A stretch of 64,000 bases of DNA from a virus (taxonomy: Duplodnaviria > Heunggongvirae > Uroviricota > Caudoviricetes). The notes under the pieces are model-generated. The model was given only the letters and a program-made list of their open reading frames with translations, did not search any database and was not told the DNA's origin. A program made the translations under genes and the position numbers. Positions 1 through 64,000 of the stretch are shown piece by piece. Location of the stretch: the IMG/VR virus record IMGVR_UViG_3300046460_000418. The stretch is one strand, 5' to 3'. Positions within the stretch are counted from its first letter, which is position 1, and each line of letters opens with the position of its first letter.

Positions 1-3000
1 GGCGTAAAGCTAACGGCCTGAACTCCAACCGTTCCGAACGTCATCTTGTTGCTGGCAATGTTCGAAATTTGAGGTACGGCTTCAATCGGCTTGACGACAA
101 TTGAGAAGACATTCGAGTTCTGAATGTCGCCGATGCCGTCGGTTCCCGTAATCGTCAGGTTGGCAAAGGTTGAAGGGGAGCCCGTCGGAGTACCACTGAT
201 GGTCCCGTTATTCTGATCGACTTCAATGCCATCAGGCCAGGTGCCCGCGCCCTTTTTATAGGTGACGGTGCCGATGTTGTTGCTGGTGTCTACCGTTACC
301 GGCGTAGACGCACCTTGGGTGACTGTGACCTGAGTTGGGGCAACGATCTTCAGGTTCGGAATAACTTCGACTACGACTGACTTCGCCGTCAGGCGCGTTA
401 GGGTTTCATCCGAGACGGATAGACTAAAGGTGAATTTACCCGTAGCCGCCGCCGTGCCCTGGATTGCACCAGTATCTCTATCAAGTCCGAGGCCGCTGAC
501 TGACGCCAGGTCCGTGGAGGAGAACTTCAGCTTGCCATAGGTATTTGATGTCGACAGGGCAGTCGCCGCAAAAGGCGGCTCCATCTTGTAACCGAACCCT
601 ACCTTGGTAGTTACGTTCGAAACGTTAAGGACAATCGCGTCCGCTGGGCTAAGGACGTTGATCGTCAGTGACGCCGAAGCGGTTGCGTTGACTGCATCCT
701 TAGCCGTCACGACAATGCCCGTATATTTCTGGACGATGTTCGGAATGCCCGAGAAATGGACGCCTGCATCGTCAATCGTATAAGTCACGTTCGGCGGCAA
801 CGTGCCAGAAACAGTCCAGGTCACCGGCAATCCATAGGCCGGATCGCCCGCTGTCACCAACAAGTCGACATTCTGACTAACTATCACGCCTTTCGGGTTC
901 GACGAGGGAAGGACAGCAAGAGGCTTGCGGGCCAGCACCGTGAACGACAATGGCGTAGATGTTATTTCGCGACCAGCGGCATCCGTTGCCTTCCAGACGA
1001 CATTCGATGTGGAGATCACCGACGGATAACCGGCATAGGTGATGGAATTGGCCCCGACGATGTTGGAAATATCTACTGGCAAAGTACCGGAGACTTTTGT
1101 CCAGGAAACAGCGCGGCCGTAGGCAGCATGATTGACCACGGTCGATGCTGATGTCTGCGTCTGGTACTGGTAGAGGCTTTCAGCGTTGGTTTCAGTTCCC
1201 GCAACCATGTTGGCTACAGTGAGTGCATCGGCGGCCGCGACCGTAATCGTGATTGGGCTGGTTTCAGCGCGGTTGGCGTCAACCCTCGTCGGATCAGAAG
1301 GTGTCGTGTATTTGTCCTCATGATCGTCAGTTGCGATGAGCTTGATGTCGTCGAAGATACCGGATTTAGATGGAATTCCTTCCAGCGTCAGCGCAGCCGG
1401 ATCGAAAACCAGAGCATCGGGCGCAAGATCGGATGGGTTGGAAACGACCTGCTGTCCACCCGCAGGCAGCGGATGAACCCATCCGGTGCTCTGCTTGATG
1501 TAGTAGGTACCTGGGAAGGTTCCTGTCAGTTGGTAATTCGCGGTGCCGATAACATCGCTCGCTCCCTGGAAGGAGATCGAGATAGGTTCGGCAGCAGAAA
1601 ACTGCTTCGCAACAAAACTTCCTATCGGTGCAACGATGGAGAGCGCTGGTTTCACAGTCACCTTTAGCCTGACAGGCTCATCCATGAGCCGCTGGGCGGT
1701 GTCTTCGAGGTTCATCGCGAAGGTGTAGGTGCCTGTGGTCGGGACCTGACCATGAAGGACGCCTGTGTTCGCGTTGAAACTGAAGTCTGCAGGCAGCGGG
1801 TCAACATTGAGGTTGTATACCGGCGCACCTATTGTGCCGGTAGGCGTCTGCAAGGCCGTGTCGAATGTCTCACCTGTTCTAACGGTTAGCTCTTGAGCGC
1901 CAGGAGAGAGTGTGATCGGATCGCCGTCCTGGTAAACCGAAAACGCAATCTCCACGTCCTGCGGTTCGCCGAGATCATCGACAGCGTGGACAAGAATATT
2001 CTTATAGGAACCACGGACGGAAGAGACGCCGCTGAAGTGCAAATTTGCGTCTTTGATCGCGTAGGTTACGCCCACGGGCAACTTAGCAACTTCCGACGGA
2101 GCAAGTGTCCAAGTCACCGGCTTGCCAAAAGCGGTGTTTGTCGCCGTGATCGTCATGTCGGCATCTCCGGTGTTGACGATCATCGGTTTCGGGTTGACGG
2201 AAGGCGTCAGAGTAAGTGCTCCGCGATCACCGACAGTTATGGCAATTGCAGGTGTGTCGATATGGCGGCCTAGAGCATCCGTTGCGCGATAGATAGCTCC
2301 GGCAAAAACACCCTTTTCGGTTGGATACCCGTCAAAAGTAAGCCCGGCAGTTTCGGCTACAACCGATATCCCCTGGGGCAAGCTTTCAGAAATCTTTTCC
2401 CATGTGAGTGGCTTACCATAAGCAGCACCTGTAACAGTGATCTTTCCAACAGGCTTGCTGGTAAACTGCTGAATGGCTTCCGTTTCGACGGACTTGCTAA
2501 CAGTGAGATCAGCAACCGGCGCAACATTGATCGTAAAGCCAACACTCGCGACATTGGTCGCATCACGGCTGGCATCATTGTAGGTGTTCTTATGGTCATC
2601 GATGGCCAGCAGGTAAGCGCTGTCGAAGGTACCTGACTTTGATGGAATTCCTCTCAGAGTGAGCGTGGTTGTATCAAAGACTAGCGCATCAGACGGCAAG
2701 TCAGAGATTTGCGTGACAGTTTCGACGGAGTTGTCAGCATTGAAATGATTCCAGACGCCATTTTCCTTGTAGAACAGCGTGCCAGGCAGTTCACCCACAA
2801 CCTTGTAGGAAACTTGACCAATAACATTGTCAGCAGGCTTAAAGGTGATATTGACCGGCTGCTCCGCAGAATATTGCGTCGCCTCGTAAAGCGGTGTGTC
2901 GAGTTGAAGCTTCAGAGCATCGATCACATTGACTGCAACGGTCGCGGGCGCTGCGAAACCGCGCTGGTCTTCGTCTATCCCGTTGATCGCCCAGTTCATT

Positions 3001-6000
3001 GACCCGGCTGTGTCAACATTACCATGGAAATAGCCGTCAGCCGCGTCAAACGTTACGGTGTCCGGCAGTACGGAGCTGCTATCCAGCGTGACGCTTCCAA
3101 CGGCGTTGGAAGTCGTGAACGGATTTAGCGTTTTGAAGCTTTCGCCAACACGGACCGTCTTGAGCTGAGCCTTTGCTGTCGGAATAACGAAGCCGCTCAG
3201 GGTCGTTTTGATTGCGACGTCATCAATCTTCGACGATGGGATGGTATCACTGTCGCTGACACGAATAGTGACATGCTCGGTACCGAGTCTCGTCGGAGTG
3301 CCGGTCAACTCCCCCGTTTGAGGATTGATGCCGACCCATGAAGGATGCGGATCATCGATAGAGAAGATCAGAGGCTTCACGTACGAGCCGGTCGGCTTGG
3401 GCGCGGGGACGAAAACTCCTTTCTTTGCAAGCGTGTACGACCCGCTGTCATCCGGAGTGACCTGGAATGTCAGCTCATGCTGAGGTAGTGCAAAAGCCAT
3501 TGCAGCCTGATCTGTCACGTTAATCGGGAACGGATCGGTGTCATCCCAAATACCAGTTGTTTTGTCCGTTGCGCGGATGACGATCCCCGGGAATGCACCC
3601 TTACTGACGTTGGTCGAACCGACAATTTGCCCATTAACCGGTGACAGGCCTTTCGGAAGGGCCTTTGAACTCGGGGATAGCGCGAAAGTTACACCACCGA
3701 AGTAACCGGTATTGGTCTTGCCCTTGATCTGCAGGTCGTCCGCATCGGAAAGACGAGGAAGGTTGTAGCTCGGCTGCTCCGTTGTTACCATTGGGTAAGG
3801 CAGGATTGTCAGATGAACCTTAGCAGAACCAGGACGACCTGCCCCATCGGTGAAGTTCAACGACACCATACCGTCGAACTCCTGTGTCGGATTACCGGAC
3901 AGGATGCCGTTTGAATATGTAAGGCCACCAATAACCGGGGAGTAATCCGTATAGGTGACGCCAGTCACTCCGCCGATCAAGGTATCTTCCGTGGCGCTGA
4001 AATCGAGAGGCAATGTCGTCAGGAAGCTCGGTATCAAGCCGGTGACGTTTTTGGTGATTGGAGCCATCGCCTTCGCCGCAGGCTGATCAGGGTCCTTAAC
4101 GGTGACAGCAAATTCGGCGGAATCCTTGGTGTAGCCTTCACTGTCCGTGACGGTGATCTTGTACCCGCTAATTGTTTCGACCTTGCGGGCTCTACCGGTG
4201 ATCACTCCACTTGTACCATCAAAGATGAGACCATCCGGCACGGACTGATTTATGGTGTAAACCAGTGGTAGGTCCTGTATCAATTTAGGCTCTGTGACCG
4301 AAAAAGGTTGCTTGCCGGTCTTCTCGTCAAAATTGACTGTAAAACTTGGAGCGACAGTCTCATTTGCGATCATGTCATCGCGGTCGGTCACTTCAATCCA
4401 GAAATCATTGCTGTCCGCAACGCCATCGGTCGTATCGCCGCTTCCGTCGATCAGATGGATATGGAAAGGCCCGTACTTGTCGACAGGAAGTTTAGTCCCA
4501 CCCGATAGCACGCGGGTCTGGCTATCGAAGCCGAAACCTGTTGGCAGGAGGTCTCCCCGAAGACTGGTAATCGGGTAATCGACCGAACCGGCCGCACCGG
4601 GAACAACTCCCATCTCGTCAAAGCTGGCGACCGCAAGCATATTTGACGTATTGTAGCGCTTAACGGAAATCAGGCCGATATCATCTGCGACCAGTTTCTT
4701 GTAGACGACGAAGGCCTTCGACGCCTTTTTTCTGACGCCGTTGCCGTTGGTAACAATGAACGTTGCCGTGAACGGCCCGGTCTCGGTTGTTGATCCCGTG
4801 ATCTTGCCGCTAGTCGGATCAAAGGTCACGCCGTCCGGAAGGGATGCTGGATCGTCGATGGCAACGGAATAAGGAGCAACAAGGGCTCCGCCAGGTACGA
4901 CTGTTGCGTCAAAAGGCCGACCAACACGCTCATTACCAAGATTGTTGATTGTCAGTGTGACAGGAGCTGGAACGACAGAGATCGTAAATGGACCGCAGGA
5001 GTAGCTGTTCTGCGTACCGCTTGTCGTTAATGTTATTGTGATGGGGACAGTGGTGTCACCGGTCGCTGTTGGTGCTCCGGAGATCAGCCCCGTCGTTACA
5101 TCAAGCGTGAGGCCATTTGGAAGCGAAAAGCCGGAAGTTACTTCATACTTTGCGCTACCTCCCGCGAGGGCGAGGGGTATCTGGTAGGAATTGAACGCGT
5201 TTATCGTCCAAGTGATCGGGTAGGGGTTCGAACAACGAGGTTTCGGTGCTTTCGAACCGATCATGAACCAGTCGCTGTATCCGTTAACACCATCAGAATC
5301 GACGGCGCGATAGCGAATTTTTGCCTGGTCATTGTATTCTGTGATATCGCCCGTCAAATTGCGGGCATGGGAATCGGAGTTCTGAACAATCGTGCCTGGC
5401 AGTTCATATGCTGGGTCGACTTCGACATAATATCGGACGCTGTCAGGACTTGCTATTGGTCGCAAAATCTTGGAAACAGACGTCGACCAGTGATAGGTGC
5501 CAGACGTTGGTGGTGTCGTTCCGACATTTGGCAAAGAAACCAATTTGTCGACCATCTTAGCAAATCGAGGGGCGTCCTCTACGGTGAAATTGCCCCAAAT
5601 CGCGGCTACCGCGTTGTCAAGGTAATCAAAGCCCTCGACAAGAACAGGGTAAGCGCCCGCCTTGGTCGGTGTTCCGTCGAAATTGCGACCAAGAATTTGG
5701 ATGCCGTCCGGAGCAGGACGCAGCATCAACCAATGGTCAACAGAACCGACCGGTATATCGACCTGATTAAAGGAATAGGAATTGGTGTGGGCATAATAGT
5801 CAACTTGCTTCCTGTTTGACGGGAGCTGATACATGTCGAACGTGACTTCGGCGGAAGCTACTGCTTCGCCCTTTGTGTCATAGCCTCGCATCTCCACGAC
5901 GACAGCCTTCTCTTCGGTCGTGGGCGTGCCCGTAAACATCAAGGTTGAACTATCAAAGGAAATGCCACCCGGCAGACTACCTTCGACAACTTGCCAATTA

Positions 6001-6236
6001 TCGTCTTCCCAATCCGATTTCATAGGAAGTTTTTCTGAAAACGCATCCCCGACGCTGCCGATGAAAAATGCTGTGATGTCCTTGGCTTGTGAGGGGTCGT
6101 CCGGGTTGTCAACGGGGGCGGAATCCGTCGTCAAGACCCTGTATCTGAAGTAAAACTGTCCTCCAGAGAAATCGGTAGCGGCTGCCTGCGTGGCAATCGC
6201 TGTCGCAAGGGTGATGGAAAGCAGTTTTTTCAACAT
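1..6236 (-). CDS. Giant secreted repetitive protein, paralog A (5' start in window at 6236, 3' end off-window; >2078 aa); signal peptide + conserved N-terminal module + tandem putative Ig-like/He_PIG-type repeats
   Basis: Reverse-complement of 6236 downward reads ATG TTG AAA AAA CTG... = MLKKLLSITLATAIATQAAATDFSGGQFYFRYRV..., closely parallel to the N-termini of the 6784-12576, 47787-54152 and 56555-64000 products (e.g. 'YAHTNSYSFNQVDIPVGSVDHW' vs 'YAHTGKYSFNALPIPNGITVDHW'). It is not in the ORF track because no stop lies inside the window. The frame is continuously open. Confidence 0.8.
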   Translation of the reverse strand, partial: MLKKLLSITLATAIATQAAATDFSGGQFYFRYRVLTTDSAPVDNPDDPSQAKDITAFFIGSVGDAFSEKLPMKSDWEDDNWQVVEGSLPGGISFDSSTLMFTGTPTTEEKAVVVEMRGYDTKGEAVASAEVTFDMYQLPSNRKQVDYYAHTNSYSFNQVDIPVGSVDHWLMLRPAPDGIQILGRNFDGTPTKAGAYPVLVEGFDYLDNAVAAIWGNFTVEDAPRFAKMVDKLVSLPNVGTTPPTSGTYHWSTSVSKILRPIASPDSVRYYVEVDPAYELPGTIVQNSDSHARNLTGDITEYNDQAKIRYRAVDSDGVNGYSDWFMIGSKAPKPRCSNPYPITWTINAFNSYQIPLALAGGSAKYEVTSGFSLPNGLTLDVTTGLISGAPTATGDTTVPITITLTTSGTQNSYSCGPFTISVVPAPVTLTINNLGNERVGRPFDATVVPGGALVAPYSVAIDDPASLPDGVTFDPTSGKITGSTTETGPFTATFIVTNGNGVRKKASKAFVVYKKLVADDIGLISVKRYNTSNMLAVASFDEMGVVPGAAGSVDYPITSLRGDLLPTGFGFDSQTRVLSGGTKLPVDKYGPFHIHLIDGSGDTTDGVADSNDFWIEVTDRDDMIANETVAPSFTVNFDEKTGKQPFSVTEPKLIQDLPLVYTINQSVPDGLIFDGTSGVITGRARKVETISGYKITVTDSEGYTKDSAEFAVTVKDPDQPAAKAMAPITKNVTGLIPSFLTTLPLDFSATEDTLIGGVTGVTYTDYSPVIGGLTYSNGILSGNPTQEFDGMVSLNFTDGAGRPGSAKVHLTILPYPMVTTEQPSYNLPRLSDADDLQIKGKTNTGYFGGVTFALSPSSKALPKGLSPVNGQIVGSTNVSKGAFPGIVIRATDKTTGIWDDTDPFPINVTDQAAMAFALPQHELTFQVTPDDSGSYTLAKKGVFVPAPKPTGSYVKPLIFSIDDPHPSWVGINPQTGELTGTPTRLGTEHVTIRVSDSDTIPSSKIDDVAIKTTLSGFVIPTAKAQLKTVRVGESFKTLNPFTTSNAVGSVTLDSSSVLPDTVTFDAADGYFHGNVDTAGSMNWAINGIDEDQRGFAAPATVAVNVIDALKLQLDTPLYEATQYSAEQPVNITFKPADNVIGQVSYKVVGELPGTLFYKENGVWNHFNADNSVETVTQISDLPSDALVFDTTTLTLRGIPSKSGTFDSAYLLAIDDHKNTYNDASRDATNVASVGFTINVAPVADLTVSKSVETEAIQQFTSKPVGKITVTGAAYGKPLTWEKISESLPQGISVVAETAGLTFDGYPTEKGVFAGAIYRATDALGRHIDTPAIAITVGDRGALTLTPSVNPKPMIVNTGDADMTITATNTAFGKPVTWTLAPSEVAKLPVGVTYAIKDANLHFSGVSSVRGSYKNILVHAVDDLGEPQDVEIAFSVYQDGDPITLSPGAQELTVRTGETFDTALQTPTGTIGAPVYNLNVDPLPADFSFNANTGVLHGQVPTTGTYTFAMNLEDTAQRLMDEPVRLKVTVKPALSIVAPIGSFVAKQFSAAEPISISFQGASDVIGTANYQLTGTFPGTYYIKQSTGWVHPLPAGGQQVVSNPSDLAPDALVFDPAALTLEGIPSKSGIFDDIKLIATDDHEDKYTTPSDPTRVDANRAETSPITITVAAADALTVANMVAGTETNAESLYQYQTQTSASTVVNHAAYGRAVSWTKVSGTLPVDISNIVGANSITYAGYPSVISTSNVVWKATDAAGREITSTPLSFTVLARKPLAVLPSSNPKGVIVSQNVDLLVTAGDPAYGLPVTWTVSGTLPPNVTYTIDDAGVHFSGIPNIVQKYTGIVVTAKDAVNATASASLTINVLSPADAIVLNVSNVTTKVGFGYKMEPPFAATALSTSNTYGKLKFSSTDLASVSGLGLDRDTGAIQGTAAATGKFTFSLSVSDETLTRLTAKSVVVEVIPNLKIVAPTQVTVTQGASTPVTVDTSNNIGTVTYKKGAGTWPDGIEVDQNNGTISGTPTGSPSTFANLTITGTDGIGDIQNSNVFSIVVKPIEAVPQISNIASNKMTFGTVGVQAVSFT

Positions 6237-6547
6237 AGCATTTCTCTTCGCATTTCATCAAAAAGGTATGCCCTCGGCTGGCAACTGTCAAAGACGTTCG
6301 GGGAAAACTTGTAGGAAATACGGCAATAATAGAGCCGCATTTTCTCCTATCGGACTTTGTTTAAACCTTTTCGAGACAACGGGGTATTCGTACGCTTGCC
6401 GATGGTGTCTTCCGATTGGATTTTGCGAGTGAAGGTGAGGTGTTCTGCGGCAAGCAATTTCGGAAATAATCCTGCCAACGATCCGCTAAACTCGATCCGG
6501 GAAGGAGGGGTTTCAGTTCCTTCTCAGACGCTGCATGAGTAACGAAT

Positions 6548-6622
6548 TGGCCACGTAGCTCAGTGGGAGAGCGCCGCACTGTCGATGCGGAAGTCGGGGC
6601 TCCAATCCTCCTCGTGGCCGCC
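6548..6622 (+). tRNA. tRNA-Asp(GTC)-like element with encoded CCA; T-arm is non-canonical (possible pseudo-tRNA / degenerate copy)
   Basis: Cloverleaf read by eye. Acceptor GGCCACG / CGTGGCC is a perfect 7 bp. D-arm is GCTC-AGTGGGA-GAGC. Anticodon arm is CCGCA-CTGTCGA-TGCGG (5 bp perfect, anticodon GTC). Discriminator G + CCA at 6619-6622. The T-arm GGGGC-TCCAATC-CTCCT has a C:C mismatch and lacks the TTC of the T-loop in either register, which looks like a single indel. Confidence 0.5.
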
Positions 6623-6738
6623 ATTTCCTTTGTAAATTGGTTGAAGGCGCTCCGCTCGTTCAACGAAGCGAAATTGAACGACCTGCTTGCTCAGATGGAA
6701 GAGTTGTAAAGCCCACCATTATTGACGGAATAAGTTCG

Positions 6739-6779
6739 AAAAGCCGTTGCCTAACTGTGAAAGGGCAACGGCTTTTCTC
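6739..6779. terminator. Bidirectional rho-independent terminator (GCCGTTGCC ... GGCAACGGC stem, T-tracts on both sides) directly 3' of giant gene B
   Basis: Perfect 9-13 bp inverted repeat 'aaaaGCCGTTGCC-taactgtgaaag-GGCAACGGCtttt' followed by TTTTCTC on + and TTTTCGAAC on -. It lies 5 nt beyond the stop of the 6784-12576 gene. Confidence 0.65.
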
Positions 6780-6783
6780 ACCT

Positions 6784-9700
6784 TTACCAACTGAAGACGA
6801 ACGTACCAGTTGCCGCCGAGGTCAAGCTGAACGTGCCCGCCGTTTTCCAAGCCAGTCCATCCATCGATGACTCGACCCGGACCGACGACAACTTTCCGCT
6901 CGTCGATGAACTCGAATGACCGAGGTACAGCCGCCGAATATCGACAGGTTGGATGAACTGTACATTGGCTATCGAACTACCAATCGTCGCACCATAATTC
7001 GATGAACTGCCCGCACCTATCGACGAGCTGATGGACACAATGTTGCTCGTCATCGTTTTCGCGGAAACAAGGGCAGCGTCGCGAAGATCGAGACGACTGA
7101 AACCTACGCTGCCTGTCGGCGTTGTGAACCGGGAGACAGCGATGACGCGCCAGTATGTCGCTCCTTCCACCTGTTTGGTAACGCGAACTGTATAGGACTG
7201 CGTCGCGGTAACGGTCTCGTCACCATCCTGGAACCTTGCGGTGACCGTGAACGATTGGTCGACAAAGTCTGCTCCGTCCGGGATCGCAACCTGCTCAAGT
7301 GGCTCCGTCAACACACCGTCCTGGATCGTTGCCAGGTTCAGGCCTGACACCGACCATGTCAAAGATGACAGGGAGATGTTTGTCGCATTCGCAAGCGGCT
7401 TGAAATCGAACTTCAGCGTGTCTGCCGTCGTTCCTTCAGGCATATCCGCCGTGGCCAGCTGCAATCCGACCTGAGGGGTTACAACGATCAGGCTGTAAAC
7501 CGCAGATGCCGTTCTCGACGGTCCCGTCACTGTTACACGGAAATTGTATGTGCCAGGCTCGGTCGCAACACCTGAGACGACACCGTTGCTGAGCGACAAA
7601 CCGGGGGGTAGCTTCGTTCCAGCAGTGTTCCACGTCCAGTTCAAGCCGCTTTCGCTAAACCCAATTGCTGTCATGTATTGTTTCAGGTCGAACGAATAAG
7701 TCTCAATTCGCTTGGTCGCCTGCTGCAATGGGCCGCTGTCCAGTGTCAGGTACAACGCTCCAGGCTCAACCCGGAACGTGATCGGGTCTGACCTGCCGGT
7801 ATCACCAAGACTGTCGGTGCTCGTGACGTAGACTGGACCGAACGTTCCAGAAGCCGTCGGCGTACCCTGGAACACACCTTTTGCCTCGTCAAAGGTCACT
7901 CCTGGCGGCAGGGCGCTGGCATTTTCCAGCTTCCAGTCCGCAGAGCCGACCACGAAGTTCCGGGTGATGAAGACATCATCCATTTCTTCCTGAGCCGTCG
8001 GTGCAATGATTGAGGGAGCGACGATCCGCATCAGAGGCAAGACATTGAGAGCCAGGGGCTTGGAAGTGACCCGGTTGGTCGTGTCGGTGATCGACAGGTT
8101 GACGGTGCGGTCCTGCGGGGTCGAGAACGATCCTGTAACAACCCCGGTATCCCGGTTCACAGAAAGGCTCGTGCCATCGAGGTCTAGCGAGTAGAGGTAA
8201 TAGTCGCCGAGCGTGTTGTCTATGAAAGGAACGGCTGTCGTGATCGGAAAGCCAACCTTCGTCGTCAGGGACTGAACTTCGAGTTCAATCGGGTCATCGT
8301 TCATGAAGACCGTAAAGAAGAACGGTGCGCTGTATCCGACGCCGGGAAGGTCGTCATGAACCGCAAGCCGAATTGGTCCAAATGCACCGACCTGCAGCGG
8401 CTTGCCGAGGAACTTGCCAGTTCCGGTTTCGAGGGACAGTCCCTTCGGGAGTTTCGATGGATCGACGATACTCCACGCAGGCTGACCGGAGATTGTCGTA
8501 ACCGATGGGTTCGGGCCATTGCTGTCCTTGTAGTCGTAGTTGTAAATCAGATCGCTTTCAGCTTGCATGCTGACTGTTATCGCTCCGAAAACCTGGATGT
8601 GGATGGTTTTCGAGGTCGAGCGGCCGGTCAGGTCGGAGATCGAGACAACAACGGAGGTGTTGAATGAATGGTCCGGAGTTCCTGCCAGCTGCCCGGTAAC
8701 GGGGTCGAAAGCAAGTCCGGTGTCCTCTGCGCCGGAAACAGACCATTCAATATCGCCAATGGTATTCTTGACGTCAGGGATGCCGGTCGTCAAAGGGAAG
8801 CCAATGCGGGCTTTGATCTCCGTTGGAACTTCCATGAGAATAGGAGAGCCATCCAGCTTGACGGTAAAGATGAAGTTCTTGGTCGTCGAAATGGCCTCAC
8901 CGTTATAGGTATCCGTCAGCTTAATGGTGATCGGTTCGGACGTTCCGAGTTCAGTGGCTGTTCCGACGATTGCACCAGTCTCGGATTGGAAGCTCAGTCC
9001 CGGAGGCAACAGCGAGGCGCTGGTGAGCATTTGCCAGGAGATATCCCCAACCGTACCGGTCTTCATCAGCTTTATAGCGTATAGTTTGCCCATGAGAGCT
9101 GTCTGCTCGCTCTTCGAGACGATTTGCGGCTGTGGGCGCTCGGAAATCGAGATCGAGAAGTAGCCGGTCGATGCCGTTTGCCCATCGAAGTCGTCGGTAA
9201 CGATAATCCGGTACCCCGAGGTCACTCCGCTCTCGATTGCGATGCCCTGGATGACGCCACTGCTAGAATTGAGCGTCAGGCCATCAGGCAGCGCCGTAGA
9301 ATCAGGTGCCATCGCATAGGAGAGCCTGCCGATCCTGTTTTCGACCGTCACCGACCCTTGCTTCTGCACAAACCGCTGGAACGGCATATCCTCTGGCGTT
9401 GATGCCTTGAGGTCGTCGACCACATGGAAGAGAACCGTGTTCTCGGCCGAACGGTTGAACAAGTCGGTGACTTTCGTTGCAACCTCGAAGTCGTCCACTT
9501 CGTAGAAGGCCGCAGTCAGTGTACCCGTTGTGGTGTTGATCAAAACGGTTCCAGGAAGGCTGCTATAGTCGCCTGACAAGGCAAAACTGTAGGGATCGAC
9601 CAGATTACCTGCGAGCGCCGGATATTCCTTCGCTGCGGCACCTCTGCGGACATTGTTGGTCTGGTCTGCAAGAGCCACAGAGCCGAACTTGGTGACCCTC

Positions 9701-12576
9701 AGGTTGAGAGTCAGCGTATAGTTTTCGCCGGTCAGCAGGTCTTCCCCGTAAATCACGATATCGTTGAAGTAGCCGGTCTGGGTCGCGGCTCCGTTGATCA
9801 TCCCCGCATAAATGCCGGTCGGAACCAGCTGGAGACCCGTGGGCAGCTTTCCGGATACGAGCGTGAACTTGAGATCGCCGACACGATTTTTAATGTCCGG
9901 TGCGAGGAAGGGCTCGCTGCGCTGGTAGTAGACTGTATCGCCGCTATAGCTGAACGAGAAGGTCAGCGGCGGTCCGACATGAATTGTGAAGGGTTCAGTC
10001 TTCTTGATATCGCCAGTCGTGTCGCTGACAACAATCCGGCTGACAAAATCGCCTTCAACGAGCGGCGTGCCATGAACTTGGCCTAGCTGGGCGTCAAACT
10101 TCATACCTTGCGGAAGAACAGAGTCTTCCTCAAGCGTGTAAGTGAACGGTCCGATGCCGTTATCCTTTACGGGCCTGACCTGGAGGGCTTTGCCGACATT
10201 GCCGTTGTACACCGCATCAGCCGTGAGCGCCAACGGTGGCTGAATATGGAAACTGATCGCACCGATTGCTGGAGCGCGGGCGGTATCGTCATCGACCGTG
10301 TAGTTGATCGTGAAGTCGCCAGCTTCTCTGAAGACGCCGTTGACATCGAAGTTATCAAGCGTAATGCCCCAGACATTGTCATCGAGCGCATAGCTAGTTG
10401 GGCCGAACCCATTGCTCACCTTGCCGATATTGAAGTCCTTGAACGAACGATCTGCCGACCAGGTAAACGACCGCGCCAGGTCGCCGTCCAGAGGGTCGAT
10501 GTCCCAAGGCTCGACAACGTGCAGATCGACGGCCAGATCGGCAGTGTACTTGTCTTCATCCGTTGCACGGATGGTGACGGGATAATGCGTACCGATTGGG
10601 TCCGTGGTGGTCCCCGTCAGAAGGCCGCGAACGGTATCAAAAGACAGCGTCGCCGGTATCTTTCCATCGATGATCTTGAAGCTGGCCTTGCCCACACCGT
10701 TGGCGGCTTCGAGGATAGTCGACTTATTGCCGACATAGCGCTGGACACGGTCCTCAAGTAGCGTCAGGGCTATTGGAGCCCGGTCTACGACCGAAATCGT
10801 GAAGGGCTCGGAGACAATCGGTTGATCAAAACCATCCGTCAGACGGACCTGGAAAGTACCCAGATCAGCGATGTCTTTTTGCTCCTTCGGCGTTCCTGAG
10901 AATGTGCCGCTGCGCTCGTCGAATTTCATCCAGGAAGGCAAGGTTCCCTGGACCAGTTCGAATTTTGACGGATCGCGCATGCTCATTGGAGCAATGGTCG
11001 GCCTCACATAGGCTGCGGTGGTTCGCACAAGATCGTAATGAGGTTCGTAGGCAATCGAGAGATCATTGTAGATGCGAATGATCTGGTAGTTATTTTCGAT
11101 CTGACCAACCGCGTTCTGAACGGTCAATTGCTGATCGTATACGCCCGGCTCATCAATACCTTCGGACGAGTAGGTGCCCGTGTTCAGGTCGAAGGAAATT
11201 CTTTTGTCATGGACGTTGGAAGCGTAATTCATCGGCGCAAGAAAACCTTCGGTGACGGAAGGTGGCTTGGTGATAAATGGCTTATTGACCCGCTGATGCA
11301 TGGCCTCCAGATCAACGATCAGTTCATTCGGAAGGACCGTAAATTTAAACGGGTTCGATTGAACAGGATCGATGCCGCTGCCAGAAACCCGGACGATAAT
11401 GTCATTGAACTCCGATGGTGTCGTTGGTGTGCCGCTGATCTTGCCCGTCGTCGGATCGAGCTTGATACCGTTGGGCAACTGGCCCTGGGCGATTTCCCAA
11501 AGCAGCGACACACCTTGAACGCCAGGTGAAAACGACTGGCGGAAGTCTTTGGCGACTGTCGCCCTCAGATCGGGGATATTCGAAAGAGACAAGACGGCGG
11601 GCGTTGTGGTGAGTGCGAAGATATTCGACCGACCTGTCCGGCCATCTGCACTGTCACGGGCCTCGATCTGAAATTTTGCACTCGTATCATAGGCGTCGAA
11701 CACACCGCTGATTTCGCCCTTGTCAGTCGTGAAACCAATGCCGGTCGGTCGGAAGGTTACCGGAACGAGCCGGAACGAAAGTGTTCCAATCTTATGAGGG
11801 ACTTTCGGCGTTACCGCGAAGTCATCACCTTCATTTTTGTCTGCGATCTGATCCTTGATGTCTCGAACGGACGGGCCATCTTCGACCACGAACTGACCGT
11901 AGGTGAAGGCGACTTCACGGTTGAGGTAGTCAAAGCCACGCCATGCGACTGCGTAGTTCCCGGCGGTGCTGGGCGTCCCCTCGAATGCACCGACGCGAGT
12001 TTGCATGCCTTCGGGATTATTCGTGACCGCATCCCAACGAGTAACGGTGACACCTGCGGGGGTCGGTATCTGGGAGAAGAAGTAGCGGCCGGTGTGGTCG
12101 TAGATGTCAATCTGCTGGACATTGCCAGCCGTCTCGAACGTTTCGAAGAAAATCTTGGCGCGGGCTATACGGGTGCCAGATGCGTCAAAGCCATAGTACA
12201 ACGCGTCCTTTTCCTGTTCAGCAGTGGGCTTGCCCTCAAGAAATCCCGAATTGTCTAGCCGAATGCCATCTGGAATGTCGCCCGTTCCCTTTACCCAACG
12301 AACGACATCGCGGGTAGCAACGGGAACTTCGCGGGAAAAATCGTATCCTACAGGGGCAACGAAATAGGCGTCGATATTGTTGCCGATACCATATTGGGTG
12401 GGATCATCAGGATCGCTGGTTCCCGGTTGGCCCGGACCCGCCGGGTCTGAACCGCCCGGAGCGTAATTGATCAAGCCCGTCTTGTATCGATAAATGTATT
12501 CGTTTGACGCGGACGCCGTCAGTGGCGAAAGCGCCAAAGAAGATGCGACCAAAATCGAAAGCAATTTTTTCAACAT
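6784..12576 (-). CDS. Giant secreted repetitive protein, paralog B (1930 aa): Sec signal peptide, conserved N-terminal module, tandem He_PIG-like Ig/cadherin-like repeats, C-terminal discoidin (F5/8 type C)-like domain
   Basis: N-terminus MLKKLLSILVASSLALSPLTASA is a Sec signal. Repeats carry the motif 'LPNGIKLDPTTGKISGTPT', 'LPTGLQLVPTGIYAGMINGAAT', 'FDPVTGQLAGTPDHSFN'. C-terminus has '...YWRVIAVSRF...SSVRVESSMDGLAWKTAG...' resembling the discoidin / galactose-binding fold. RBS-like GAGATAATCT lies before the ATG. Confidence 0.9.
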   Translation of the reverse strand: MLKKLLSILVASSLALSPLTASASNEYIYRYKTGLINYAPGGSDPAGPGQPGTSDPDDPTQYGIGNNIDAYFVAPVGYDFSREVPVATRDVVRWVKGTGDIPDGIRLDNSGFLEGKPTAEQEKDALYYGFDASGTRIARAKIFFETFETAGNVQQIDIYDHTGRYFFSQIPTPAGVTVTRWDAVTNNPEGMQTRVGAFEGTPSTAGNYAVAWRGFDYLNREVAFTYGQFVVEDGPSVRDIKDQIADKNEGDDFAVTPKVPHKIGTLSFRLVPVTFRPTGIGFTTDKGEISGVFDAYDTSAKFQIEARDSADGRTGRSNIFALTTTPAVLSLSNIPDLRATVAKDFRQSFSPGVQGVSLLWEIAQGQLPNGIKLDPTTGKISGTPTTPSEFNDIIVRVSGSGIDPVQSNPFKFTVLPNELIVDLEAMHQRVNKPFITKPPSVTEGFLAPMNYASNVHDKRISFDLNTGTYSSEGIDEPGVYDQQLTVQNAVGQIENNYQIIRIYNDLSIAYEPHYDLVRTTAAYVRPTIAPMSMRDPSKFELVQGTLPSWMKFDERSGTFSGTPKEQKDIADLGTFQVRLTDGFDQPIVSEPFTISVVDRAPIALTLLEDRVQRYVGNKSTILEAANGVGKASFKIIDGKIPATLSFDTVRGLLTGTTTDPIGTHYPVTIRATDEDKYTADLAVDLHVVEPWDIDPLDGDLARSFTWSADRSFKDFNIGKVSNGFGPTSYALDDNVWGITLDNFDVNGVFREAGDFTINYTVDDDTARAPAIGAISFHIQPPLALTADAVYNGNVGKALQVRPVKDNGIGPFTYTLEEDSVLPQGMKFDAQLGQVHGTPLVEGDFVSRIVVSDTTGDIKKTEPFTIHVGPPLTFSFSYSGDTVYYQRSEPFLAPDIKNRVGDLKFTLVSGKLPTGLQLVPTGIYAGMINGAATQTGYFNDIVIYGEDLLTGENYTLTLNLRVTKFGSVALADQTNNVRRGAAAKEYPALAGNLVDPYSFALSGDYSSLPGTVLINTTTGTLTAAFYEVDDFEVATKVTDLFNRSAENTVLFHVVDDLKASTPEDMPFQRFVQKQGSVTVENRIGRLSYAMAPDSTALPDGLTLNSSSGVIQGIAIESGVTSGYRIIVTDDFDGQTASTGYFSISISERPQPQIVSKSEQTALMGKLYAIKLMKTGTVGDISWQMLTSASLLPPGLSFQSETGAIVGTATELGTSEPITIKLTDTYNGEAISTTKNFIFTVKLDGSPILMEVPTEIKARIGFPLTTGIPDVKNTIGDIEWSVSGAEDTGLAFDPVTGQLAGTPDHSFNTSVVVSISDLTGRSTSKTIHIQVFGAITVSMQAESDLIYNYDYKDSNGPNPSVTTISGQPAWSIVDPSKLPKGLSLETGTGKFLGKPLQVGAFGPIRLAVHDDLPGVGYSAPFFFTVFMNDDPIELEVQSLTTKVGFPITTAVPFIDNTLGDYYLYSLDLDGTSLSVNRDTGVVTGSFSTPQDRTVNLSITDTTNRVTSKPLALNVLPLMRIVAPSIIAPTAQEEMDDVFITRNFVVGSADWKLENASALPPGVTFDEAKGVFQGTPTASGTFGPVYVTSTDSLGDTGRSDPITFRVEPGALYLTLDSGPLQQATKRIETYSFDLKQYMTAIGFSESGLNWTWNTAGTKLPPGLSLSNGVVSGVATEPGTYNFRVTVTGPSRTASAVYSLIVVTPQVGLQLATADMPEGTTADTLKFDFKPLANATNISLSSLTWSVSGLNLATIQDGVLTEPLEQVAIPDGADFVDQSFTVTARFQDGDETVTATQSYTVRVTKQVEGATYWRVIAVSRFTTPTGSVGFSRLDLRDAALVSAKTMTSNIVSISSSIGAGSSSNYGATIGSSIANVQFIQPVDIRRLYLGHSSSSTSGKLSSVRVESSMDGLAWKTAGTFSLTSAATGTFVFSW

Positions 12577-12761
12577 AGATTATCTCAGATGTTCCCACAC
12601 GCGAAATGTTAATGTTGCCCAAACCCTGAAACAACCAGAAATGTTTCGATACGCACCAATTAAACCAATGAAAAGTAAGGGGTTTGTGGAAAATATCGGC
12701 TCTGCAATTTCGAAAAATTCGAAGCTCGTCAACGTATTGGCGGCACCAATTTTTGTGATCG

Positions 12762-12947
12762 ATGACGCCCTTAACGCAGGAGTTTCACAAGGAAATCGCC
12801 GACGGTCGGGGAATTAGAATACAACAGGTCGACTTCGACGACCTGGCCGGTGTGATGGCAACCATCGTCGACACCTATCCTTCGAACCGAATGACCCAAG
12901 CGATCAAAGCATCGCTTGAACGCTGGGCATCGGGCCCATCAATCTGA
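12762..12947 (+). pseudogene. C-terminal remnant (~60 aa) of a sixth member of the P-family (see 13010-18453)
   Basis: Translation '...DDLAGVMATIVDTYPSNRMTQAIKASLERWASGPSI' aligns to the P1 C-terminus 'DEVAGTMQEMLPHLARKDLKQEKGVRAAIGRWNLRPTDLTASGPRI' (D[DE][LV]AG[VT]M..., RW..., ASGP[RS]I-COOH). There is no N-terminal body. It lies in the 430-nt gap between gene B and P1. Confidence 0.5.
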
Positions 12948-13009
12948 GATCAGCTTGTCGCTTACGCAATTTGACCTAAAGATGAACTGTGCAGGCAAGA
13001 GAGAATATC

Positions 13010-14113
13010 GTGACAACGATCCAATATCCCATCCCATATGAGCTGAGTGCCAAATTCGGCAAGAACAGAACTCATAAACCAATCGTCATCGCAGACACAC
13101 TTGAATGCGATATCAAGGATGTGGCGGCAACCGAGACACAGGTTGCGGTATCGGCCGCAATGACATGGGCAACCGGCGGTTTGCCGGGGCAGGGACCAGA
13201 TGGATTCTCGGTTCACGGATACCCGGTCGTCAATGACAGGAACCCAAAGGTCGACATTCGCCTCTACAACGAAAGCTTTTATGCGCCGGTCATGAAGTTT
13301 TCACTGCTCAACGAAGATGCAGGTCAAAGCGCCCGGCCCATCGACCTGCAGGACCCCGTCAACAATCAGTTCGCGCTCGCGACCCCCTTTTCGAGACCAT
13401 ACGAAAATTTGCCCCATCAGCTGAGACTCGATCTCGAAAGGCAGTCGCTTGGACGTATCCACCGGTATGAAGACTCGCAGATCAAGGAAGTAGCCGAGGT
13501 CGGCAATTCAAGAGACGCCATCGTTGAAATGGCGCAGGAACAATTGGCGGAATTCATCGCAATTGAAGGCGTGCTGTGGCAAAGGTTGATTGCAGAGCCT
13601 CGCATACGATATCAGCGACAGCTCGTCCTCGACGGCGACGATCAGCTGAGAGGTGTCATGGTTTTCGAACTGGCTGCAAACCAAACCAAGGTTGCTCACG
13701 CTTTCCACTCTGGTATTTTCAACATCAACCGATTGCAGGATGCTGTCGAGCATATCAACGACCACTTTCCTGACCACGAGCACATCTTCCTGTTCGATGG
13801 GCTCGATGTCAAAATCGAAGACGCTTTCACTCTCTCCGAAGAGGCCGATGCTTTGACGGAAAGTGCGATGAAAGTTGTTCGGGATCTGTCAAAATACCGG
13901 GAGTATCTGGTCCCTGAGCTTCTTGAGGCAGTAAACCGGTTGAATTGGCTGGTCCTCAACGACAAAGACCTGGATGAGGTTGCTGGAACCATGCAAGAGA
14001 TGCTGCCACACCTTGCAAGGAAAGACCTGAAGCAGGAAAAAGGCGTTCGAGCAGCGATTGGGCGTTGGAATCTGAGGCCGACTGATCTGACCGCATCAGG
14101 TCCCAGAATTTAG
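13010..14113 (+). CDS. P-family paralog 1 (uncharacterised ~365-aa protein; first gene of a 5-gene tandem paralog operon)
   Basis: GTG at 13010 preceded by AAGAGAG gives MTTIQYPIPYEL, matching the M-[TA]-x-V-x-[YF]-P-x-P-Y starts of the other four paralogs. Shared motifs: FEGxFYAP, W[AS]TPFxxPY, IEGxLWxxLxxEPxxRY, F[RT]LDRxxDCxDH, FDDE and the C-terminal RWNLRP...GPRI. The track start at 12989 is an upstream in-frame GTG. Confidence 0.8.
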   Translation: MTTIQYPIPYELSAKFGKNRTHKPIVIADTLECDIKDVAATETQVAVSAAMTWATGGLPGQGPDGFSVHGYPVVNDRNPKVDIRLYNESFYAPVMKFSLLNEDAGQSARPIDLQDPVNNQFALATPFSRPYENLPHQLRLDLERQSLGRIHRYEDSQIKEVAEVGNSRDAIVEMAQEQLAEFIAIEGVLWQRLIAEPRIRYQRQLVLDGDDQLRGVMVFELAANQTKVAHAFHSGIFNINRLQDAVEHINDHFPDHEHIFLFDGLDVKIEDAFTLSEEADALTESAMKVVRDLSKYREYLVPELLEAVNRLNWLVLNDKDLDEVAGTMQEMLPHLARKDLKQEKGVRAAIGRWNLRPTDLTASGPRI

Positions 14114-14123
14114 GAGCCCGACC

Positions 14124-15197
14124 ATGACTAACGTTAAGTACCCTCTTCCTTATGCTCTCTACGCCGTTTGGGGTTCATTTCGAAAGCCCAACACAATTCG
14201 GATATCAGATGAGGTAAACCTCGATATCCGAGAGGCAAGAGAGGATGAAGCTCCGATAGTAATGAAGTGCCGGACAGCCTGGCCGACGTCGAGCCTGCCA
14301 GGGCAAGAGGCTGATGACGATGGTCATCGCCATTTGATCAACCCGCAGGCTGAGTTCCGTTTCTTCGAAGGGGCTTTTTATGCGCCACTGATGATTTTCA
14401 AGAAGGTAAGGATTGGACCGGCTGAGTTCGTCACGCCCGCAGATTTCGAACGTCTCGAAACGGACGGCCACCTTTGGGCAACCCCGTTTTCGACCCCATA
14501 CTCGTCCCACGTTTTCGCAAGGAACCTGCTGATCGACCATGACAACGGCCTGCTGCCGAGCCTCGCCCAAGCCAAACTGCGCGAAATCCATTCAAAGGGC
14601 GACCCAAGGGAAATGGCCCTTGAAGCAGCGAAATCCGACCTGCACAACTGCCTGATCGTCGATAACAGGGCTTATCGGCGTTTGGCTGAAGAACCCGTGC
14701 TCCGCTATCGGGTCTCTTCGGGCAGGGCGACGGTTACACTCGAAGAGAAGGTCGATCCCTTCCGGCTTCGCTACGACAATTCCGGATACTTCAGGCTCGA
14801 CCGCTTCGACGACTGCATCGACCACCTCTCTGCGACATATCCAGAGGCGGAAATCTTCCTGAATGTCGACAAGATCACCTTTGACCCTGATATCCAGCTG
14901 AAGTTCGACGATGAAGCCTTGTCCATGTTGATTCTGGCCACCGATCTTGAAGACAAACTTCGTTTCCACGGGGATTGCGGCGCAGAGTTGGAAGCCCTCA
15001 AGTCAAAGCTTTCGGCTTATGGTGACCTGCCCTTCTCGGAGCAGTTTGCCAAGGCCGAGGACATCTCTGGCGTGGTCGAGCGCATACTCGATCTCGCTGG
15101 ACCTGACCTTGATATCCCACCGGAAATGCGCTCGGACCTTCGTCGTTGGAACTTGCGGCCAGTCGAGGCAGGATTGTCCGCATCGCCTGGAATATAA
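14124..15197 (+). CDS. P-family paralog 2 (357 aa)
   Basis: ATG with GGAG 7 nt upstream, 10 nt after the P1 stop. Carries all family motifs (FEGAFYAPLMIF, WATPFSTPY, FRLDRFDDCIDHL, FDDEALS, ...RRWNLRPVEAGLSASPGI). Confidence 0.85.
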   Translation: MTNVKYPLPYALYAVWGSFRKPNTIRISDEVNLDIREAREDEAPIVMKCRTAWPTSSLPGQEADDDGHRHLINPQAEFRFFEGAFYAPLMIFKKVRIGPAEFVTPADFERLETDGHLWATPFSTPYSSHVFARNLLIDHDNGLLPSLAQAKLREIHSKGDPREMALEAAKSDLHNCLIVDNRAYRRLAEEPVLRYRVSSGRATVTLEEKVDPFRLRYDNSGYFRLDRFDDCIDHLSATYPEAEIFLNVDKITFDPDIQLKFDDEALSMLILATDLEDKLRFHGDCGAELEALKSKLSAYGDLPFSEQFAKAEDISGVVERILDLAGPDLDIPPEMRSDLRRWNLRPVEAGLSASPGI

Positions 15198-15208
15198 GAG
15201 CCGCTGCC

Positions 15209-16231
15209 ATGACAAATGTCATCTTCCCCGTCCCCTACAAAGTCGACGCGGTCTTCGACAAGTTTCGCAATCCCCGTGAAATCGAGATTGCCGATCACGC
15301 GACACTTGAGATCAGAGATGTGTCCAAACTGGATGCGCCGGTTCTCGTGTCCCTGCAGGCCTCCTACCATAACCACAGATACGATCTGGAGGCTTCATAC
15401 GACAGCTACCCGAGGACTGAATTGAGAATGTTCGAGGGTGAGTGGTACGCCCCACTCCTGCGATTTCCAAAGGATGGTGAGATGCGGGCTGTAACCCCAG
15501 ATGACTTCTCGGAATATTTTTCGCCCGAAGCCCTCTGGTCAACCGTCGTGAATTCAACCGGCTATGCTGCGGACGGCCCGGAATCGCGGATTCGTCGCCA
15601 GCAGGCGGGGCGATTCCCGACGCTCGAAGAGGCCAAGCTTCGCAAGGTAGAGAAGCTCGATGAAAAGCGGGAAGAGGCGAAGGCCTGGGCACGGAAAGAG
15701 CTTGAAAACTTCATCAATGTCGAAGGAACAGTCTACGAGAAGCTCAAGGGCGAGCCCGCGCTCCAATACTGGAAGATCGGCGCGGATAGTGCCGTCGTTC
15801 TGAACATCAGTATCGGACGTACATTCAGCCGAGACGATGTCGGCTACTTCACGCTCGACCGGCTCGATGACTGCCTTGAGCATATCGGCAATCTCTTCCC
15901 AGGCCGGAAGTTGATGCGCCAATTCGGTGATATTCAGATCGAAAATGGGGTCGAGTTTACTTATGACGACGAAGGAATGGCAATTCGAGGTGCCCTCAGC
16001 GATGTGAAGTCGGCCCTGTTCTGGGAACGAAACCTTGATGAAGGTTTGCTGGAATTAAAAACCCGCGTTGACGCATTCAACGAGGAACAAGGCGAAGACC
16101 TCGACTCTATCGCCGACCTTGTCCAGGAATTCGTTCAACGAACCAAGCCGGATTTCAAGAAGCGCGATGCTGTTGTTGCAGCCATCACGCGTTGGGAAAT
16201 GCGCCCGATGGACACAGGTTTCAGGATTTAA
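15209..16231 (+). CDS. P-family paralog 3 (340 aa)
   Basis: ATG at 15209 gives MTNVIFPVPYKV, 11 nt after the P2 stop. The longer track ORF from 15146 overlaps P2 and is not supported by paralog alignment. Motifs present: FEGEWYAPLL, FTLDRLDDCLEHI, YDDEGMA, ...TRWEMRPMDTGFRI. Confidence 0.85.
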   Translation: MTNVIFPVPYKVDAVFDKFRNPREIEIADHATLEIRDVSKLDAPVLVSLQASYHNHRYDLEASYDSYPRTELRMFEGEWYAPLLRFPKDGEMRAVTPDDFSEYFSPEALWSTVVNSTGYAADGPESRIRRQQAGRFPTLEEAKLRKVEKLDEKREEAKAWARKELENFINVEGTVYEKLKGEPALQYWKIGADSAVVLNISIGRTFSRDDVGYFTLDRLDDCLEHIGNLFPGRKLMRQFGDIQIENGVEFTYDDEGMAIRGALSDVKSALFWERNLDEGLLELKTRVDAFNEEQGEDLDSIADLVQEFVQRTKPDFKKRDAVVAAITRWEMRPMDTGFRI

Positions 16232-16233
16232 GC

Positions 16234-17313
16234 ATGGCTCAGGTTACATATCCCATCCCTTACTTGGTGAGGGCAACCCTAAACGGCCAGCGGCGCATGG
16301 TCGACGTGGCTGACGAGATCGGCCGGGAAATCCGCGACGTTGAAGACCTCGATGCTCCAGTGGTTCTTATGTGCAAGCTCAACAGCCCAAGCCGCAATAT
16401 TCATGAGCCCGTCTGCGACCGGCCCGCAGTGTTCCGGTCTTTCGAGGGAAAGATTTACGCGCCGTGCATGGTGGTCTCAAAAGCCTTTGAAGCCGTCGAA
16501 CAGAGGCAGCTTGTACCGACTGACATCGCCAATCTGGCTCAGCAGGAATTTTACTGGTCTACCCCCTTCGACAAGCAGTATCCGCACCAGGCAAATCAGG
16601 GCGGTAACTTGTCTCTCCCGGCAGAGCGGCTGAGAAAATACCAGGTGGGTGAACTCCCTCGTCTTGACCAGCTGCCAGTCCGCAACAGCCGGACCGGAAG
16701 CGACGGTCGATCTGCGGCCATTGCGGCTGCCGAGGCAGACTTGGCAAAATATATCTCCATCGAAGGAAAACTGTGGCGGCAGACGCTTGAGCCGGTCATT
16801 CGCTATATGCGTTTTACCCAAGGCACCACCCTGATCTATCTGGCCGAGAACAAAGACATTCTGGAGCAAACGGAGGCTCGGGGTGCGTTCAGGATCGACC
16901 GAATGCAGGATTGTCTGGACCATGTGGCGGCCTTCACGACATCTCAGTCAGGTAAACCTGATGCCTACCTATTCCATGTCGCCGACATCGTCGTTGAGGA
17001 TTCCAGCGCGTTCACATTCGATGATGAGAAGGATAGCATCCTCAGGCTTTCGAACCGACTCTATGACCACCTATTCTACCAAGCGATCATGCATGAAGAC
17101 ACCATGACGCCCGATCAGCGCACTTCAATTCTCGTGATGAAGGACGCAATGGAAAGACGATCCGATGAAGATGTCGAGAAACTGGCGGAGATCATTCGCG
17201 ACTTCTCGAACGACTGGCCAGTTCCCACCTTCCCGTTGCCAGCTGATGTGCCGCTGCTACTGGAACGATGGGACCTACGCCCGGCCGGTCAGAACGCCGG
17301 AATGAAAATTTAA
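16234..17313 (+). CDS. P-family paralog 4 (359 aa)
   Basis: ATG at 16234 gives MAQVTYPIPYLV, 2 nt after the P3 stop. Motifs present: FEGKIYAPCM, WSTPFDKQYP, FRIDRMQDCLDHV, FDDEKDS, ...ERWDLRPAGQNAGMKI. Confidence 0.85.
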   Translation: MAQVTYPIPYLVRATLNGQRRMVDVADEIGREIRDVEDLDAPVVLMCKLNSPSRNIHEPVCDRPAVFRSFEGKIYAPCMVVSKAFEAVEQRQLVPTDIANLAQQEFYWSTPFDKQYPHQANQGGNLSLPAERLRKYQVGELPRLDQLPVRNSRTGSDGRSAAIAAAEADLAKYISIEGKLWRQTLEPVIRYMRFTQGTTLIYLAENKDILEQTEARGAFRIDRMQDCLDHVAAFTTSQSGKPDAYLFHVADIVVEDSSAFTFDDEKDSILRLSNRLYDHLFYQAIMHEDTMTPDQRTSILVMKDAMERRSDEDVEKLAEIIRDFSNDWPVPTFPLPADVPLLLERWDLRPAGQNAGMKI

Positions 17314-17322
17314 GGACCAAAA

Positions 17323-18453
17323 ATGGCCGACGTAATTTATCCAGTACCCTATTCGATCATCGCGCAGGTTGGCCGCAAATCGAAGTTCGAGCGCTATGAA
17401 ATCTCCGACGAGATGAGGGTCACTATCCCGACGGTCGAAGCAGACGCTGCACCAATCGTTATTTCACTGGACAAGGTATGGCCGTTGCGAGGGCTGCAGG
17501 GTCAGCCTCCGGAGCGCTGGAACCGGGCTGACGATTTGCAAGCCTGCATTGCCGCCAATCCGACCGTGAAGCTGCGCCAGCATGAGGGGCGTTTCTTTGC
17601 GCAAATGATGATTTTTGGAAAAGAAAACTATATCGGCGAGCCCAGGTGGGCGAAGCCACTGGACCTTGCTGATATCGGTGATCACCGGGTTGTCTGGGCG
17701 AACGGATTCCAGCGGCCCTACGATTACCATACTACGCGCTCAAACAGCTGGGAATCCGACACCGAGTTGCATTTGCATCATCGCGACGGCGGCCTGATGT
17801 GGACCGGAGACAAGAAGATCAAGGCATTGGAGGCGGGCCAGGAGAACCGGCGATCCGAGGCTTTTGAGAAGGCCGCTGCTGATGCCCTGGCCTATCTTGA
17901 AATCGATGGCCATCTCTGGCGGGCAATCGATGGTGAACCGGTTTTCAAGTATCGTATCCAGAACGGCGCGATTGAGATCGAGATCACCGATGACCACTAT
18001 CTCAACAGCTCGGTCGAGCAAGGTGTCTTCCGGCTAGACCGTCACCAGGATTGCCTGGACCATATCCGGGAGATTACTGCAGCCCTTTGTTATCCTGAAT
18101 GGCCCATCATGGAGGGTTTTGACAATCTGCAGATCAGTCCGGCATGTGAACTGGCGTTCGACGACGAAGCTGCAACGCTGCTCGCAATGGCACATGCCAC
18201 GGTCCTCAAGATGGAGCGCTTCATGAAGGGAGTAGGCTTGCAGCAGACGCCTGCCGAAATGCAGAAGGTCTACAAGAAGCTGTTCGATCTGATGGGGCCT
18301 GGATATGAAGGCCGGGTCGACGAAATCAGTGAGACCCTTGAAAATAGCCGCAGCGTTTGGCCGCACGAAAACTACGAAGCTTCCGGGATAGGCCTTGCCC
18401 TCAATCGCTGGAACATGCGGCCGGTTGCAGAAAGTGACGCCTTCAAAATTTAG
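17323..18453 (+). CDS. P-family paralog 5 (376 aa)
   Basis: AAGGACC RBS + ATG, 9 nt after the P4 stop. MADVIYPVPYSI. Motifs present: HEGRFFAQMM, FRLDRHQDCLDHI, FDDEAAT, ...NRWNMRPVAESDAFKI. Confidence 0.85.
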   Translation: MADVIYPVPYSIIAQVGRKSKFERYEISDEMRVTIPTVEADAAPIVISLDKVWPLRGLQGQPPERWNRADDLQACIAANPTVKLRQHEGRFFAQMMIFGKENYIGEPRWAKPLDLADIGDHRVVWANGFQRPYDYHTTRSNSWESDTELHLHHRDGGLMWTGDKKIKALEAGQENRRSEAFEKAAADALAYLEIDGHLWRAIDGEPVFKYRIQNGAIEIEITDDHYLNSSVEQGVFRLDRHQDCLDHIREITAALCYPEWPIMEGFDNLQISPACELAFDDEAATLLAMAHATVLKMERFMKGVGLQQTPAEMQKVYKKLFDLMGPGYEGRVDEISETLENSRSVWPHENYEASGIGLALNRWNMRPVAESDAFKI

Positions 18454-18513
18454 AAGCGTTTGACCTTGTCTCCGCGAGACGCTCACAATGGGCGATTACG
18501 TTGAGGATCGACC

Positions 18514-19098
18514 ATGGATATTCGCTGGCACAAAAACCCGCTGCGGACCACCTACGCGCTGACAGATGATGAAAAGGCGACCTTCCGGCTGAAGGTTCGC
18601 CTGGAATTGCTCGAAGAAGCCATGTCCGATGCTGTATTCCACCTGGATGTGAACGAGAGCCGCCAGTATCACGACCCACATGTGGCTCTCCAGCGGCTTC
18701 AGGCGGCGATGCCAGACGATGACGACAAAGAACCGGCCAGGGTTCAACAACAATACGAAATGCTGCTCCACGAGCTTGAAAACGGCTGCCATCACGGTGA
18801 CTGCACATGCTTCAGTGCATCTTGCGCCAAATGCCGCGCGGAGCAGATTCTCGGATGCGACAGCATCGAAGGACTGGGAAAACATTCCGCTCGACAAGTC
18901 GACGGGTCATTCGGACCGGAATGCGAACGCAGCCTCGATGAGGCCATCGAAAGACTTGCAGCCTACGAGCCGGTGCGAAGCGGCTCATGGCTAAATTATC
19001 CGGAGGAGGATTTCGCGGCTTATGTACCTGGATGGAAGGCGCAAGCTAAGGCAGCCCATGAATGGCTGGTTGCTTATCGCGCCGCCCATTTCTCGTAA
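18514..19098 (+). CDS. Hypothetical protein (194 aa) with a Cys/His cluster (CHHGDCTCFSASCAKCRAEQILGC); possibly the last gene of the P operon
   Basis: GAGGA RBS 8 nt before the ATG, 60 nt after the P5 stop, same strand. No recognisable family. Confidence 0.6.
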   Translation: MDIRWHKNPLRTTYALTDDEKATFRLKVRLELLEEAMSDAVFHLDVNESRQYHDPHVALQRLQAAMPDDDDKEPARVQQQYEMLLHELENGCHHGDCTCFSASCAKCRAEQILGCDSIEGLGKHSARQVDGSFGPECERSLDEAIERLAAYEPVRSGSWLNYPEEDFAAYVPGWKAQAKAAHEWLVAYRAAHFS

Positions 19099-19101
19099 CA
19101 G

Positions 19102-19455
19102 TTAGAAAACGGGATTAACCTGCGTGTTCAGGAGCGCAACGAAGTGCTCAGCGAGAGCCCGGTCGATCAACATGACGTGCTGTTCTTCAACCTTTGGATC
19201 ATCCGTGTCGGAATAGCGTGTCACCTTCTTCACGATCCAGACCTGCCGCATAGCGGTGCTCTTTTCCCACACGCGCCATTCGGTTTTCGCGCCGGTTTCG
19301 CAGTAGGTCGAAGTTGCCGAAAGAAACTTTCGCTCGGTATCGTCGAGTTCAGTCGACAAGGCGCAGGCGATTTCAATCAGTTCGCGCTCCGACTTGCCAT
19401 GCAAAGCAATGGAGCCAACCTGTTTGAGAGATTCGCGAATTGGACGGATTTCCAT
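19102..19455 (-). CDS. Hypothetical protein (~117 aa)
   Basis: ORF with internal ATG at 19455 (MEIRPIRESL...) and an AAGGCAGAG-like RBS. Convergent with the P operon. No family recognised. Confidence 0.4.
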   Translation of the reverse strand: MEIRPIRESLKQVGSIALHGKSERELIEIACALSTELDDTERKFLSATSTYCETGAKTEWRVWEKSTAMRQVWIVKKVTRYSDTDDPKVEEQHVMLIDRALAEHFVALLNTQVNPVF

Positions 19456-19595
19456 GACTCTGCCTTTTTTGAGTGTGCGTTGGCATGGAAATAGAGCGCA
19501 AAACGAATAAATGCAAGTTTCCTTCAAGGAATCTATGATTGCGATCTGGTGCGAGGTGCATTATCTCAACAAATAGCCGGTGAAAGGAAACACAA

Positions 19596-19778
19596 ATGAA
19601 CCAGCGCGAGATGTACTATTCGGCCGAACGACGATCAGCAGAACGCGATCTCACCTTCATGGAACTGGTGCAGCATCCGACCAATCCCCTGACGAAACGG
19701 GACCTTGTTGCCAATATCGAGCGACGTTCAGAGCTTTGGGGTCGGTATGCTGGTTGGGTGGATAAGCTTCCGAACTGA
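19596..19778 (+). CDS. Small hypothetical protein (60 aa)
   Basis: Strong RBS 'gaAAGGAAAcacaaATG'. Confidence 0.4.
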   Translation: MNQREMYYSAERRSAERDLTFMELVQHPTNPLTKRDLVANIERRSELWGRYAGWVDKLPN

Positions 19779-19784
19779 ATGCGG

Positions 19785-20507
19785 TCACGCCAAGATCGTC
19801 GCTGCGATCAAACGCACGTCCTCTAAAATCGGAAGCCTCTTAGAAATGGCTCGCTCGGTCAGTTTCGAGCCCAGCTCGCGCCACTTGTTTTCCAGGCGGC
19901 CTCGGCCAAGCCAAACGCTGACGAAACCGTCTTCCAGGTCCGTCGACGCGATGGCAGATTCCAGCAGCATGATCTTGTCGAGGATTGTCGCCAGCTCTCC
20001 ATCCTCTATTCCAGGCACGGCCGACGAAAGGTACAGCTGGCCAAGTAGAATGAATACAGCGTCTTGCACGTTTTCGGCGGCCTTTTGGTCGGCGAGCCAG
20101 CCAAAAAGTTCGAGATGGTCTCGGCTGATAGCCGTCATGTCCAGGCTTTCGATAAGCTGGATGACATGAGAGCGGTCTGTAAAGGGGCCGTCCGGATCGG
20201 TGGAGGCAACAAGCAAGGCGATACAGCAGAATGCTCGACGATTATGAAATGCATTTGTCCTGACGAAAGAGAGAGCAGGGCTTGGTTCACTCCACCCATA
20301 TAGCGACAACACCTCTTTCGGGTTCCAATCCATTGGGACCGGGATAGACGAGAAATCTTTGATCCGCACCAATTGATTAAAGTGCTCGGCCGCTTCCTGA
20401 CCATAGTCTGCGTGCGCGATCTCTTTAACATCATGTTGCGTCAGTGAATCCGCCAGCGTCTTGAACGACCGCTCAACCCGATCACTGTAGGAAACTGATT
20501 TAGCCAT
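19785..20507 (-). CDS. Hypothetical protein (~240 aa)
   Basis: Long ORF. The ATG at 20507 (MAKSVSYSDRV...) is preferred over the upstream track start. No family recognised. Confidence 0.55.
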   Translation of the reverse strand: MAKSVSYSDRVERSFKTLADSLTQHDVKEIAHADYGQEAAEHFNQLVRIKDFSSIPVPMDWNPKEVLSLYGWSEPSPALSFVRTNAFHNRRAFCCIALLVASTDPDGPFTDRSHVIQLIESLDMTAISRDHLELFGWLADQKAAENVQDAVFILLGQLYLSSAVPGIEDGELATILDKIMLLESAIASTDLEDGFVSVWLGRGRLENKWRELGSKLTERAISKRLPILEDVRLIAATILA

Positions 20508-20580
20508 GGTCAAACCTGATTGCCTTTGGATTATCTCCGCGATAAGGCACACTAACTAATACAGCAGCATGGAAGAAAAA

Positions 20581-20811
20581 ATGAGCAGTTATGCCTGGAC
20601 ATTGAAGCAGGGTTCGACAGAAACCGAGGGGCACGGCTCAGCCGAAGCACTGACCGAGCAACTAAAAAGCGCTCGGCTGCCTGGGCTTGCTCCATCTGAC
20701 TGGATCGTCGATCACCTGATTGCCGATGGTTTTGTCAATGGCTCAACAGTCTACCGGCATGACGTCACAAAGCAGGATGAGTGGACATTAACGCTTCAAC
20801 AACTCGGATAA
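20581..20811 (+). CDS. Small hypothetical protein (~76 aa)
   Basis: GGAAGAAAAA before the ATG at 20581 (MSSYAWTLKQ...). Confidence 0.35.
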   Translation: MSSYAWTLKQGSTETEGHGSAEALTEQLKSARLPGLAPSDWIVDHLIADGFVNGSTVYRHDVTKQDEWTLTLQQLG

Positions 20812-20880
20812 CCAAACGCAATTTAGGAATAGAGCGCAGCTGGGCCACCGCAAGGCTAACGCGCCGCCCAGCTGTCTAAA

Positions 20881-21540
20881 TCAGGCTTCAGCCGGAAGCT
20901 CGCGCAGAACCTTGACCGGAAACCAGGCAACTTCCTTGCCGAATTTCAACTGTAGGAGATCGTCATGGTCACTGTTGCGCTGATAGTCGGCGTCGACAAC
21001 GGTGCCGATGTTGCCCTGAGGTGTCTGCCATCGGCTGGAAGCGGCACGAGCGATAGCCTGGTCTCGAAGATCGAAGGAGAGATTTTCTCCAACACCATGT
21101 CGGTTGCCGTGGTCATCGCGCAACAGCGTCAGCAGATAAGGAACTTCGAGGCCGTTATCGTAAGTCACGGTGATTTTTGTGCCGCCGTCCTTTGCATTCT
21201 TGAAGGTGACAGCCTCTCCGTTCGGAGCCACAAACCGGTATTTCGAGAGGGTTTCGTCGAATACCCGAAAATACTTGCGCATGAATTTGTAATGAAGCGG
21301 AAGAACAGCATAAAAAGGGATGAATGCCACGAACCAGATGCCAAAAAACTTCAGACCTCGGTGGAAATCCATCAGCTCTTCGAAACGGGTAAGGAGATCG
21401 AAGACAAAATACAGGGTGATAGGGATGGCAGCATAATTGAGGATTTTGACAACTTGCCGCGTCCGAGGAGATTGGCCGTGAGCCAATGTGCGCAACCGTT
21501 GCAGTTCGGTGGCTTCGATAATCGTAGACGTCATATTCAT
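20881..21540 (-). CDS. Hypothetical membrane protein (219 aa; 2-3 hydrophobic helices)
   Basis: AGGAA RBS. Hydrophobic segments 'AAIPITLYFVFDLL' and 'FFGIWFVAFIPFYAVLPL'. Confidence 0.55.
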   Translation of the reverse strand: MNMTSTIIEATELQRLRTLAHGQSPRTRQVVKILNYAAIPITLYFVFDLLTRFEELMDFHRGLKFFGIWFVAFIPFYAVLPLHYKFMRKYFRVFDETLSKYRFVAPNGEAVTFKNAKDGGTKITVTYDNGLEVPYLLTLLRDDHGNRHGVGENLSFDLRDQAIARAASSRWQTPQGNIGTVVDADYQRNSDHDDLLQLKFGKEVAWFPVKVLRELPAEA

Positions 21541-21766
21541 TTCCTAGAGGCACTAAGCAAAACGATGCTGAGAAACTCGTATCCTGTCAACGTATAATGG
21601 CTGCCGCACTCAACCACCAGGAGGTCGCAATCGATAACGCTAGTTATCGACCGTCGAGTACGATCTCGGCTTATGCGCTCGGTCTGATGCCGTAAGGTTT
21701 GAAAATGATGCCGGAGCGCTTTATATCGCGGGCTGATATTATCTGCTGAAGCGATGAGGTGCCACC

Positions 21767-22099
21767 ATGACGAACTATCAAGAAGTCGAAAATGCATTCC
21801 GCTCATGGTGGACGAACTATAATGCTGACAGTGACGATCTTCCTGGAGATTCTCATCTGGCTTGCGCCGCTTTCGAGGCGGGTGTTCGGAAGGCCGGTGG
21901 AAGCATCAAACCTGCTCTGACCAGCGTTACGCACGCACCGGTTCATGGCAGCGAGCGGGACCCTTATGAAGTTGCCAATCAACTGGGCGGCTTTGTCGGA
22001 CCTGACACGGATAAAAAGCTGTCTGCGTTTCTGATCCGAGAGGCAAAGGAGGCAGCACTTCTGGCCGACGAAATCGTCAGACTTCGCAACGAGGTTTGA
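21767..22099 (+). CDS. Hypothetical protein (110 aa)
   Basis: GAGGTG RBS + ATG; clean ORF. Confidence 0.5.
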   Translation: MTNYQEVENAFRSWWTNYNADSDDLPGDSHLACAAFEAGVRKAGGSIKPALTSVTHAPVHGSERDPYEVANQLGGFVGPDTDKKLSAFLIREAKEAALLADEIVRLRNEV

Positions 22100-22187
22100 C
22101 GACATCTGTTAAAAAGTTCACCCGCGATCTTTCAATCGCGGGTGAAGCGGGTTCATAATTTCCCCGATTCAATTCAGGAAATTATCG

Positions 22188-23765
22188 ATGTCTGAAGAAA
22201 CTGACTACCGGGCACCTTATCGCGGTCGCGTAACCATGGAAGTTTTTATCGCCCGGCAATTGGGATGGGGCGTTTACTTCGTCCGATTGGCAGACGGCCA
22301 GTGGAAACGTGTTCCTGTAGAAGATGACGTTTCCGACGAGAACACATATTCCATTTCCTTCGACGAACCGTCGGCTGAAGATCAAATCAGCTTGAACTCC
22401 CTCTTCACTAATGGTGGCATGCTCCCCGTTGATGCTTCATCGCTGGACCGCGTGCGCGGCTATGGGAAAGACCCTGAAAGCAAAATCACGCACTCTCGGT
22501 TCGAAGCCCAATTGGCGTCGATGAATGCGCAACTGTTCGACATGGATAAAGACGTTCGACAAAACCTGAGGGATCAGCTCGACAAGGCCGAGGAAGCAAT
22601 CCGAGACGAGGAAGATCAAGAGCGTACTCTAAATGCAGTCGAAAAAATGGTTCGCAGGGGCCTGGGTGCCGTTTCGTGCTATGACGGCCACGAAAGCTGC
22701 TGGTTTGAATTGAGGCCATTGACGCGAACTGACACCTCATTTGCTATGAAGACTACAAAGGCAAAGGAAGAAGTCGGGTACGAGACGATTTATCGTGGGT
22801 CCTATGACGAGTGCGGCCTTCTCGGACAAATTCCAATCAACGAAAAGGAAGTGTTTCTGCCGACCAGAAAGGCCTTCGAACAATTTGGCGTCGCCATCAC
22901 TGATAAAAGCATTGTTGCCCCGGAAAATCATCGTAAAATTCATGCTGACTGGCGCAGAGCAGGCTGGACCAAGATTGCTCGACAGCAAGATGTTCGCATT
23001 AATGTCGTACAGCGCGAGCCGAGACATTGGGGTGATGATGATGATAGGGAGCCTCTTCTTGGGTTTGAACTAGGTGACACAAGCATTGAGGGCGGTGCTG
23101 CATCCAATACCATTGCGGCATGGCGCGAAGGGGTCCAAGTTGAATTCTGGGGTGAATATTCGACGGCCCTGGACCCTTTTCAGGCTAACACATACGACCA
23201 CATCGACGGTCTCGTAAAGGACTTGCTAGCTGACGGTCGCTTTGTCACCGATTTCCGGCGTGTCGTGGGGCACTGTGCAACGGCAGCAGATATCCTTGCC
23301 AAACTGGACGAAGGAATGTTGCTGCAGGATGGACACAAACCGGTGTTGATGTTCCCGCGCGTCGATAACATCCATGGAGACCTTATCTCTGTTGATGGAC
23401 GCATTGCGCGAGGACTCATCAAGGAGAAAGAAATTATCATCGTCGATCAATTCAAGACTGATTACACGCACGTCTACATGTATGCTCGACCGGGAAGCGA
23501 TCTCGCCAAGAATGCACCGCCCGCTCCGAAGCCAAAGAAGAAGCGGGACCGCAGCAAGATTATCGCTCGGGATGACGACGGCGAGGCCATCACCATGAAC
23601 GATCTCAATTTTGAGAGTTACCAGCGACCGCTCGACGGATGGTCGTTCAACCTCGTTCCTTCATTTGAATTCGACGGTAGTGATGACGATTGGGATGATC
23701 TACAGCTGATCGAGCAGGTAAAGGAAAGACGTCGTCGGCTGAAAGTCGAAGCCGTCAAAGGCTGA
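22188..23765 (+). CDS. Hypothetical 525-aa protein with a strongly basic C-terminal region (KNAPPAPKPKKKRDRSKIIARDDDG ... KERRRRLK)
   Basis: AGGAAATTATCG-ATG start. Long clean ORF with no signal peptide and no recognised domain. NLS-like basic cluster near the C-terminus. Confidence 0.75.
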   Translation: MSEETDYRAPYRGRVTMEVFIARQLGWGVYFVRLADGQWKRVPVEDDVSDENTYSISFDEPSAEDQISLNSLFTNGGMLPVDASSLDRVRGYGKDPESKITHSRFEAQLASMNAQLFDMDKDVRQNLRDQLDKAEEAIRDEEDQERTLNAVEKMVRRGLGAVSCYDGHESCWFELRPLTRTDTSFAMKTTKAKEEVGYETIYRGSYDECGLLGQIPINEKEVFLPTRKAFEQFGVAITDKSIVAPENHRKIHADWRRAGWTKIARQQDVRINVVQREPRHWGDDDDREPLLGFELGDTSIEGGAASNTIAAWREGVQVEFWGEYSTALDPFQANTYDHIDGLVKDLLADGRFVTDFRRVVGHCATAADILAKLDEGMLLQDGHKPVLMFPRVDNIHGDLISVDGRIARGLIKEKEIIIVDQFKTDYTHVYMYARPGSDLAKNAPPAPKPKKKRDRSKIIARDDDGEAITMNDLNFESYQRPLDGWSFNLVPSFEFDGSDDDWDDLQLIEQVKERRRRLKVEAVKG

Positions 23766-23786
23766 TAATGGGTCTTATCGGTATTT

Positions 23787-23820
23787 GCCGGGTAGTCGCG
23801 CTTCAAGCGGACTACCCGGC
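23787..23820. terminator. Long perfect hairpin between convergent genes (GCCGGGTAGTCGCGCTT-ca-AGCGGACTACCCGGC); possible bidirectional terminator (weak U-tract)
   Basis: 16-bp inverted repeat read directly. It sits between the 23765 stop (+) and the 23827 stop (-). Confidence 0.45.
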
Positions 23821-23826
23821 AACGGA

Positions 23827-24390
23827 TTATTTCACGTTAAAGGCTTGCTTCAACTCCGCCAAAGTCGTGACGCTTTCGTCTGCGATGAAACCAGTATCCC
23901 AGTCTTTCTTATAGGCGGCCGCACGCACGGTGCCGTCATCATAGACCTTGTAGATTTCCAGTATCCCCGGCATGGCCGCGTACTGATCGATTACACGAAA
24001 CGAACCAACCTGAGCGCAGGCCCTCTTGCTGGTCGAAGCGTCGTCCATGGCTGTATATCCATTGGTGCTGCAGAACATGTTGGGTTTCGCGCTTATAGCC
24101 GCTTTCACCAGCGGGGCGTATTCTACTGCACGCGCCTCTGCAACGATCTCGATCCGGCGGGCGTCACCCCATGCCTTCATGGTGGCGACATCACCGATCA
24201 CAGCGACAAGTAAGAGAACAGGTAAAGCCGCGACCGCGATCTTTCCGATAACTCGGCCGCACCTCGATGGGGTTAGTCCGACTTCAGCTTTTTGCCTGAG
24301 ACGGGACATGTAATAGAGGAAAATGAGGACGGCTAGCTCGATGGCTATCGTGGTTGATGCGAGTACAAGGAACTTCGTTTCGAGGAACAT
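23827..24390 (-). CDS. Hypothetical membrane protein (~188 aa, 2 TM)
   Basis: ORF with hydrophobic stretches 'FLVLASTTIAIELAVLIFLYY' and 'IAVAALPVLLLVAVI'. Start ambiguous: 24390 or 24435. Confidence 0.5.
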   Translation of the reverse strand: MFLETKFLVLASTTIAIELAVLIFLYYMSRLRQKAEVGLTPSRCGRVIGKIAVAALPVLLLVAVIGDVATMKAWGDARRIEIVAEARAVEYAPLVKAAISAKPNMFCSTNGYTAMDDASTSKRACAQVGSFRVIDQYAAMPGILEIYKVYDDGTVRAAAYKKDWDTGFIADESVTTLAELKQAFNVK

Positions 24391-25274
24391 TAGGTTTTGC
24401 TTTCTGGATGGATTTAACACAAGCTCCGGACGCATCCTGAGGCTCTAGTTTCCATTAGAAAATCAGACCTGAGTGCCCGCAAATGATAACGGGTTTCTCG
24501 AAAAATCAATCGATTCCAAGTTTTGCAAGGATATGCTTAGCTTGTCGAGAGAACACCGAATATGTCCTTGGCAAACGGCGTTGCGCAAGGAAAGCGCGGG
24601 CTTTGTTCGTTGCGGTGAGTTACGAAAGTTTCATCTGCTGGGAGGGAGACGGTATGACCTATGCAGTCTATGACCCGGACAATATAGAGATCGTATCGCG
24701 TTCACTCGTGCAAATGCCGGGGATGACATAACCCAGCGTCGGTCTAGAAGTCTTGGGATATGTGACTTATGTCTATCTCAGGTTCAAACCACGGGGGCAT
24801 CGATCATGCAGATGAAGGAATACGTCAAGGGTTGGCTGAACGGTGTTGGGCGTCCGGACCTTGCTCGAAAGGCAGATCGCGATGAACTGCCGGAACTGAA
24901 CACAGCAGAGGCAGTGGCGCTGTTTTCCGAATTTCAGAAGAAGAACGCTTCGCCTAACGACTTTCTGTCCCAAATTCTGGGTATTGATGCCTGAAGCGTT
25001 GTGTTGAGACATGAAAAACCCGCCTTTTGCACCGCCCATTGAAGGGCTCGCTTCCCCGAGAGGAGCAGGTGTGGCGGGTCTAATCTTCCTCCCGCACTTT
25101 TGCACTTCCTTGAAAGGTCACCGCCTGCAAGCGGCAAGTGTGCCGGGATGTATTGACCAAAGCCTCCCACAGGCAGCAGCCTTGGGCAAGTGGTCGCTGC
25201 CAATCCATTCAAGTATTTAGAAGCGCCTCTCGCGAAATCCGTAAGCACGCTAAGTAGAGGCTTTGTCGTGTCGA

Positions 25275-26108
25275 TTAAATCTTGAGAGACTCAGCCGCCA
25301 AGGCGGCTTTGAGATCGTCGATGTCAAAGCCGCGCTTCGGGTCGAATTCGATGAATTTGCTTGGATCGTCGATATCGCTGATCGGGACATATAGAACAGT
25401 TTCACGCTGATCCGAAGTCTGTATCACCCTGCAGACTGAACCTTCGTGTTTGAAATTGCATTCTCCCGGCTGATGTGGCAGGTGTTTCAGCCAGTTCAAC
25501 AGCTGTGCATTCTTTTTGACGTCTCCCCTGGAAGGCACCGCCTGGCTGATCAGCAGTTTGTTTTCAATGAGGTACTTCAGCGCTGATGTCAGGTCGATAT
25601 TGGCGGCCGTTTCGATATCCGCGACTTTGGTTTGATCTTCGACGACTGAAACGAGGTTGATAAAAGTTGGGCTTATGGCAAGCACCTTCCCATTCACCGA
25701 AAGCATCTCGCGCTTGATGATAACGGAACCAAGACCGCCGCCGATTGCTCCGAAGATATCGACGGCTTCCGCGAGCTTCCCAACAGTCTTGCGGTATTCC
25801 GATCTCTCCGCATTGACGGAGAGATCGCGCCTTGTGATCCCTACTGTGGCAAGCTCGCGGCAAATTTCCTCCATTCGGGGCTCAATTTCGCCGAGCAGTT
25901 CCTTGGCTCGCGCTTCAAATTTATCGTCACCGTACTCGGAAGCATACTCCGGAGGGAGATCGGCTTTTGGGAACGCGGAAGCAGGATCGTTATCGAGCAG
26001 GAAATGCACACCGTGAGCGTCCGGGAAGGACTTTAAGAGTTCGACCGCAATGCCGGAATGGAGGACGATGATTTCGTCCAGCAAAATTTGAATATCCAAG
26101 TCAGCCAT
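25275..26108 (-). CDS. Hypothetical protein (~277 aa) ending ...AALAAESLKI
   Basis: AAGGAA RBS before the ATG at 26108 (MADLDIQILLDEI...). No family recognised. Confidence 0.6.
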   Translation of the reverse strand: MADLDIQILLDEIIVLHSGIAVELLKSFPDAHGVHFLLDNDPASAFPKADLPPEYASEYGDDKFEARAKELLGEIEPRMEEICRELATVGITRRDLSVNAERSEYRKTVGKLAEAVDIFGAIGGGLGSVIIKREMLSVNGKVLAISPTFINLVSVVEDQTKVADIETAANIDLTSALKYLIENKLLISQAVPSRGDVKKNAQLLNWLKHLPHQPGECNFKHEGSVCRVIQTSDQRETVLYVPISDIDDPSKFIEFDPKRGFDIDDLKAALAAESLKI

Positions 26109-26261
26109 TGGTCGTTCCTTCGGGGGCGATGCCTGAGAAATAGGGGAAAGCGCTGCATCGGTCAAGGAAACACAAGTAAAACAATGAGAACAAAGCGCTG
26201 CAGCGTGAAAGAGAACCGGAGGCTCTGACCGCATAAACCAACGCAAAACGGCCGCGTCTCG

Positions 26262-26714
26262 TCAGGCGGCCGTTTTCTTTCTTGAAACACCGTCATACCG
26301 TTTTTGGAGCCTGGACAGCGTCTCAAGCTCGCAGGGTGGAAGAACGTAACGGAACTGACGCAAAACTTCCTGCTCGCCTGTTGTCAGCGTCTCTCGATCT
26401 CCGAGCGTGAAGCCCTGTTTCGAAAACGAGTATCGAAACTCGATCTCCCCGTCATTGTCCTTATCGAATACGATCCAGGAAACTCGGCTATCTTTTCGAA
26501 ACGTGGGGCTGACATCAGGCCAGAAAGAGGTCTTCAGCCGCAGACGGCACTTTGCACTATCGATGATTTCCTGCCGGAGAGCCTGCAGGGCAGCCATCAT
26601 AGCATCGACTTTCTCGACACTGCCGGTCAAAACATCAAGCACAGCGTCGGCTTCAAAACCTAAAATAGGCTTCAGCATTTCCTTTGCGGATTTCGGTTTG
26701 TCGGCCTCTGCCAT
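26262..26714 (-). CDS. Hypothetical protein (~150 aa)
   Basis: AGGAG RBS before the ATG at 26714 (MAEADKPKSAKEML...). Confidence 0.5.
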   Translation of the reverse strand: MAEADKPKSAKEMLKPILGFEADAVLDVLTGSVEKVDAMMAALQALRQEIIDSAKCRLRLKTSFWPDVSPTFRKDSRVSWIVFDKDNDGEIEFRYSFSKQGFTLGDRETLTTGEQEVLRQFRYVLPPCELETLSRLQKRYDGVSRKKTAA

Positions 26715-27273
26715 CCACACCACTCCTATAACCATCCTCATATAAAGCAAGATCGTCGATCCGGAAAGATGGCTGAACGGAAAATGTTCCTATTTCGTTC
26801 CGAAGGCAAGGCAAGGCAAGAAAAACCCGGCTAGAATTTTCGTCTGCCGGGTCCGATAACCGTGAATGGCGGTTATCGGACGATTTTGGAGCCGGTCGAA
26901 GGGCAAACCAGGCACTCCAACGTTCGTCATCTTCGAGGCGGCCGTCGCAGAGTTCGAAACACATGTCCTCGGTTCCGTAAGGACTCAAGCGTATCAGGCA
27001 GAAATCATCAAACGGCCTCGGTCGGGCTCTTCTTCTCAAGAAATTCGACGATTTCTTCCGCGAGATTGCACGCGATTGAGGACGCAACAGGCTTGCCATT
27101 ATCTTCGACCATATGGGTCGCGATCCAGGCGGCAAGGCCGTTGATGTCGTTCCTGTGCACCATTTCATTGACGCGGGCCAGTCGACGTAGTTTCACATAA
27201 AATCCTTCCAATATTCTGAAATTTGCCGATGAAGCGAAAGAGTCGTTCGGCGATCACCGGACGATAATGCCTC

Positions 27274-27765
27274 TTATCGGCGTTTGGCCCTGGCGTAATA
27301 GCGCTTGGGCCTTCCGGTCGAATCCTTGGGGAGAATGAAGGCATTGATGCCGACAAGGTCCCCGATTTGCCGAATGGCAAAGTCGCCATCGTTGTTCACC
27401 TGTCCGGTGATCGCTGAAACGACCTTGGGAGCAGGGGTTCTGGACAGGCGAGCGCCAAGGCTTGGATCACGCTTTACGAGGTCAGGTCGAGACATCAAGA
27501 GCCAGGCGGCGAAAAATGCATCTGTGTACCAGTTGTCAGGGGTGTGGCCAGCAGGAACCGACGGCATCACTGCCGTGGCCAATGCGGTCTCCAGACTGGC
27601 GCTCATCTGCTCCAGATCAACATTGTCCAGCCAGCGATTGAAGTCGGCTGAAATCGTGTCCGTATCTATGCTCTTCGCTGCCAGGAGGTATCCAGCGATG
27701 ACGCATGCGGCCGAGTTCGACGAGCCGAGAGAAAACCGGATGATGTCACCTTCGTTGATATTCAT
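27274..27765 (-). CDS. Hypothetical protein (163 aa) with basic C-terminus (RPKRYYARAKRR)
   Basis: Clean ORF. No family recognised. Confidence 0.45.
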   Translation of the reverse strand: MNINEGDIIRFSLGSSNSAACVIAGYLLAAKSIDTDTISADFNRWLDNVDLEQMSASLETALATAVMPSVPAGHTPDNWYTDAFFAAWLLMSRPDLVKRDPSLGARLSRTPAPKVVSAITGQVNNDGDFAIRQIGDLVGINAFILPKDSTGRPKRYYARAKRR

Positions 27766-28261
27766 AGAATGCCCTTTTCAAACTTCGCCGATATCACGAA
27801 ATGAGCCGTCGCGGAACTGCTCCGTGTTCTCGACGCCGCCGTCTTCACGGATGACACACCAGTCGAGCGCACGAATTTCTTCAGCACTCAGTCGGATACC
27901 GACCCCTTCCTGGCTGGCATCCCTGATACGGTCGACCACGTAAGAAAGGGTCGAAGCATAGGTGAGCGGCGTGCCATCCTGCCGTTTGAGGTAATTGCGA
28001 ACGCGTTTGCTGGACATCGAGATCATTCCAAATTGAGCTTGGACTTATATGGCGCAAGTTGATCTGAGGTTAAAGGCTTCGACGTCACAGGGCCCCCAGC
28101 TTCACGGTCAGCGTTCCCTGCTCATCAGCACTGCGGAAATTTCTGCATCAGGAGAATAAGCGTCAAGGAAATGTCGAAAAATTGTTGACGTCTTGCGATT
28201 TTTCAAAGGACAATCCACTCGCCGACATTTGGGAATGCACGCTCGCGTGTTCGATTGATTA

Positions 28262-31200
28262 ATGCTGCATGATTTCTTTGAAGGGCTGCCCAGCCAGCCT
28301 GGTTTCACAACGATCTTTGAAGCCATGAAGGCATTGCAGAACAATAATCTTTCTGGAGCTGCTTTTGAAGCGTTCGCGCTGGAAGTGTTGAAAGCCGATC
28401 CGCTTTTGCAGGTGGCCGCCGCATACCGAAGGAAAGACGCGCCCAAGGAAATCCTCAAAAAACTATCGTTGCGTCCAGATGAGGATAACGGGACAGACAT
28501 CATCATTGTAGACCGCAATGACCGCATCATCGCCGTCCAGGTAAAGTTCCGCCAAGACACGTCATCCAGCATATCGTGGCGAGAGTTGGGGACTTTTTGG
28601 GGTGAGTCCGTCAATGCTGATGCCCGGATCGTCTTCACGACAGCCAGCGATGTCGATCCATCTGGAAAAGCGCCCGAAGACTCGAAGCTGATCAAGATTT
28701 GCTACCACGACCTGGCGTCTCTCGACCCTGAACATCTCAATCTTGCCGTCCAAATCCTGGCAGGAAACGCACCCCAGGCTGCCGGGCGGCGTGACGAGAA
28801 GCCACATCAGAGCCGTGCGATTGAAGATATCCTTCGCGAGCTGCAGGTCCATGGGAAGGGTGTTTTCCACTCTGCCTGCGGCACCGGAAAGACGCTCACC
28901 TCGGAACGAGTGATGGAAGGTCTTTTCGAAAACAAGGGAGGAACCGCGCTATTCCTGGTCCCATCCCTCAACCTGCTGCGCCAGGTCATGGTGGAGTGGG
29001 CGAGGGAACTGGCGGACGATGATCGGTTCGCATTCATCGCTGTATGCTCGGATAACACGGTCTCGACGGCGAACGAGGAAGGGAACCGTTACGATATCAC
29101 GGTTGCGAATGTGGGCGTGCCGGTCACGTCATCCGCCGATGAGGTGCGGGCTTTCCTGTCCAAACCTCGGAACTCGGATGCTGTACGGATTGTCTTTGCG
29201 ACTTATCAGTCCAGCCCTCTGATCGGCGAGGCCACATCGGATTCGGAGCCCTTCGAGATCATTTTCTACGATGAAGCGCATCGGACCGTCAGCGCGAAGA
29301 CGAAACAAGCCGAGATTTCGCCATTCTCTTACGCGCTGTCCGACGGAAACGTCGAGGCCAGGCTCCGGCTGTTCATGACGGCCACACCGAAAATCCGACG
29401 CTTCCGCGCAGAGCAGACCAATGATGAGGTCGAGTACCTCTCGATGGACGACGTCACGGTCTATGGTCCGGTCATCCACCGGTACACCATGACCGAGGCG
29501 GCCAGGGACAAGGTCACCTGCAAGGTCAAGATCGTTGCCGTTGCCATAAATGAGGCGGAGCTTTCAGTTCCTTTGAAGGGTAGCTTCACTCATGTTTCAG
29601 ACATTCCGGTCACCGCTGGCCTGATGGCCAATGTCATTGGCGTCGAGAAGGCAATCGCAATCTCCAATGCCGCCGCCGTCATCACGTATCATTCTCGGCT
29701 GCAGGATGCAGAACGCTTCTCGCGAATCATGGAAGAGAGGCTTGAGGGCTGGAATGTCGCCCATATCAGCGGAAAGCAGACTGCCGCTAAACGTGGAAAG
29801 CTGATCGACGGGGTGAAGCGCAGCGAGCAGAGCCTTACGACGAATGTTCGGTGCCTGACGGAGGGTGTTGATTTCCCGGCAGTCGATATGGTCGCGATCC
29901 TCGCCAATATCCAAAGCAAGATCGACATCACGCAAATTGTTGGCCGGGCTGTGCGGCGACCGGAAAATAGCGAAAAAGAGTTCGGGTACGTGATGCTTCC
30001 GCTCGTCATCGGTAGCAGCCAAAGCGACGAGGAGATGTTCAGGTCGCAAGGGTTCGAAGTTCTTTGGGATGTCGTGTCCGCAATCGCCGACGCCGATGAC
30101 GACTTCATGAACCTCTTGAATGAAGCGCGGCTCGAAACAGGTCAGCAGGGCGGCACACGCTTCCAGTCACTATCCCAGCAGTTAAGGGAGAGAATTGATC
30201 TCGTCGGCATCAGCAGTGTCGCGCTCTGCGATGCGATCACCGTGCGCATCCTGGAGAAAACGACGTCGAATTTCTACTATGGCTTCGGGCAGCTGAAAAA
30301 GCACCTGCAGACGTTCGGCACATTCAGCATGCCAAACGGCTTCATGACGGAAGACGGGTTCCCTCTCGGCAATTGGATCAGCAATACGACCTATCGATGG
30401 AGGAACGGAACTCTGTCATCGGACAAGGTCGAGATGCTGAAGGAAATCGGCTTGTCATCCATGACGGCGGACGAGCGCTTCGATAACAGCATCGCGATCC
30501 TCGAACGATACTTCGAAGCGAACGGCCGAAGCTATCTGACCAGCGGTATCGTGTCGGAGGACTACGCGCTTGGAGCCTGGCTCAAAACGGTAGGCAATCG
30601 GAGAAAGCAAGGTCTCGTGCCGGAGGATCGACTGCAGCGGTTGGACGCGCTGGGCGTGGTCTGGGAGCCGGATGGCGACCTGTTTGAGAAGGGATACTCC
30701 CGCCTGCTCGATTTCCACCAGACCTACGGCCACGCACGCGTAAAACTCGATTACGTCGATCCGGAGGGCTTCCATCTGTATAATTGGCTCCGGGTCCAGC
30801 GCACGCTGCTGAAGCAGGGCAAGATAACTGCGGAGCGCGTAGCAGCACTGGAAACGCTCGGGGTGAAGGGCGGCGTATTGGACGAGACTTACGCCCGCAA
30901 TATCGGTATCGCCGAGAGATACCTCATCCACAATGGAAGCAGTGGTCACATTCCGACGTCTGCCGTGTTTGAAGACATAAAGCTTGGTGAGTGGATAGCG
31001 CAAGCAAAGAACAGGATCAGACGCGGTAAGGTGCCTGAGAAGTGGGTTCAAAGGCTGGCAGATATCGGGATCGTCGTAGAAGCTTCCACAAGGGGGCCGA
31101 AGCCGGGTTCCAAGAGGGAAGCTAAGCCAGAGGCCGACAAACCGAGAGCTTGGGACGAGGCCTTCAATCGAGGACTTCTCAAGCTGACCCGATACAAGGA

Positions 31201-31405
31201 GGTCCATGGGCATACCAACGTCCACCAGGCCAAGGGCATTTTTGAAGACTTCAATCTAGGAAGCTGGCTTCACCTGAGACTGCGGAACTGGCGCAACGAC
31301 ATGCTGAGCCAGGAACAGATCGATGCATTGGTCGCCCTCGGTGTTGAAAAATATCGCCCCCAGAGAGGCAGTAAGATTGCGATTGGGGTATCAGCCGCAC
31401 TCTGA
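28262..31405 (+). CDS. Large (1047 aa) nuclease-helicase: N-terminal Mrr-like PD-(D/E)xK restriction-endonuclease fold, SF2 DEAD/DEAH helicase core, five C-terminal HA (helicase-associated) repeats
   Basis: N-terminus 'GTDIIIVDRNDRIIAVQVKFRQ' is an Mrr-cat-like D...(E/Q)xK. Helicase motifs: 'HSACGTGKT' (motif I), 'FYDEAHRT' (DEAH, II), 'LFMTATP' (III), 'QIVGRAVR' (VI). C-terminal repeats of type '[ED]xxLGxW[LI]xxxRxxxxxGxLxxExxxxLxxLGVxW' occur five times (e.g. 'EDYALGAWLKTVGNRRKQGLVPEDRLQRLDALGVVW'). Confidence 0.85.
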   Translation: MLHDFFEGLPSQPGFTTIFEAMKALQNNNLSGAAFEAFALEVLKADPLLQVAAAYRRKDAPKEILKKLSLRPDEDNGTDIIIVDRNDRIIAVQVKFRQDTSSSISWRELGTFWGESVNADARIVFTTASDVDPSGKAPEDSKLIKICYHDLASLDPEHLNLAVQILAGNAPQAAGRRDEKPHQSRAIEDILRELQVHGKGVFHSACGTGKTLTSERVMEGLFENKGGTALFLVPSLNLLRQVMVEWARELADDDRFAFIAVCSDNTVSTANEEGNRYDITVANVGVPVTSSADEVRAFLSKPRNSDAVRIVFATYQSSPLIGEATSDSEPFEIIFYDEAHRTVSAKTKQAEISPFSYALSDGNVEARLRLFMTATPKIRRFRAEQTNDEVEYLSMDDVTVYGPVIHRYTMTEAARDKVTCKVKIVAVAINEAELSVPLKGSFTHVSDIPVTAGLMANVIGVEKAIAISNAAAVITYHSRLQDAERFSRIMEERLEGWNVAHISGKQTAAKRGKLIDGVKRSEQSLTTNVRCLTEGVDFPAVDMVAILANIQSKIDITQIVGRAVRRPENSEKEFGYVMLPLVIGSSQSDEEMFRSQGFEVLWDVVSAIADADDDFMNLLNEARLETGQQGGTRFQSLSQQLRERIDLVGISSVALCDAITVRILEKTTSNFYYGFGQLKKHLQTFGTFSMPNGFMTEDGFPLGNWISNTTYRWRNGTLSSDKVEMLKEIGLSSMTADERFDNSIAILERYFEANGRSYLTSGIVSEDYALGAWLKTVGNRRKQGLVPEDRLQRLDALGVVWEPDGDLFEKGYSRLLDFHQTYGHARVKLDYVDPEGFHLYNWLRVQRTLLKQGKITAERVAALETLGVKGGVLDETYARNIGIAERYLIHNGSSGHIPTSAVFEDIKLGEWIAQAKNRIRRGKVPEKWVQRLADIGIVVEASTRGPKPGSKREAKPEADKPRAWDEAFNRGLLKLTRYKEVHGHTNVHQAKGIFEDFNLGSWLHLRLRNWRNDMLSQEQIDALVALGVEKYRPQRGSKIAIGVSAAL

Positions 31406-31411
31406 CAGAGG

Positions 31412-31621
31412 TCAGCTGTCCCGGACACTCATCAAGGGTAAGCGCAGGAAATGGATCATGCCGTCGACATCATCCACGGCCGTGATTTCCAGTTCGTCAT
31501 CAAAGATTTCGGATACTGCGACAACGGTGCCGACCAGAGAGCGCAGGAAATCCTGCTCGTGTTCAGGCAAGCCATAAAGCAGGGCATCGGGGACTTGCAG
31601 GAGGATCACACTTCGGGTCAT
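31412..31621 (-). CDS. Small acidic hypothetical protein (69 aa)
   Basis: ORF 40 nt downstream of the 31662 stop on the same strand. Weak RBS. Confidence 0.3.
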   Translation of the reverse strand: MTRSVILLQVPDALLYGLPEHEQDFLRSLVGTVVAVSEIFDDELEITAVDDVDGMIHFLRLPLMSVRDS

Positions 31622-31661
31622 GGTCAGACAATCAGGTAGAGGAAAGCCCGAGACAAGTCAC

Positions 31662-32138
31662 TCAGCTAACGATCATTCCCGTGTCGACCCTAAGCTTGAT
31701 TGTGGCACCGTCATCGAACGTGAGGGAAACGACATCTTCATCGACTTCGTAGTCTTCGAGAACATTTTTGTGATAACGCCATTTCTCTTCGTAGGTGCCG
31801 AGAGCGAGCATAATGCAGCCGATGTGATCAAATACGAGAAGGCCACTCTCGGTCAGGGAATAATCGATGACCGGAAACTGGTGATAATGCTGCACGAACC
31901 CTGCAGAACCTGATCTGAGCACCCAGACCGAGTCGTTGGCCAGCGCAATCACGTCGCCTTCAACCGTCAGCACCTTCGGAGCAATGCCAATGCCGATTGC
32001 CTTGATTAGAACCGAGTGGATGGCTGCGCCGTCAGCGAACTGAAAGCTGAAGTAATCACACTCTCGGCCTTGGCTGGCGTCGATCAGAAAATCATGAGGC
32101 GCTTCCGCTTCAACCTGATGCATAGTGATCTCGCTCAT
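31662..32138 (-). CDS. Acidic cytoplasmic protein (~158 aa), translationally coupled to the upstream signal-peptide protein (immunity-like partner)
   Basis: The ATG at 32138 overlaps the upstream stop (ATGA, 32135-32138), with AAGGGAA RBS 8 nt upstream. Product begins MSEITMHQVEAEAPHDF... and is D/E-rich. Confidence 0.55.
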   Translation of the reverse strand: MSEITMHQVEAEAPHDFLIDASQGRECDYFSFQFADGAAIHSVLIKAIGIGIAPKVLTVEGDVIALANDSVWVLRSGSAGFVQHYHQFPVIDYSLTESGLLVFDHIGCIMLALGTYEEKWRYHKNVLEDYEVDEDVVSLTFDDGATIKLRVDTGMIVS

Positions 32139-32872
32139 TTCATTGTTCCCTTGATAATCGCTGAGATCAGCTGTTTCCCGTTCCAAACAGATTCCAACTT
32201 AACGCCGCCGCCTGGCCCCATCACCAAGCTTTCTTTCGTTACGAAACCGTCTGCACTAGAACTAACGGTCGATGCCGGATCATTAAAGGCGTCGACCAGA
32301 ATTTTTTCAATGTATTCGCGAGAGGCAGGAGTGTCTTGGATGCCAACGCGGTTGAGCTGCGCCAACATAGACTGAGACCTTTGTAAGTTATGCGGGCGGC
32401 CAGTTGCTTTTCCAAAGATGAAATCGAGCTTCTTCCCGAGTACCGGCTTTTCATCATTCTTGTTTTCACCGAACGGATCGTCAGGGTCTTCGGGCATATG
32501 GCCAGAGTTGTGGCCAAACATTGGAGAAAGAGGTTCCTTCGCAGGAGTGTCGTTCTCTTTCATCCAATCATCAAGATGATCCCAAGCGGCACTCGCCACC
32601 GCACCACCCAAACTGAGCTTTCCTGCATATTCCAGGCAAATTGGCGAGGAAAGGCATCGTTGCACTGCTGATGGCGCGTATCGCTTTAGCAGAAACTCTC
32701 CACCCAGCATCGCGCCCTTACCAACGCCACGCGCGACGGCACCTGAACATGAGGAAGACTTGAGGCACAAGGCGGCCCCTCCGCGCAATGCCCACTTCAT
32801 AGGCCCTGCTTGGGCATTTGAGCAAAAAATCAGATTGACGGAGATGGCAAGGACAAGAAGGAAACGCAGCAT
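32135..32872 (-). CDS. Signal-peptide protein (245 aa), function unknown, with a C-terminal domain of toxin-like character (speculative)
   Basis: GGAG RBS + ATG. N-terminus MLRFLLVLAISVNLIFCSNAQA is a Sec signal. Low-complexity G/A/S linker, then a C-terminal domain with no recognisable family. Confidence 0.6.
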   Translation of the reverse strand: MLRFLLVLAISVNLIFCSNAQAGPMKWALRGGAALCLKSSSCSGAVARGVGKGAMLGGEFLLKRYAPSAVQRCLSSPICLEYAGKLSLGGAVASAAWDHLDDWMKENDTPAKEPLSPMFGHNSGHMPEDPDDPFGENKNDEKPVLGKKLDFIFGKATGRPHNLQRSQSMLAQLNRVGIQDTPASREYIEKILVDAFNDPASTVSSSADGFVTKESLVMGPGGGVKLESVWNGKQLISAIIKGTMK

Positions 32873-33105
32873 TCGATCTCCACGACAATCAGACGCATGG
32901 AGCTTACACCAATTATGTCAACACTTTAAAATTAGCTCATGGGAGCGTTAACGAAACCTTGCTTAATCAATGTTCTGGCAGGAGGACAACCGACAACAAC
33001 TCTTATCGCCGCATCGTGTTTCCTACAGCATATTGCTGCTTGACGCTTTTTAGGCCGTCCTCGAACATTTAAATTGGTCACGACTGATTGTAAAGGACGC
33101 TTGCT

Positions 33106-34467
33106 TTGCACACTGGAACGAAGAACCAAATCAATGGCACAGCAGCTCAACTAAGAATGCAGACAGCTCTGCTTTTAGAGGATTTCACCTGTAATAGTAG
33201 CAATACAGTTGATTTGATGGGCTGGGACCTGATTGCCCAAAAAGAAGGTTCTAAGGCTCCGTCCGCTGAAATGATTGCGCCAAATATAGAGTATCTGATC
33301 CAGAGCAAATCATCCGTAAACAGGATTGTTAGCGGGCCGCAGATCGAATTAACCAACATAATACGGCTACTTAATTCGGCGATACCAAGCTTTATAGTCT
33401 ATTTGAGACCGAGCGGCTTGAACATAGCCGAGGTTTTCGTCGTGCTGGTAAACGAACAAGTGCGTGATCTGGCCAAGAAAGCTGAGATAGAAGCAAGGAA
33501 GAAAGGTACCCCCAACCATCAAAAGAGGGTTACGATCCCTCTAGACATCGGCGTGCATATCGAACGAATAACTGAACATTTCAGATTTGAAGATATTTTT
33601 CGCGAACTCATTGACCGGGACCGAACTGAACTACTGTCGAAGAAAGTCAAAGCAAAACCTGAACTTGCAGGCCTTACATTGGTCGGAACAGCGTCGGCAT
33701 CTTACGAAAGCGATCATTCCCGAGTCTGTTTCCCGCTTGTTGACGTGTACCAAGGCTCACGCAAATTTGGAGACGGCACGCTGGTCTTCTCAACTAAATT
33801 TTTCACCTACTGGCTGCGCGATGAATTGACGGGGCAAAGTCCTTCAACCGACCAAGCACTCGGAGAATGGGACGTTGCGCCAAAAGCAAAGTTGAGCGAA
33901 GTGATCAACGCGATCAGAGCAATTAGAATTATGCAAGGCGACAATGCTCGATGTGAAACCTTCTACAATGGGAAGAAAAAAGTCTACGAGAGGAAATACG
34001 GCGATAAGTTCGCTGTGCTCGACAATAAGGCCCTACAGGTACTTTCCTTTGCAGAGATTTGCCTTGCCGCTTGCCGCGCGAGGGATATGGACCTCGACCC
34101 GATAACTTGCTTTCCGATAATCGGCGGCGAATTGTTTCACACTGAGGCTTTTAACAGCCTGGCGGCAAGGGGCGGCGTCGTAAAAATCCCAAAGTATATA
34201 CCTGGATCGGGAGTGCATAGCTTTACGCTCGCGGAAGTCTACGAGTTAGGTGGCATCTACATCAGTTTATCTTACAGGTTCGAATGCTATCATGAAAAAC
34301 CGATAATGAGGGATGAAGTTATCAGTGTCGGGCCAGGTGTTTTTCACGGCGCAAAAGCGTTCACATCGATTGACGCTGTCGAAGCTCATCATAACCAAAG
34401 GCATGGAGGACTTGGTCTTCAATATAATTCTCTAATAAATCTGCCAGACCCGGTGGCTGATAATTAG
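33106..34467 (+). CDS. Orphan 453-aa protein inside a low-GC insertion; function unknown
   Basis: Long ORF in a stretch clearly more AT-rich than its surroundings (about 32880-34500). Start ambiguous: TTG 33106 or ATG 33157. Confidence 0.6.
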   Translation: MHTGTKNQINGTAAQLRMQTALLLEDFTCNSSNTVDLMGWDLIAQKEGSKAPSAEMIAPNIEYLIQSKSSVNRIVSGPQIELTNIIRLLNSAIPSFIVYLRPSGLNIAEVFVVLVNEQVRDLAKKAEIEARKKGTPNHQKRVTIPLDIGVHIERITEHFRFEDIFRELIDRDRTELLSKKVKAKPELAGLTLVGTASASYESDHSRVCFPLVDVYQGSRKFGDGTLVFSTKFFTYWLRDELTGQSPSTDQALGEWDVAPKAKLSEVINAIRAIRIMQGDNARCETFYNGKKKVYERKYGDKFAVLDNKALQVLSFAEICLAACRARDMDLDPITCFPIIGGELFHTEAFNSLAARGGVVKIPKYIPGSGVHSFTLAEVYELGGIYISLSYRFECYHEKPIMRDEVISVGPGVFHGAKAFTSIDAVEAHHNQRHGGLGLQYNSLINLPDPVADN

Positions 34468-34610
34468 CATTATCGCTCAATGTAGAGTGACAGGTATCAC
34501 ACTGCTCGGAAAGGGAAGAAGCCGCGTACCTAAGATGTGACGACAGCCAACCCGTGTCAGGAAAGCATGCTCGGCGGGCGGTCATATGGTCGTCCGCCGA
34601 GTCTGACGCC

Positions 34611-34829
34611 TCAGGCTTTCGACGTCAGCATACGGTCAACGAGGTTAAATGCTCCGAACAAAAGTGGGAGTGTCACCCCTAGAAAGGCAGTGTAACAGGC
34701 CGCGTTGACCACAAAGCTATCTGAAAAGATGCCTTGAACCTCTGGAAGATGGATCGCTGCCCACCATACGGGACTTACCCCTACCGGTACCATTGCCCAG
34801 GAAATCGCATTTCGTTGCGTCTCAGTCAT
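34611..34829 (-). CDS. Small membrane protein (~72 aa, 2 TM)
   Basis: GAGGT RBS 7 nt before the ATG at 34829 (MTETQRNAISWAMVPVGVSPVWWAAI...). Confidence 0.4.
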   Translation of the reverse strand: MTETQRNAISWAMVPVGVSPVWWAAIHLPEVQGIFSDSFVVNAACYTAFLGVTLPLLFGAFNLVDRMLTSKA

Positions 34830-35081
34830 TTTTGAACCTCGATTGATGATCACAAAAAGCTAGTACACAGCTCTTGATCTGACAAGGAAATTAAACCCTG
34901 AACCGAGGTGACGCGCTCGACAGAAACCAAAGTTGTCTTCCCCTCTCCGGCGATTGGGAAGCTGCCCGAACAGCGGGGGGCACACAACAAAGCCCTTTGT
35001 TGCCAGGCTGGCAACACGGAAAATCTTGTCCATTGCCTCGGTGGCAATCACTCTTAAAGAGCTGAAACACGGACACACCGC

Positions 35082-35348
35082 ATGGGAACCGCACAATCAA
35101 TTAATATTTCGCAAGCTGTGGAGAAGACGCCATGTAGCCGCTGTAAATCTCAGAATACGGAATCGGGCTGGACGGCAAACGTGGCCTTCAAAGATGGCCG
35201 GGAATTCAAGATTATCGGCGTGTGGTGCTACAATTGTGACGACATTGACGATGATTTCGATGAGAACCGCGAATACCACGAAGCCGTGGCTAAGGACGCT
35301 TCTGAGTGGTGGAAACACCTGAATTTCGAGGAAGCTGCTGATAGCTAG
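35082..35348 (+). CDS. Small zinc-ribbon-like protein (88 aa; CSRC ... CYNC)
   Basis: ORF with two CxxC pairs. Weak RBS. Confidence 0.35.
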   Translation: MGTAQSINISQAVEKTPCSRCKSQNTESGWTANVAFKDGREFKIIGVWCYNCDDIDDDFDENREYHEAVAKDASEWWKHLNFEEAADS

Positions 35349-35810
35349 CTTTATCGGTTCACGAAATCGTGGGAAATTATATAAATCCAGCTATTTAATG
35401 GGCTGGTTTCCGGACAGCTAGTCCTCCAGTGACCGACCTCTGTCCGTCGGATCATTCCTCATCGACAACAGAGAACGTCTCGCCACCGTCACCACCTGCA
35501 GCTTGGTCGTTCATATCCTCCAACATTCCTTCCAATTCGTGGCTTTCGACGTCTTGCAGGTACTTGAAGATGAAATAAAGTGGATTCCCATGCTTCATGA
35601 TTAAATCGGCATACCTGTGCTCGGCGTCCACTCTGTCGATTGTGACTTTTGTTTTCCCTGACATTCGCATCCGCACCCGTTAAATTGCAATGCAACGATT
35701 TTCCCTGCATTCATCCGACACGGCAACATAACTTCGGGTACACAGCGGCAAAAGATTGCATTTCCTTGGTGCTTGCATTAAATCCGGAAACTCCAAGAGG
35801 GGTATTTTCG

Positions 35811-36329
35811 ATGAGTAAGACCAGCTTAACCGAACAGCAGATCAACGAGCGTGCTCATCTCGCAGTGATCACGTTGCTGCGGCACCTCAAGGCGGCAAAC
35901 GCTGGAAGTGTCTGGCATAGCAGAGCCTTCATTGGCTCCAATCTGATTGCGACGATTACGCAGTCGTCTGATCTCCAGGTTGCGGTTGCGCTCTATAATC
36001 TGCTTGAAGCGGGCCTCCTGGCAAAGATCGTCGATAACGGCGAGAGCAAGTTCGGCCTCACGGACGACACCCTTCTCAAAAATTTCGAAAAAGAGGGATG
36101 GGATGGTCAGGCTCGCATTCTCGCGCTGACGCACGATGCCAACGGAAACTTTGTTCCAACCGGGCATTGCGGCACAGGATGGGAGCTTGAACGCGATGGT
36201 CATATCGATACCCAGGAAGACAAAGGCTACGATAGTCAGGTTTCGCGGATCACAGACAAAGGTCGGGTGGCATATTACGTCTGCAATCTGATCCTTCCCC
36301 GCGTGGTCGAGATCGCGGAAAAGGCATAG
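35811..36329 (+). CDS. Hypothetical protein (~172 aa)
   Basis: AGAGGGG RBS before the ATG at 35811 (MSKTSLTEQQINER...). Confidence 0.55.
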   Translation: MSKTSLTEQQINERAHLAVITLLRHLKAANAGSVWHSRAFIGSNLIATITQSSDLQVAVALYNLLEAGLLAKIVDNGESKFGLTDDTLLKNFEKEGWDGQARILALTHDANGNFVPTGHCGTGWELERDGHIDTQEDKGYDSQVSRITDKGRVAYYVCNLILPRVVEIAEKA

Positions 36330-36433
36330 TCCCAAGGATATTTCCTAAATGTCCGAAAGGAACAATTCAATATCCTGGACGAAAATCTTGTCACTGATCG
36401 ACGCTTTGGCATCGCTCGACGGGAAAAAGATCA

Positions 36434-37048
36434 ATGACTGCAGGAAATGAGATGCGCGGTTACGACGATACGAAATATCTGGAAGCTATGGGGCACAGCA
36501 TCATGACCGGCGAGTGTTCGTCCGTCGAGCAGGCTGCAAGAGCTGTTCTACAAGAAGATGGTGGATCGAATGTCGACCGCCTTCGAAGGAAGTTTCGCCA
36601 GGATGGCTGGTTCGTGAAGAGTCGCGACGAGTACGTGAGGTTTATCCGATATGGGCCAAAGCCGGTTTTTCGATATGGCGAGCCCAAGAACATGACGCTC
36701 TACGGATTTCAAGCGGGCATCAGGTTTTGGAAGCATCCAATGAAGAACGCCCTCGTGATCATAAAAGGCGGATATCATGATGCGAAAGGCACGCAGGCGA
36801 TGCTTGCGTTCGTGGGGATGCTGGTCGTCGTCTTCTCCTTTCACGCGTATGTCTTGTTTCGATTGGCGCTAGCAGATCGAACATATGATCTGCTGCAGAT
36901 CATATGGATTTCCCCGCTCATCTTTTTCCTGACGGTCGGGCTATCTGGTGATGCGCAGGCCATCCGCGAATTTTTTCGACCTGACGACGACAGTGACATT
37001 GCCCCAAATCGCGGCCACGCTGGATCAACGAGTTTGAAGGAAATTTAG
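36434..37048 (+). CDS. Hypothetical protein (204 aa) with C-terminal 2-TM segment
   Basis: Clean ORF. Hydrophobic 'MLAFVGMLVVVFSFHAYVLF' and 'IWISPLIFFLTVGL'. Confidence 0.5.
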   Translation: MTAGNEMRGYDDTKYLEAMGHSIMTGECSSVEQAARAVLQEDGGSNVDRLRRKFRQDGWFVKSRDEYVRFIRYGPKPVFRYGEPKNMTLYGFQAGIRFWKHPMKNALVIIKGGYHDAKGTQAMLAFVGMLVVVFSFHAYVLFRLALADRTYDLLQIIWISPLIFFLTVGLSGDAQAIREFFRPDDDSDIAPNRGHAGSTSLKEI

Positions 37049-37049
37049 A

Positions 37050-37619
37050 ATGGGCTCTCGTCATCTTGTCGCAGCGTATATCGATGGTGCTTACCGCATT
37101 GCGCAGTATGGGCATACGGGTGCATATCCGGACGATCAAGGTGTCGCCATTCTCGCATTTCTGCAGCACACCAATCACGACAGGTTCAAGGCCGCGCTTC
37201 GCAGGGCCAGCCTTCTGACAGAGGAAGAAATGGAAGAGGTTGAGAATGGAAAGCGACCCGCTCCAATCGAAACCAGGCACGGCTCCGAAATCCTGCATCA
37301 TGTCTTGCTCGCGGAAGAGCCCTTGAAGCTGACAGATTACCTTGCCTTCGCGGGCTCAAGCTTGCATTGCGAGTGGGCTTACGTCATTGATTTCGACAAA
37401 GGTACGTTTGAGGTTTTCATCGGCCGCAATAAGCGTTTCATGGCGACCGACACCCGATTCCCATCCGGCTCCAATTGGCTGGCCCCCGGATATTGGGACT
37501 ATGAGCCGGTCGCTTTATTGAGCAGTTATGATTTGAACAATTTGCCCACATCAGAACAGTTCCTGACCGACATCAAGAAGCTGACCGACGAGGTGAATAT
37601 GGTAGCCGAGGCTGTCTAA
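37050..37619 (+). CDS. Hypothetical protein (189 aa)
   Basis: GAAGGAAA RBS. The ATG is 2 nt after the previous stop, indicating an operon with 36434-37048. Confidence 0.55.
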   Translation: MGSRHLVAAYIDGAYRIAQYGHTGAYPDDQGVAILAFLQHTNHDRFKAALRRASLLTEEEMEEVENGKRPAPIETRHGSEILHHVLLAEEPLKLTDYLAFAGSSLHCEWAYVIDFDKGTFEVFIGRNKRFMATDTRFPSGSNWLAPGYWDYEPVALLSSYDLNNLPTSEQFLTDIKKLTDEVNMVAEAV

Positions 37620-37709
37620 GGGCTAGATGGTCGGCTGCGCGGTTGCCGCAGCGTATTCTTCAAAAGCGGCTTCTGCCTGAAGATCGACATCTGCTTGGAA
37701 TTCCACGAA

Positions 37710-38036
37710 TCAGAGTTTGAAGCCGGTGTCCCTCTTCGCGGCAAGCTCTTTGACAATATGAAAGTCCTTGGCATCATCGATAGCGTCAAGCAAACTTTGA
37801 TAGTCCTCATCGATCATATCGCAGACTGCGTCGAACAATTCATCGGAATCGTCTCCGACATGGCTGCAGATTTCCAAGGCCCGATAGGCGGAAAGGTTCT
37901 CATCCGTAATGCCGAAGGTAGATCGAAGCTCGCGAATGCATCCTGACAAAGCAGCAGCTTCAGATTGACTGCCGCCCTGCCTGAACTCCCAGCTCACCAG
38001 AATGGTGCAAAGCTGGTCGATATCCTTTTTGTTCAT
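37710..38036 (-). CDS. Hypothetical acidic protein (108 aa) ending ...RDTGFKL
   Basis: Clean ORF. C-terminal tail resembles the P3 tail ...MDTGFRI. Confidence 0.45.
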   Translation of the reverse strand: MNKKDIDQLCTILVSWEFRQGGSQSEAAALSGCIRELRSTFGITDENLSAYRALEICSHVGDDSDELFDAVCDMIDEDYQSLLDAIDDAKDFHIVKELAAKRDTGFKL

Positions 38037-47786: not shown

Positions 47787-50700
47787 TTACCATGTTCTAG
47801 TAACCGTTGCGGACTCAGACTGTAGAATTCCACCATTGGTCGCCGTGTCGTACACGAGCGTCCATGTGGTGCCGTTTGCAGATGAGTAAACCCGAACGTT
47901 TTTGGTCTGGTAAGTCGGGCCAAAATTTTGGGCTTGCGGGAAAACGAACTTCTTGAGAACCACCGGTTCCTTGAAATTCATTACCTGGGAAGTCGGATTG
48001 ACACTGAAGGCTGTCGCAACACCGTTGTTCATATGCAATGCCCCGGTGAAAGTACGAAGCGTCGCATTGTTATGAACATATTCGACGCCATTAGCGTCAT
48101 AGACGTAGAGTTCCCCAGCTGTCGGGCTTGATGCGCCCCATGACTGGTAGAAGTCAACCCTCCAGTACGTATTTGGAGCCGATCCTTTGGTCACAACCAG
48201 AGTGTAGTTGTTGGCCGCGACGATTTTATCCTGGCCGTCGTTATACGTGGCGGTCAGCGACAGCGGGAAGCTCTGCTGCGTACCGGAAGGAAGGTTGACA
48301 TAGCCACTGAGGACGCCTTGCAGGAACGTTAGGCCGTCCGTCTGGTCGATGGTCCAGGTAACTTCGTTGTCTGCAATGTTTGTCTTGGTCGTCAGTGAGT
48401 TGAAGTCGAAGTTGTACTTCGCAACCGTCGATGCACCCGGGATCGAACCTGCGTCAAGCGTCAATACCAGAGGGATTTTCGCAATCGAAAGGGTGTAAGT
48501 CTTCGTCATGGTCTTGCCGTGACCAGTTGCGGTCACGTTGAACGCGAAATCTCCCCAGCGGGTTGGAGTGCCAGAGAGAACCCCCGTTGCCGAAAGTGTC
48601 AGGCCACCTGGCAAAGGCGTGCCGTCTGTTTTCGCGTTGATCCATGTGAAGGCAACCTCAGAACTATCCATGCCAGACAAAGTCAGCAGGTTCCTGAAGT
48701 CGTAGCTGTAGGGCGCAAGCTTTTTAGTACCGGCGGGCAGCTTCGCGTCCGCTAGTTTGAGGAAGTATGCGCCGGGCTGTGAACGAATGGTAATTGGGTT
48801 GGAATGTCCCGTATCGTTCAAGCTGTCCGTGCTCGTAACCACGAATGGGCCGAAGTCGCCGATGTCCTGGGGGGTGCCCTCAAACTGGCCGGTCGAAGTA
48901 TTGAAAGACACGCCTTCTGGCAAGCGTGATGGATCAATCGGGTCCCATGGCGAGGTGCCCACGGCATAGCTTCTGGTTACCACAACAGGGGTCATGAGTT
49001 GCTGAGCTGGGATGACGGCCAAGGTCGGACCGGTCAGCACCATTTTTGGAAGGACTTGTACACGCAGCGGTCGGGATGTAACGCGCAGCGTTTGGTCGTC
49101 GGTGATAGAGATATTGTAGGTCTCATCCATGAACGTGCTGAACGATCCCGTCAACACGCCGGTATTCGGATCGACCTTCAAGTTGGTTCCCCCGAGGTCA
49201 AGAGAATAAAAGGTCTGTTGGCCGAGCGTGTTGCCAAAGACAGGCGCAGCAGAGGCGAATTGCGTTCCGGCCTTGGTCAAGATATCGGTGACCGAAAGCG
49301 TGATCGGATCGTTGTTCATATAAACTGTGAAGTTGATCGGACCCAAGGAAATCGATCCGGGCAGATCATCTGTCGCAGTAATTGTGACGGGTCCAAAAGC
49401 CCCGATCTGGTTCGGCTTGCCGGTAAACTGACCGGTTGTCGTATCGAACGTCAGGCCCGCAGGTAGGTTTGCCGCGCCGGATATCGACCATGCTGCTGTC
49501 GCGTGATTGTTACTCAGACCGGGCTGCGCATGCGCGATGTCGCTGAAGCTACGATTGTAGGTCAGGTCGCTCAGTAACGGGAAATCGAGCGTCATCGCCG
49601 GGACGGCTTTCAACGTCACAGTCTGTGAGGCAGACCTGTCTGCAGTGTCCTTTACAGTGATCGTTGCAGTGACCGTTTGGGTTCGTGTCGCCGGGCCAGA
49701 AATCACTCCGGTTGTCGGATTGATCGTGAAGCCGGAGCCGTCAAGCCCAGTCGCTGACCAAGTTGGGGTCCCGACGATTGGAGCCGCACTCGGAACGTCT
49801 GTCTTCAGCGTGTACCCGACACGGGTTGTCGCATCCTTTGCTGTCAGGGTGATCGGAGTGGAGTCTGAAATGACATTGATGGCAATCGTCTGCGTGACGG
49901 ACGGTGTCGTTACACCCTTGAAGGTGTCATAAACCTTAAAGACGAGGTTGGGATAGGCTTTGAATGTCGTTGGTGTTCCAACGAATGAACCGGTGTCTTG
50001 CTTGAACTGCAGACCGTCGGGGATATTACCAGAAATCAACTCCCAGCTAGGTGTGCCAAATACATGATCTGCAGACAAAGCCTGAGGATATTGATGCCCT
50101 AGCAACGCGTAAAGCGTGCCTGACGTCGTTATCACAGGTGCCAGACGGTCATTAACCGTCATGATCACCTGGTGATCCTGGTGATCATATTGATCCGTGA
50201 CTGTAAACGTATAGAGCTTATTGCTCATCATCGCAGATGGAGTGCCGTCGATCCTGCCGGTAACGGGATCAAGGACAATGCCGTCGGGGAGTGCAGGTGC
50301 AACCGAGAAACGATATTCGCCGACATGACCTGATTCGGAAAGATTGAAGTAGCCAGGCGCGTACAAATTAAAGGAGAACGTCGACGGTCCGTCGAGCGTC
50401 AAAGGATCACGAGCGGCAACAGACAAATGAATGTCAGTGGAGCCTTCGCCGAGGCTGCCTCCCTTATGGTCAGTCGCGGTGATGTGATAAGTCTGATCAA
50501 CAGCCGCCACTTGGGGCGTACCGGTTATTTCACCGGTCGTCAGGTCGAAATATAGCCCCTCCGGTAGCTGTGGGCTGATACTCCAATCAACCGCCGCAAT
50601 ATCTCCAGCCATTGTAGCGGACTGAACACTTCCTGCTGGCGTATATTGCTTGCCAATGATTGGCTGACCAGAAGTTAGGGTCAGCTGTTTGCGAGCCTCG

Positions 50701-53700
50701 ACATTGATGGACAGCGTCGCGTTTGCGCTTCCGAGTACACCGCCCTTGGTGTCAGCTAGGGGAATGACGAAAGAACCACTGAGCGGCACATCGAGACGGC
50801 CCACAACGCTTTCTGTTGCGGGATCGAAGCGCAATCCATCTGGCAGCGGCGGCGTCGACGCACCAAACGTTACAGGGCCCATATTGCCCGCGTAGCTGAT
50901 TTTGGCGTTAATCGATGTGAACTGTTTGATGTTCACAGCGGCGACCTGGGCGGTCAGCGGGTCCCGCTTTTCGATAGCAACTATGATTGGGTCACTGTCG
51001 TCGAAGGTGGAGTCATAGGCGTCAGTCGCGCGAATGATCACCCCATTCACTGTGGCGTAGTCTGTTGCTTCATCCTTTTTAGCGCTGAGTGCACCGGTAT
51101 CGTGGTCGAGCGTCACTCCCTTTGGAAGGGCAGCTGAGCCAGGAGCAAGTGAATAGGAAATCGCCCCGATCTCATTGAGGGTGGTCGTTGCAACGGTGTT
51201 TTCCTGATACTGTTTGAAAGTGGCCGTTTCCGGTGCTTTCAATTCAAGAGCGCCGACCATGTCAAACGCAAATGATGCGGTGGCCTCGCGATCCAGATAG
51301 TCCACTGCCTTAACGGAAACGACGTACCTGCCAGTGTCGGCAAACGCGCCAGTGAGAACGCCTGTTGTTGAGTTCAGGAAGATATTGTCCGGGTAGGTCT
51401 CGGACCCATCCGCAAAGCTATAGGTGACCGGTGCAACCGTATTGGTGGGCACCAGCGAATAGCTTTTGGAAATCGCACCGATGCGGGCACGGAACGTTTT
51501 GGCGCTAAACGCGACATTACCAGGAGGGCTGATCTTGACTGTAAAGCAGTGCGTCTTTGGATCGTCGGGGTTTTCGCTGTCGGTACCACGAACGCAAACA
51601 TTCGGGATGAGCGCAGTCTCGGTAGGTGTTCCAGTAAAAGCACCTGTCGTCGCGTTGAAAGAGAAATCCGTCGGCAGATTGCCACTCAGCAATTCCCATT
51701 TGGTCGATCCAAGTGGGTTGGTCAGTTTTGCCGTGACATTCCAGTTTGTGCCCGTAGTGACCCAAATGACATCATTCGTTCCGTCATTGTATGCGAAATC
51801 AAATGGCAGCGGTGGCTCGACAGTCATCGTGAACGCAGGACTTGTGCCCCGGACGTCAGAAGTCTTGTCGGTCACGTAAACGGTGGCTGTGAAATCTCCC
51901 TGAAGCGTCGGTGTGCCATAGATATAACCGGTCTTCTCTTTGAACTGCATTCCGGCGGGCAATTGCGATCCCTGGCCGAGTCGATAGGAAAACGGTGCGA
52001 CACCGTTGGTGCGGACCGGCTTTACTTCCGCATATGTGCCACGGTTGAGGTGATAAACGCTTTCGGCTGTGACCCCCATCTCCGGCTGGATGACGAGCGT
52101 AATGGTACCGGCGACAGCAGGCCGATCCGTGTCATCCTTGATCTGGTATGGAATTGCGTAGGTACCAGGCTCGGCGATCTTGCCCTCAAGTTTCAAGCCA
52201 TTCGTGGTCAGTCCGTGTGTATCGCCATTGAGTGTGTACGAAACAGTGCCATAGGCATTCGCGAGTTCAGGAAGCTTGAAATCCTTGAAGGGGATGTCCT
52301 CGGCCCAAGTGTAGGTCACGTTTAGGGAACCCGTGAGAGGCTTCAGATCGCTTGGCTTGACGACAGTAATGTCGAACTCGTCACTTTCATCCTCGTATGG
52401 AGCGCCATCGGCGTCGGTTGCTGTGACCTTGAGGCCTGAATAGACAGTGCCAATGGGATCAGTGGTTGAACCGGACAAGATGCCCCTGTTCCAAAAGCCA
52501 GCTACCTTCAGGCCGTCAGGCAGCTTTCCAGCTGTCAGGCGATATGACGCAACGTTATGAAGTGCATTGGTCGCTGATGCGATATCCTGCAGTCCCGTCG
52601 TTACATATTGCTCCAGAGTGACATGCGCAGGAGCTGTCACAACGATCTTTTCACGATCAACAACGTCGACGTAGAAATCGGCAGATTTCATCGGTGTGGG
52701 GGTCATATCATCGCTAATAGAAACGTTGAATGGTCCATACTTTCCCACAACAACCGTCATCTCCGGGAAGATGGTAATCCGACCATTCTTGTCCATCGAC
52801 ATAAAGTCAGGCAGCGGCGATCCAACAACGGCGAATTTCAAGTCACCACGCACATCATCTGGGTTGTAATCTGGGAAGATTTGCTTGTAGTCATGGCGTT
52901 TCAGTGTCAGGTCCTGATACGTCAGTGCCAGATCACCGAGAACAATAACCTGCTGCGCCTTCTGAAAGGAATCCTCACCGGTCTTGGAGGCTGTGATCGT
53001 GAAATTGTACGTGCCAGCCTCGGCGATACCGGTCGCCGTCGAGATAATGGCACCTGCACTTTTCAGATCACCAGGAAGGGGATCGGTAACCGTATACGCG
53101 ACACCAGACAGCACCTTTTCCGACTTTACGCCGCTGGTCGTAAACGGGGTATTGACGCGGACAGTGATGGGGTTCGTCGTAAATGCGAGCGCGGCCGAAG
53201 GTTTGGTTGACGGAAGCGTCGTTAATCTGAATGTAGCAGTCCTTCCGGTCGTGCCATCATAGCTGTCTCTGGCCTCGACATAAAACTCTTCGGAAATATT
53301 GAAGTCATCAAAGACCTTCGAAAGTGTTCCGCTGTCTGATGCGAATCCAAGGCCACCATGTCGTGTTGTAACGGGAACAAGCCGGTAGGTGACGACTCCG
53401 AGATTGCGGCCAATCGTCGGCGCACCCTTGAAGGTCTCGTTCTTTTCCTTGTCGACGGTTTGACTATCAATGCCTGCCGAAAAGACAGGGCCATCCTCCA
53501 CAAGGAAATTACCCGAGGCTGTCGCGATAGGGCGGTGCAGGTAATCATATCCAATCCAGCCGAGGCCATAGGTCCCAGCTAGTGTTGGATTACCATCGAA
53601 AGCGTCACTACGGGTTGCCATTCCATCAGGATTGGCGAGTCCATCCATCGGCTCCCAGCTCTGGACGGTGATCCCATCTGCGACAGGAACCTGGGAGTAG

Positions 53701-54152
53701 AAATAAGTCCCAGTATGAGCGTACCAATCAACTTCCTGGTTCTCGCCAATCGGTTCAAAAGTCACAATATTAATCTGCGCCCGGGCAATTTTGTGACCGG
53801 AAGCATCGAAGCCAATATAAACGGCTGTCGTTTTTTCGGCAACGTCCGGATCACCTACGACCTTGCCGCTCGAAACGCTTAGACCATCTGGAAGCTCACC
53901 CGTATCCCTGATCCAGCTGATAACATCGTGGGTTGCGACCGGTATTTGCCGTGTGAAACCCTTGTTGATCGGGGCCACGAAATAGGCGCGGATGTCATTT
54001 CCTTTACCAAAGACCGGCTGCTCGGTCGGAGGTGTTGTCGGAGCATCATAGCTTGGAAACTTGTATCGGAACACAAACTGATTCGTTGCCGCCATCGCCG
54101 GGGTAAGCGAGAGGGACAGTGCGACTGCGACCGACAAAATCTTCTTAAACAT
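47787..54152 (-). CDS. Giant secreted repetitive protein, paralog C (2121 aa): signal peptide, conserved N-terminal module, He_PIG-like repeats, C-terminal discoidin-like domain
   Basis: AGGAA RBS. N-terminus MFKKILSVAVALSLSLTPAMA. N-terminal module parallels gene B ('YFVAPINKGFTRQIPVATHDV' vs 'YFVAPVGYDFSREVPVATRDV'). Repeats with 'LPDGLKV...GILSGSTT', 'LPAGMQFKEKTGYIYGTPT'. C-terminus '...TYWRVDFYQSW...KNVRVYSSANGTTWTLVYD'. Confidence 0.9.
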   Translation of the reverse strand: MFKKILSVAVALSLSLTPAMAATNQFVFRYKFPSYDAPTTPPTEQPVFGKGNDIRAYFVAPINKGFTRQIPVATHDVISWIRDTGELPDGLSVSSGKVVGDPDVAEKTTAVYIGFDASGHKIARAQINIVTFEPIGENQEVDWYAHTGTYFYSQVPVADGITVQSWEPMDGLANPDGMATRSDAFDGNPTLAGTYGLGWIGYDYLHRPIATASGNFLVEDGPVFSAGIDSQTVDKEKNETFKGAPTIGRNLGVVTYRLVPVTTRHGGLGFASDSGTLSKVFDDFNISEEFYVEARDSYDGTTGRTATFRLTTLPSTKPSAALAFTTNPITVRVNTPFTTSGVKSEKVLSGVAYTVTDPLPGDLKSAGAIISTATGIAEAGTYNFTITASKTGEDSFQKAQQVIVLGDLALTYQDLTLKRHDYKQIFPDYNPDDVRGDLKFAVVGSPLPDFMSMDKNGRITIFPEMTVVVGKYGPFNVSISDDMTPTPMKSADFYVDVVDREKIVVTAPAHVTLEQYVTTGLQDIASATNALHNVASYRLTAGKLPDGLKVAGFWNRGILSGSTTDPIGTVYSGLKVTATDADGAPYEDESDEFDITVVKPSDLKPLTGSLNVTYTWAEDIPFKDFKLPELANAYGTVSYTLNGDTHGLTTNGLKLEGKIAEPGTYAIPYQIKDDTDRPAVAGTITLVIQPEMGVTAESVYHLNRGTYAEVKPVRTNGVAPFSYRLGQGSQLPAGMQFKEKTGYIYGTPTLQGDFTATVYVTDKTSDVRGTSPAFTMTVEPPLPFDFAYNDGTNDVIWVTTGTNWNVTAKLTNPLGSTKWELLSGNLPTDFSFNATTGAFTGTPTETALIPNVCVRGTDSENPDDPKTHCFTVKISPPGNVAFSAKTFRARIGAISKSYSLVPTNTVAPVTYSFADGSETYPDNIFLNSTTGVLTGAFADTGRYVVSVKAVDYLDREATASFAFDMVGALELKAPETATFKQYQENTVATTTLNEIGAISYSLAPGSAALPKGVTLDHDTGALSAKKDEATDYATVNGVIIRATDAYDSTFDDSDPIIVAIEKRDPLTAQVAAVNIKQFTSINAKISYAGNMGPVTFGASTPPLPDGLRFDPATESVVGRLDVPLSGSFVIPLADTKGGVLGSANATLSINVEARKQLTLTSGQPIIGKQYTPAGSVQSATMAGDIAAVDWSISPQLPEGLYFDLTTGEITGTPQVAAVDQTYHITATDHKGGSLGEGSTDIHLSVAARDPLTLDGPSTFSFNLYAPGYFNLSESGHVGEYRFSVAPALPDGIVLDPVTGRIDGTPSAMMSNKLYTFTVTDQYDHQDHQVIMTVNDRLAPVITTSGTLYALLGHQYPQALSADHVFGTPSWELISGNIPDGLQFKQDTGSFVGTPTTFKAYPNLVFKVYDTFKGVTTPSVTQTIAINVISDSTPITLTAKDATTRVGYTLKTDVPSAAPIVGTPTWSATGLDGSGFTINPTTGVISGPATRTQTVTATITVKDTADRSASQTVTLKAVPAMTLDFPLLSDLTYNRSFSDIAHAQPGLSNNHATAAWSISGAANLPAGLTFDTTTGQFTGKPNQIGAFGPVTITATDDLPGSISLGPINFTVYMNNDPITLSVTDILTKAGTQFASAAPVFGNTLGQQTFYSLDLGGTNLKVDPNTGVLTGSFSTFMDETYNISITDDQTLRVTSRPLRVQVLPKMVLTGPTLAVIPAQQLMTPVVVTRSYAVGTSPWDPIDPSRLPEGVSFNTSTGQFEGTPQDIGDFGPFVVTSTDSLNDTGHSNPITIRSQPGAYFLKLADAKLPAGTKKLAPYSYDFRNLLTLSGMDSSEVAFTWINAKTDGTPLPGGLTLSATGVLSGTPTRWGDFAFNVTATGHGKTMTKTYTLSIAKIPLVLTLDAGSIPGASTVAKYNFDFNSLTTKTNIADNEVTWTIDQTDGLTFLQGVLSGYVNLPSGTQQSFPLSLTATYNDGQDKIVAANNYTLVVTKGSAPNTYWRVDFYQSWGASSPTAGELYVYDANGVEYVHNNATLRTFTGALHMNNGVATAFSVNPTSQVMNFKEPVVLKKFVFPQAQNFGPTYQTKNVRVYSSANGTTWTLVYDTATNGGILQSESATVTRTW

Positions 54153-54599
54153 TAGAGTTCCTAGCAGCGGAAAGCTTATATGAGATAATTCATCTATGGC
54201 GTGACAGTTGCAAGGGATTGCGGCACCTTTTCAAGGAAATCTACAATATCGGACGAACGTCTCTCGCAATCTTCCGCCTGGGCTCACAAGGTTAGCCGCT
54301 TTCCTACGCAACCGGCGGCGTTGCACACTTGCAGTCGTCAACTGCAATATCCGTGATTCTTCCTTGTCGCAATGCTGGACGGTACGGAATTACAAGGTAT
54401 CATTCCGGCCACGACTCCGAATTGCTTGTGAATCGACCCTCGACAGCTATCCAGGATTTCGTTCAGCGCCCGTGCAATCCAGCCTCTCTGATCGAGGCTG
54501 GTGTGGTTCTCTGAGAAATCAAAGAGCGTTGGCGGTCAAACCGGTCTTCAATCCCTAAAGCTTGGGTATACATTAACCACCGTGACCTTATAAAAAATC

Positions 54600-55488
54600 A
54601 TGACCTACTCATCCGTTGCGATTGGCGGGCAATTGTTCTACATAGCCCGAATGAGAAATGCACCGTCGCAAACATTTGTATCACATGAATTCGAAGTCAT
54701 GACGTCGTGTGGCATCGTACGCGGCACCGACACAAAATACGGCTCCAAGACAATCCTGTTTCTGCATGGAAACAGTTTCGGACGATCCGTATTCGACAAG
54801 CAATTCGAGAGCGTTCTGGCGACGCACTATCGCCTTGTTTCCATTGATCTTCCAGGGCATGGTCAATCTGACAACCTTGATCATGGAGAATATAGTCTCT
54901 CCGAAATGACCAAGGTTGTCTTGGAAAGTAGCTAATGAATTAAGTCTAGGACGATTCGCTATTGTCGGGTGGTCTTTAGGCGGTCACATTGCGTTGGAAT
55001 TGGCGGCGGTATCGGGCGACGTGTCTGCGCTACTTCTTTGTGGAACAGCGCCCATGCATCGCGGTACGCACCATGCCTTGATAGCACATAAGCTGAGCCG
55101 GACTATCCTACTGGCGAGTCGAAAAAAATTGAACACTGCCCAACGAAAACGTTTTGTCGATGCTTGCTTTCCTGGAAACTACAACGACACTTGGCTCGAT
55201 TACGTCGCCAGGGCTGACCCCCGCGTCCGAAAGGAAATGACCAAAAGCATCCTCAAAGGTAAGGGAACAAACCAGCGAGATTTCATTGAGAGCACTTCAA
55301 TGCCGGTGTGTGTTGTAAATGGCAGTGATGAGCCATTTATTAGGCTGAGCTACTTGAACAGACTTAAAATACGCAATCTCTACCAGGGCAGGGCACTCCA
55401 GATCGAGGGCGGCGGACACACACCGTTTCAGAGTCATTCAGACGAGTTTAACAATATCGTTCACAATTTCATGAGAAGCACGCTCTAG
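54600..55488 (+). pseudogene. Alpha/beta-hydrolase-fold gene split by a frameshift near 54910-54935
   Basis: ORF 54600-54935 carries 'ILFLHGNSFG...LPGHGQSD'. ORF 54916-55488, in another frame, carries 'IVGWSLGGHIA' (GxSxG nucleophile) and the C-terminal 'GGGHTPF' His region. The two frames must be joined within about 25 nt. Confidence 0.6.
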
Positions 55489-55688
55489 CAGCAGCTATCG
55501 CCAGCACCCTTGCCGAGCCCTCATAGGATTGCCCCGGTCGACAGCAACTGCGGTTGCATCGACTAGGTATCTCGGCAGGCAAATCGCAAAATCGAACGCG
55601 TAGGGACAAAGAACCGGCCTTCAGGCTGTGAAGGCCGGTAGACTGGATGTTCCTAATTCTATCCTATCCCGAGAGGCGAAACACCGTT

Positions 55689-56438
55689 TCAGTTCTCTCT
55701 CAATGGACCCGCCGAATTCACGCCTGTCGGTTTCTGCCATTCCATGACATGAAAGCAAGGAACTCGTTCAAAGAGCGCGGCAGCAGGGATATCTCGTGCC
55801 GCAGCGATTGGAAGCGGCTCCTCGAAGTGACGGAGTATCATGCCCTGCTTCAACAATAATTCAACGTACGCACTAAACGGCCGATGCCAATTTGTCACTT
55901 CAACGCCACCCCAGCCGACCCATTCCTCCCGCTCTTCCATATAACGGTCGATCAGGAATTGATCTTCTCCTGCAGCGTTTTTCGTCCAACCGTGGGGCAT
56001 TGAAGCTGTATGGAAACTGTTGAGGTTTGCGATGAGAAGCGTCCCGCCAGGGGCAAGGACACGACACATCTCCGAGATACCTTTGGCAATGTCTGGAATA
56101 TCAATGAATGTCAGATAACTGATGACCAGATCAAAAGTCCCATCTGCAAATGCGATATCCTCCGCCTTACCCAACCGGTAATCCCCTTGAGGGTCAAGGT
56201 CTCTGGCGTGCTCAATCAATGAAGCAATTGGATCGATACCGATGACCTGCCGCCCAGGCTTGGAAAGCTGGCGGCAAAATCGTCCTTCGCCGCAGCCAAC
56301 ATCAAGCACTTTTTGAAAGTCCTTGTCACTGATCCGTCTCAGCATCGGCTGGTCAAGAACGTGCTGCCGCCCGAATTCCCCCACCTCGTTGACCAGCGTA
56401 ATCCACGCATCAGCAGAAACGGCCCACCCTTTGGACAT
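55689..56438 (-). CDS. Class I SAM-dependent methyltransferase (~249 aa)
   Basis: GAGGT RBS 7 nt before the ATG at 56438 (MSKGWAVSADAW...). Motif I 'VLDVGCGEGRF', post-I acidic 'GIDPIASL', motif 'LAPGGTLLI'. Confidence 0.75.
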   Translation of the reverse strand: MSKGWAVSADAWITLVNEVGEFGRQHVLDQPMLRRISDKDFQKVLDVGCGEGRFCRQLSKPGRQVIGIDPIASLIEHARDLDPQGDYRLGKAEDIAFADGTFDLVISYLTFIDIPDIAKGISEMCRVLAPGGTLLIANLNSFHTASMPHGWTKNAAGEDQFLIDRYMEEREEWVGWGGVEVTNWHRPFSAYVELLLKQGMILRHFEEPLPIAAARDIPAAALFERVPCFHVMEWQKPTGVNSAGPLREN

Positions 56439-56516
56439 GTATAACCTCATTTTTCAATTTGAGGTTATATAAAGCAAAATCGTCAAGGTCCAAAGGCCTG
56501 CTGAGTAAAAGCCGAG

Positions 56517-56551
56517 AAAAATGCTGCCAGCGATGAGCTGACAGCATTTTT
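56517..56551 (-). terminator. Rho-independent terminator 3' of giant gene D (AAAATGCTGTCAGC...GCTGGCAGCATTTT + TTTTCTC)
   Basis: Imperfect 13-bp stem with T-tracts on both strands, 4 nt after the stop at 56555. Confidence 0.6.
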
Positions 56552-56554
56552 TCA

Positions 56555-59500
56555 TTAGGGCGTTGCTGTCAGCGTGTATGATGTCGTTGCCGTTATGCCA
56601 TCTTTGCTATCGGTAACCGTTACTGTGACCGGGAAGGTTGTGCCCCCCGTGACCGATGCCGGAATAGTCCCCGAAATCGACCCCGTCGCCGAGTTGAAAG
56701 TCATCCCCGTGGGCAGGCCGGTTACAACGTAGCTGGCCGTCCCGTAGACGTTTGCGGATGAGGGCACGTTGATGTTCGTGTACACAGTCCCAATCTTCGG
56801 CGACAACGTCTTCGTCGGGATGGATGTGGTCAGACCCCAGAGGCTTTCAATATAGGCATTGAAATTTATGCTTCCTCTGCTGTCGGAAATGACGGCCGTA
56901 TTCAACCAGCCGCCTGCGGGCTGGCCGGTGATCACCGCACTCCCATTTTGCGGGCCGGTCTGGTAGTAGGACCCGGTCGAGGAGTCGATATTGCCGCCCT
57001 GGCCGGGATACTTTGCGAAGGTGACCGTTCCGACCCCATTGTAGACAACGATAGGGTCGGTGGCCCAGGCGCGGTCGACACGAACTGCGTAGTAGGTTTT
57101 CTGACCGGCCGCGACCTGAAGTACACCGGCCACCGATGTCAGTGTGTAGGTGACGGACTTCGAACTACCATCATAGCTGTCGGTAACGGTGACGGTAACC
57201 GGGTAGGTCTGCCCTACAGGTGTTCCGAGGGCCAGTTTCCCGGAAATTGACCCGCTTGCGTTTATAGCAAAGCCCGGGGGCAGACCAGTTGCGGCATACG
57301 AGGCGGTACCGACGACGTTTGTCGTGGTCGGCGTGTTGATCGAGGTGTAAGTCGTCCCGATCCCGAGCGACGTCGTCGGTGACGGGACAGACATTGTCAT
57401 GGCAGCATTGATGGTCACCGCGACGGTGAACGTCCCGGTTCTTCCCATCGAGTCACGGGCAGTGATGGTCACCGTGTTCGTGCCCGTGACGGTATAGGGA
57501 CCGCTGAGGACGCCGGTTGCGCCATTGAATGATCCTCCAGGGGCGAGGGCGCTATTAGTATAGGTGACACCTCCGACGGTATTGTCGAACAGAGGCGCGA
57601 CTGTCGAGAACGCGGCACCGAGGCGGGTCCTATAAGCGGTCTGCTGTCCCGCTTTCGCTGTAATTGGCCCCAACAAGGCCGTCAGCGTATAGCTTGCGGT
57701 TTTGGTCGACCCATCATAGCTGTCCGTCACGGTCACCACGACCGGGAACGTTGTTCCGCCCGCATAGGATGACGGAACGGTGCCGGATATCGCCCCCGTG
57801 GTCGGGCTGATCGTCATTCCCGCTGGCAGGCCGGTGGCCGTATATGATGCGATACCGACAAGCGACGTGACCGTCGGCGTATTAATGTTCGTATAGGCCT
57901 GGCCCATGTTCAGGGAGGTCGTCGGCGAACTGACTGCAAGCGCCAGAACAGGGTTGATGGTGACCGCGACGACGAACGTCCCGGTTCTTCCCGTCGAGTC
58001 AGTAGCCGTAATGGTTACCGTGTTCGTGCCGGAAATAGTATAGGGGCCGGTGATAACGCCTGTCGCGGAGTTGAAAGTACCTCCTGACGTCAAGGCGCTT
58101 GACGTGTAGGTGACACCTCCGATGGTGTTGTAGAACAGAGGCGCGGAGGTCGAGAACGCTGCACCGAGACGGGTATTGTAAGTGGTCTGTTGTCCCGATG
58201 TCGCCGTGATCGGACCGTTTGAGACCGTCAGCGAATAGGAGACGGTTGCCGTCGTAGCGTTCACTTCATAGGTGTCGGTGACCGTCACGGTTATCGGCAC
58301 GCTTACTGGCCCGGAATAACCGGCCGGGATGGTTCCCGAGATCGAGCCGGTTGTCGGACTTACTTGCAGACCCGCTGGCAGACCCGCTGCGGTATAGGAC
58401 AGGGTTCCGTACCTCCCGGTGACGCTCGGAACGTTAGCATCTGTCACCGCCGTGCCTATCACGACCGCAAGCGTGCCGGAAGGTACGGTTACGGTCAGAG
58501 GCGACATGTCGAAGTTGAACTGGGTGATGCTTCCGGTCCGACCAAATTCGTCTGTGACCTTGGTCGTGGCGGGCCAGCCGCCCGCAGGTTGGCCCGCCAG
58601 GGCGCTCGCACCCTCTGGACCGTCTGTATAGACACCAGTCACTCCGTCGAACGTGGAGGTCACGCCTGACTGCGGGGTGTAGGTCTTGTTGCCGATGAGG
58701 TTATCCCACAGCAGCGGATTGCTTGAATACCCCTTGTCGATACGGATGTAATACTTTGTCACCTGACCTGCGGTCGGAACGATTGCGTTTGCTGGAGCAA
58801 CACCGAACCAGAATGGGGTGGTGGTCGCCGCGTCGCCGCGCTGTGAGGTGACGGTGATCGTCAGGTCGCGGTAGATGATGGCAGCCGTCGGTGTGCCGGA
58901 GATCGTGCCGGTCGACGGATCGAACGACAGGCCGGTGTCGGCCGTCAGGTTGTGGTTGAGGCTGTAGACGGTGCCTGCGTAGACCCAGGGATTATGGCCA
59001 ACGCTGTCGGTAACTGTCGGCTTGAAGGACGTAGCAGCGACGCCAACGGTGCCGAAGTTCAACTTGTTGTTGGTGATGTTGGAAATGACCGGCAGAGCGG
59101 CGGTGGGATTGACCACGATAGAGAAAGAGTTGGACGCTTCGCTGTCGCCGCTCTGGTCGCTGCCGCTGATCGTCAGTCCGGAATAAGTGCCGGTTGCAGC
59201 CGTTGGCGTGCCGACGATGGCTCCGGAGTTCGGGTCAACAGAAACACCAGCTGGCCAGCTTCCAGCACCCTTAGAGTATGTGGCCGCGCCGATCTTGTAG
59301 CTGACGTCGATTGCCGTGTTGGCTACGGCACCCTGGGTCAGGGTAACGTTGGTCGGAACCAGCAGGCGCAGCAGCGGATAGACCGTAACCTTCATCGGCA
59401 TGGATGTGACGCGGGCCGTCTGGTCACCGACGAACATGTTGAAGGTAGCCTCGGTGGGCGTGGCGACGGAACCGAGAAGTTCGCCAGTCGAGCCGTTGAT

Positions 59501-64000: not shown

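What the first reader, a model, noticed from the sequence alone, without database searches (positions are those of the whole stretch)
1..64000. Four paralogous giant Sec-secreted Ig-like-repeat proteins, all co-oriented, bracket the accessory block
Genes A (1-6236), B (6784-12576), C (47787-54152) and D (56555-64000) together occupy about 26 kb of this 64-kb window. All have a Sec signal peptide, a family-specific ~230-aa N-terminal module (..F[RF]Y[RK]....Y[FA].A..G..F......P......D...W... then YxHTGxYxFxxxPxxxG[IV]TVxxW ... G[NQ]F.VEDGP) and then dozens of ~90-100-aa repeats with the He_PIG / dystroglycan-cadherin-like signature 'LP.GL.ld..TG.isGtPt..G.y.ftvtatD'. They lack RTX, autotransporter, LPXTG or T1SS features, so surface retention and function are unclear. 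Four diverged copies in one locus suggest a surface-variation or adhesin repertoire.
Basis: partly seen in the sequence, partly recalled or inferred. Interest (0 to 1): 0.65.

Follow-up and report, generated by a model that had tools for sequence, protein, structure and literature searches.

The report
Giant lectin-tipped Ig-repeat surface proteins
Four very large, old paralogous genes in this window encode Sec-exported strings of about 20 Ig-like domains, three of them ending in a sugar-binding (discoidin/CBM32-like) head; they belong to a large, uncharacterised family of probable fibre-like adhesins whose named members are Rhizobium-group bacteria, and how they attach to the cell is unknown.

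Summary
Four co-oriented minus-strand genes (A 1-6236, B 6784-12576, C 47787-54152, D 56555-64000) encode 1930-2489-aa acidic, nearly Cys-free proteins built from 17-22 detectable He_PIG Ig-like units. They form two old pairs (A~D, B~C).

- The "family-specific N-terminal module" is not a new fold. It is a signal peptide, a conserved [YF]x[F]RYK motif at the mature N-terminus, an ~18-aa Pro/Glu-rich linker, and two more Ig/cadherin-like domains.

The architecture recurs in more than 100 clusters (50% identity) of 1.8-2.9-kaa proteins. Named members are all Rhizobiaceae and are annotated only as "putative Ig domain-containing protein". Their heads are interchangeable (discoidin-like, RCC1 propeller, or none), and several genomes carry 2-7 copies.

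No RTX, T1SS, autotransporter, TPS, usher or LPXTG feature was found, and no neighbouring gene is conserved.

Best reading: fibrillar lectin-tipped adhesins with a cell-proximal N-terminus and a distal variable head. A diversified adhesin repertoire is plausible. Phase or antigenic variation is not supported: there are no DNA repeats and no conversion tracts, and orthologues are 88-96% identical. This is an uncharacterised variant of a known kind, of moderate interest.

The parts
1..6236 (-). Gene A, N-terminal 2078 of 2467 aa. The rest, including a discoidin-like C-terminal domain, lies beyond base 1.
   Evidence: Translation. Full length is P0201, 100% identical over the visible part. He_PIG E 5e-55. 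19 repeat units in the visible part.
6138..6155 (-). A: mature-N-terminus motif FYFRYR (aa 28-33)
5559..6158 (-). A: conserved N-terminal region (motif, Pro-rich linker, two Ig-like units)
   Evidence: Pfam He_PIG 33.4 bits on unit 1.
6549..6623 (+). tRNA-Asp(GTC) in the A-B intergenic region. Context only, not part of the proteins.
   Evidence: ARAGORN; Rfam RF00005, 53.6 bits
6784..12576 (-). Gene B, complete, 1930 aa, 207 kDa, pI 4.7, no Cys
12481..12498 (-). B: motif YIYRYK (aa 27-32), directly after signal peptide MLKKLLSILVASSLALSPLTASA
11863..12501 (-). B: conserved N-terminal region
6787..7182 (-). B: C-terminal discoidin/CBM32-like domain (aa 1799-1930)
   Evidence: Family C-terminal profile E 3e-28. 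Profile vs PDB hits CBM32/F5-8C structures. Pfam PF00754 is weak, E 0.039.
12577..47786 (.). 35-kb intervening block. Mostly ORFans, five tandem 357-376-aa paralogues, a restriction-type helicase with five HA domains, and an SPFH protein. No link to the giant genes was found.
47787..54152 (-). Gene C, complete, 2121 aa, 226 kDa
   Evidence: It is the representative of its cluster in the protein collection.
54060..54077 (-). C: motif FVFRYK (aa 26-31). Predicted disordered, outside the Ig folds.
   Evidence: AlphaFold2 pLDDT is below 50 for residues 17-44.
53478..54080 (-). C: conserved N-terminal region. Ig-like domains at aa 53-132 and 138-219, with a third at 224-312 downstream.
47790..48194 (-). 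C: C-terminal discoidin/CBM32-like domain (aa 1987-2121)
   Evidence: Pfam PF00754 E 4.6e-5, 24 bits, below the gathering score of 28.2. Family profile vs PDB: 7nsn 1.5e-15, 4a42 8e-11, 7blg 4e-10.
56555..64000 (-). Gene D, 2481 of 2489 aa. The GTG start is 24 nt beyond the window end. Ends in Ig-like repeats with no discoidin domain.
   Evidence: He_PIG E 9e-85. No hit to the C-terminal profile.
63920..63937 (-). D: motif YFFRYR
63341..63940 (-). D: conserved N-terminal region
   Evidence: Pfam He_PIG 30 bits on unit 1.
57327..58172 (-). D: the only DNA-level internal duplication found (300-nt copies, 73% identical, 546 nt apart, a two-domain unit)

Best explanation
A, B, C and D are four old paralogues of a large, uncurated family of Sec-exported fibrillar adhesin-like proteins; every member of that family that carries an organism name comes from Rhizobiaceae.

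Shown:
- Each protein has a cleavable-looking signal peptide.
- A conserved [YF]x[F]R[Y]K motif sits at the predicted mature N-terminus, followed by an ~18-residue Pro/Glu/Gly-rich linker.
- A rod of about 20-25 He_PIG Ig/cadherin-like domains follows.
- In A, B and C the protein ends in a discoidin/CBM32-type (F5/8 type C) domain. The B and C heads are only ~21% identical to each other.
- Relatives keep the N-terminus and stalk but swap the C-terminal head for an RCC1 beta-propeller, a discoidin-like domain, or nothing.

Inferred:
- The conserved N-terminal tag is the cell-proximal end. It would be recognised for export and/or retention by a conserved envelope component encoded elsewhere.
- The stalk projects the head away from the cell, on the order of 100 nm if each Ig-like domain contributes the ~4 nm typical of such domains (a figure from general knowledge, not computed here).
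- The variable C-terminal head binds glycans, such as plant or microbial polysaccharides or the cell's own exopolysaccharide.
- The four copies therefore give the cell a set of different binding specificities, not a switching system.
For: - He_PIG arrays in all four.
- AlphaFold2 model of C residues 1-325: mean pLDDT 83.7, three beta-sandwiches, motif region disordered. Foldseek top hits are cadherin EC arrays, the SraP adhesin and titin.
- The C-terminal profile hits CBM32/F5-8C structures at 1.5e-15 to 1e-6. 19 of 30 family tails hit PF00754. Full-length A also ends in this domain.
- A profile search of 1.84 billion representatives found 455 hits at E<=1e-30. 100 of the 165 proteins then held (the best 150 plus cluster members) carry the full module starting within their first 100 residues, typically at ~25-226, in proteins of 1.8-2.9 kaa.
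- The motif is conserved in 121 representatives, and R29 is invariant in an independent MAFFT alignment.
- Heads are modular: about 70 discoidin-like and about 35 RCC1.
- A 312-aa protein near a relative carries the same signal peptide, motif and Pro-rich linker on otherwise different content. This is consistent with a portable N-terminal tag.
- The proteins are acidic, Thr-rich and have 0-2 Cys in ~2000+ residues, which I regard as typical of extracellular proteins.
- Multi-copy is usual: 4 copies on one contig in Rhizobium sp. MHM7A, 7 places on R. leguminosarum TP16 pRlX5, 2 copies in Pararhizobium BT-229.
Against: - No outer-membrane translocation or anchoring route is identified. A Sec signal alone only reaches the periplasm of a diderm.
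- No conserved neighbouring gene was found.
- The discoidin assignment for the window copies is below Pfam's gathering score, and the AlphaFold2 model of that domain was poor, pLDDT 52.
- Glycan binding, surface location and adhesion are all untested.
- The role of the motif rests on conservation, predicted disorder and one small protein.
- D has no recognisable head.
Confidence: 0.55

Rival explanations
1. Released matrix proteins, not anchored adhesins. After export they are shed and cross-link exopolysaccharide or biofilm matrix through the lectin head and multivalent Ig rod. This is functionally like the Rap lectins of Rhizobium leguminosarum (comparison from my own knowledge, not tested here).
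For: No anchor of any known type. Lectin-like head. Most predicted fibrillar adhesin-like proteins lack a known anchor (PMC8286594).
Against: The N-terminal motif and linker are strictly conserved at the opposite end from the variable head. That pattern is expected for a cell-proximal attachment or recognition element and is unnecessary for a freely released protein.
Confidence: 0.22
2. A surface-variation system. The paralogues would serve as a switchable or recombining repertoire for antigenic or phase variation.
For: Four paralogues within 64 kb, and multi-copy in relatives.
Against: No DNA tandem repeats. No shared DNA tracts longer than 58 nt between paralogues and no invertible-promoter-like repeats. 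Upstream regions are unrelated. Paralogues are only 25-45% identical, while orthologues are 88-96% identical.
Confidence: 0.04
3. Members of a known Gram-negative giant-adhesin route: T1SS RTX/LapA-like, autotransporter or inverse autotransporter, two-partner secretion, chaperone-usher, or an S-layer protein.
For: Size, acidity, low Cys content and Ig-like repeats resemble LapA/SiiE-type adhesins.
Against: - An N-terminal Sec signal replaces a C-terminal T1SS signal, and there are zero GGxGxD repeats.
- No beta-barrel, TPS, HemolysinCabind or SLH domain in Pfam or NCBIfam.
- No ABC/MFP, TpsB, usher or chaperone genes in the window or next to relatives.
- The first Ig domain is complete with 7 strands, so it has no need of a donor strand.
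Confidence: 0.04
4. A non-adhesive extracellular role. Examples are a protective or steric 'fence' against phage or predators, or a contact-dependent recognition rod, with RCC1 or discoidin heads acting as sensors or decoys.
For: The heads vary (RCC1 propeller or discoidin) and D has none. The genes lie in plastic, ORFan-rich regions together with a restriction-type helicase.
Against: No defence-system model matches the giants' neighbours beyond the helicase. The stalk-plus-lectin architecture is the classic adhesin layout.
Confidence: 0.1

Closest known systems
Fibrillar adhesins / FA-like proteins (Monzon, Lafita & Bateman 2021, PMC8286594)
   Same: A long tandem array of Ig-like 'stalk' domains plus a terminal putative binding domain, predicted to be extracellular. 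As for most FA-like proteins in that survey, no known anchor is present.
   Different: Whether that survey includes He_PIG arrays was not established: a search of its text for 'PIG' and 'F5_F8' found nothing. This family has a Sec signal, a conserved N-terminal tag and a C-terminal head in a diderm. No family member has been studied experimentally, as far as my literature searches show.
T1SS RTX giant adhesins (LapA, SiiE, MpIBP type)
   Same: A 200-kDa-plus acidic, Cys-poor rod of Ig-like repeats. Polarity is N-terminus at the cell and ligand-binding region near the C-terminus (known for these adhesins from my own knowledge; inferred for this family).
   Different: This family has a Sec signal peptide and no RTX repeats, no C-terminal T1SS signal, no LapG site context, and no adjacent ABC/MFP/TolC genes.
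CBM32 / F5-8 type C (discoidin) carbohydrate-binding modules, e.g. Clostridium perfringens NagH/NagJ modules and Bacteroides thetaiotaomicron CBM32 (PDB 4a42, 7blg, 7nsn)
   Same: The family C-terminal profile matches these structures at E 1.5e-15 to 4e-10. The typical YWR... and S-DG--W motifs are present.
   Different: Here the module caps an Ig rod instead of accompanying a glycoside hydrolase. The window copies score below Pfam's gathering threshold. Ligand and binding residues are unknown.
Database annotation 'putative Ig domain-containing protein' / 'alpha-tubulin suppressor-like RCC1 family protein' in Rhizobium sp. MHM7A, R. flavescens, Agrobacterium rubi and A. salinitolerans
   Same: True homologues with the same N-terminal region and stalk, 33-42% identical over most of their length.
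   Different: Many carry an RCC1 beta-propeller head instead of discoidin. None has a functional annotation, and no NCBIfam model covers the family.

Membership tests
He_PIG (PF05345) repeat proteins | Multiple matches to the He_PIG HMM above the gathering score | tested here: met
   184-280 bits against a cut-off of 24, with 8-13 stretches per protein
Fibrillar adhesin class | Tandem stalk-domain array | tested here: met
   17-22 units per protein, ~92-aa period. Ig/cadherin-like fold by AlphaFold2 and Foldseek.
Fibrillar adhesin class | A terminal adhesive (ligand-binding) domain | tested here: inconclusive
   A discoidin/CBM32-like domain is present in A, B and C by profile, but it is below the Pfam gathering score for the window copies. 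D has none. Binding was not tested.
Fibrillar adhesin class | A cell-surface anchor and surface localisation | tested here: not met
   No known anchor domain or motif. Localisation cannot be tested with these tools.
CBM32 / F5_F8_type_C | Sequence match to the family model or to solved members | tested here: met
   The family profile hits 7nsn at 1.5e-15, 4a42 at 8e-11 and 7blg at 4e-10. 19 of 30 tails hit PF00754 at E<=0.01. Single window copies are sub-threshold.
CBM32 / F5_F8_type_C | Beta-sandwich jelly-roll fold with a glycan-binding loop site | tested here: inconclusive
   The AlphaFold2 model of the C tail is all-beta but has mean pLDDT 52.5, which is too poor for a fold search.
T1SS RTX adhesins (LapA/SiiE type) | No Sec signal; RTX GGxGxD repeats; C-terminal secretion signal; cognate ABC/MFP genes | tested here: not met
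   A Sec-type signal is present. There are 0 GGxGxD motifs and no HemolysinCabind domain. No transporter genes in the window.
Type V secretion (autotransporter, inverse autotransporter, TpsA) | Beta-barrel translocator domain, or an N-terminal TPS beta-helix with a TpsB partner | tested here: not met
   No such Pfam domain. The N-terminal region is Ig-like, not a beta-helix. No TpsB-like neighbour.
Sortase-anchored (LPXTG) proteins | C-terminal LPXTG, hydrophobic segment and charged tail | tested here: not met
   No LPxTG motif in any of the four proteins
Chaperone-usher pilins (donor-strand exchange) | Incomplete Ig fold completed by an N-terminal extension; usher and chaperone genes | tested here: not met
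   The first Ig domain is predicted complete with 7 strands. No usher or chaperone domains were found in the window or in relatives' flanks.
Rhizobium Rap (Ra/cadherin-like, PrsDE T1SS) lectins | Ra domains; secretion by the PrsDE T1SS without a signal peptide | not tested
   No Ra-domain model was available here. The presence of Sec signals argues against the same route. The resemblance is functional only and comes from my own knowledge.

The most novel reading that the evidence does not exclude
The conserved mature-N-terminal [YF]xFRYK motif plus the ~18-residue Pro/Glu-rich linker is a new sorting or anchoring tag. It would direct Sec-exported giant Ig-rod proteins, and at least one small protein, across or into the outer membrane of Rhizobiaceae through an envelope partner not yet identified. 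That would be a surface-display route distinct from T1SS, T5SS, chaperone-usher and T9SS.
Probability: 0.2. Interest if true: 0.75.

Novelty: new variant of a known kind. Interest (0 to 1): 0.4.

Why it matters
Where members are named, they come from plant-associated Rhizobium-group bacteria, which depend on attachment to roots, soil particles and other microbes. Their known protein adhesins are few.

This family is large: more than 100 clusters at 50% identity, often 2-7 copies per genome, each about 0.2-0.26 MDa. It is invisible to current functional annotation. It combines an Ig rod with interchangeable lectin or propeller heads, so it is a ready source of testable glycan-binding specificities.

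It also poses a concrete cell-biology problem. A 250-kDa Sec substrate with no known outer-membrane route carries a short, strictly conserved N-terminal tag that can be mutated or used as bait. If the tag turns out to be ordinary, the finding is still a useful annotation: He_PIG stalk plus discoidin head.

Tried and rejected
- Word-indexed protein search with the 314-aa N-terminus of C returned nothing, although C itself is in that collection. This is a limit of the tool's sensitivity, not absence. The index-free profile search and full-length queries recovered the family.
- Megablast of the 19-kb block against plasmids: no match.
- Exact look-up of B's contig: not on record.
- The genome-contig scan found only 3 loci because the back-translated patterns were narrow.
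- AlphaFold2 of C's C-terminal 232 aa was low confidence, so no fold search was run on it. A sequence profile against PDB was used instead.
- Conserved neighbours were sought with tblastn, using all window ORFs against relatives' loci: none. Pfam tables of relatives' flanks show nothing recurrent.
- Shared upstream regulatory DNA: none.
- DNA tandem repeats and inter-paralogue conversion tracts: none.
- Block genes: no PHROG, PADLOC or Pfam matches except a restriction-type helicase and an SPFH protein, plus one weak IetA match (E 3e-05) on the 216-aa ORF at 46629-47279.
- Literature searches for He_PIG, RCC1 or Ig proteins in rhizobia found nothing specific.
- Donor-strand complementation of the first Ig domain by the motif was considered and rejected, because that domain is predicted complete.
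Full report
**What is in the window**

Six-frame ORF listing and translation show four very long ORFs, all on the minus strand:
- A, 1-6236. Its start is at 6236 and its C-terminus runs off base 1.
- B, 6784-12576, 1930 aa.
- C, 47787-54152, 2121 aa.
- D, 56555-64000.

An identical 26-kb Logan contig shows that D really starts at a GTG 24 nt beyond the window end. This gives MFKKFLSIMAMVLLSASAVPA|AEQ..., so D's signal peptide is only partly in the window. A TetR-family gene lies upstream of D.

A full-length copy of A exists in the protein collection (P0201, 2467 aa, identical over the 2078 visible residues). The window derives from a 199,398-bp JGI metagenome contig.

**Paralogy**

BLASTP shows two old pairs:
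- A~D: 38.6% identity over ~1600 colinear residues.
- B~C: 45% in the first 327 residues and 29% over the remaining ~1600.

Between the pairs, only the N-terminal ~225 residues align specifically, at 30-32% identity (E 1e-22 to 1e-29). The rest gives generic repeat-to-repeat matches.

A carries an extra ~400-residue block relative to D, which is a multi-domain block duplication.

At the DNA level there are no tandem repeats. No tract longer than 58 nt is shared between paralogues. The only internal DNA repeat is a 300-nt, 73%-identical pair in D. Upstream regions are unrelated.

**Repeats**

Pfam He_PIG (PF05345) matches all four proteins very strongly. A repeat HMM built and iterated on these same four proteins finds 19 (visible A), 17 (B), 21 (C) and 22 (D) units, spaced ~92 aa apart.

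The proteins are 207-259 kDa, with pI 4.7-4.9. They are Thr-rich and have 0-2 cysteines. None has a GGxGxD or LPxTG motif. NCBIfam has no model for them.

**The 'family-specific N-terminal module'**

It is not a separate fold.
- My repeat HMM places two units inside it in all four proteins.
- Pfam He_PIG independently hits the first unit of A and D above the gathering score.
- An AlphaFold2 model of C residues 1-325 (22-sequence alignment, mean pLDDT 83.7) shows three confident beta-sandwiches at 53-132, 138-219 and 224-312.
- The best Foldseek matches are cadherin ectodomains, the SraP adhesin, titin and other Ig arrays.

What is distinctive lies upstream of the first sandwich. Directly after the predicted signal-peptidase site comes a [YF]-x-F-R-Y-K motif. 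It is followed by a linker of median length 18 residues, rich in Pro, Glu and Gly. Both are predicted disordered in the monomer model, with pLDDT below 50 for residues 17-44.

The motif is conserved across 121 family representatives. The Arg is invariant and the Tyr at least 90% conserved in an independent MAFFT alignment.

B and C end in a ~130-aa non-repeat domain with weak Pfam F5/8 type C matches. Full-length A ends in the same kind of domain. D does not.

A profile of 30 family tails hits solved CBM32/discoidin modules:
- GH92 mannosidase 7nsn, 1.5e-15.
- Clostridium perfringens 4a42, 8e-11.
- Bacteroides thetaiotaomicron CBM32 7blg, 4e-10.
- Sialidase, factor V/VIII and lactadherin C domains at 1e-5 to 1e-3.

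19 of the 30 tails hit PF00754 individually. The AlphaFold2 model of this part was too poor to use. The heads of B and C are only ~21% identical to each other.

**The family**

A profile of the four N-terminal regions, searched without a word index against 1.84 billion representatives, gave 8298 hits at E<=1e-3 and 455 at E<=1e-30. Some hits are generic multi-repeat He_PIG proteins matched many times internally. This confirms that the module is made of He_PIG-type units.

Of the 165 proteins then held (the best 150 plus cluster members), 100 carry the full 200-residue module starting within their first 100 residues, typically at ~25-226. They are 1.8-2.9 kaa long and have a signal peptide and the motif.

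Their C-termini fall into three types:
- Discoidin-like, about 70.
- RCC1 beta-propeller, about 35, annotated 'alpha-tubulin suppressor-like RCC1 family protein'.
- Plain Ig endings like D, a few.

All named members are Rhizobiaceae and are annotated only as 'putative Ig domain-containing protein'. They are Rhizobium sp. MHM7A, R. flavescens, Rhizobium sp. BK176, Agrobacterium rubi, A. salinitolerans, a Shinella MAG, Pararhizobium sp. BT-229, and R. leguminosarum TP16 replicon pRlX5. The MHM7A locus has the same G+C content as the window, 53.8%.

Several copies per genome is usual:
- Four on one MHM7A contig.
- Seven places on pRlX5, which is the only one of 72,556 plasmid records with the module.
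- Two copies 28 kb apart in Pararhizobium.

Orthologues of D (P0202, 95.6% identical) and C (P0159, in the same 90% cluster as P0007, which is 88% identical to C) sit on the same 1.43-Mb metagenome contig. The paralogues are therefore stable genes.

**Surroundings**

Between A and B lies a tRNA-Asp gene. Between D and C lie a class I methyltransferase and an alpha/beta-hydrolase fragment.

The 35-kb block between B and C is mostly ORFans with no Pfam, PHROG or PADLOC match. It contains:
- Five tandem 357-376-aa paralogues.
- A restriction-type helicase with five HA domains.
- An SPFH/Band 7 protein.

None of the block genes recurs next to relatives. The flanks of the C orthologue are completely different, although equally rich in small ORFans. 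No transporter, usher, TpsB or sortase gene is adjacent in the window or in the relatives examined. I conclude that the 'bracketing' is incidental.

**Mechanism**

Shown: a Sec-type signal, a conserved tag, an Ig rod, and a discoidin-type head in three of the four proteins.

Inferred: the conserved end is cell-proximal and the variable end is distal and binds ligand. This is the usual logic for fibrillar adhesins.

One extra observation supports the tag as an independent element. A 312-aa protein 4 kb from a relative's giant gene has the same signal peptide, an FIFRYK motif and a Pro-rich linker. After that it has only one He_PIG unit and an unrelated Cys-containing C-terminal part.

How a ~250-kDa Sec substrate would cross or attach to the outer membrane is not explained by anything found here. 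Absence of a known anchor is itself common among predicted fibrillar adhesins (PMC8286594).

**Comparison and verdict**

The proteins work most like fibrillar adhesins. In polarity they resemble T1SS RTX adhesins, but they fail every defining test for T1SS, T5SS, chaperone-usher and LPXTG families. They are true members of the He_PIG repeat class, and by profile evidence they carry CBM32-type heads.

The family is present in databases but uncharacterised. No paper on it was found.

I rate it an uncharacterised variant of a known kind, of moderate interest. The 'adhesin repertoire' reading is plausible and the 'surface-variation' reading is not supported.

Noticed in passing
window 12989-18453 (+): Five head-to-tail paralogous genes (374, 357, ~342-361, ~360-373 and 376 aa), 25-28% identical with about 30 invariant residues (e.g. 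P-x-P-Y near the N-terminus and RWNLRP near the C-terminus). No Pfam, PHROG, PADLOC or plasmid-collection match.
   Followed up: partly
window 6549-6623 (+): A tRNA-Asp(GTC) gene sits alone in the 547-nt gap between giant genes A and B, on the opposite strand. It is a possible island-integration landmark, but no integrase was seen.
   Followed up: no
window 28262-31405 (+): A 1047-aa helicase. Its N-terminal ~470 residues match type IIG/type I restriction enzyme models (PADLOC E 3e-80), followed by ResIII/Helicase_C and five 'helicase-associated' HA domains. No methyltransferase or specificity subunit is adjacent.
   Followed up: partly
L008 4823-5761 (-), contig JBFOMN010000029.1: A 312-aa protein with the same signal peptide, FIFRYK motif and Pro-rich linker as the giants, but only one He_PIG unit and an unrelated Cys-containing C-terminal part. 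It lies 4 kb upstream of giant P0171.
   Followed up: partly
window ~840-2040 (-), i.e. A residues ~1400-1800: A has a ~400-residue block with no counterpart in D. It is itself similar to A/D residues ~850-1650, so it is an internal duplication of a four- to five-domain block.
   Followed up: partly
P0001 (4886 aa, from the representative search), residues 2225-2429: A complete copy of the N-terminal module, including the motif region, lies in the middle of a 4886-aa protein. This may be a fusion or read-through of two tandem family genes.
   Followed up: no
L010/L011 and L007/L008 flanks; window 19-47 kb: Family genes repeatedly sit among long runs of small genes with no Pfam hit, and the flanks differ even between 88%-identical orthologues. 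These are unusually plastic, ORFan-rich neighbourhoods for Rhizobiaceae.
   Followed up: no
NZ_CP140867.1 (R. leguminosarum TP16 pRlX5, 1.32 Mb): This is the only one of 72,556 plasmid records that carries the N-terminal module, and it carries it at 7 places. The record has no annotation.
   Followed up: no

Follow-up and report, generated by a model that had tools for sequence, protein, structure and literature searches.

The window, the whole stretch of 64,000 nucleotides analyzed here, carries five consecutive genes on the + strand at 13010-18453, designated W1 to W5, with the boundaries given in the original prediction (Table 1). The intergenic gaps from W1 to W5 are 10, 11, 2, and 9 nt, and stop codons overlap the Shine-Dalgarno sequence of the following gene (TAGGAG, TAAGAG, and TAAGGA). 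With gaps of this size (predicted as 2-11 nt) and such overlaps, the genes look co-transcribed, as had been predicted, and also translationally coupled. The start of W1 was assigned to the GTG at 13010 rather than to the upstream GTG at 12989, because the N-terminus typical of the family and the JGI call of the orthologous gene agree on it. No further family copy was retrieved elsewhere in the window by an HMM search. The window is rich in ORFans, and a low-scoring tRNA-Asp lies nearby. Three genes 3' of the array (194, 117, and 60 aa) were considered as partners and rejected, as they are conserved in close relatives only.

Table 1. Features of the array locus, with the evidence for each (ortholog percentages are identities; relatives carry L numbers).
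Feature	Coordinates	Strand	Evidence
Giant secreted He_PIG (Ig-like repeat) protein, 1930 aa	6784..12576	-	Pfam He_PIG, 8 stretches, E 4e-71; divergent to array
Relic (pseudogene) of a sixth, type A paralog	12762..12947	+	tblastn; ~45 C-terminal codons recognizable
Putative conserved leader / promoter-proximal region	12945..13009	+	AGAGAG Shine-Dalgarno-like element; directly 5' of W1
W1, type B, 367 aa, GTG start	13010..14113	+	Orthologs L002_1 82%, L001_2 50%, L008_2 41%; bootstrap 100%; dN/dS 0.12
W2, type C, 357 aa	14124..15197	+	Ortholog L002_2 84%; P0011 56%; dN/dS 0.07; AF2-modelled copy
W3, type D, 340 aa	15209..16231	+	Ortholog L002_3 87%; dN/dS 0.085
W4, type E, 359 aa	16234..17313	+	Orthologs L002_4 92%, L001_3 64%, L008_3 33%; bootstrap 84-100%; dN/dS 0.15
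W5, type F, 376 aa	17323..18453	+	Orthologs L002_5 90%, L001_4 49%, L008_5 38%; bootstrap 98-100%; dN/dS 0.05

The remnant of a sixth copy upstream of W1 was found to be real, but its recognizable part is shorter (12816-12941) than the ~60 codons claimed. This part matched residues 307-348 at the C-terminus of P0023 (tblastn E 3e-11, 50% identity), which represents type A, the type of the first array gene in L008 and L001. The relic DNA is ~55-60% identical between the window and L002, with indels, and the relic is thus decaying. The segment between the relic and W1 is nearly identical in the window and L002, whereas the adjoining relic has diverged, and this points to a leader or promoter-proximal role. 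Promoter and terminator scans gave no enrichment over shuffles. One promoter just 5' of W1 may transcribe all five genes, which would then be translated in a coupled fashion.

Pairwise BLASTP comparisons of the window copies gave 81-157 bits (E 1e-20 to 6e-49), whereas shuffled controls (30 rounds) never exceeded 27.7 bits. The mutual alignability of the copies is thus homology far beyond chance, and they are true paralogs, at a measured identity of 21-31% instead of the 30-40% estimated by eye. W1-W5 were also matched, with E values of 1e-16 to 5e-26, by an HMM (A4) trained on distant relatives alone (13 proteins, 10 of them with PF27633 marks, and no window sequences).

The shared motif blocks that had been described are real but call for three corrections. 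The DCxDH and FDDE blocks are not invariant, as W1 has NRLQDAVEH and LSEE in their place (N for D226 and SEE for DDE) and also TQ for AP. The terminal [KR]I-COOH is restricted to the window lineage and coincides with the stop codons that overlap the next Shine-Dalgarno sequence. The residues conserved family-wide are P7, R79, E190-P191, F223, D226, R227, D230, and R341-W342-x-x-R345-P346, which are drawn from all three parts of the predicted structure. According to tail statistics, RWxxRP lies at a fixed spacing, 8-12 residues from the C-terminus.

Judged by profile similarity, the window array is a divergent, peripheral clade of Pfam DUF8359 (PF27633), a rare family with 144 clusters among 1.84 billion representatives. 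Through the A4 HMM, W1-W5 showed full-length profile similarity to proteins with firm PF27633 marks, and a profile of the five copies retrieved the A4 proteins across most of their length. DUF8359 and the window copies share a length of ~320-380 aa and the same architecture and motif blocks (N-terminal x-P-x-x-Y, APV, DGxxW, EP, FRxDRxDD, DDE, and C-terminal RWxxRP), as seen in A3, A4, a 167-sequence alignment, and the tail statistics, with the acidic blocks partly lost in W1. The window clade differs in its peripheral position: among the precomputed PF27633 marks of the L002/L003 orthologs, that of W4 had E <= 1e-5, those of W2 and W3 were weak, and W1 and W5 had none.

The family had not been recognized in the original prediction, and it is indeed uncharacterized. 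The local Pfam copy (which lacks PF27633), NCBIfam, and PHROGs (chance-level matches only) returned nothing for any copy, and the five copies had no match in PADLOC-DB at E up to 1. The profile searches proposed as a check placed the copies with DUF8359 and in no family of the libraries searched. Remote homology to any Pfam-A family in the local copy was rejected, as 35 aligned members showed no recurrent weak match at E <= 5. Two genome-collection scans also found nothing, although with only one to six usable peptide patterns they are weak evidence of absence. A cluster look-up for the family gave no protein names, no paper in the literature search mentioned DUF8359, and the He_PIG literature gave nothing useful. 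As DUF8359 itself has already been catalogued by the Pfam curators, the novelty lies in its biology only and not in its existence.

The products of W1-W5 are soluble proteins of ~40 kDa each, acidic (pI 4.9-5.2) and hydrophilic (GRAVY -0.36 to -0.55), and all 162 full-length family members are acidic (pI 4.5-6.4). The AF2 model of W2 had a pLDDT of 92.6 and a pTM of 0.89 (pLDDT of 92.8 for a second model), with a beta-strand at residues 2-16. The predicted structure begins with a beta-hairpin region at the N-terminus, continues with a central alpha/beta part, and ends in a bundle of helices. The N-terminal and central regions had no counterparts among solved structures, Foldseek against BFVD gave no match at E <= 0.001, and no catalytic fold or motif was recognized in the structure and Pfam searches. 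The predicted fold of DUF8359 looks new, unlike any solved structure.

Orthologs of the array genes were 38-92% identical between genomes (33% for W4 vs. L008_3), compared with the lower range given above, roughly 25%, for paralogs within a genome. The orthologous groups were supported by bootstrap values of 84-100%, and their gene order is unchanged across the window, L001, L002, and L008; the duplications are therefore older than the divergence of the window, L001, and L008 lineages. The alignment and dN/dS check across the copies confirmed real paralogs, each under purifying selection (dN/dS of 0.05-0.15). On the evidence of trees, gene order, and substitution patterns, the paralogs are ancient, vertically inherited, colinear, and individually constrained.

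Array size varies among relatives from 1 to ~10 copies, as examination of the neighborhoods showed. Single-copy members were found in L005, L010, and L021, two copies in L013 and L018, two to three in L022-25, four plus three in L028, and at least nine in L026. In several alphaproteobacterial lineages, arrays of 2 to ~10 copies arose by independent duplications and were then retained. The same examination showed that giant He_PIG genes and ClpS recur as neighbors. In one other lineage, arrays lie between the housekeeping genes clpS and tilS, and the stand-alone ClpS is a conserved divergent partner. A PP-loop gene 3' of other arrays was rejected as a partner, as it is simply a short TilS.

The divergent placement of the array beside a giant adhesin-like gene was borne out, this being the He_PIG gene of Table 1, and it recurs in other lineages. 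In L008, an ortholog of this giant (59% identity) is likewise divergent to the array; the L001 array has a decayed ortholog next to it, and a family member in L016 is flanked on both sides by He_PIG2-like genes. In all, He_PIG genes adjoin family members in the window, L008/L009, L001 (decayed), L016, L021, and L026/L027; L005, L010, L018, L022-25, and L028 lack any He_PIG gene within 10 kb of their family members. He_PIG2 is lost in L002 and decayed in L001, and the arrays there are intact. The window encodes four He_PIG giants, which carry Sec signal peptides. From this recurrence, we infer a functional link between the array and the giants; some of the adjacency could be due to chance, as giants are so common in these genomes.

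As a tentative reading, which we place ahead of the others discussed below, the array proteins may be the subunits from which a cytoplasmic multi-paralog assembly is built, with a possible tie to the giant surface proteins. The products would cooperate in one mixed oligomer or polymer, and the copies would have specialized after duplication while staying partly interchangeable, by analogy with multi-flagellin and multi-pilin loci. P7, R79, E190-P191, F223, and RWxxRP, if they cluster in space as we assume, would probably make a common site that serves as an interface or as an anion-binding pocket. As the arrays repeatedly adjoin giant secreted He_PIG genes, the assembly may help to make, handle, or regulate He_PIG surface proteins, and it would not depend on any single one. 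Indirect signs of a possible association of the paralogs are the translational coupling, the colinear orthologous groups, and the purifying selection. The loss of a single type (the type A relic) and the variable copy number are expected of partly redundant subunits; the latter, together with the single-copy members, indicates that no fixed stoichiometry is required.

The same pattern fits enzymes or binders with differing specificities equally well. Each paralog would then be an enzyme or ligand binder acting on its own related substrate, for example, modifying, folding, or targeting a different He_PIG giant before export. The conservation of R79, E190, D226, R227, D230, D/E 261-263, R341, and R345 from different parts of the protein, charged residues that would make up the active or binding site, agrees with such a role, as do the several giants alongside several paralogs, the recurrence of He_PIG genes by family members in divergent lineages, and the tolerated loss of one paralog type. 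However, the DCxDH and FDDE blocks, offered in the original prediction as a possible enzyme active site, are not invariant, no known catalytic fold or motif was recognized, and W1-type copies without D226 and the DDE block are still under purifying selection. Many arrays stand apart from He_PIG genes, the array outlives the loss of He_PIG2, and nothing ties a cytoplasmic modification to the Sec-exported giants. We regard this reading as less probable than the assembly, although it is the nearest competitor. The original prediction suggested a different reading, an in-situ diversified effector or immunity-like repertoire or a set of substrates of a dedicated machinery. On this reading, conflict with competitors or phages would have amplified the array, and its products would be effector, immunity, or anti-toxin proteins or substrates of a secretion machinery. 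Arrays of polymorphic-toxin immunity genes (Rhs, CDI, and T6SS orphan islands) are likewise runs of diverged, acidic, cytoplasmic paralogs near genes for large secreted proteins. Tandem amplification of DUF8359 into diverged copies recurs across lineages, the conserved motif keeps its distance from the C-terminus, some arrays have Endonuclease_NS genes at a distance of a few kb, and real polymorphic-toxin cassettes flank the L008/L009 array. Furthermore, the array orthologs have diverged faster than the neighboring giant (33-41% vs. 59% identity between the window and L008). The evidence on turnover argues the other way. The groups have remained stable and colinear over deep divergence under the constraint measured above, and no rapid exchange of members was seen between close relatives: the window and L002-4 have the identical five genes and relic, and the L008 and L009 arrays are 96.4% identical while the adjoining Ntox16 or Colicin_D cassette has been exchanged. 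These cassettes are separate, on the opposite strand, 3' of the array. No toxin-domain gene lies in the operon or directly 5' on the same strand, where the only large neighbor is the divergent He_PIG gene, whose product has no recognized toxin domain; immunity arrays, in contrast, lie downstream of the giant. Neither a toxin partner nor a secretion-system gene was found in the operon or the scanned window ORFs, and PADLOC gave no match. The clpS-tilS setting of other arrays is a housekeeping one, and proteins of 340-376 aa are large for immunity proteins, two to three times the typical size. Thus, the idea of an in-situ diversified effector or immunity array did not hold up, and we consider it unlikely. 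The array is ancient and conservative, which corrects the easy equation of a tandem, diverged array with an arms-race repertoire.

Another origin to be weighed is carriage by a mobile element, prophage, or plasmid, with the proteins serving, for example, in anti-defense or element maintenance on a genomic island. This would agree with the ORFan-rich tract and the tRNA-Asp, with single-copy members near ProQ, AbiEii, HD, ERCC4, and TnpB-like genes, and with PcfJ and ART-PolyVal genes near other arrays. However, tblastn against 50,697 phage and 72,556 plasmid records gave no relative, DNA searches were likewise blank, two viral contig scans found no family member, and PHROGs had no match. The contigs that carry the arrays are 0.8-1.4 Mb long and keep their synteny between relatives, and no integrase or conjugation genes were seen adjoining the array. 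Mobile cargo is accordingly the least credible of the explanations, and we consider it very improbable.

In a bolder form of the assembly reading, DUF8359 proteins would be the building blocks of a new-fold, cytoplasmic multi-paralog machine of Alphaproteobacteria coupled to the He_PIG giants, for example, for their handling, quality control, or export priming, with the ClpS partner of one lineage hinting at regulated proteolysis; we regard this as doubtful. If the assembly reading is true, a family with a new fold has been independently amplified into long-lived arrays in several alphaproteobacterial lineages, and such arrays usually mark multi-subunit structures or specificity repertoires. 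The making and handling of giant Ig-repeat surface proteins are poorly understood, and the locus offers a compact test set of five genes and a single promoter region, together with natural variants of 1 to ~10 copies. One solved structure would add a new fold, and the partners, once found, could uncover a cellular assembly not seen before.

Among known systems, Asp1-3 of the accessory Sec pathway for serine-rich repeat adhesins are also several cytoplasmic proteins without obvious enzymatic motifs, encoded beside the gene for a giant repetitive surface protein. The present array differs in that no SecA2/SecY2 or glycosyltransferase gene was found in the scanned neighborhood, no homology to Asp proteins was seen, and its link to the giants is dispensable and does not hold in every lineage. 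Multi-flagellin and multi-pilin clusters offer the other comparison. The array proteins resemble flagellins and pilins neither in sequence nor in structure and show no visible export signal, and polymerization is here an analogy only. The shared features are those of organization and history: paralogs of similar length stand in tandem and in one orientation, their termini are conserved, their copy number varies by lineage, and their orthologous groups are kept under purifying selection with partial redundancy.

All five plus-strand reading frames of the array, W1 to W5, were confirmed, as was their close spacing, with intergenic gaps of 10, 11, 2, and 9 nt. At three junctions, the Shine-Dalgarno sequence of the downstream gene overlaps or directly adjoins the preceding stop codon (TAGGAG, TAAGAG, and TAAGGA), which indicates translational coupling, and W1 to W5 form a tightly coupled operon-like array. 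The original prediction of a sixth-copy fragment upstream also held: window positions 12816-12941 matched the C-terminus of P0023, a type A family protein from another locus (E 3e-11). This type is the first gene of the array in the related loci L008 and L001 and was lost in the window lineage. Compared with L002, the closely related locus, the remnant has accumulated indels and retains approximately 55-60% DNA identity, whereas the 65 nt immediately 5' of W1 are nearly unchanged, and thus it is a decaying pseudogene beside a conserved leader.

Full-length alignment among the five copies gave 21-31% identity, lower than the 30-40% estimated by eye. BLASTP scores between the copies were 81-157 bits, whereas shuffled sequences never exceeded 27.7 bits, and a profile built from distant relatives alone matched every copy (E 1e-16 to 5e-26). 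The DCxDH and FDDE blocks described as invariant are not so, as W1 carries NRLQDAVEH and SEE instead; the terminal [KR]I is present but confined to the window lineage. The residues conserved across the family are P7, R79, E190-P191, F223, D226, R227, D230, and R341-W342-x-x-R345-P346, the last motif lying 8-12 residues before the C-terminal end. Every one of the 162 full-length members is acidic (median pI 5.2).

The family was claimed to be uncharacterised, and this was borne out by profile searches of all five copies, which gave no match in the PADLOC, PHROGs, NCBIfam, and local Pfam libraries (the Pfam copy lacking PF27633); nor was a recurrent weak Pfam match found across 35 family members. 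A word-indexed search of 5.8 billion proteins retrieved 14 relatives, and 144 were retrieved at E ≤1e-3 when 1.84 billion cluster representatives were searched exhaustively, nearly all of 300-400 aa. Many relatives are annotated as PF27633 (DUF8359) in precomputed annotations, in which the window clade lies at the margin of the family: W2 to W4 have orthologs with weak or plain matches, while no match is recorded for the orthologs of W1 and W5. The family is therefore already in Pfam, but solely as a DUF, and a literature search for DUF8359 found no mention. An AlphaFold2 model of W2 (input alignment of 35 sequences; pLDDT 92.6, pTM 0.89) predicted three regions, namely long beta-hairpins at the N-terminal end (residues 1-120), alpha/beta structure in the middle (130-255), and a bundle of five helices at the C-terminal end (263-343); the fold as modelled has no counterpart among solved structures.

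Features of the window and of related loci (L-numbers; percentages for W1 to W5 are identities to orthologs)
Feature	Location	Strand	Remark
W1	window 13010-14113	+	start GTG at 13010; L002 82%, L001 50%, L008 41%
W2	window 14124-15197	+	L002 84%; none in L001, L008
W3	window 15209-16231	+	L002 87%; none in L001, L008
W4	window 16234-17313	+	L002 92%, L001 64%, L008 33%
W5	window 17323-18453	+	L002 90%, L001 49%, L008 38%
194-aa protein	window 18514-19098		downstream of array; Cys/His cluster (C-H-H-x2-C-x-C-x4-C-x2-C)
117-aa protein	window 19105-19455	-	downstream of array
525-aa ORFan	window 22188-23765		no Pfam or PDB match
SNF2/DEAD-like helicase	window 28262-31405		1047 aa; five helicase-associated (HA) domains
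Four giant He_PIG genes	window 3-6236, 6784-12576 (He_PIG2), 47787-54152, 56555-64000	-	
tRNA-Asp(GTC)	window 6549-6623		between two giants; encoded CCA, unusual T-loop, just 53.6 bits
Broken He_PIG2 ortholog	L001 4612-7853		in fragments; NCBI genome GCA_900471375.1
Tandem array	L026 7461-20933		at least nine extremely divergent members
Downstream hotspot	L008 12575-13535 vs L009 12595-13119		flanks 90-96% identical
Stand-alone ClpS gene	for example L022 9529-9855	-	no clpA adjacent
Short TilS gene	L022 12035-12709 (also L023, L025)		224 aa; N-terminal catalytic domain only

Ortholog groups were recovered in a bootstrapped NJ tree with 84-100% support, and gene order is identical across the window, L001, L002, and L008, although the W2 and W3 types are absent from L001 and L008 and L008 has one extra, W5-related copy. 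The dN/dS values between the window and L002 were 0.12, 0.07, 0.085, 0.15, and 0.05 for W1 to W5, respectively. Clear orthologs, supported colinear groups, and low dN/dS show the array to be ancient and conservative, and the proposed in-situ diversification, at least a recent one, is not supported. A natural control supports this view: L008 and L009 are 96.4% identical over the array, its giant neighbour, and a gene for a 113-aa product, and the hotspot beside this stretch holds an Ntox16 toxin with a 167-aa gene in one and a Colicin_D-domain gene in the other. W1 to W5 are true paralogs of old origin, each under its own constraint, and belong to a rare family that is uncharacterised.

Tandem duplications arose independently in other family clades, with two copies each in L013, L014, L018, and L019, two or three in L022-L025, seven in two blocks (4+3) in L028, and nine or more highly diverged copies in L026 and L027; L005, L010, and L021 have single members. 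The whole family is therefore marked by repeated amplification and subsequent long-term retention of the copies. The L026 run is broken by a gene for a 541-aa secreted protein, and in many of its copies a tail of the G-[LIM]-x-[LIM] type takes the place of RWxxRP plus tail.

The four He_PIG giants of the window, built of Ig-like repeats (1930 to >2481 aa, approximately 40% of its length), are paralogs with 24-39% identity, and at least the two whose N-terminus was read carry Sec-type signal peptides. He_PIG2, divergent to the array, has a 59% ortholog at the same position in L008. Elsewhere, a distant family member in L016 is flanked on both sides by He_PIG2-like genes, a He_PIG protein gene lies 2 kb upstream of the L021 member (P0156), and the divergent neighbour of the L026 array encodes a 644-aa secreted He_PIG and RCC1 protein. 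The association is not obligatory, as the L001 array is intact although its He_PIG2 ortholog has decayed next to a TnpB-like insertion, the L002 array is intact despite loss of He_PIG2 and tRNA-Asp, and several arrays or members lack a He_PIG gene within 10 kb. In L002, the He_PIG1 ortholog directly adjoins the array, which indicates an insertion or deletion of approximately 6.3 kb. The TnpB/Cas12f-like gene adjoining the L001 fragments encodes 631 aa, unusually long for TnpB.

In the lineage of L022-L025 and L028, the arrays sit amid housekeeping genes and a stand-alone ClpS gene is the conserved divergent neighbour. Family members there begin M-[LFI]-[FL]-R-[VL]-P; a tie to N-degron recognition would be pure speculation. 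The He_PIG and ClpS links are associations only, and no other widely shared partner was found among the array neighbourhoods. The TilS of L022, L023, and L025 is unusually short for a tRNA lysidine synthetase. A flotillin-like gene (61-64% identity to Rhizobium and Novosphingobium genes) and the L018 FliF (approximately 50% identity to Azospirillum FliF) point to Alphaproteobacteria.

Between the giants (window 12600-47700), 26 of the 28 scanned ORFs had no Pfam match, making this tract unusually ORFan-rich. Conservation of the 194-aa and 117-aa genes is limited to L001 and L002, and neither matched a known family. The 525-aa ORFan is 51% identical to a gene approximately 4 kb from the L010 family member, far better conserved between the two loci than the family members there. 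The top plasmid matches of the helicase, on actinomycete and Cupriavidus plasmids, have approximately 27% identity.

The array had been considered characteristic of an effector or immunity repertoire, a reading now improbable given its stability, colinearity, selection, and distribution. The same four lines of evidence weigh against cargo of a mobile element, which is very improbable; phage and plasmid records and viral contig scans gave no indication that phages or plasmids carry the family. Tentatively, the array products may combine as subunits in a cytoplasmic mixed oligomer or polymer, and such an assembly could possibly serve the biology of the giant surface proteins. Nearly as good a fit to the data is a repertoire of enzymes or binders that act independently and differ in specificity; we consider it rather unlikely.

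No characterised protein resembles the family by sequence or structure and its combination of features is unlike any known kind of system, and we therefore place it at a large distance from what is known. For W1 to W5 acting as co-subunits, the analogy is with multi-flagellin and multi-pilin loci.

Follow-up and report, generated by a model that had tools for sequence, protein, structure and literature searches.

The gene at 28262..31405 of the analysed DNA (a stretch of 64 kb, referred to below as the window) encodes a 1047-aa protein in which a nuclease, a motor and an array of five HA repeats follow each other in one chain (Table 1). The genes on both sides of this plus-strand reading frame lie on the minus strand, and an identical copy of the protein was found in two independent metagenome assemblies. 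A sequence-only reading had described the product as an Mrr-like nuclease fused to an SF2 DEAH helicase with a complete core and five HA repeats, and this description agrees with both Pfam and the motif alignments. Searching Pfam with the full 1047-aa protein retrieved ResIII (residues 180-377, E = 3.5e-19), Helicase_C (469-565, 1.4e-9) and, in five stretches, HA (PF03457, 1.8e-54); the motifs GTGKT (207-211), DEAH (337-340), TAT (373-375) and QxxGRxxR (558-565) are all present, each being either without variation or conserved to 90% or more in family alignments of 12 and 81 sequences.

Table 1. Positions of the gene, its candidate promoter and the domains and motifs of the encoded protein.
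Feature	Residues (aa)	Position in window	Strand	Basis or remark
Candidate sigma-70-like promoter, TTGACG-18-GACAAT		28185..28214	+	In 235-bp divergent intergenic region; match count not above shuffled expectation
CDS, ATG start	1047 in total	28262..31405	+	Nuclease (Mrr), SF2 motor of the Type ISP kind, five HA repeats; monocistronic
Mrr-family PD-QxK nuclease domain	26-157	28337..28732	+	Mrr_cat_2 match, LlaBIII alignment, own HMM, AF2 model
Nuclease catalytic motif D79 ... Q93-V-K95		28496..28546	+	Invariant in alignment A1; conservation of 90% or more in A4
SF2 helicase-like dsDNA translocase core, both RecA lobes	179-624	28796..30133	+	phmmer, Foldseek, PADLOC
Motif I / Walker A, GTGKT	207-211	28880..28894	+	Family alignments
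Motif II, DEAH	337-340	29270..29281	+	Family alignments
Motif III, TAT (T375 = LlaBIII T376), with loop 379-391 where Type ISP enzymes have their beta-hairpin loop (LlaBIII 383-390)		29378..29434	+	LlaBIII alignment
Motif V with invariant R530 (= LlaBIII R564)		29843..29866	+	LlaBIII and family alignments
Motif VI, QxxGRxxR	558-565	29933..29956	+	Family alignments
Helical connector between motor and HA array	625-669	30134..30268	+	Placed where the Type ISP coupler begins, to which it may correspond
HA repeat 1	670-735	30269..30466	+	Pfam and own HA HMM
HA repeat 2	739-804	30476..30673	+	Pfam and own HA HMM; aligns to solved HA domain 2kta
HA repeat 3	808-869	30683..30868	+	Pfam and own HA HMM; sole repeat keeping family-consensus Q41-R42
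HA repeat 4	876-942	30887..31087	+	Pfam and own HA HMM
Disordered K/P/E-rich linker	943-965	31088..31156	+	pLDDT <50 at 942-962
HA repeat 5	966-1031	31157..31354	+	Pfam and own HA HMM

The nuclease domain was missed when Pfam was searched with the full-length protein, and was matched only with the isolated N-terminus (residues 1-184), which gave Mrr_cat_2 (PF13156) at 1.1e-6 (29 bits, cutoff 22) and Mrr_cat at 0.002. In the AF2 model of the protein (pLDDT 85), the nuclease core forms an alpha-beta-beta-beta-alpha-beta arrangement with pLDDT >90, and phmmer aligns the same region with the nuclease domain of LlaBIII. The N-terminus has the PD-(D/E)xK Mrr fold that had been proposed for it, in the PD-QxK variant described as typical of Type ISP (PMC3874165).

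At the other end of the protein, the HA repeats, whose borders we set with our own HA HMM, are modelled as well-folded three-helix units (pLDDT ~85-95). The family-conserved Q41-R42 pair was lost in 4 of these 5 repeats. The HA consensus contains conserved basic residues, compatible with binding to the DNA backbone, and the least conserved positions cluster on the helix that bears the invariant Trp and Arg, positions 36, 39, 40, 43 and 44 being the variable ones of the HA helix. The repeats match a solved HA domain, 2KTA (BVU_0683), which is reported to bind DNA (Mills 2013, as cited in PMC12191111). The repeats described here differ from that domain, as well as from HA fusions to TniQ and PLD nucleases, in forming an array of five on a motor-nuclease of the Type ISP kind.

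Kinship to Type ISP restriction enzymes

Among restriction enzymes that translocate as a single chain, those of Type ISP are understood best, and they depend on a methyltransferase for recognising DNA. Sequence comparison and the structural model clearly point to the nuclease and motor as a specific relative of two such enzymes, LlaBIII and LlaGI. With phmmer, LlaBIII (4xqk) was matched at 1.5e-57 over residues 31-623 (~590 residues) and LlaGI (5ffj) at 7.9e-54; Foldseek, run with the AF2 model, gave LlaBIII (4xqk_A) as its best match at 4.2e-34, as compared to ~1e-12 for generic SF2 motors. The best PADLOC profile was REase_MTase_IIG (3e-80), covering only positions 20-459 of the 1646 in the profile, and PADLOC-DB 2.0 yielded no full-length match to a dedicated model, the matches being partial ones to REase_MTase_IIG/I (the N-terminal ~440-460 of ~1600 positions) and generic helicase matches.

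The likeness extends to the order of domains, an N-terminal Mrr PD-QxK nuclease followed by an SF2 dsDNA translocase, and to individual motor elements: the motif III Thr, the motif V Arg and a loop at the beta-hairpin position are all kept, although identity to LlaBIII and LlaGI is only ~20-27%. In LlaBIII the motif V residue, R564, couples the ATPase to translocation, and the functions of the motif III Thr and of the beta-hairpin loop have also been described (PMC7049714). Residues 380-389 of the corresponding loop are flexible in our model (pLDDT <50).

The alignment with LlaBIII stops at residue 623 (residue 656 of the LlaBIII chain), with modelled helices at 613-627, 632-644 and 653-667 around and beyond this point. 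The connector at 625-669 may correspond to the coupler domain by which Type ISP enzymes join the ATPase to the methyltransferase. Beyond it the proteins differ: LlaBIII and LlaGI continue into a gamma-class N6-adenine methyltransferase (NPPY/W) and a C-terminal TRD, whereas our protein continues into the five HA repeats, so that the HA array stands exactly where Type ISP enzymes carry their methyltransferase and TRD. Neither Pfam nor an ISP-methyltransferase HMM (0 matches) found a methyltransferase in the protein, which therefore cannot methylate DNA or protect its own host through methylation.

Homologues and genomic surroundings

More than 1300 homologues from many phyla share this architecture, with 1-16 HA copies and conserved catalytic residues. 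Among 80 loci collected from GTDB, 30 encode an Mrr nuclease, motor and HA repeats, 10 a motor and HA repeats, and 29 an Mrr nuclease and motor with a tail containing NPP[YW], while several others encode Mrr and motor followed by short non-HA tails (class 'O'). The NPP[YW] methylase motif was absent from every HA-class protein of these 80 loci. HA copy number ranges from 1 to 13 between relatives at the GTDB loci, and all Type ISP proteins group together as a single clade of a motor tree built by neighbour-joining and read here as a branching order without support values. Among GTDB species representatives no close relative was found, with identities reaching at most 33%.

No methyltransferase was present in any of the 7 annotated homologue contexts, and the 142 neighbouring ORFs at 14 scanned loci included one C5 methylase and no family occurring in more than two loci. 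The ISP-methyltransferase HMM, which scored positive controls at 700-780 bits, had no match in the 824 kb covering 49 HA-class loci, and the lone DNA methyltransferase near any of these 49 was a C5 methylase at one locus. The homologues of the 7 annotated and 14 scanned contexts are thus not embedded in R-M operons, and no conserved partner gene lies beside them. Classical Type I (HsdR) and Type III (Res) subunits, in contrast, are encoded in operons with HsdM/HsdS or Mod, and our monocistronic gene has no such partner. A reading of the gene as a fragment of an R-M system was rejected on the absence of a methyltransferase together with the conservation of the architecture.

Several homologue contexts have a mobile or defence flavour (integrases, AbiEi/AbiEii, AbiH, three cases of MkoA, DUF2397, transposases), and many other neighbourhoods consist of housekeeping genes. 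Comparison with the loci of the closest homologues (L003 and L004) and with a Pseudomonas megaplasmid showed the gene alone in common, and near-identity DNA searches with the gene and its 20-kb surroundings gave no match to plasmids or phages.

In the window itself, the protein stands alone as had been noted: its neighbours are on the opposite strand, and none of the genes in the 64 kb was recognised as a DNA methyltransferase, the sole methyltransferase being a UbiE/Methyltransf_11 enzyme of the small-molecule type (55692-56450). The low-GC insertion seen earlier corresponds to a strain-variable cassette (33008-34459, GC ~0.46-0.48) that lies just 3' of the gene. Other parts of the first description did not hold. 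The two minus-strand ORFs taken for a toxin-immunity pair (27274-27765 and 27778-28026) have no Pfam, PHROG or PADLOC match, and we dropped that reading as unsupported; a defence island was likewise rejected, since PADLOC gave one weak, mad2-like match among the 60 ORFs of the window, which we suspect to be the small-molecule methyltransferase just mentioned. A phage origin of the window was rejected as well, as structural PHROG matches were absent, and genes for conjugation, replication or telomeres were not recognisable in the 64 kb. Rfam retrieved a tRNA-Asp only, and a neighbouring Band_7/YqiK gene has homologues 63-67% identical across many phyla.

Candidate functions

We consider it moderately probable that the protein acts on its own as an ATP-dependent translocating endonuclease, which its HA array loads onto DNA and which restricts foreign DNA without self-methylation. 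Type ISP enzymes translocate in an ATP-dependent manner and cleave upon collision from head-to-head sites (PMC3553950, PMC7049714). By homology, the HA array would dock the enzyme on duplex DNA and license the ATPase, the motor would then move along dsDNA without unwinding it, and the leading Mrr nuclease would nick or cut once the motor runs into a second enzyme or some other obstacle. The choice of target would fall to the HA array, which may read a base modification, a particular sequence or a structure characteristic of DNA entering the cell. Since neither the protein nor its neighbourhood supplies a cognate methylase, methylation is unlikely to provide self-protection, and from this context the protein is most likely a modification-independent or Type IV-like restriction or defence nuclease. 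The sequence-only reading had proposed a restriction or defence enzyme; its architecture and its stand-alone, methyltransferase-less status stood, the defence island and toxin-immunity pair fell, and the defence role itself we regard as plausible.

A known system with a similar layout is SauUSI (7CLG), an ATP-dependent Type IV (modification-dependent) restriction enzyme, which also joins an N-terminal nuclease, an SF2 motor and a C-terminal DNA-sensing domain in a single chain without a methylase. Its motor is recognisably similar (Foldseek 3e-10; PADLOC mREase_IV 1.3e-4), but SauUSI carries a PLD nuclease and a DUF3427/SRA-like 5mC sensor where our protein has an Mrr nuclease and HA repeats, and the similarity is one of analogous architecture and not of close homology.

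Against a defence function stand the lack of a dedicated PADLOC model, the scarcity of recognisable defence genes among the window neighbours, and the fact that TtrA, the sole experimentally studied HA-motor protein (itself without a nuclease), is linked to conjugal transfer. The protein could accordingly be a DNA motor that handles particular plasmid or ICE ends or sites during transfer or establishment, its nuclease serving in processing and not in immunity, a role that we find rather unlikely. The telomere-proximal helicase of a Streptomyces linear plasmid is indeed a family member, and ttrA is reported to be subtelomeric and required for SLP2 conjugation (PMC8743542; preprint 10.1101/2024.11.13.623437). 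TtrA and the HA-helicases of Pseudomonas IncP-2-type megaplasmids share the motor family (E = 2e-87 and 7.5e-109, respectively, to our own motor HMM) and carry tandem HA repeats behind it (4 and 6), and both are nested among nuclease-bearing HA proteins in the neighbour-joining motor tree. In addition, tblastn retrieved 732 plasmid records (Streptomyces 358, Pseudomonas megaplasmids 115, Rhodococcus 34) as compared to 4 weak phage records, and genes for PilS/Bundlin pilin and DotI/IcmL occur in the vicinity of the window protein's closest homologues. However, most plasmid matches among the top listed begin at about query residue 175-182, and the two proteins examined in detail, the TtrA-like L091 and the megaplasmid L090, start at the motor and have no Mrr nuclease, whereas our protein has a 175-aa Mrr domain with an intact and conserved active site. 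Nuclease-bearing members are found mostly in chromosomal contigs, and while TtrA is encoded ~600 bp from the end of a linear replicon, facing inward, our gene lies in the middle of its window, with no telomeric or plasmid context and with none of its surroundings shared with close homologues.

A housekeeping function as a repair or recombination helicase-nuclease, acting on stalled forks or breaks with the HA repeats as generic, non-specific DNA binders, seems quite improbable to us. The motor is weakly similar to RadD, XPB and UvrB (by NCBIfam and fold), the basic HA residues would suit backbone binding, and some homologues do reside among housekeeping genes; yet the similarity to repair helicases is of the generic SF2 kind (E ~1e-10 to 1e-12), ~20 or more orders of magnitude below that to Type ISP enzymes. 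The patchy distribution across phyla, the varying HA number and the lack of a close GTDB relative fit an accessory, horizontally moving gene better than a core repair factor, and the neighbourhoods are not conserved either. We are equally sceptical that the protein is an orphan or decayed restriction subunit, either an R component (Type ISP or Type I-like) with an unlinked methyltransferase or specificity partner or an inactive remnant left after loss of the MTase-TRD half. Profile searches rank fused REase-MTase models highest, and class 'O' shows that Mrr-motor proteins with short non-HA tails occur, but the C-terminus here is a well-folded five-HA array and not a truncated methyltransferase, no methyltransferase recurs nearby, and the recurrence of the architecture in >1300 proteins with conserved catalytic residues argues against decay.

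A large sister group of Type ISP enzymes keeps their nuclease and motor and swaps the methyltransferase-TRD for a repeat array, which raises the question of how an enzyme of this kind avoids attacking the genome that encodes it. A much bolder proposal, which we hold to be improbable, is that HA repeats form a modular, evolvable DNA-recognition array (copy number 1-26) that, with the Type ISP motor-nuclease, makes up a large and so far unrecognised group of restriction enzymes that work without a methylase and whose specificity evolves by gain, loss and shuffling of repeats, with nuclease-less derivatives domesticated by plasmids as site- or end-specific transfer motors. Literature searches retrieved no described link of HA helicases or TtrA with Type ISP enzymes or with defence; the kinship offers a starting point for the mechanism of TtrA, which would be a translocase on dsDNA descended from restriction enzymes. 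It also suggests that HA arrays are a widespread, putative DNA-targeting module (8,907 clusters at 50% identity); other fusion partners of HA are PLD nucleases and TniQ, the target selector of Tn7.

Domain architecture and kinship with Type ISP enzymes

The frame at 28262-31405 (+) runs uninterrupted for 1047 codons, and an identical protein is found on one 43.9-kb JGI contig and one Logan contig. Searching Pfam with the full-length protein retrieved ResIII (residues 180-377), Helicase_C (469-565) and five stretches of the HA repeat (PF03457, E = 1.8e-54) and no Mrr domain; the isolated N-terminus scored above the gathering threshold for Mrr_cat_2 (29 bits vs 22, E = 1.1e-6). In family alignments of 12 and 81 members, conservation is complete or no lower than 90% at G77, D79, Q93, K95, the GTGKT Walker A, DEAH, TAT, N528, R530 and QxxGRxxR. 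Given these matches and residues, every domain element named by the sequence-only reading is present and conserved. The AlphaFold2 model has a pLDDT of 85 and a pTM of 0.72.

The nuclease and motor are homologous to those of Type ISP enzymes, single-chain restriction-modification (R-M) proteins that also carry a methyltransferase (MTase) and a target-recognition domain (TRD). The top PADLOC matches were fused restriction-methylase profiles (REase_MTase_IIG, 3e-80; REase_MTase_I, 2.8e-56), of which the protein covers only the N-terminal ~440-460 of about 1600 positions. Sequence comparison with the PDB retrieved LlaBIII (4XQK, E = 1.5e-57 over query residues 31-623) and LlaGI (5FFJ, 7.9e-54), followed by a far weaker third match, RadD (6e-4). 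Foldseek with the predicted model again ranked LlaBIII first (4.2e-34), with XPB and RadD at ~1e-12 and SauUSI at 3e-10.

Three features tie the protein specifically to the Type ISP group. Its nuclease is the PD-QxK variant described as typical of these enzymes (PMC3874165); T375 and R530 correspond to LlaBIII motif III T376 and motif V R564, whose role in coupling ATP hydrolysis to translocation has been demonstrated by experiment (PMC7049714); and a flexible loop (379-391; predicted pLDDT below 50 at 380-389) occupies the place of the characteristic Type ISP beta-hairpin loop (LlaBIII 383-390). The catalytic and coupling residues are kept in this family.

HA repeats in place of the methylase half

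The MTase-TRD half is replaced in the window protein by HA repeats. Scanning one GTDB genome per species with the family alignment yielded 80 loci, which purpose-built HMMs sorted into Mrr-motor-HA proteins (30 loci, 1-13 HA copies, about 720-1,560 aa), motor-HA proteins without Mrr (10 loci, one with a truncated 5' end), canonical Type ISP proteins with Mrr, motor and a ~950-aa tail carrying NPP[YW] (29 loci, mostly 1600-1700 aa), and short or other forms (11 loci). NPP[YW] was absent from every HA-class protein among these loci. Neighbour joining on the motor core gave a tree, computed without support values, that placed Type ISP enzymes in one clade and the HA proteins in the remainder; in this same tree the window protein and two 37%-identical relatives (P0003, P0006) form their own long branch.

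In a logo of 546 HA repeats, one Trp is invariant and conservation is high at Leu-Gly, Gln-Arg and Leu positions; the least conserved positions (36, 39, 40, 43 and 44) are interspersed among these conserved ones on a single helix. Repeat 3 alone, of the five in the window protein, keeps the Gln-Arg pair. HA arrays are common (8,907 clusters at 50% identity, E <1e-3); the best 148 clusters comprise 25 Mrr-motor-HA and 19 motor-HA proteins and 104 (within P0241-P0388) without an Mrr or motor match. Those examined among the 104 are nearly all HA, with 7-26 copies and up to ~2100 aa, and such proteins form, judging by these members, a class of apparently stand-alone HA solenoids.

Gene neighbourhood and the absence of a conserved partner

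The gene is monocistronic, with a divergent 5' neighbour and convergent 3' neighbours, and no DNA methyltransferase was recognised within the 64-kb window, whose sole methyltransferase is of the UbiE/Methyltransf_11 type, 24 kb away. The proposal of a stand-alone enzyme is thereby borne out. Seven contexts annotated with Pfam, namely that of the window strain, those of two close homologues in synteny, those in Synechococcus and Nocardia and those on two metagenomic contigs, had no methylase within 8-10 kb. At 14 further loci, where 142 neighbour ORFs were called mechanically and the Pfam and PADLOC summaries covered the 25 most frequent families, no listed Pfam family occurred at more than two loci, and a C5 methylase was listed once. 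An HMM of the Type ISP methylase region found no match in 49 HA-class loci (824 kb), with positive controls at 700-780 bits. Since no methylase recurs and the window shares no neighbouring genes with its closest relatives, homologues are not consistently embedded in R-M operons across these samples, and the family has no conserved partner gene.

The surrounding defence island and toxin-immunity-like pair that had been proposed fared less well: PADLOC matched one of 60 mechanically called ORFs, no island is recognisable, and the pair is unsupported. About 54 of the 60 ORFs lack a Pfam hit, and nearly the whole window is ORFan. The low-GC insertion is real, being exchanged for unrelated sequence in L001, a strain variant otherwise about 95-98% identical that carries two strain-specific replacements (Table). 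Some homologues lie in mobile or defensive contexts: the Synechococcus gene has integrase, AlpA and resolvase nearby, one context has AbiEi/AbiEii with transposases, another integrase with DUF4238, and the families listed for the further loci include three MkoA-like (Mokosh) genes, AbiH and DUF2397. Others lie among housekeeping genes.

The window itself gave no PHROG match to phage structural genes, and it has no close relative among GTDB species representatives, plasmids or phages. Its few annotatable genes encode a small-molecule methyltransferase, an alpha/beta hydrolase and an SPFH/Band_7 protein (Table). It contains five tandem paralogues that look like an expanded ORFan family and three giant proteins, 24-30% identical to one another, that are probably surface or adhesin proteins. 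The contigs of the two closest, 37%-identical homologues (L003, L004) share a neighbourhood foreign to the window (SIR2, PilS/Bundlin-type pilin, AAA ATPase, He_PIG protein, YjiS-like, DotI/IcmL, ScpB), and may thus belong to a large conjugative element or to a proteobacterial lineage that is unusual.

Table. Features of the window protein and its surroundings.
Feature	Position	Strand	Remarks
HA repeats 1-5	aa 670-735, 739-804, 808-869, 876-942, 966-1031	+	purpose-built HA HMM
Weak sigma-70-like site	28185-28214	+	candidate, upstream of gene
Replacement 1	33008-34459		1.45 kb, GC 0.46-0.48, ORF 33106-34464 (no Pfam hit); L001 15145-16188, 292-aa DUF3223 gene
Replacement 2	31605-31708		103 bp, about 200 bp 3' of helicase gene stop codon; L001 13344-13844, 500 bp with 181-aa gene
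Five tandem paralogous ORFs	12989-18453	+	357-376 aa, pairwise identity 23-31%, E down to 1e-48; no Pfam match
Giant He_PIG Ig-like-rich protein	6787-12576	-	1930 aa
Giant He_PIG Ig-like-rich protein	47790-54152	-	2121 aa
Giant He_PIG Ig-like-rich protein	56558-64000	-	>2481 aa, past window end
tRNA-Asp (GTC)	6549-6623	+	sole RNA gene found; just upstream of first giant gene
UbiE/Methyltransf_11	55692-56450	-	small-molecule methyltransferase
Alpha/beta hydrolase	54916-55485	+	
SPFH/Band_7 YqiK-like protein	43161-45245	+	695 aa; 63-67% identity with proteins from very different phyla

Possible function and plasmid relatives

We rank a methylase-independent restriction or defence role first, as somewhat more likely than not. 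By analogy with Type ISP biochemistry (PMC3553950, PMC4666363, PMC7049714), a C-terminal recognition module engaged on DNA would license the ATPase, the enzyme would translocate along dsDNA, and collision or stalling would lead to cutting by the N-terminal nuclease; the HA literature and fusions suggest that docking on DNA and choice of target may fall to the HA array. A repair role, towards which the weaker RadD and XPB matches might point, is improbable, and equally so is an R subunit that is decayed or orphaned, in a family with intact catalytic residues.

TtrA-like DNA processing for mobile elements is a much less likely reading than restriction, though a better one than repair. The family is hardly present in phages and is abundant on plasmids (732 records). 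The top-listed plasmid matches come from linear plasmids of Streptomyces and Rhodococcus and from MPF_I megaplasmids of Pseudomonas; most of them start near query residue 175-182, and these members therefore probably lack the nuclease. On a Streptomyces linear plasmid, the family gene (motor and 4 HA, without Mrr) lies 602-3091 bp from the end, fitting the published description of ttrA, a subtelomeric, inward-facing helicase gene needed for SLP2 conjugation (PMC8743542; preprint 10.1101/2024.11.13.623437).

A nuclease-helicase fusion as a defence-gene candidate is by itself unsurprising, Type ISP enzymes and TtrA are both known, and databases already list proteins of this architecture generically, as 'DEAD/DEAH box helicase' or 'Helicase associated domain protein'. 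In the searchable literature we found no account in which the motor of HA-helicases, among them TtrA, is seen to be of Type ISP type, and none that treats a large nuclease-bearing class as the methylase-less sister of Type ISP enzymes. The family is well defined and testable, and connects restriction enzymes with a plasmid-transfer factor.

The gene of IncP-2-type megaplasmids for a motor with 6 HA repeats and no nuclease sits within a block of hypothetical genes on pSE5369-VIM of Pseudomonas aeruginosa (285580-302201); a protein annotated as antirestriction, a Fic protein and a HEPN protein are encoded nearby.
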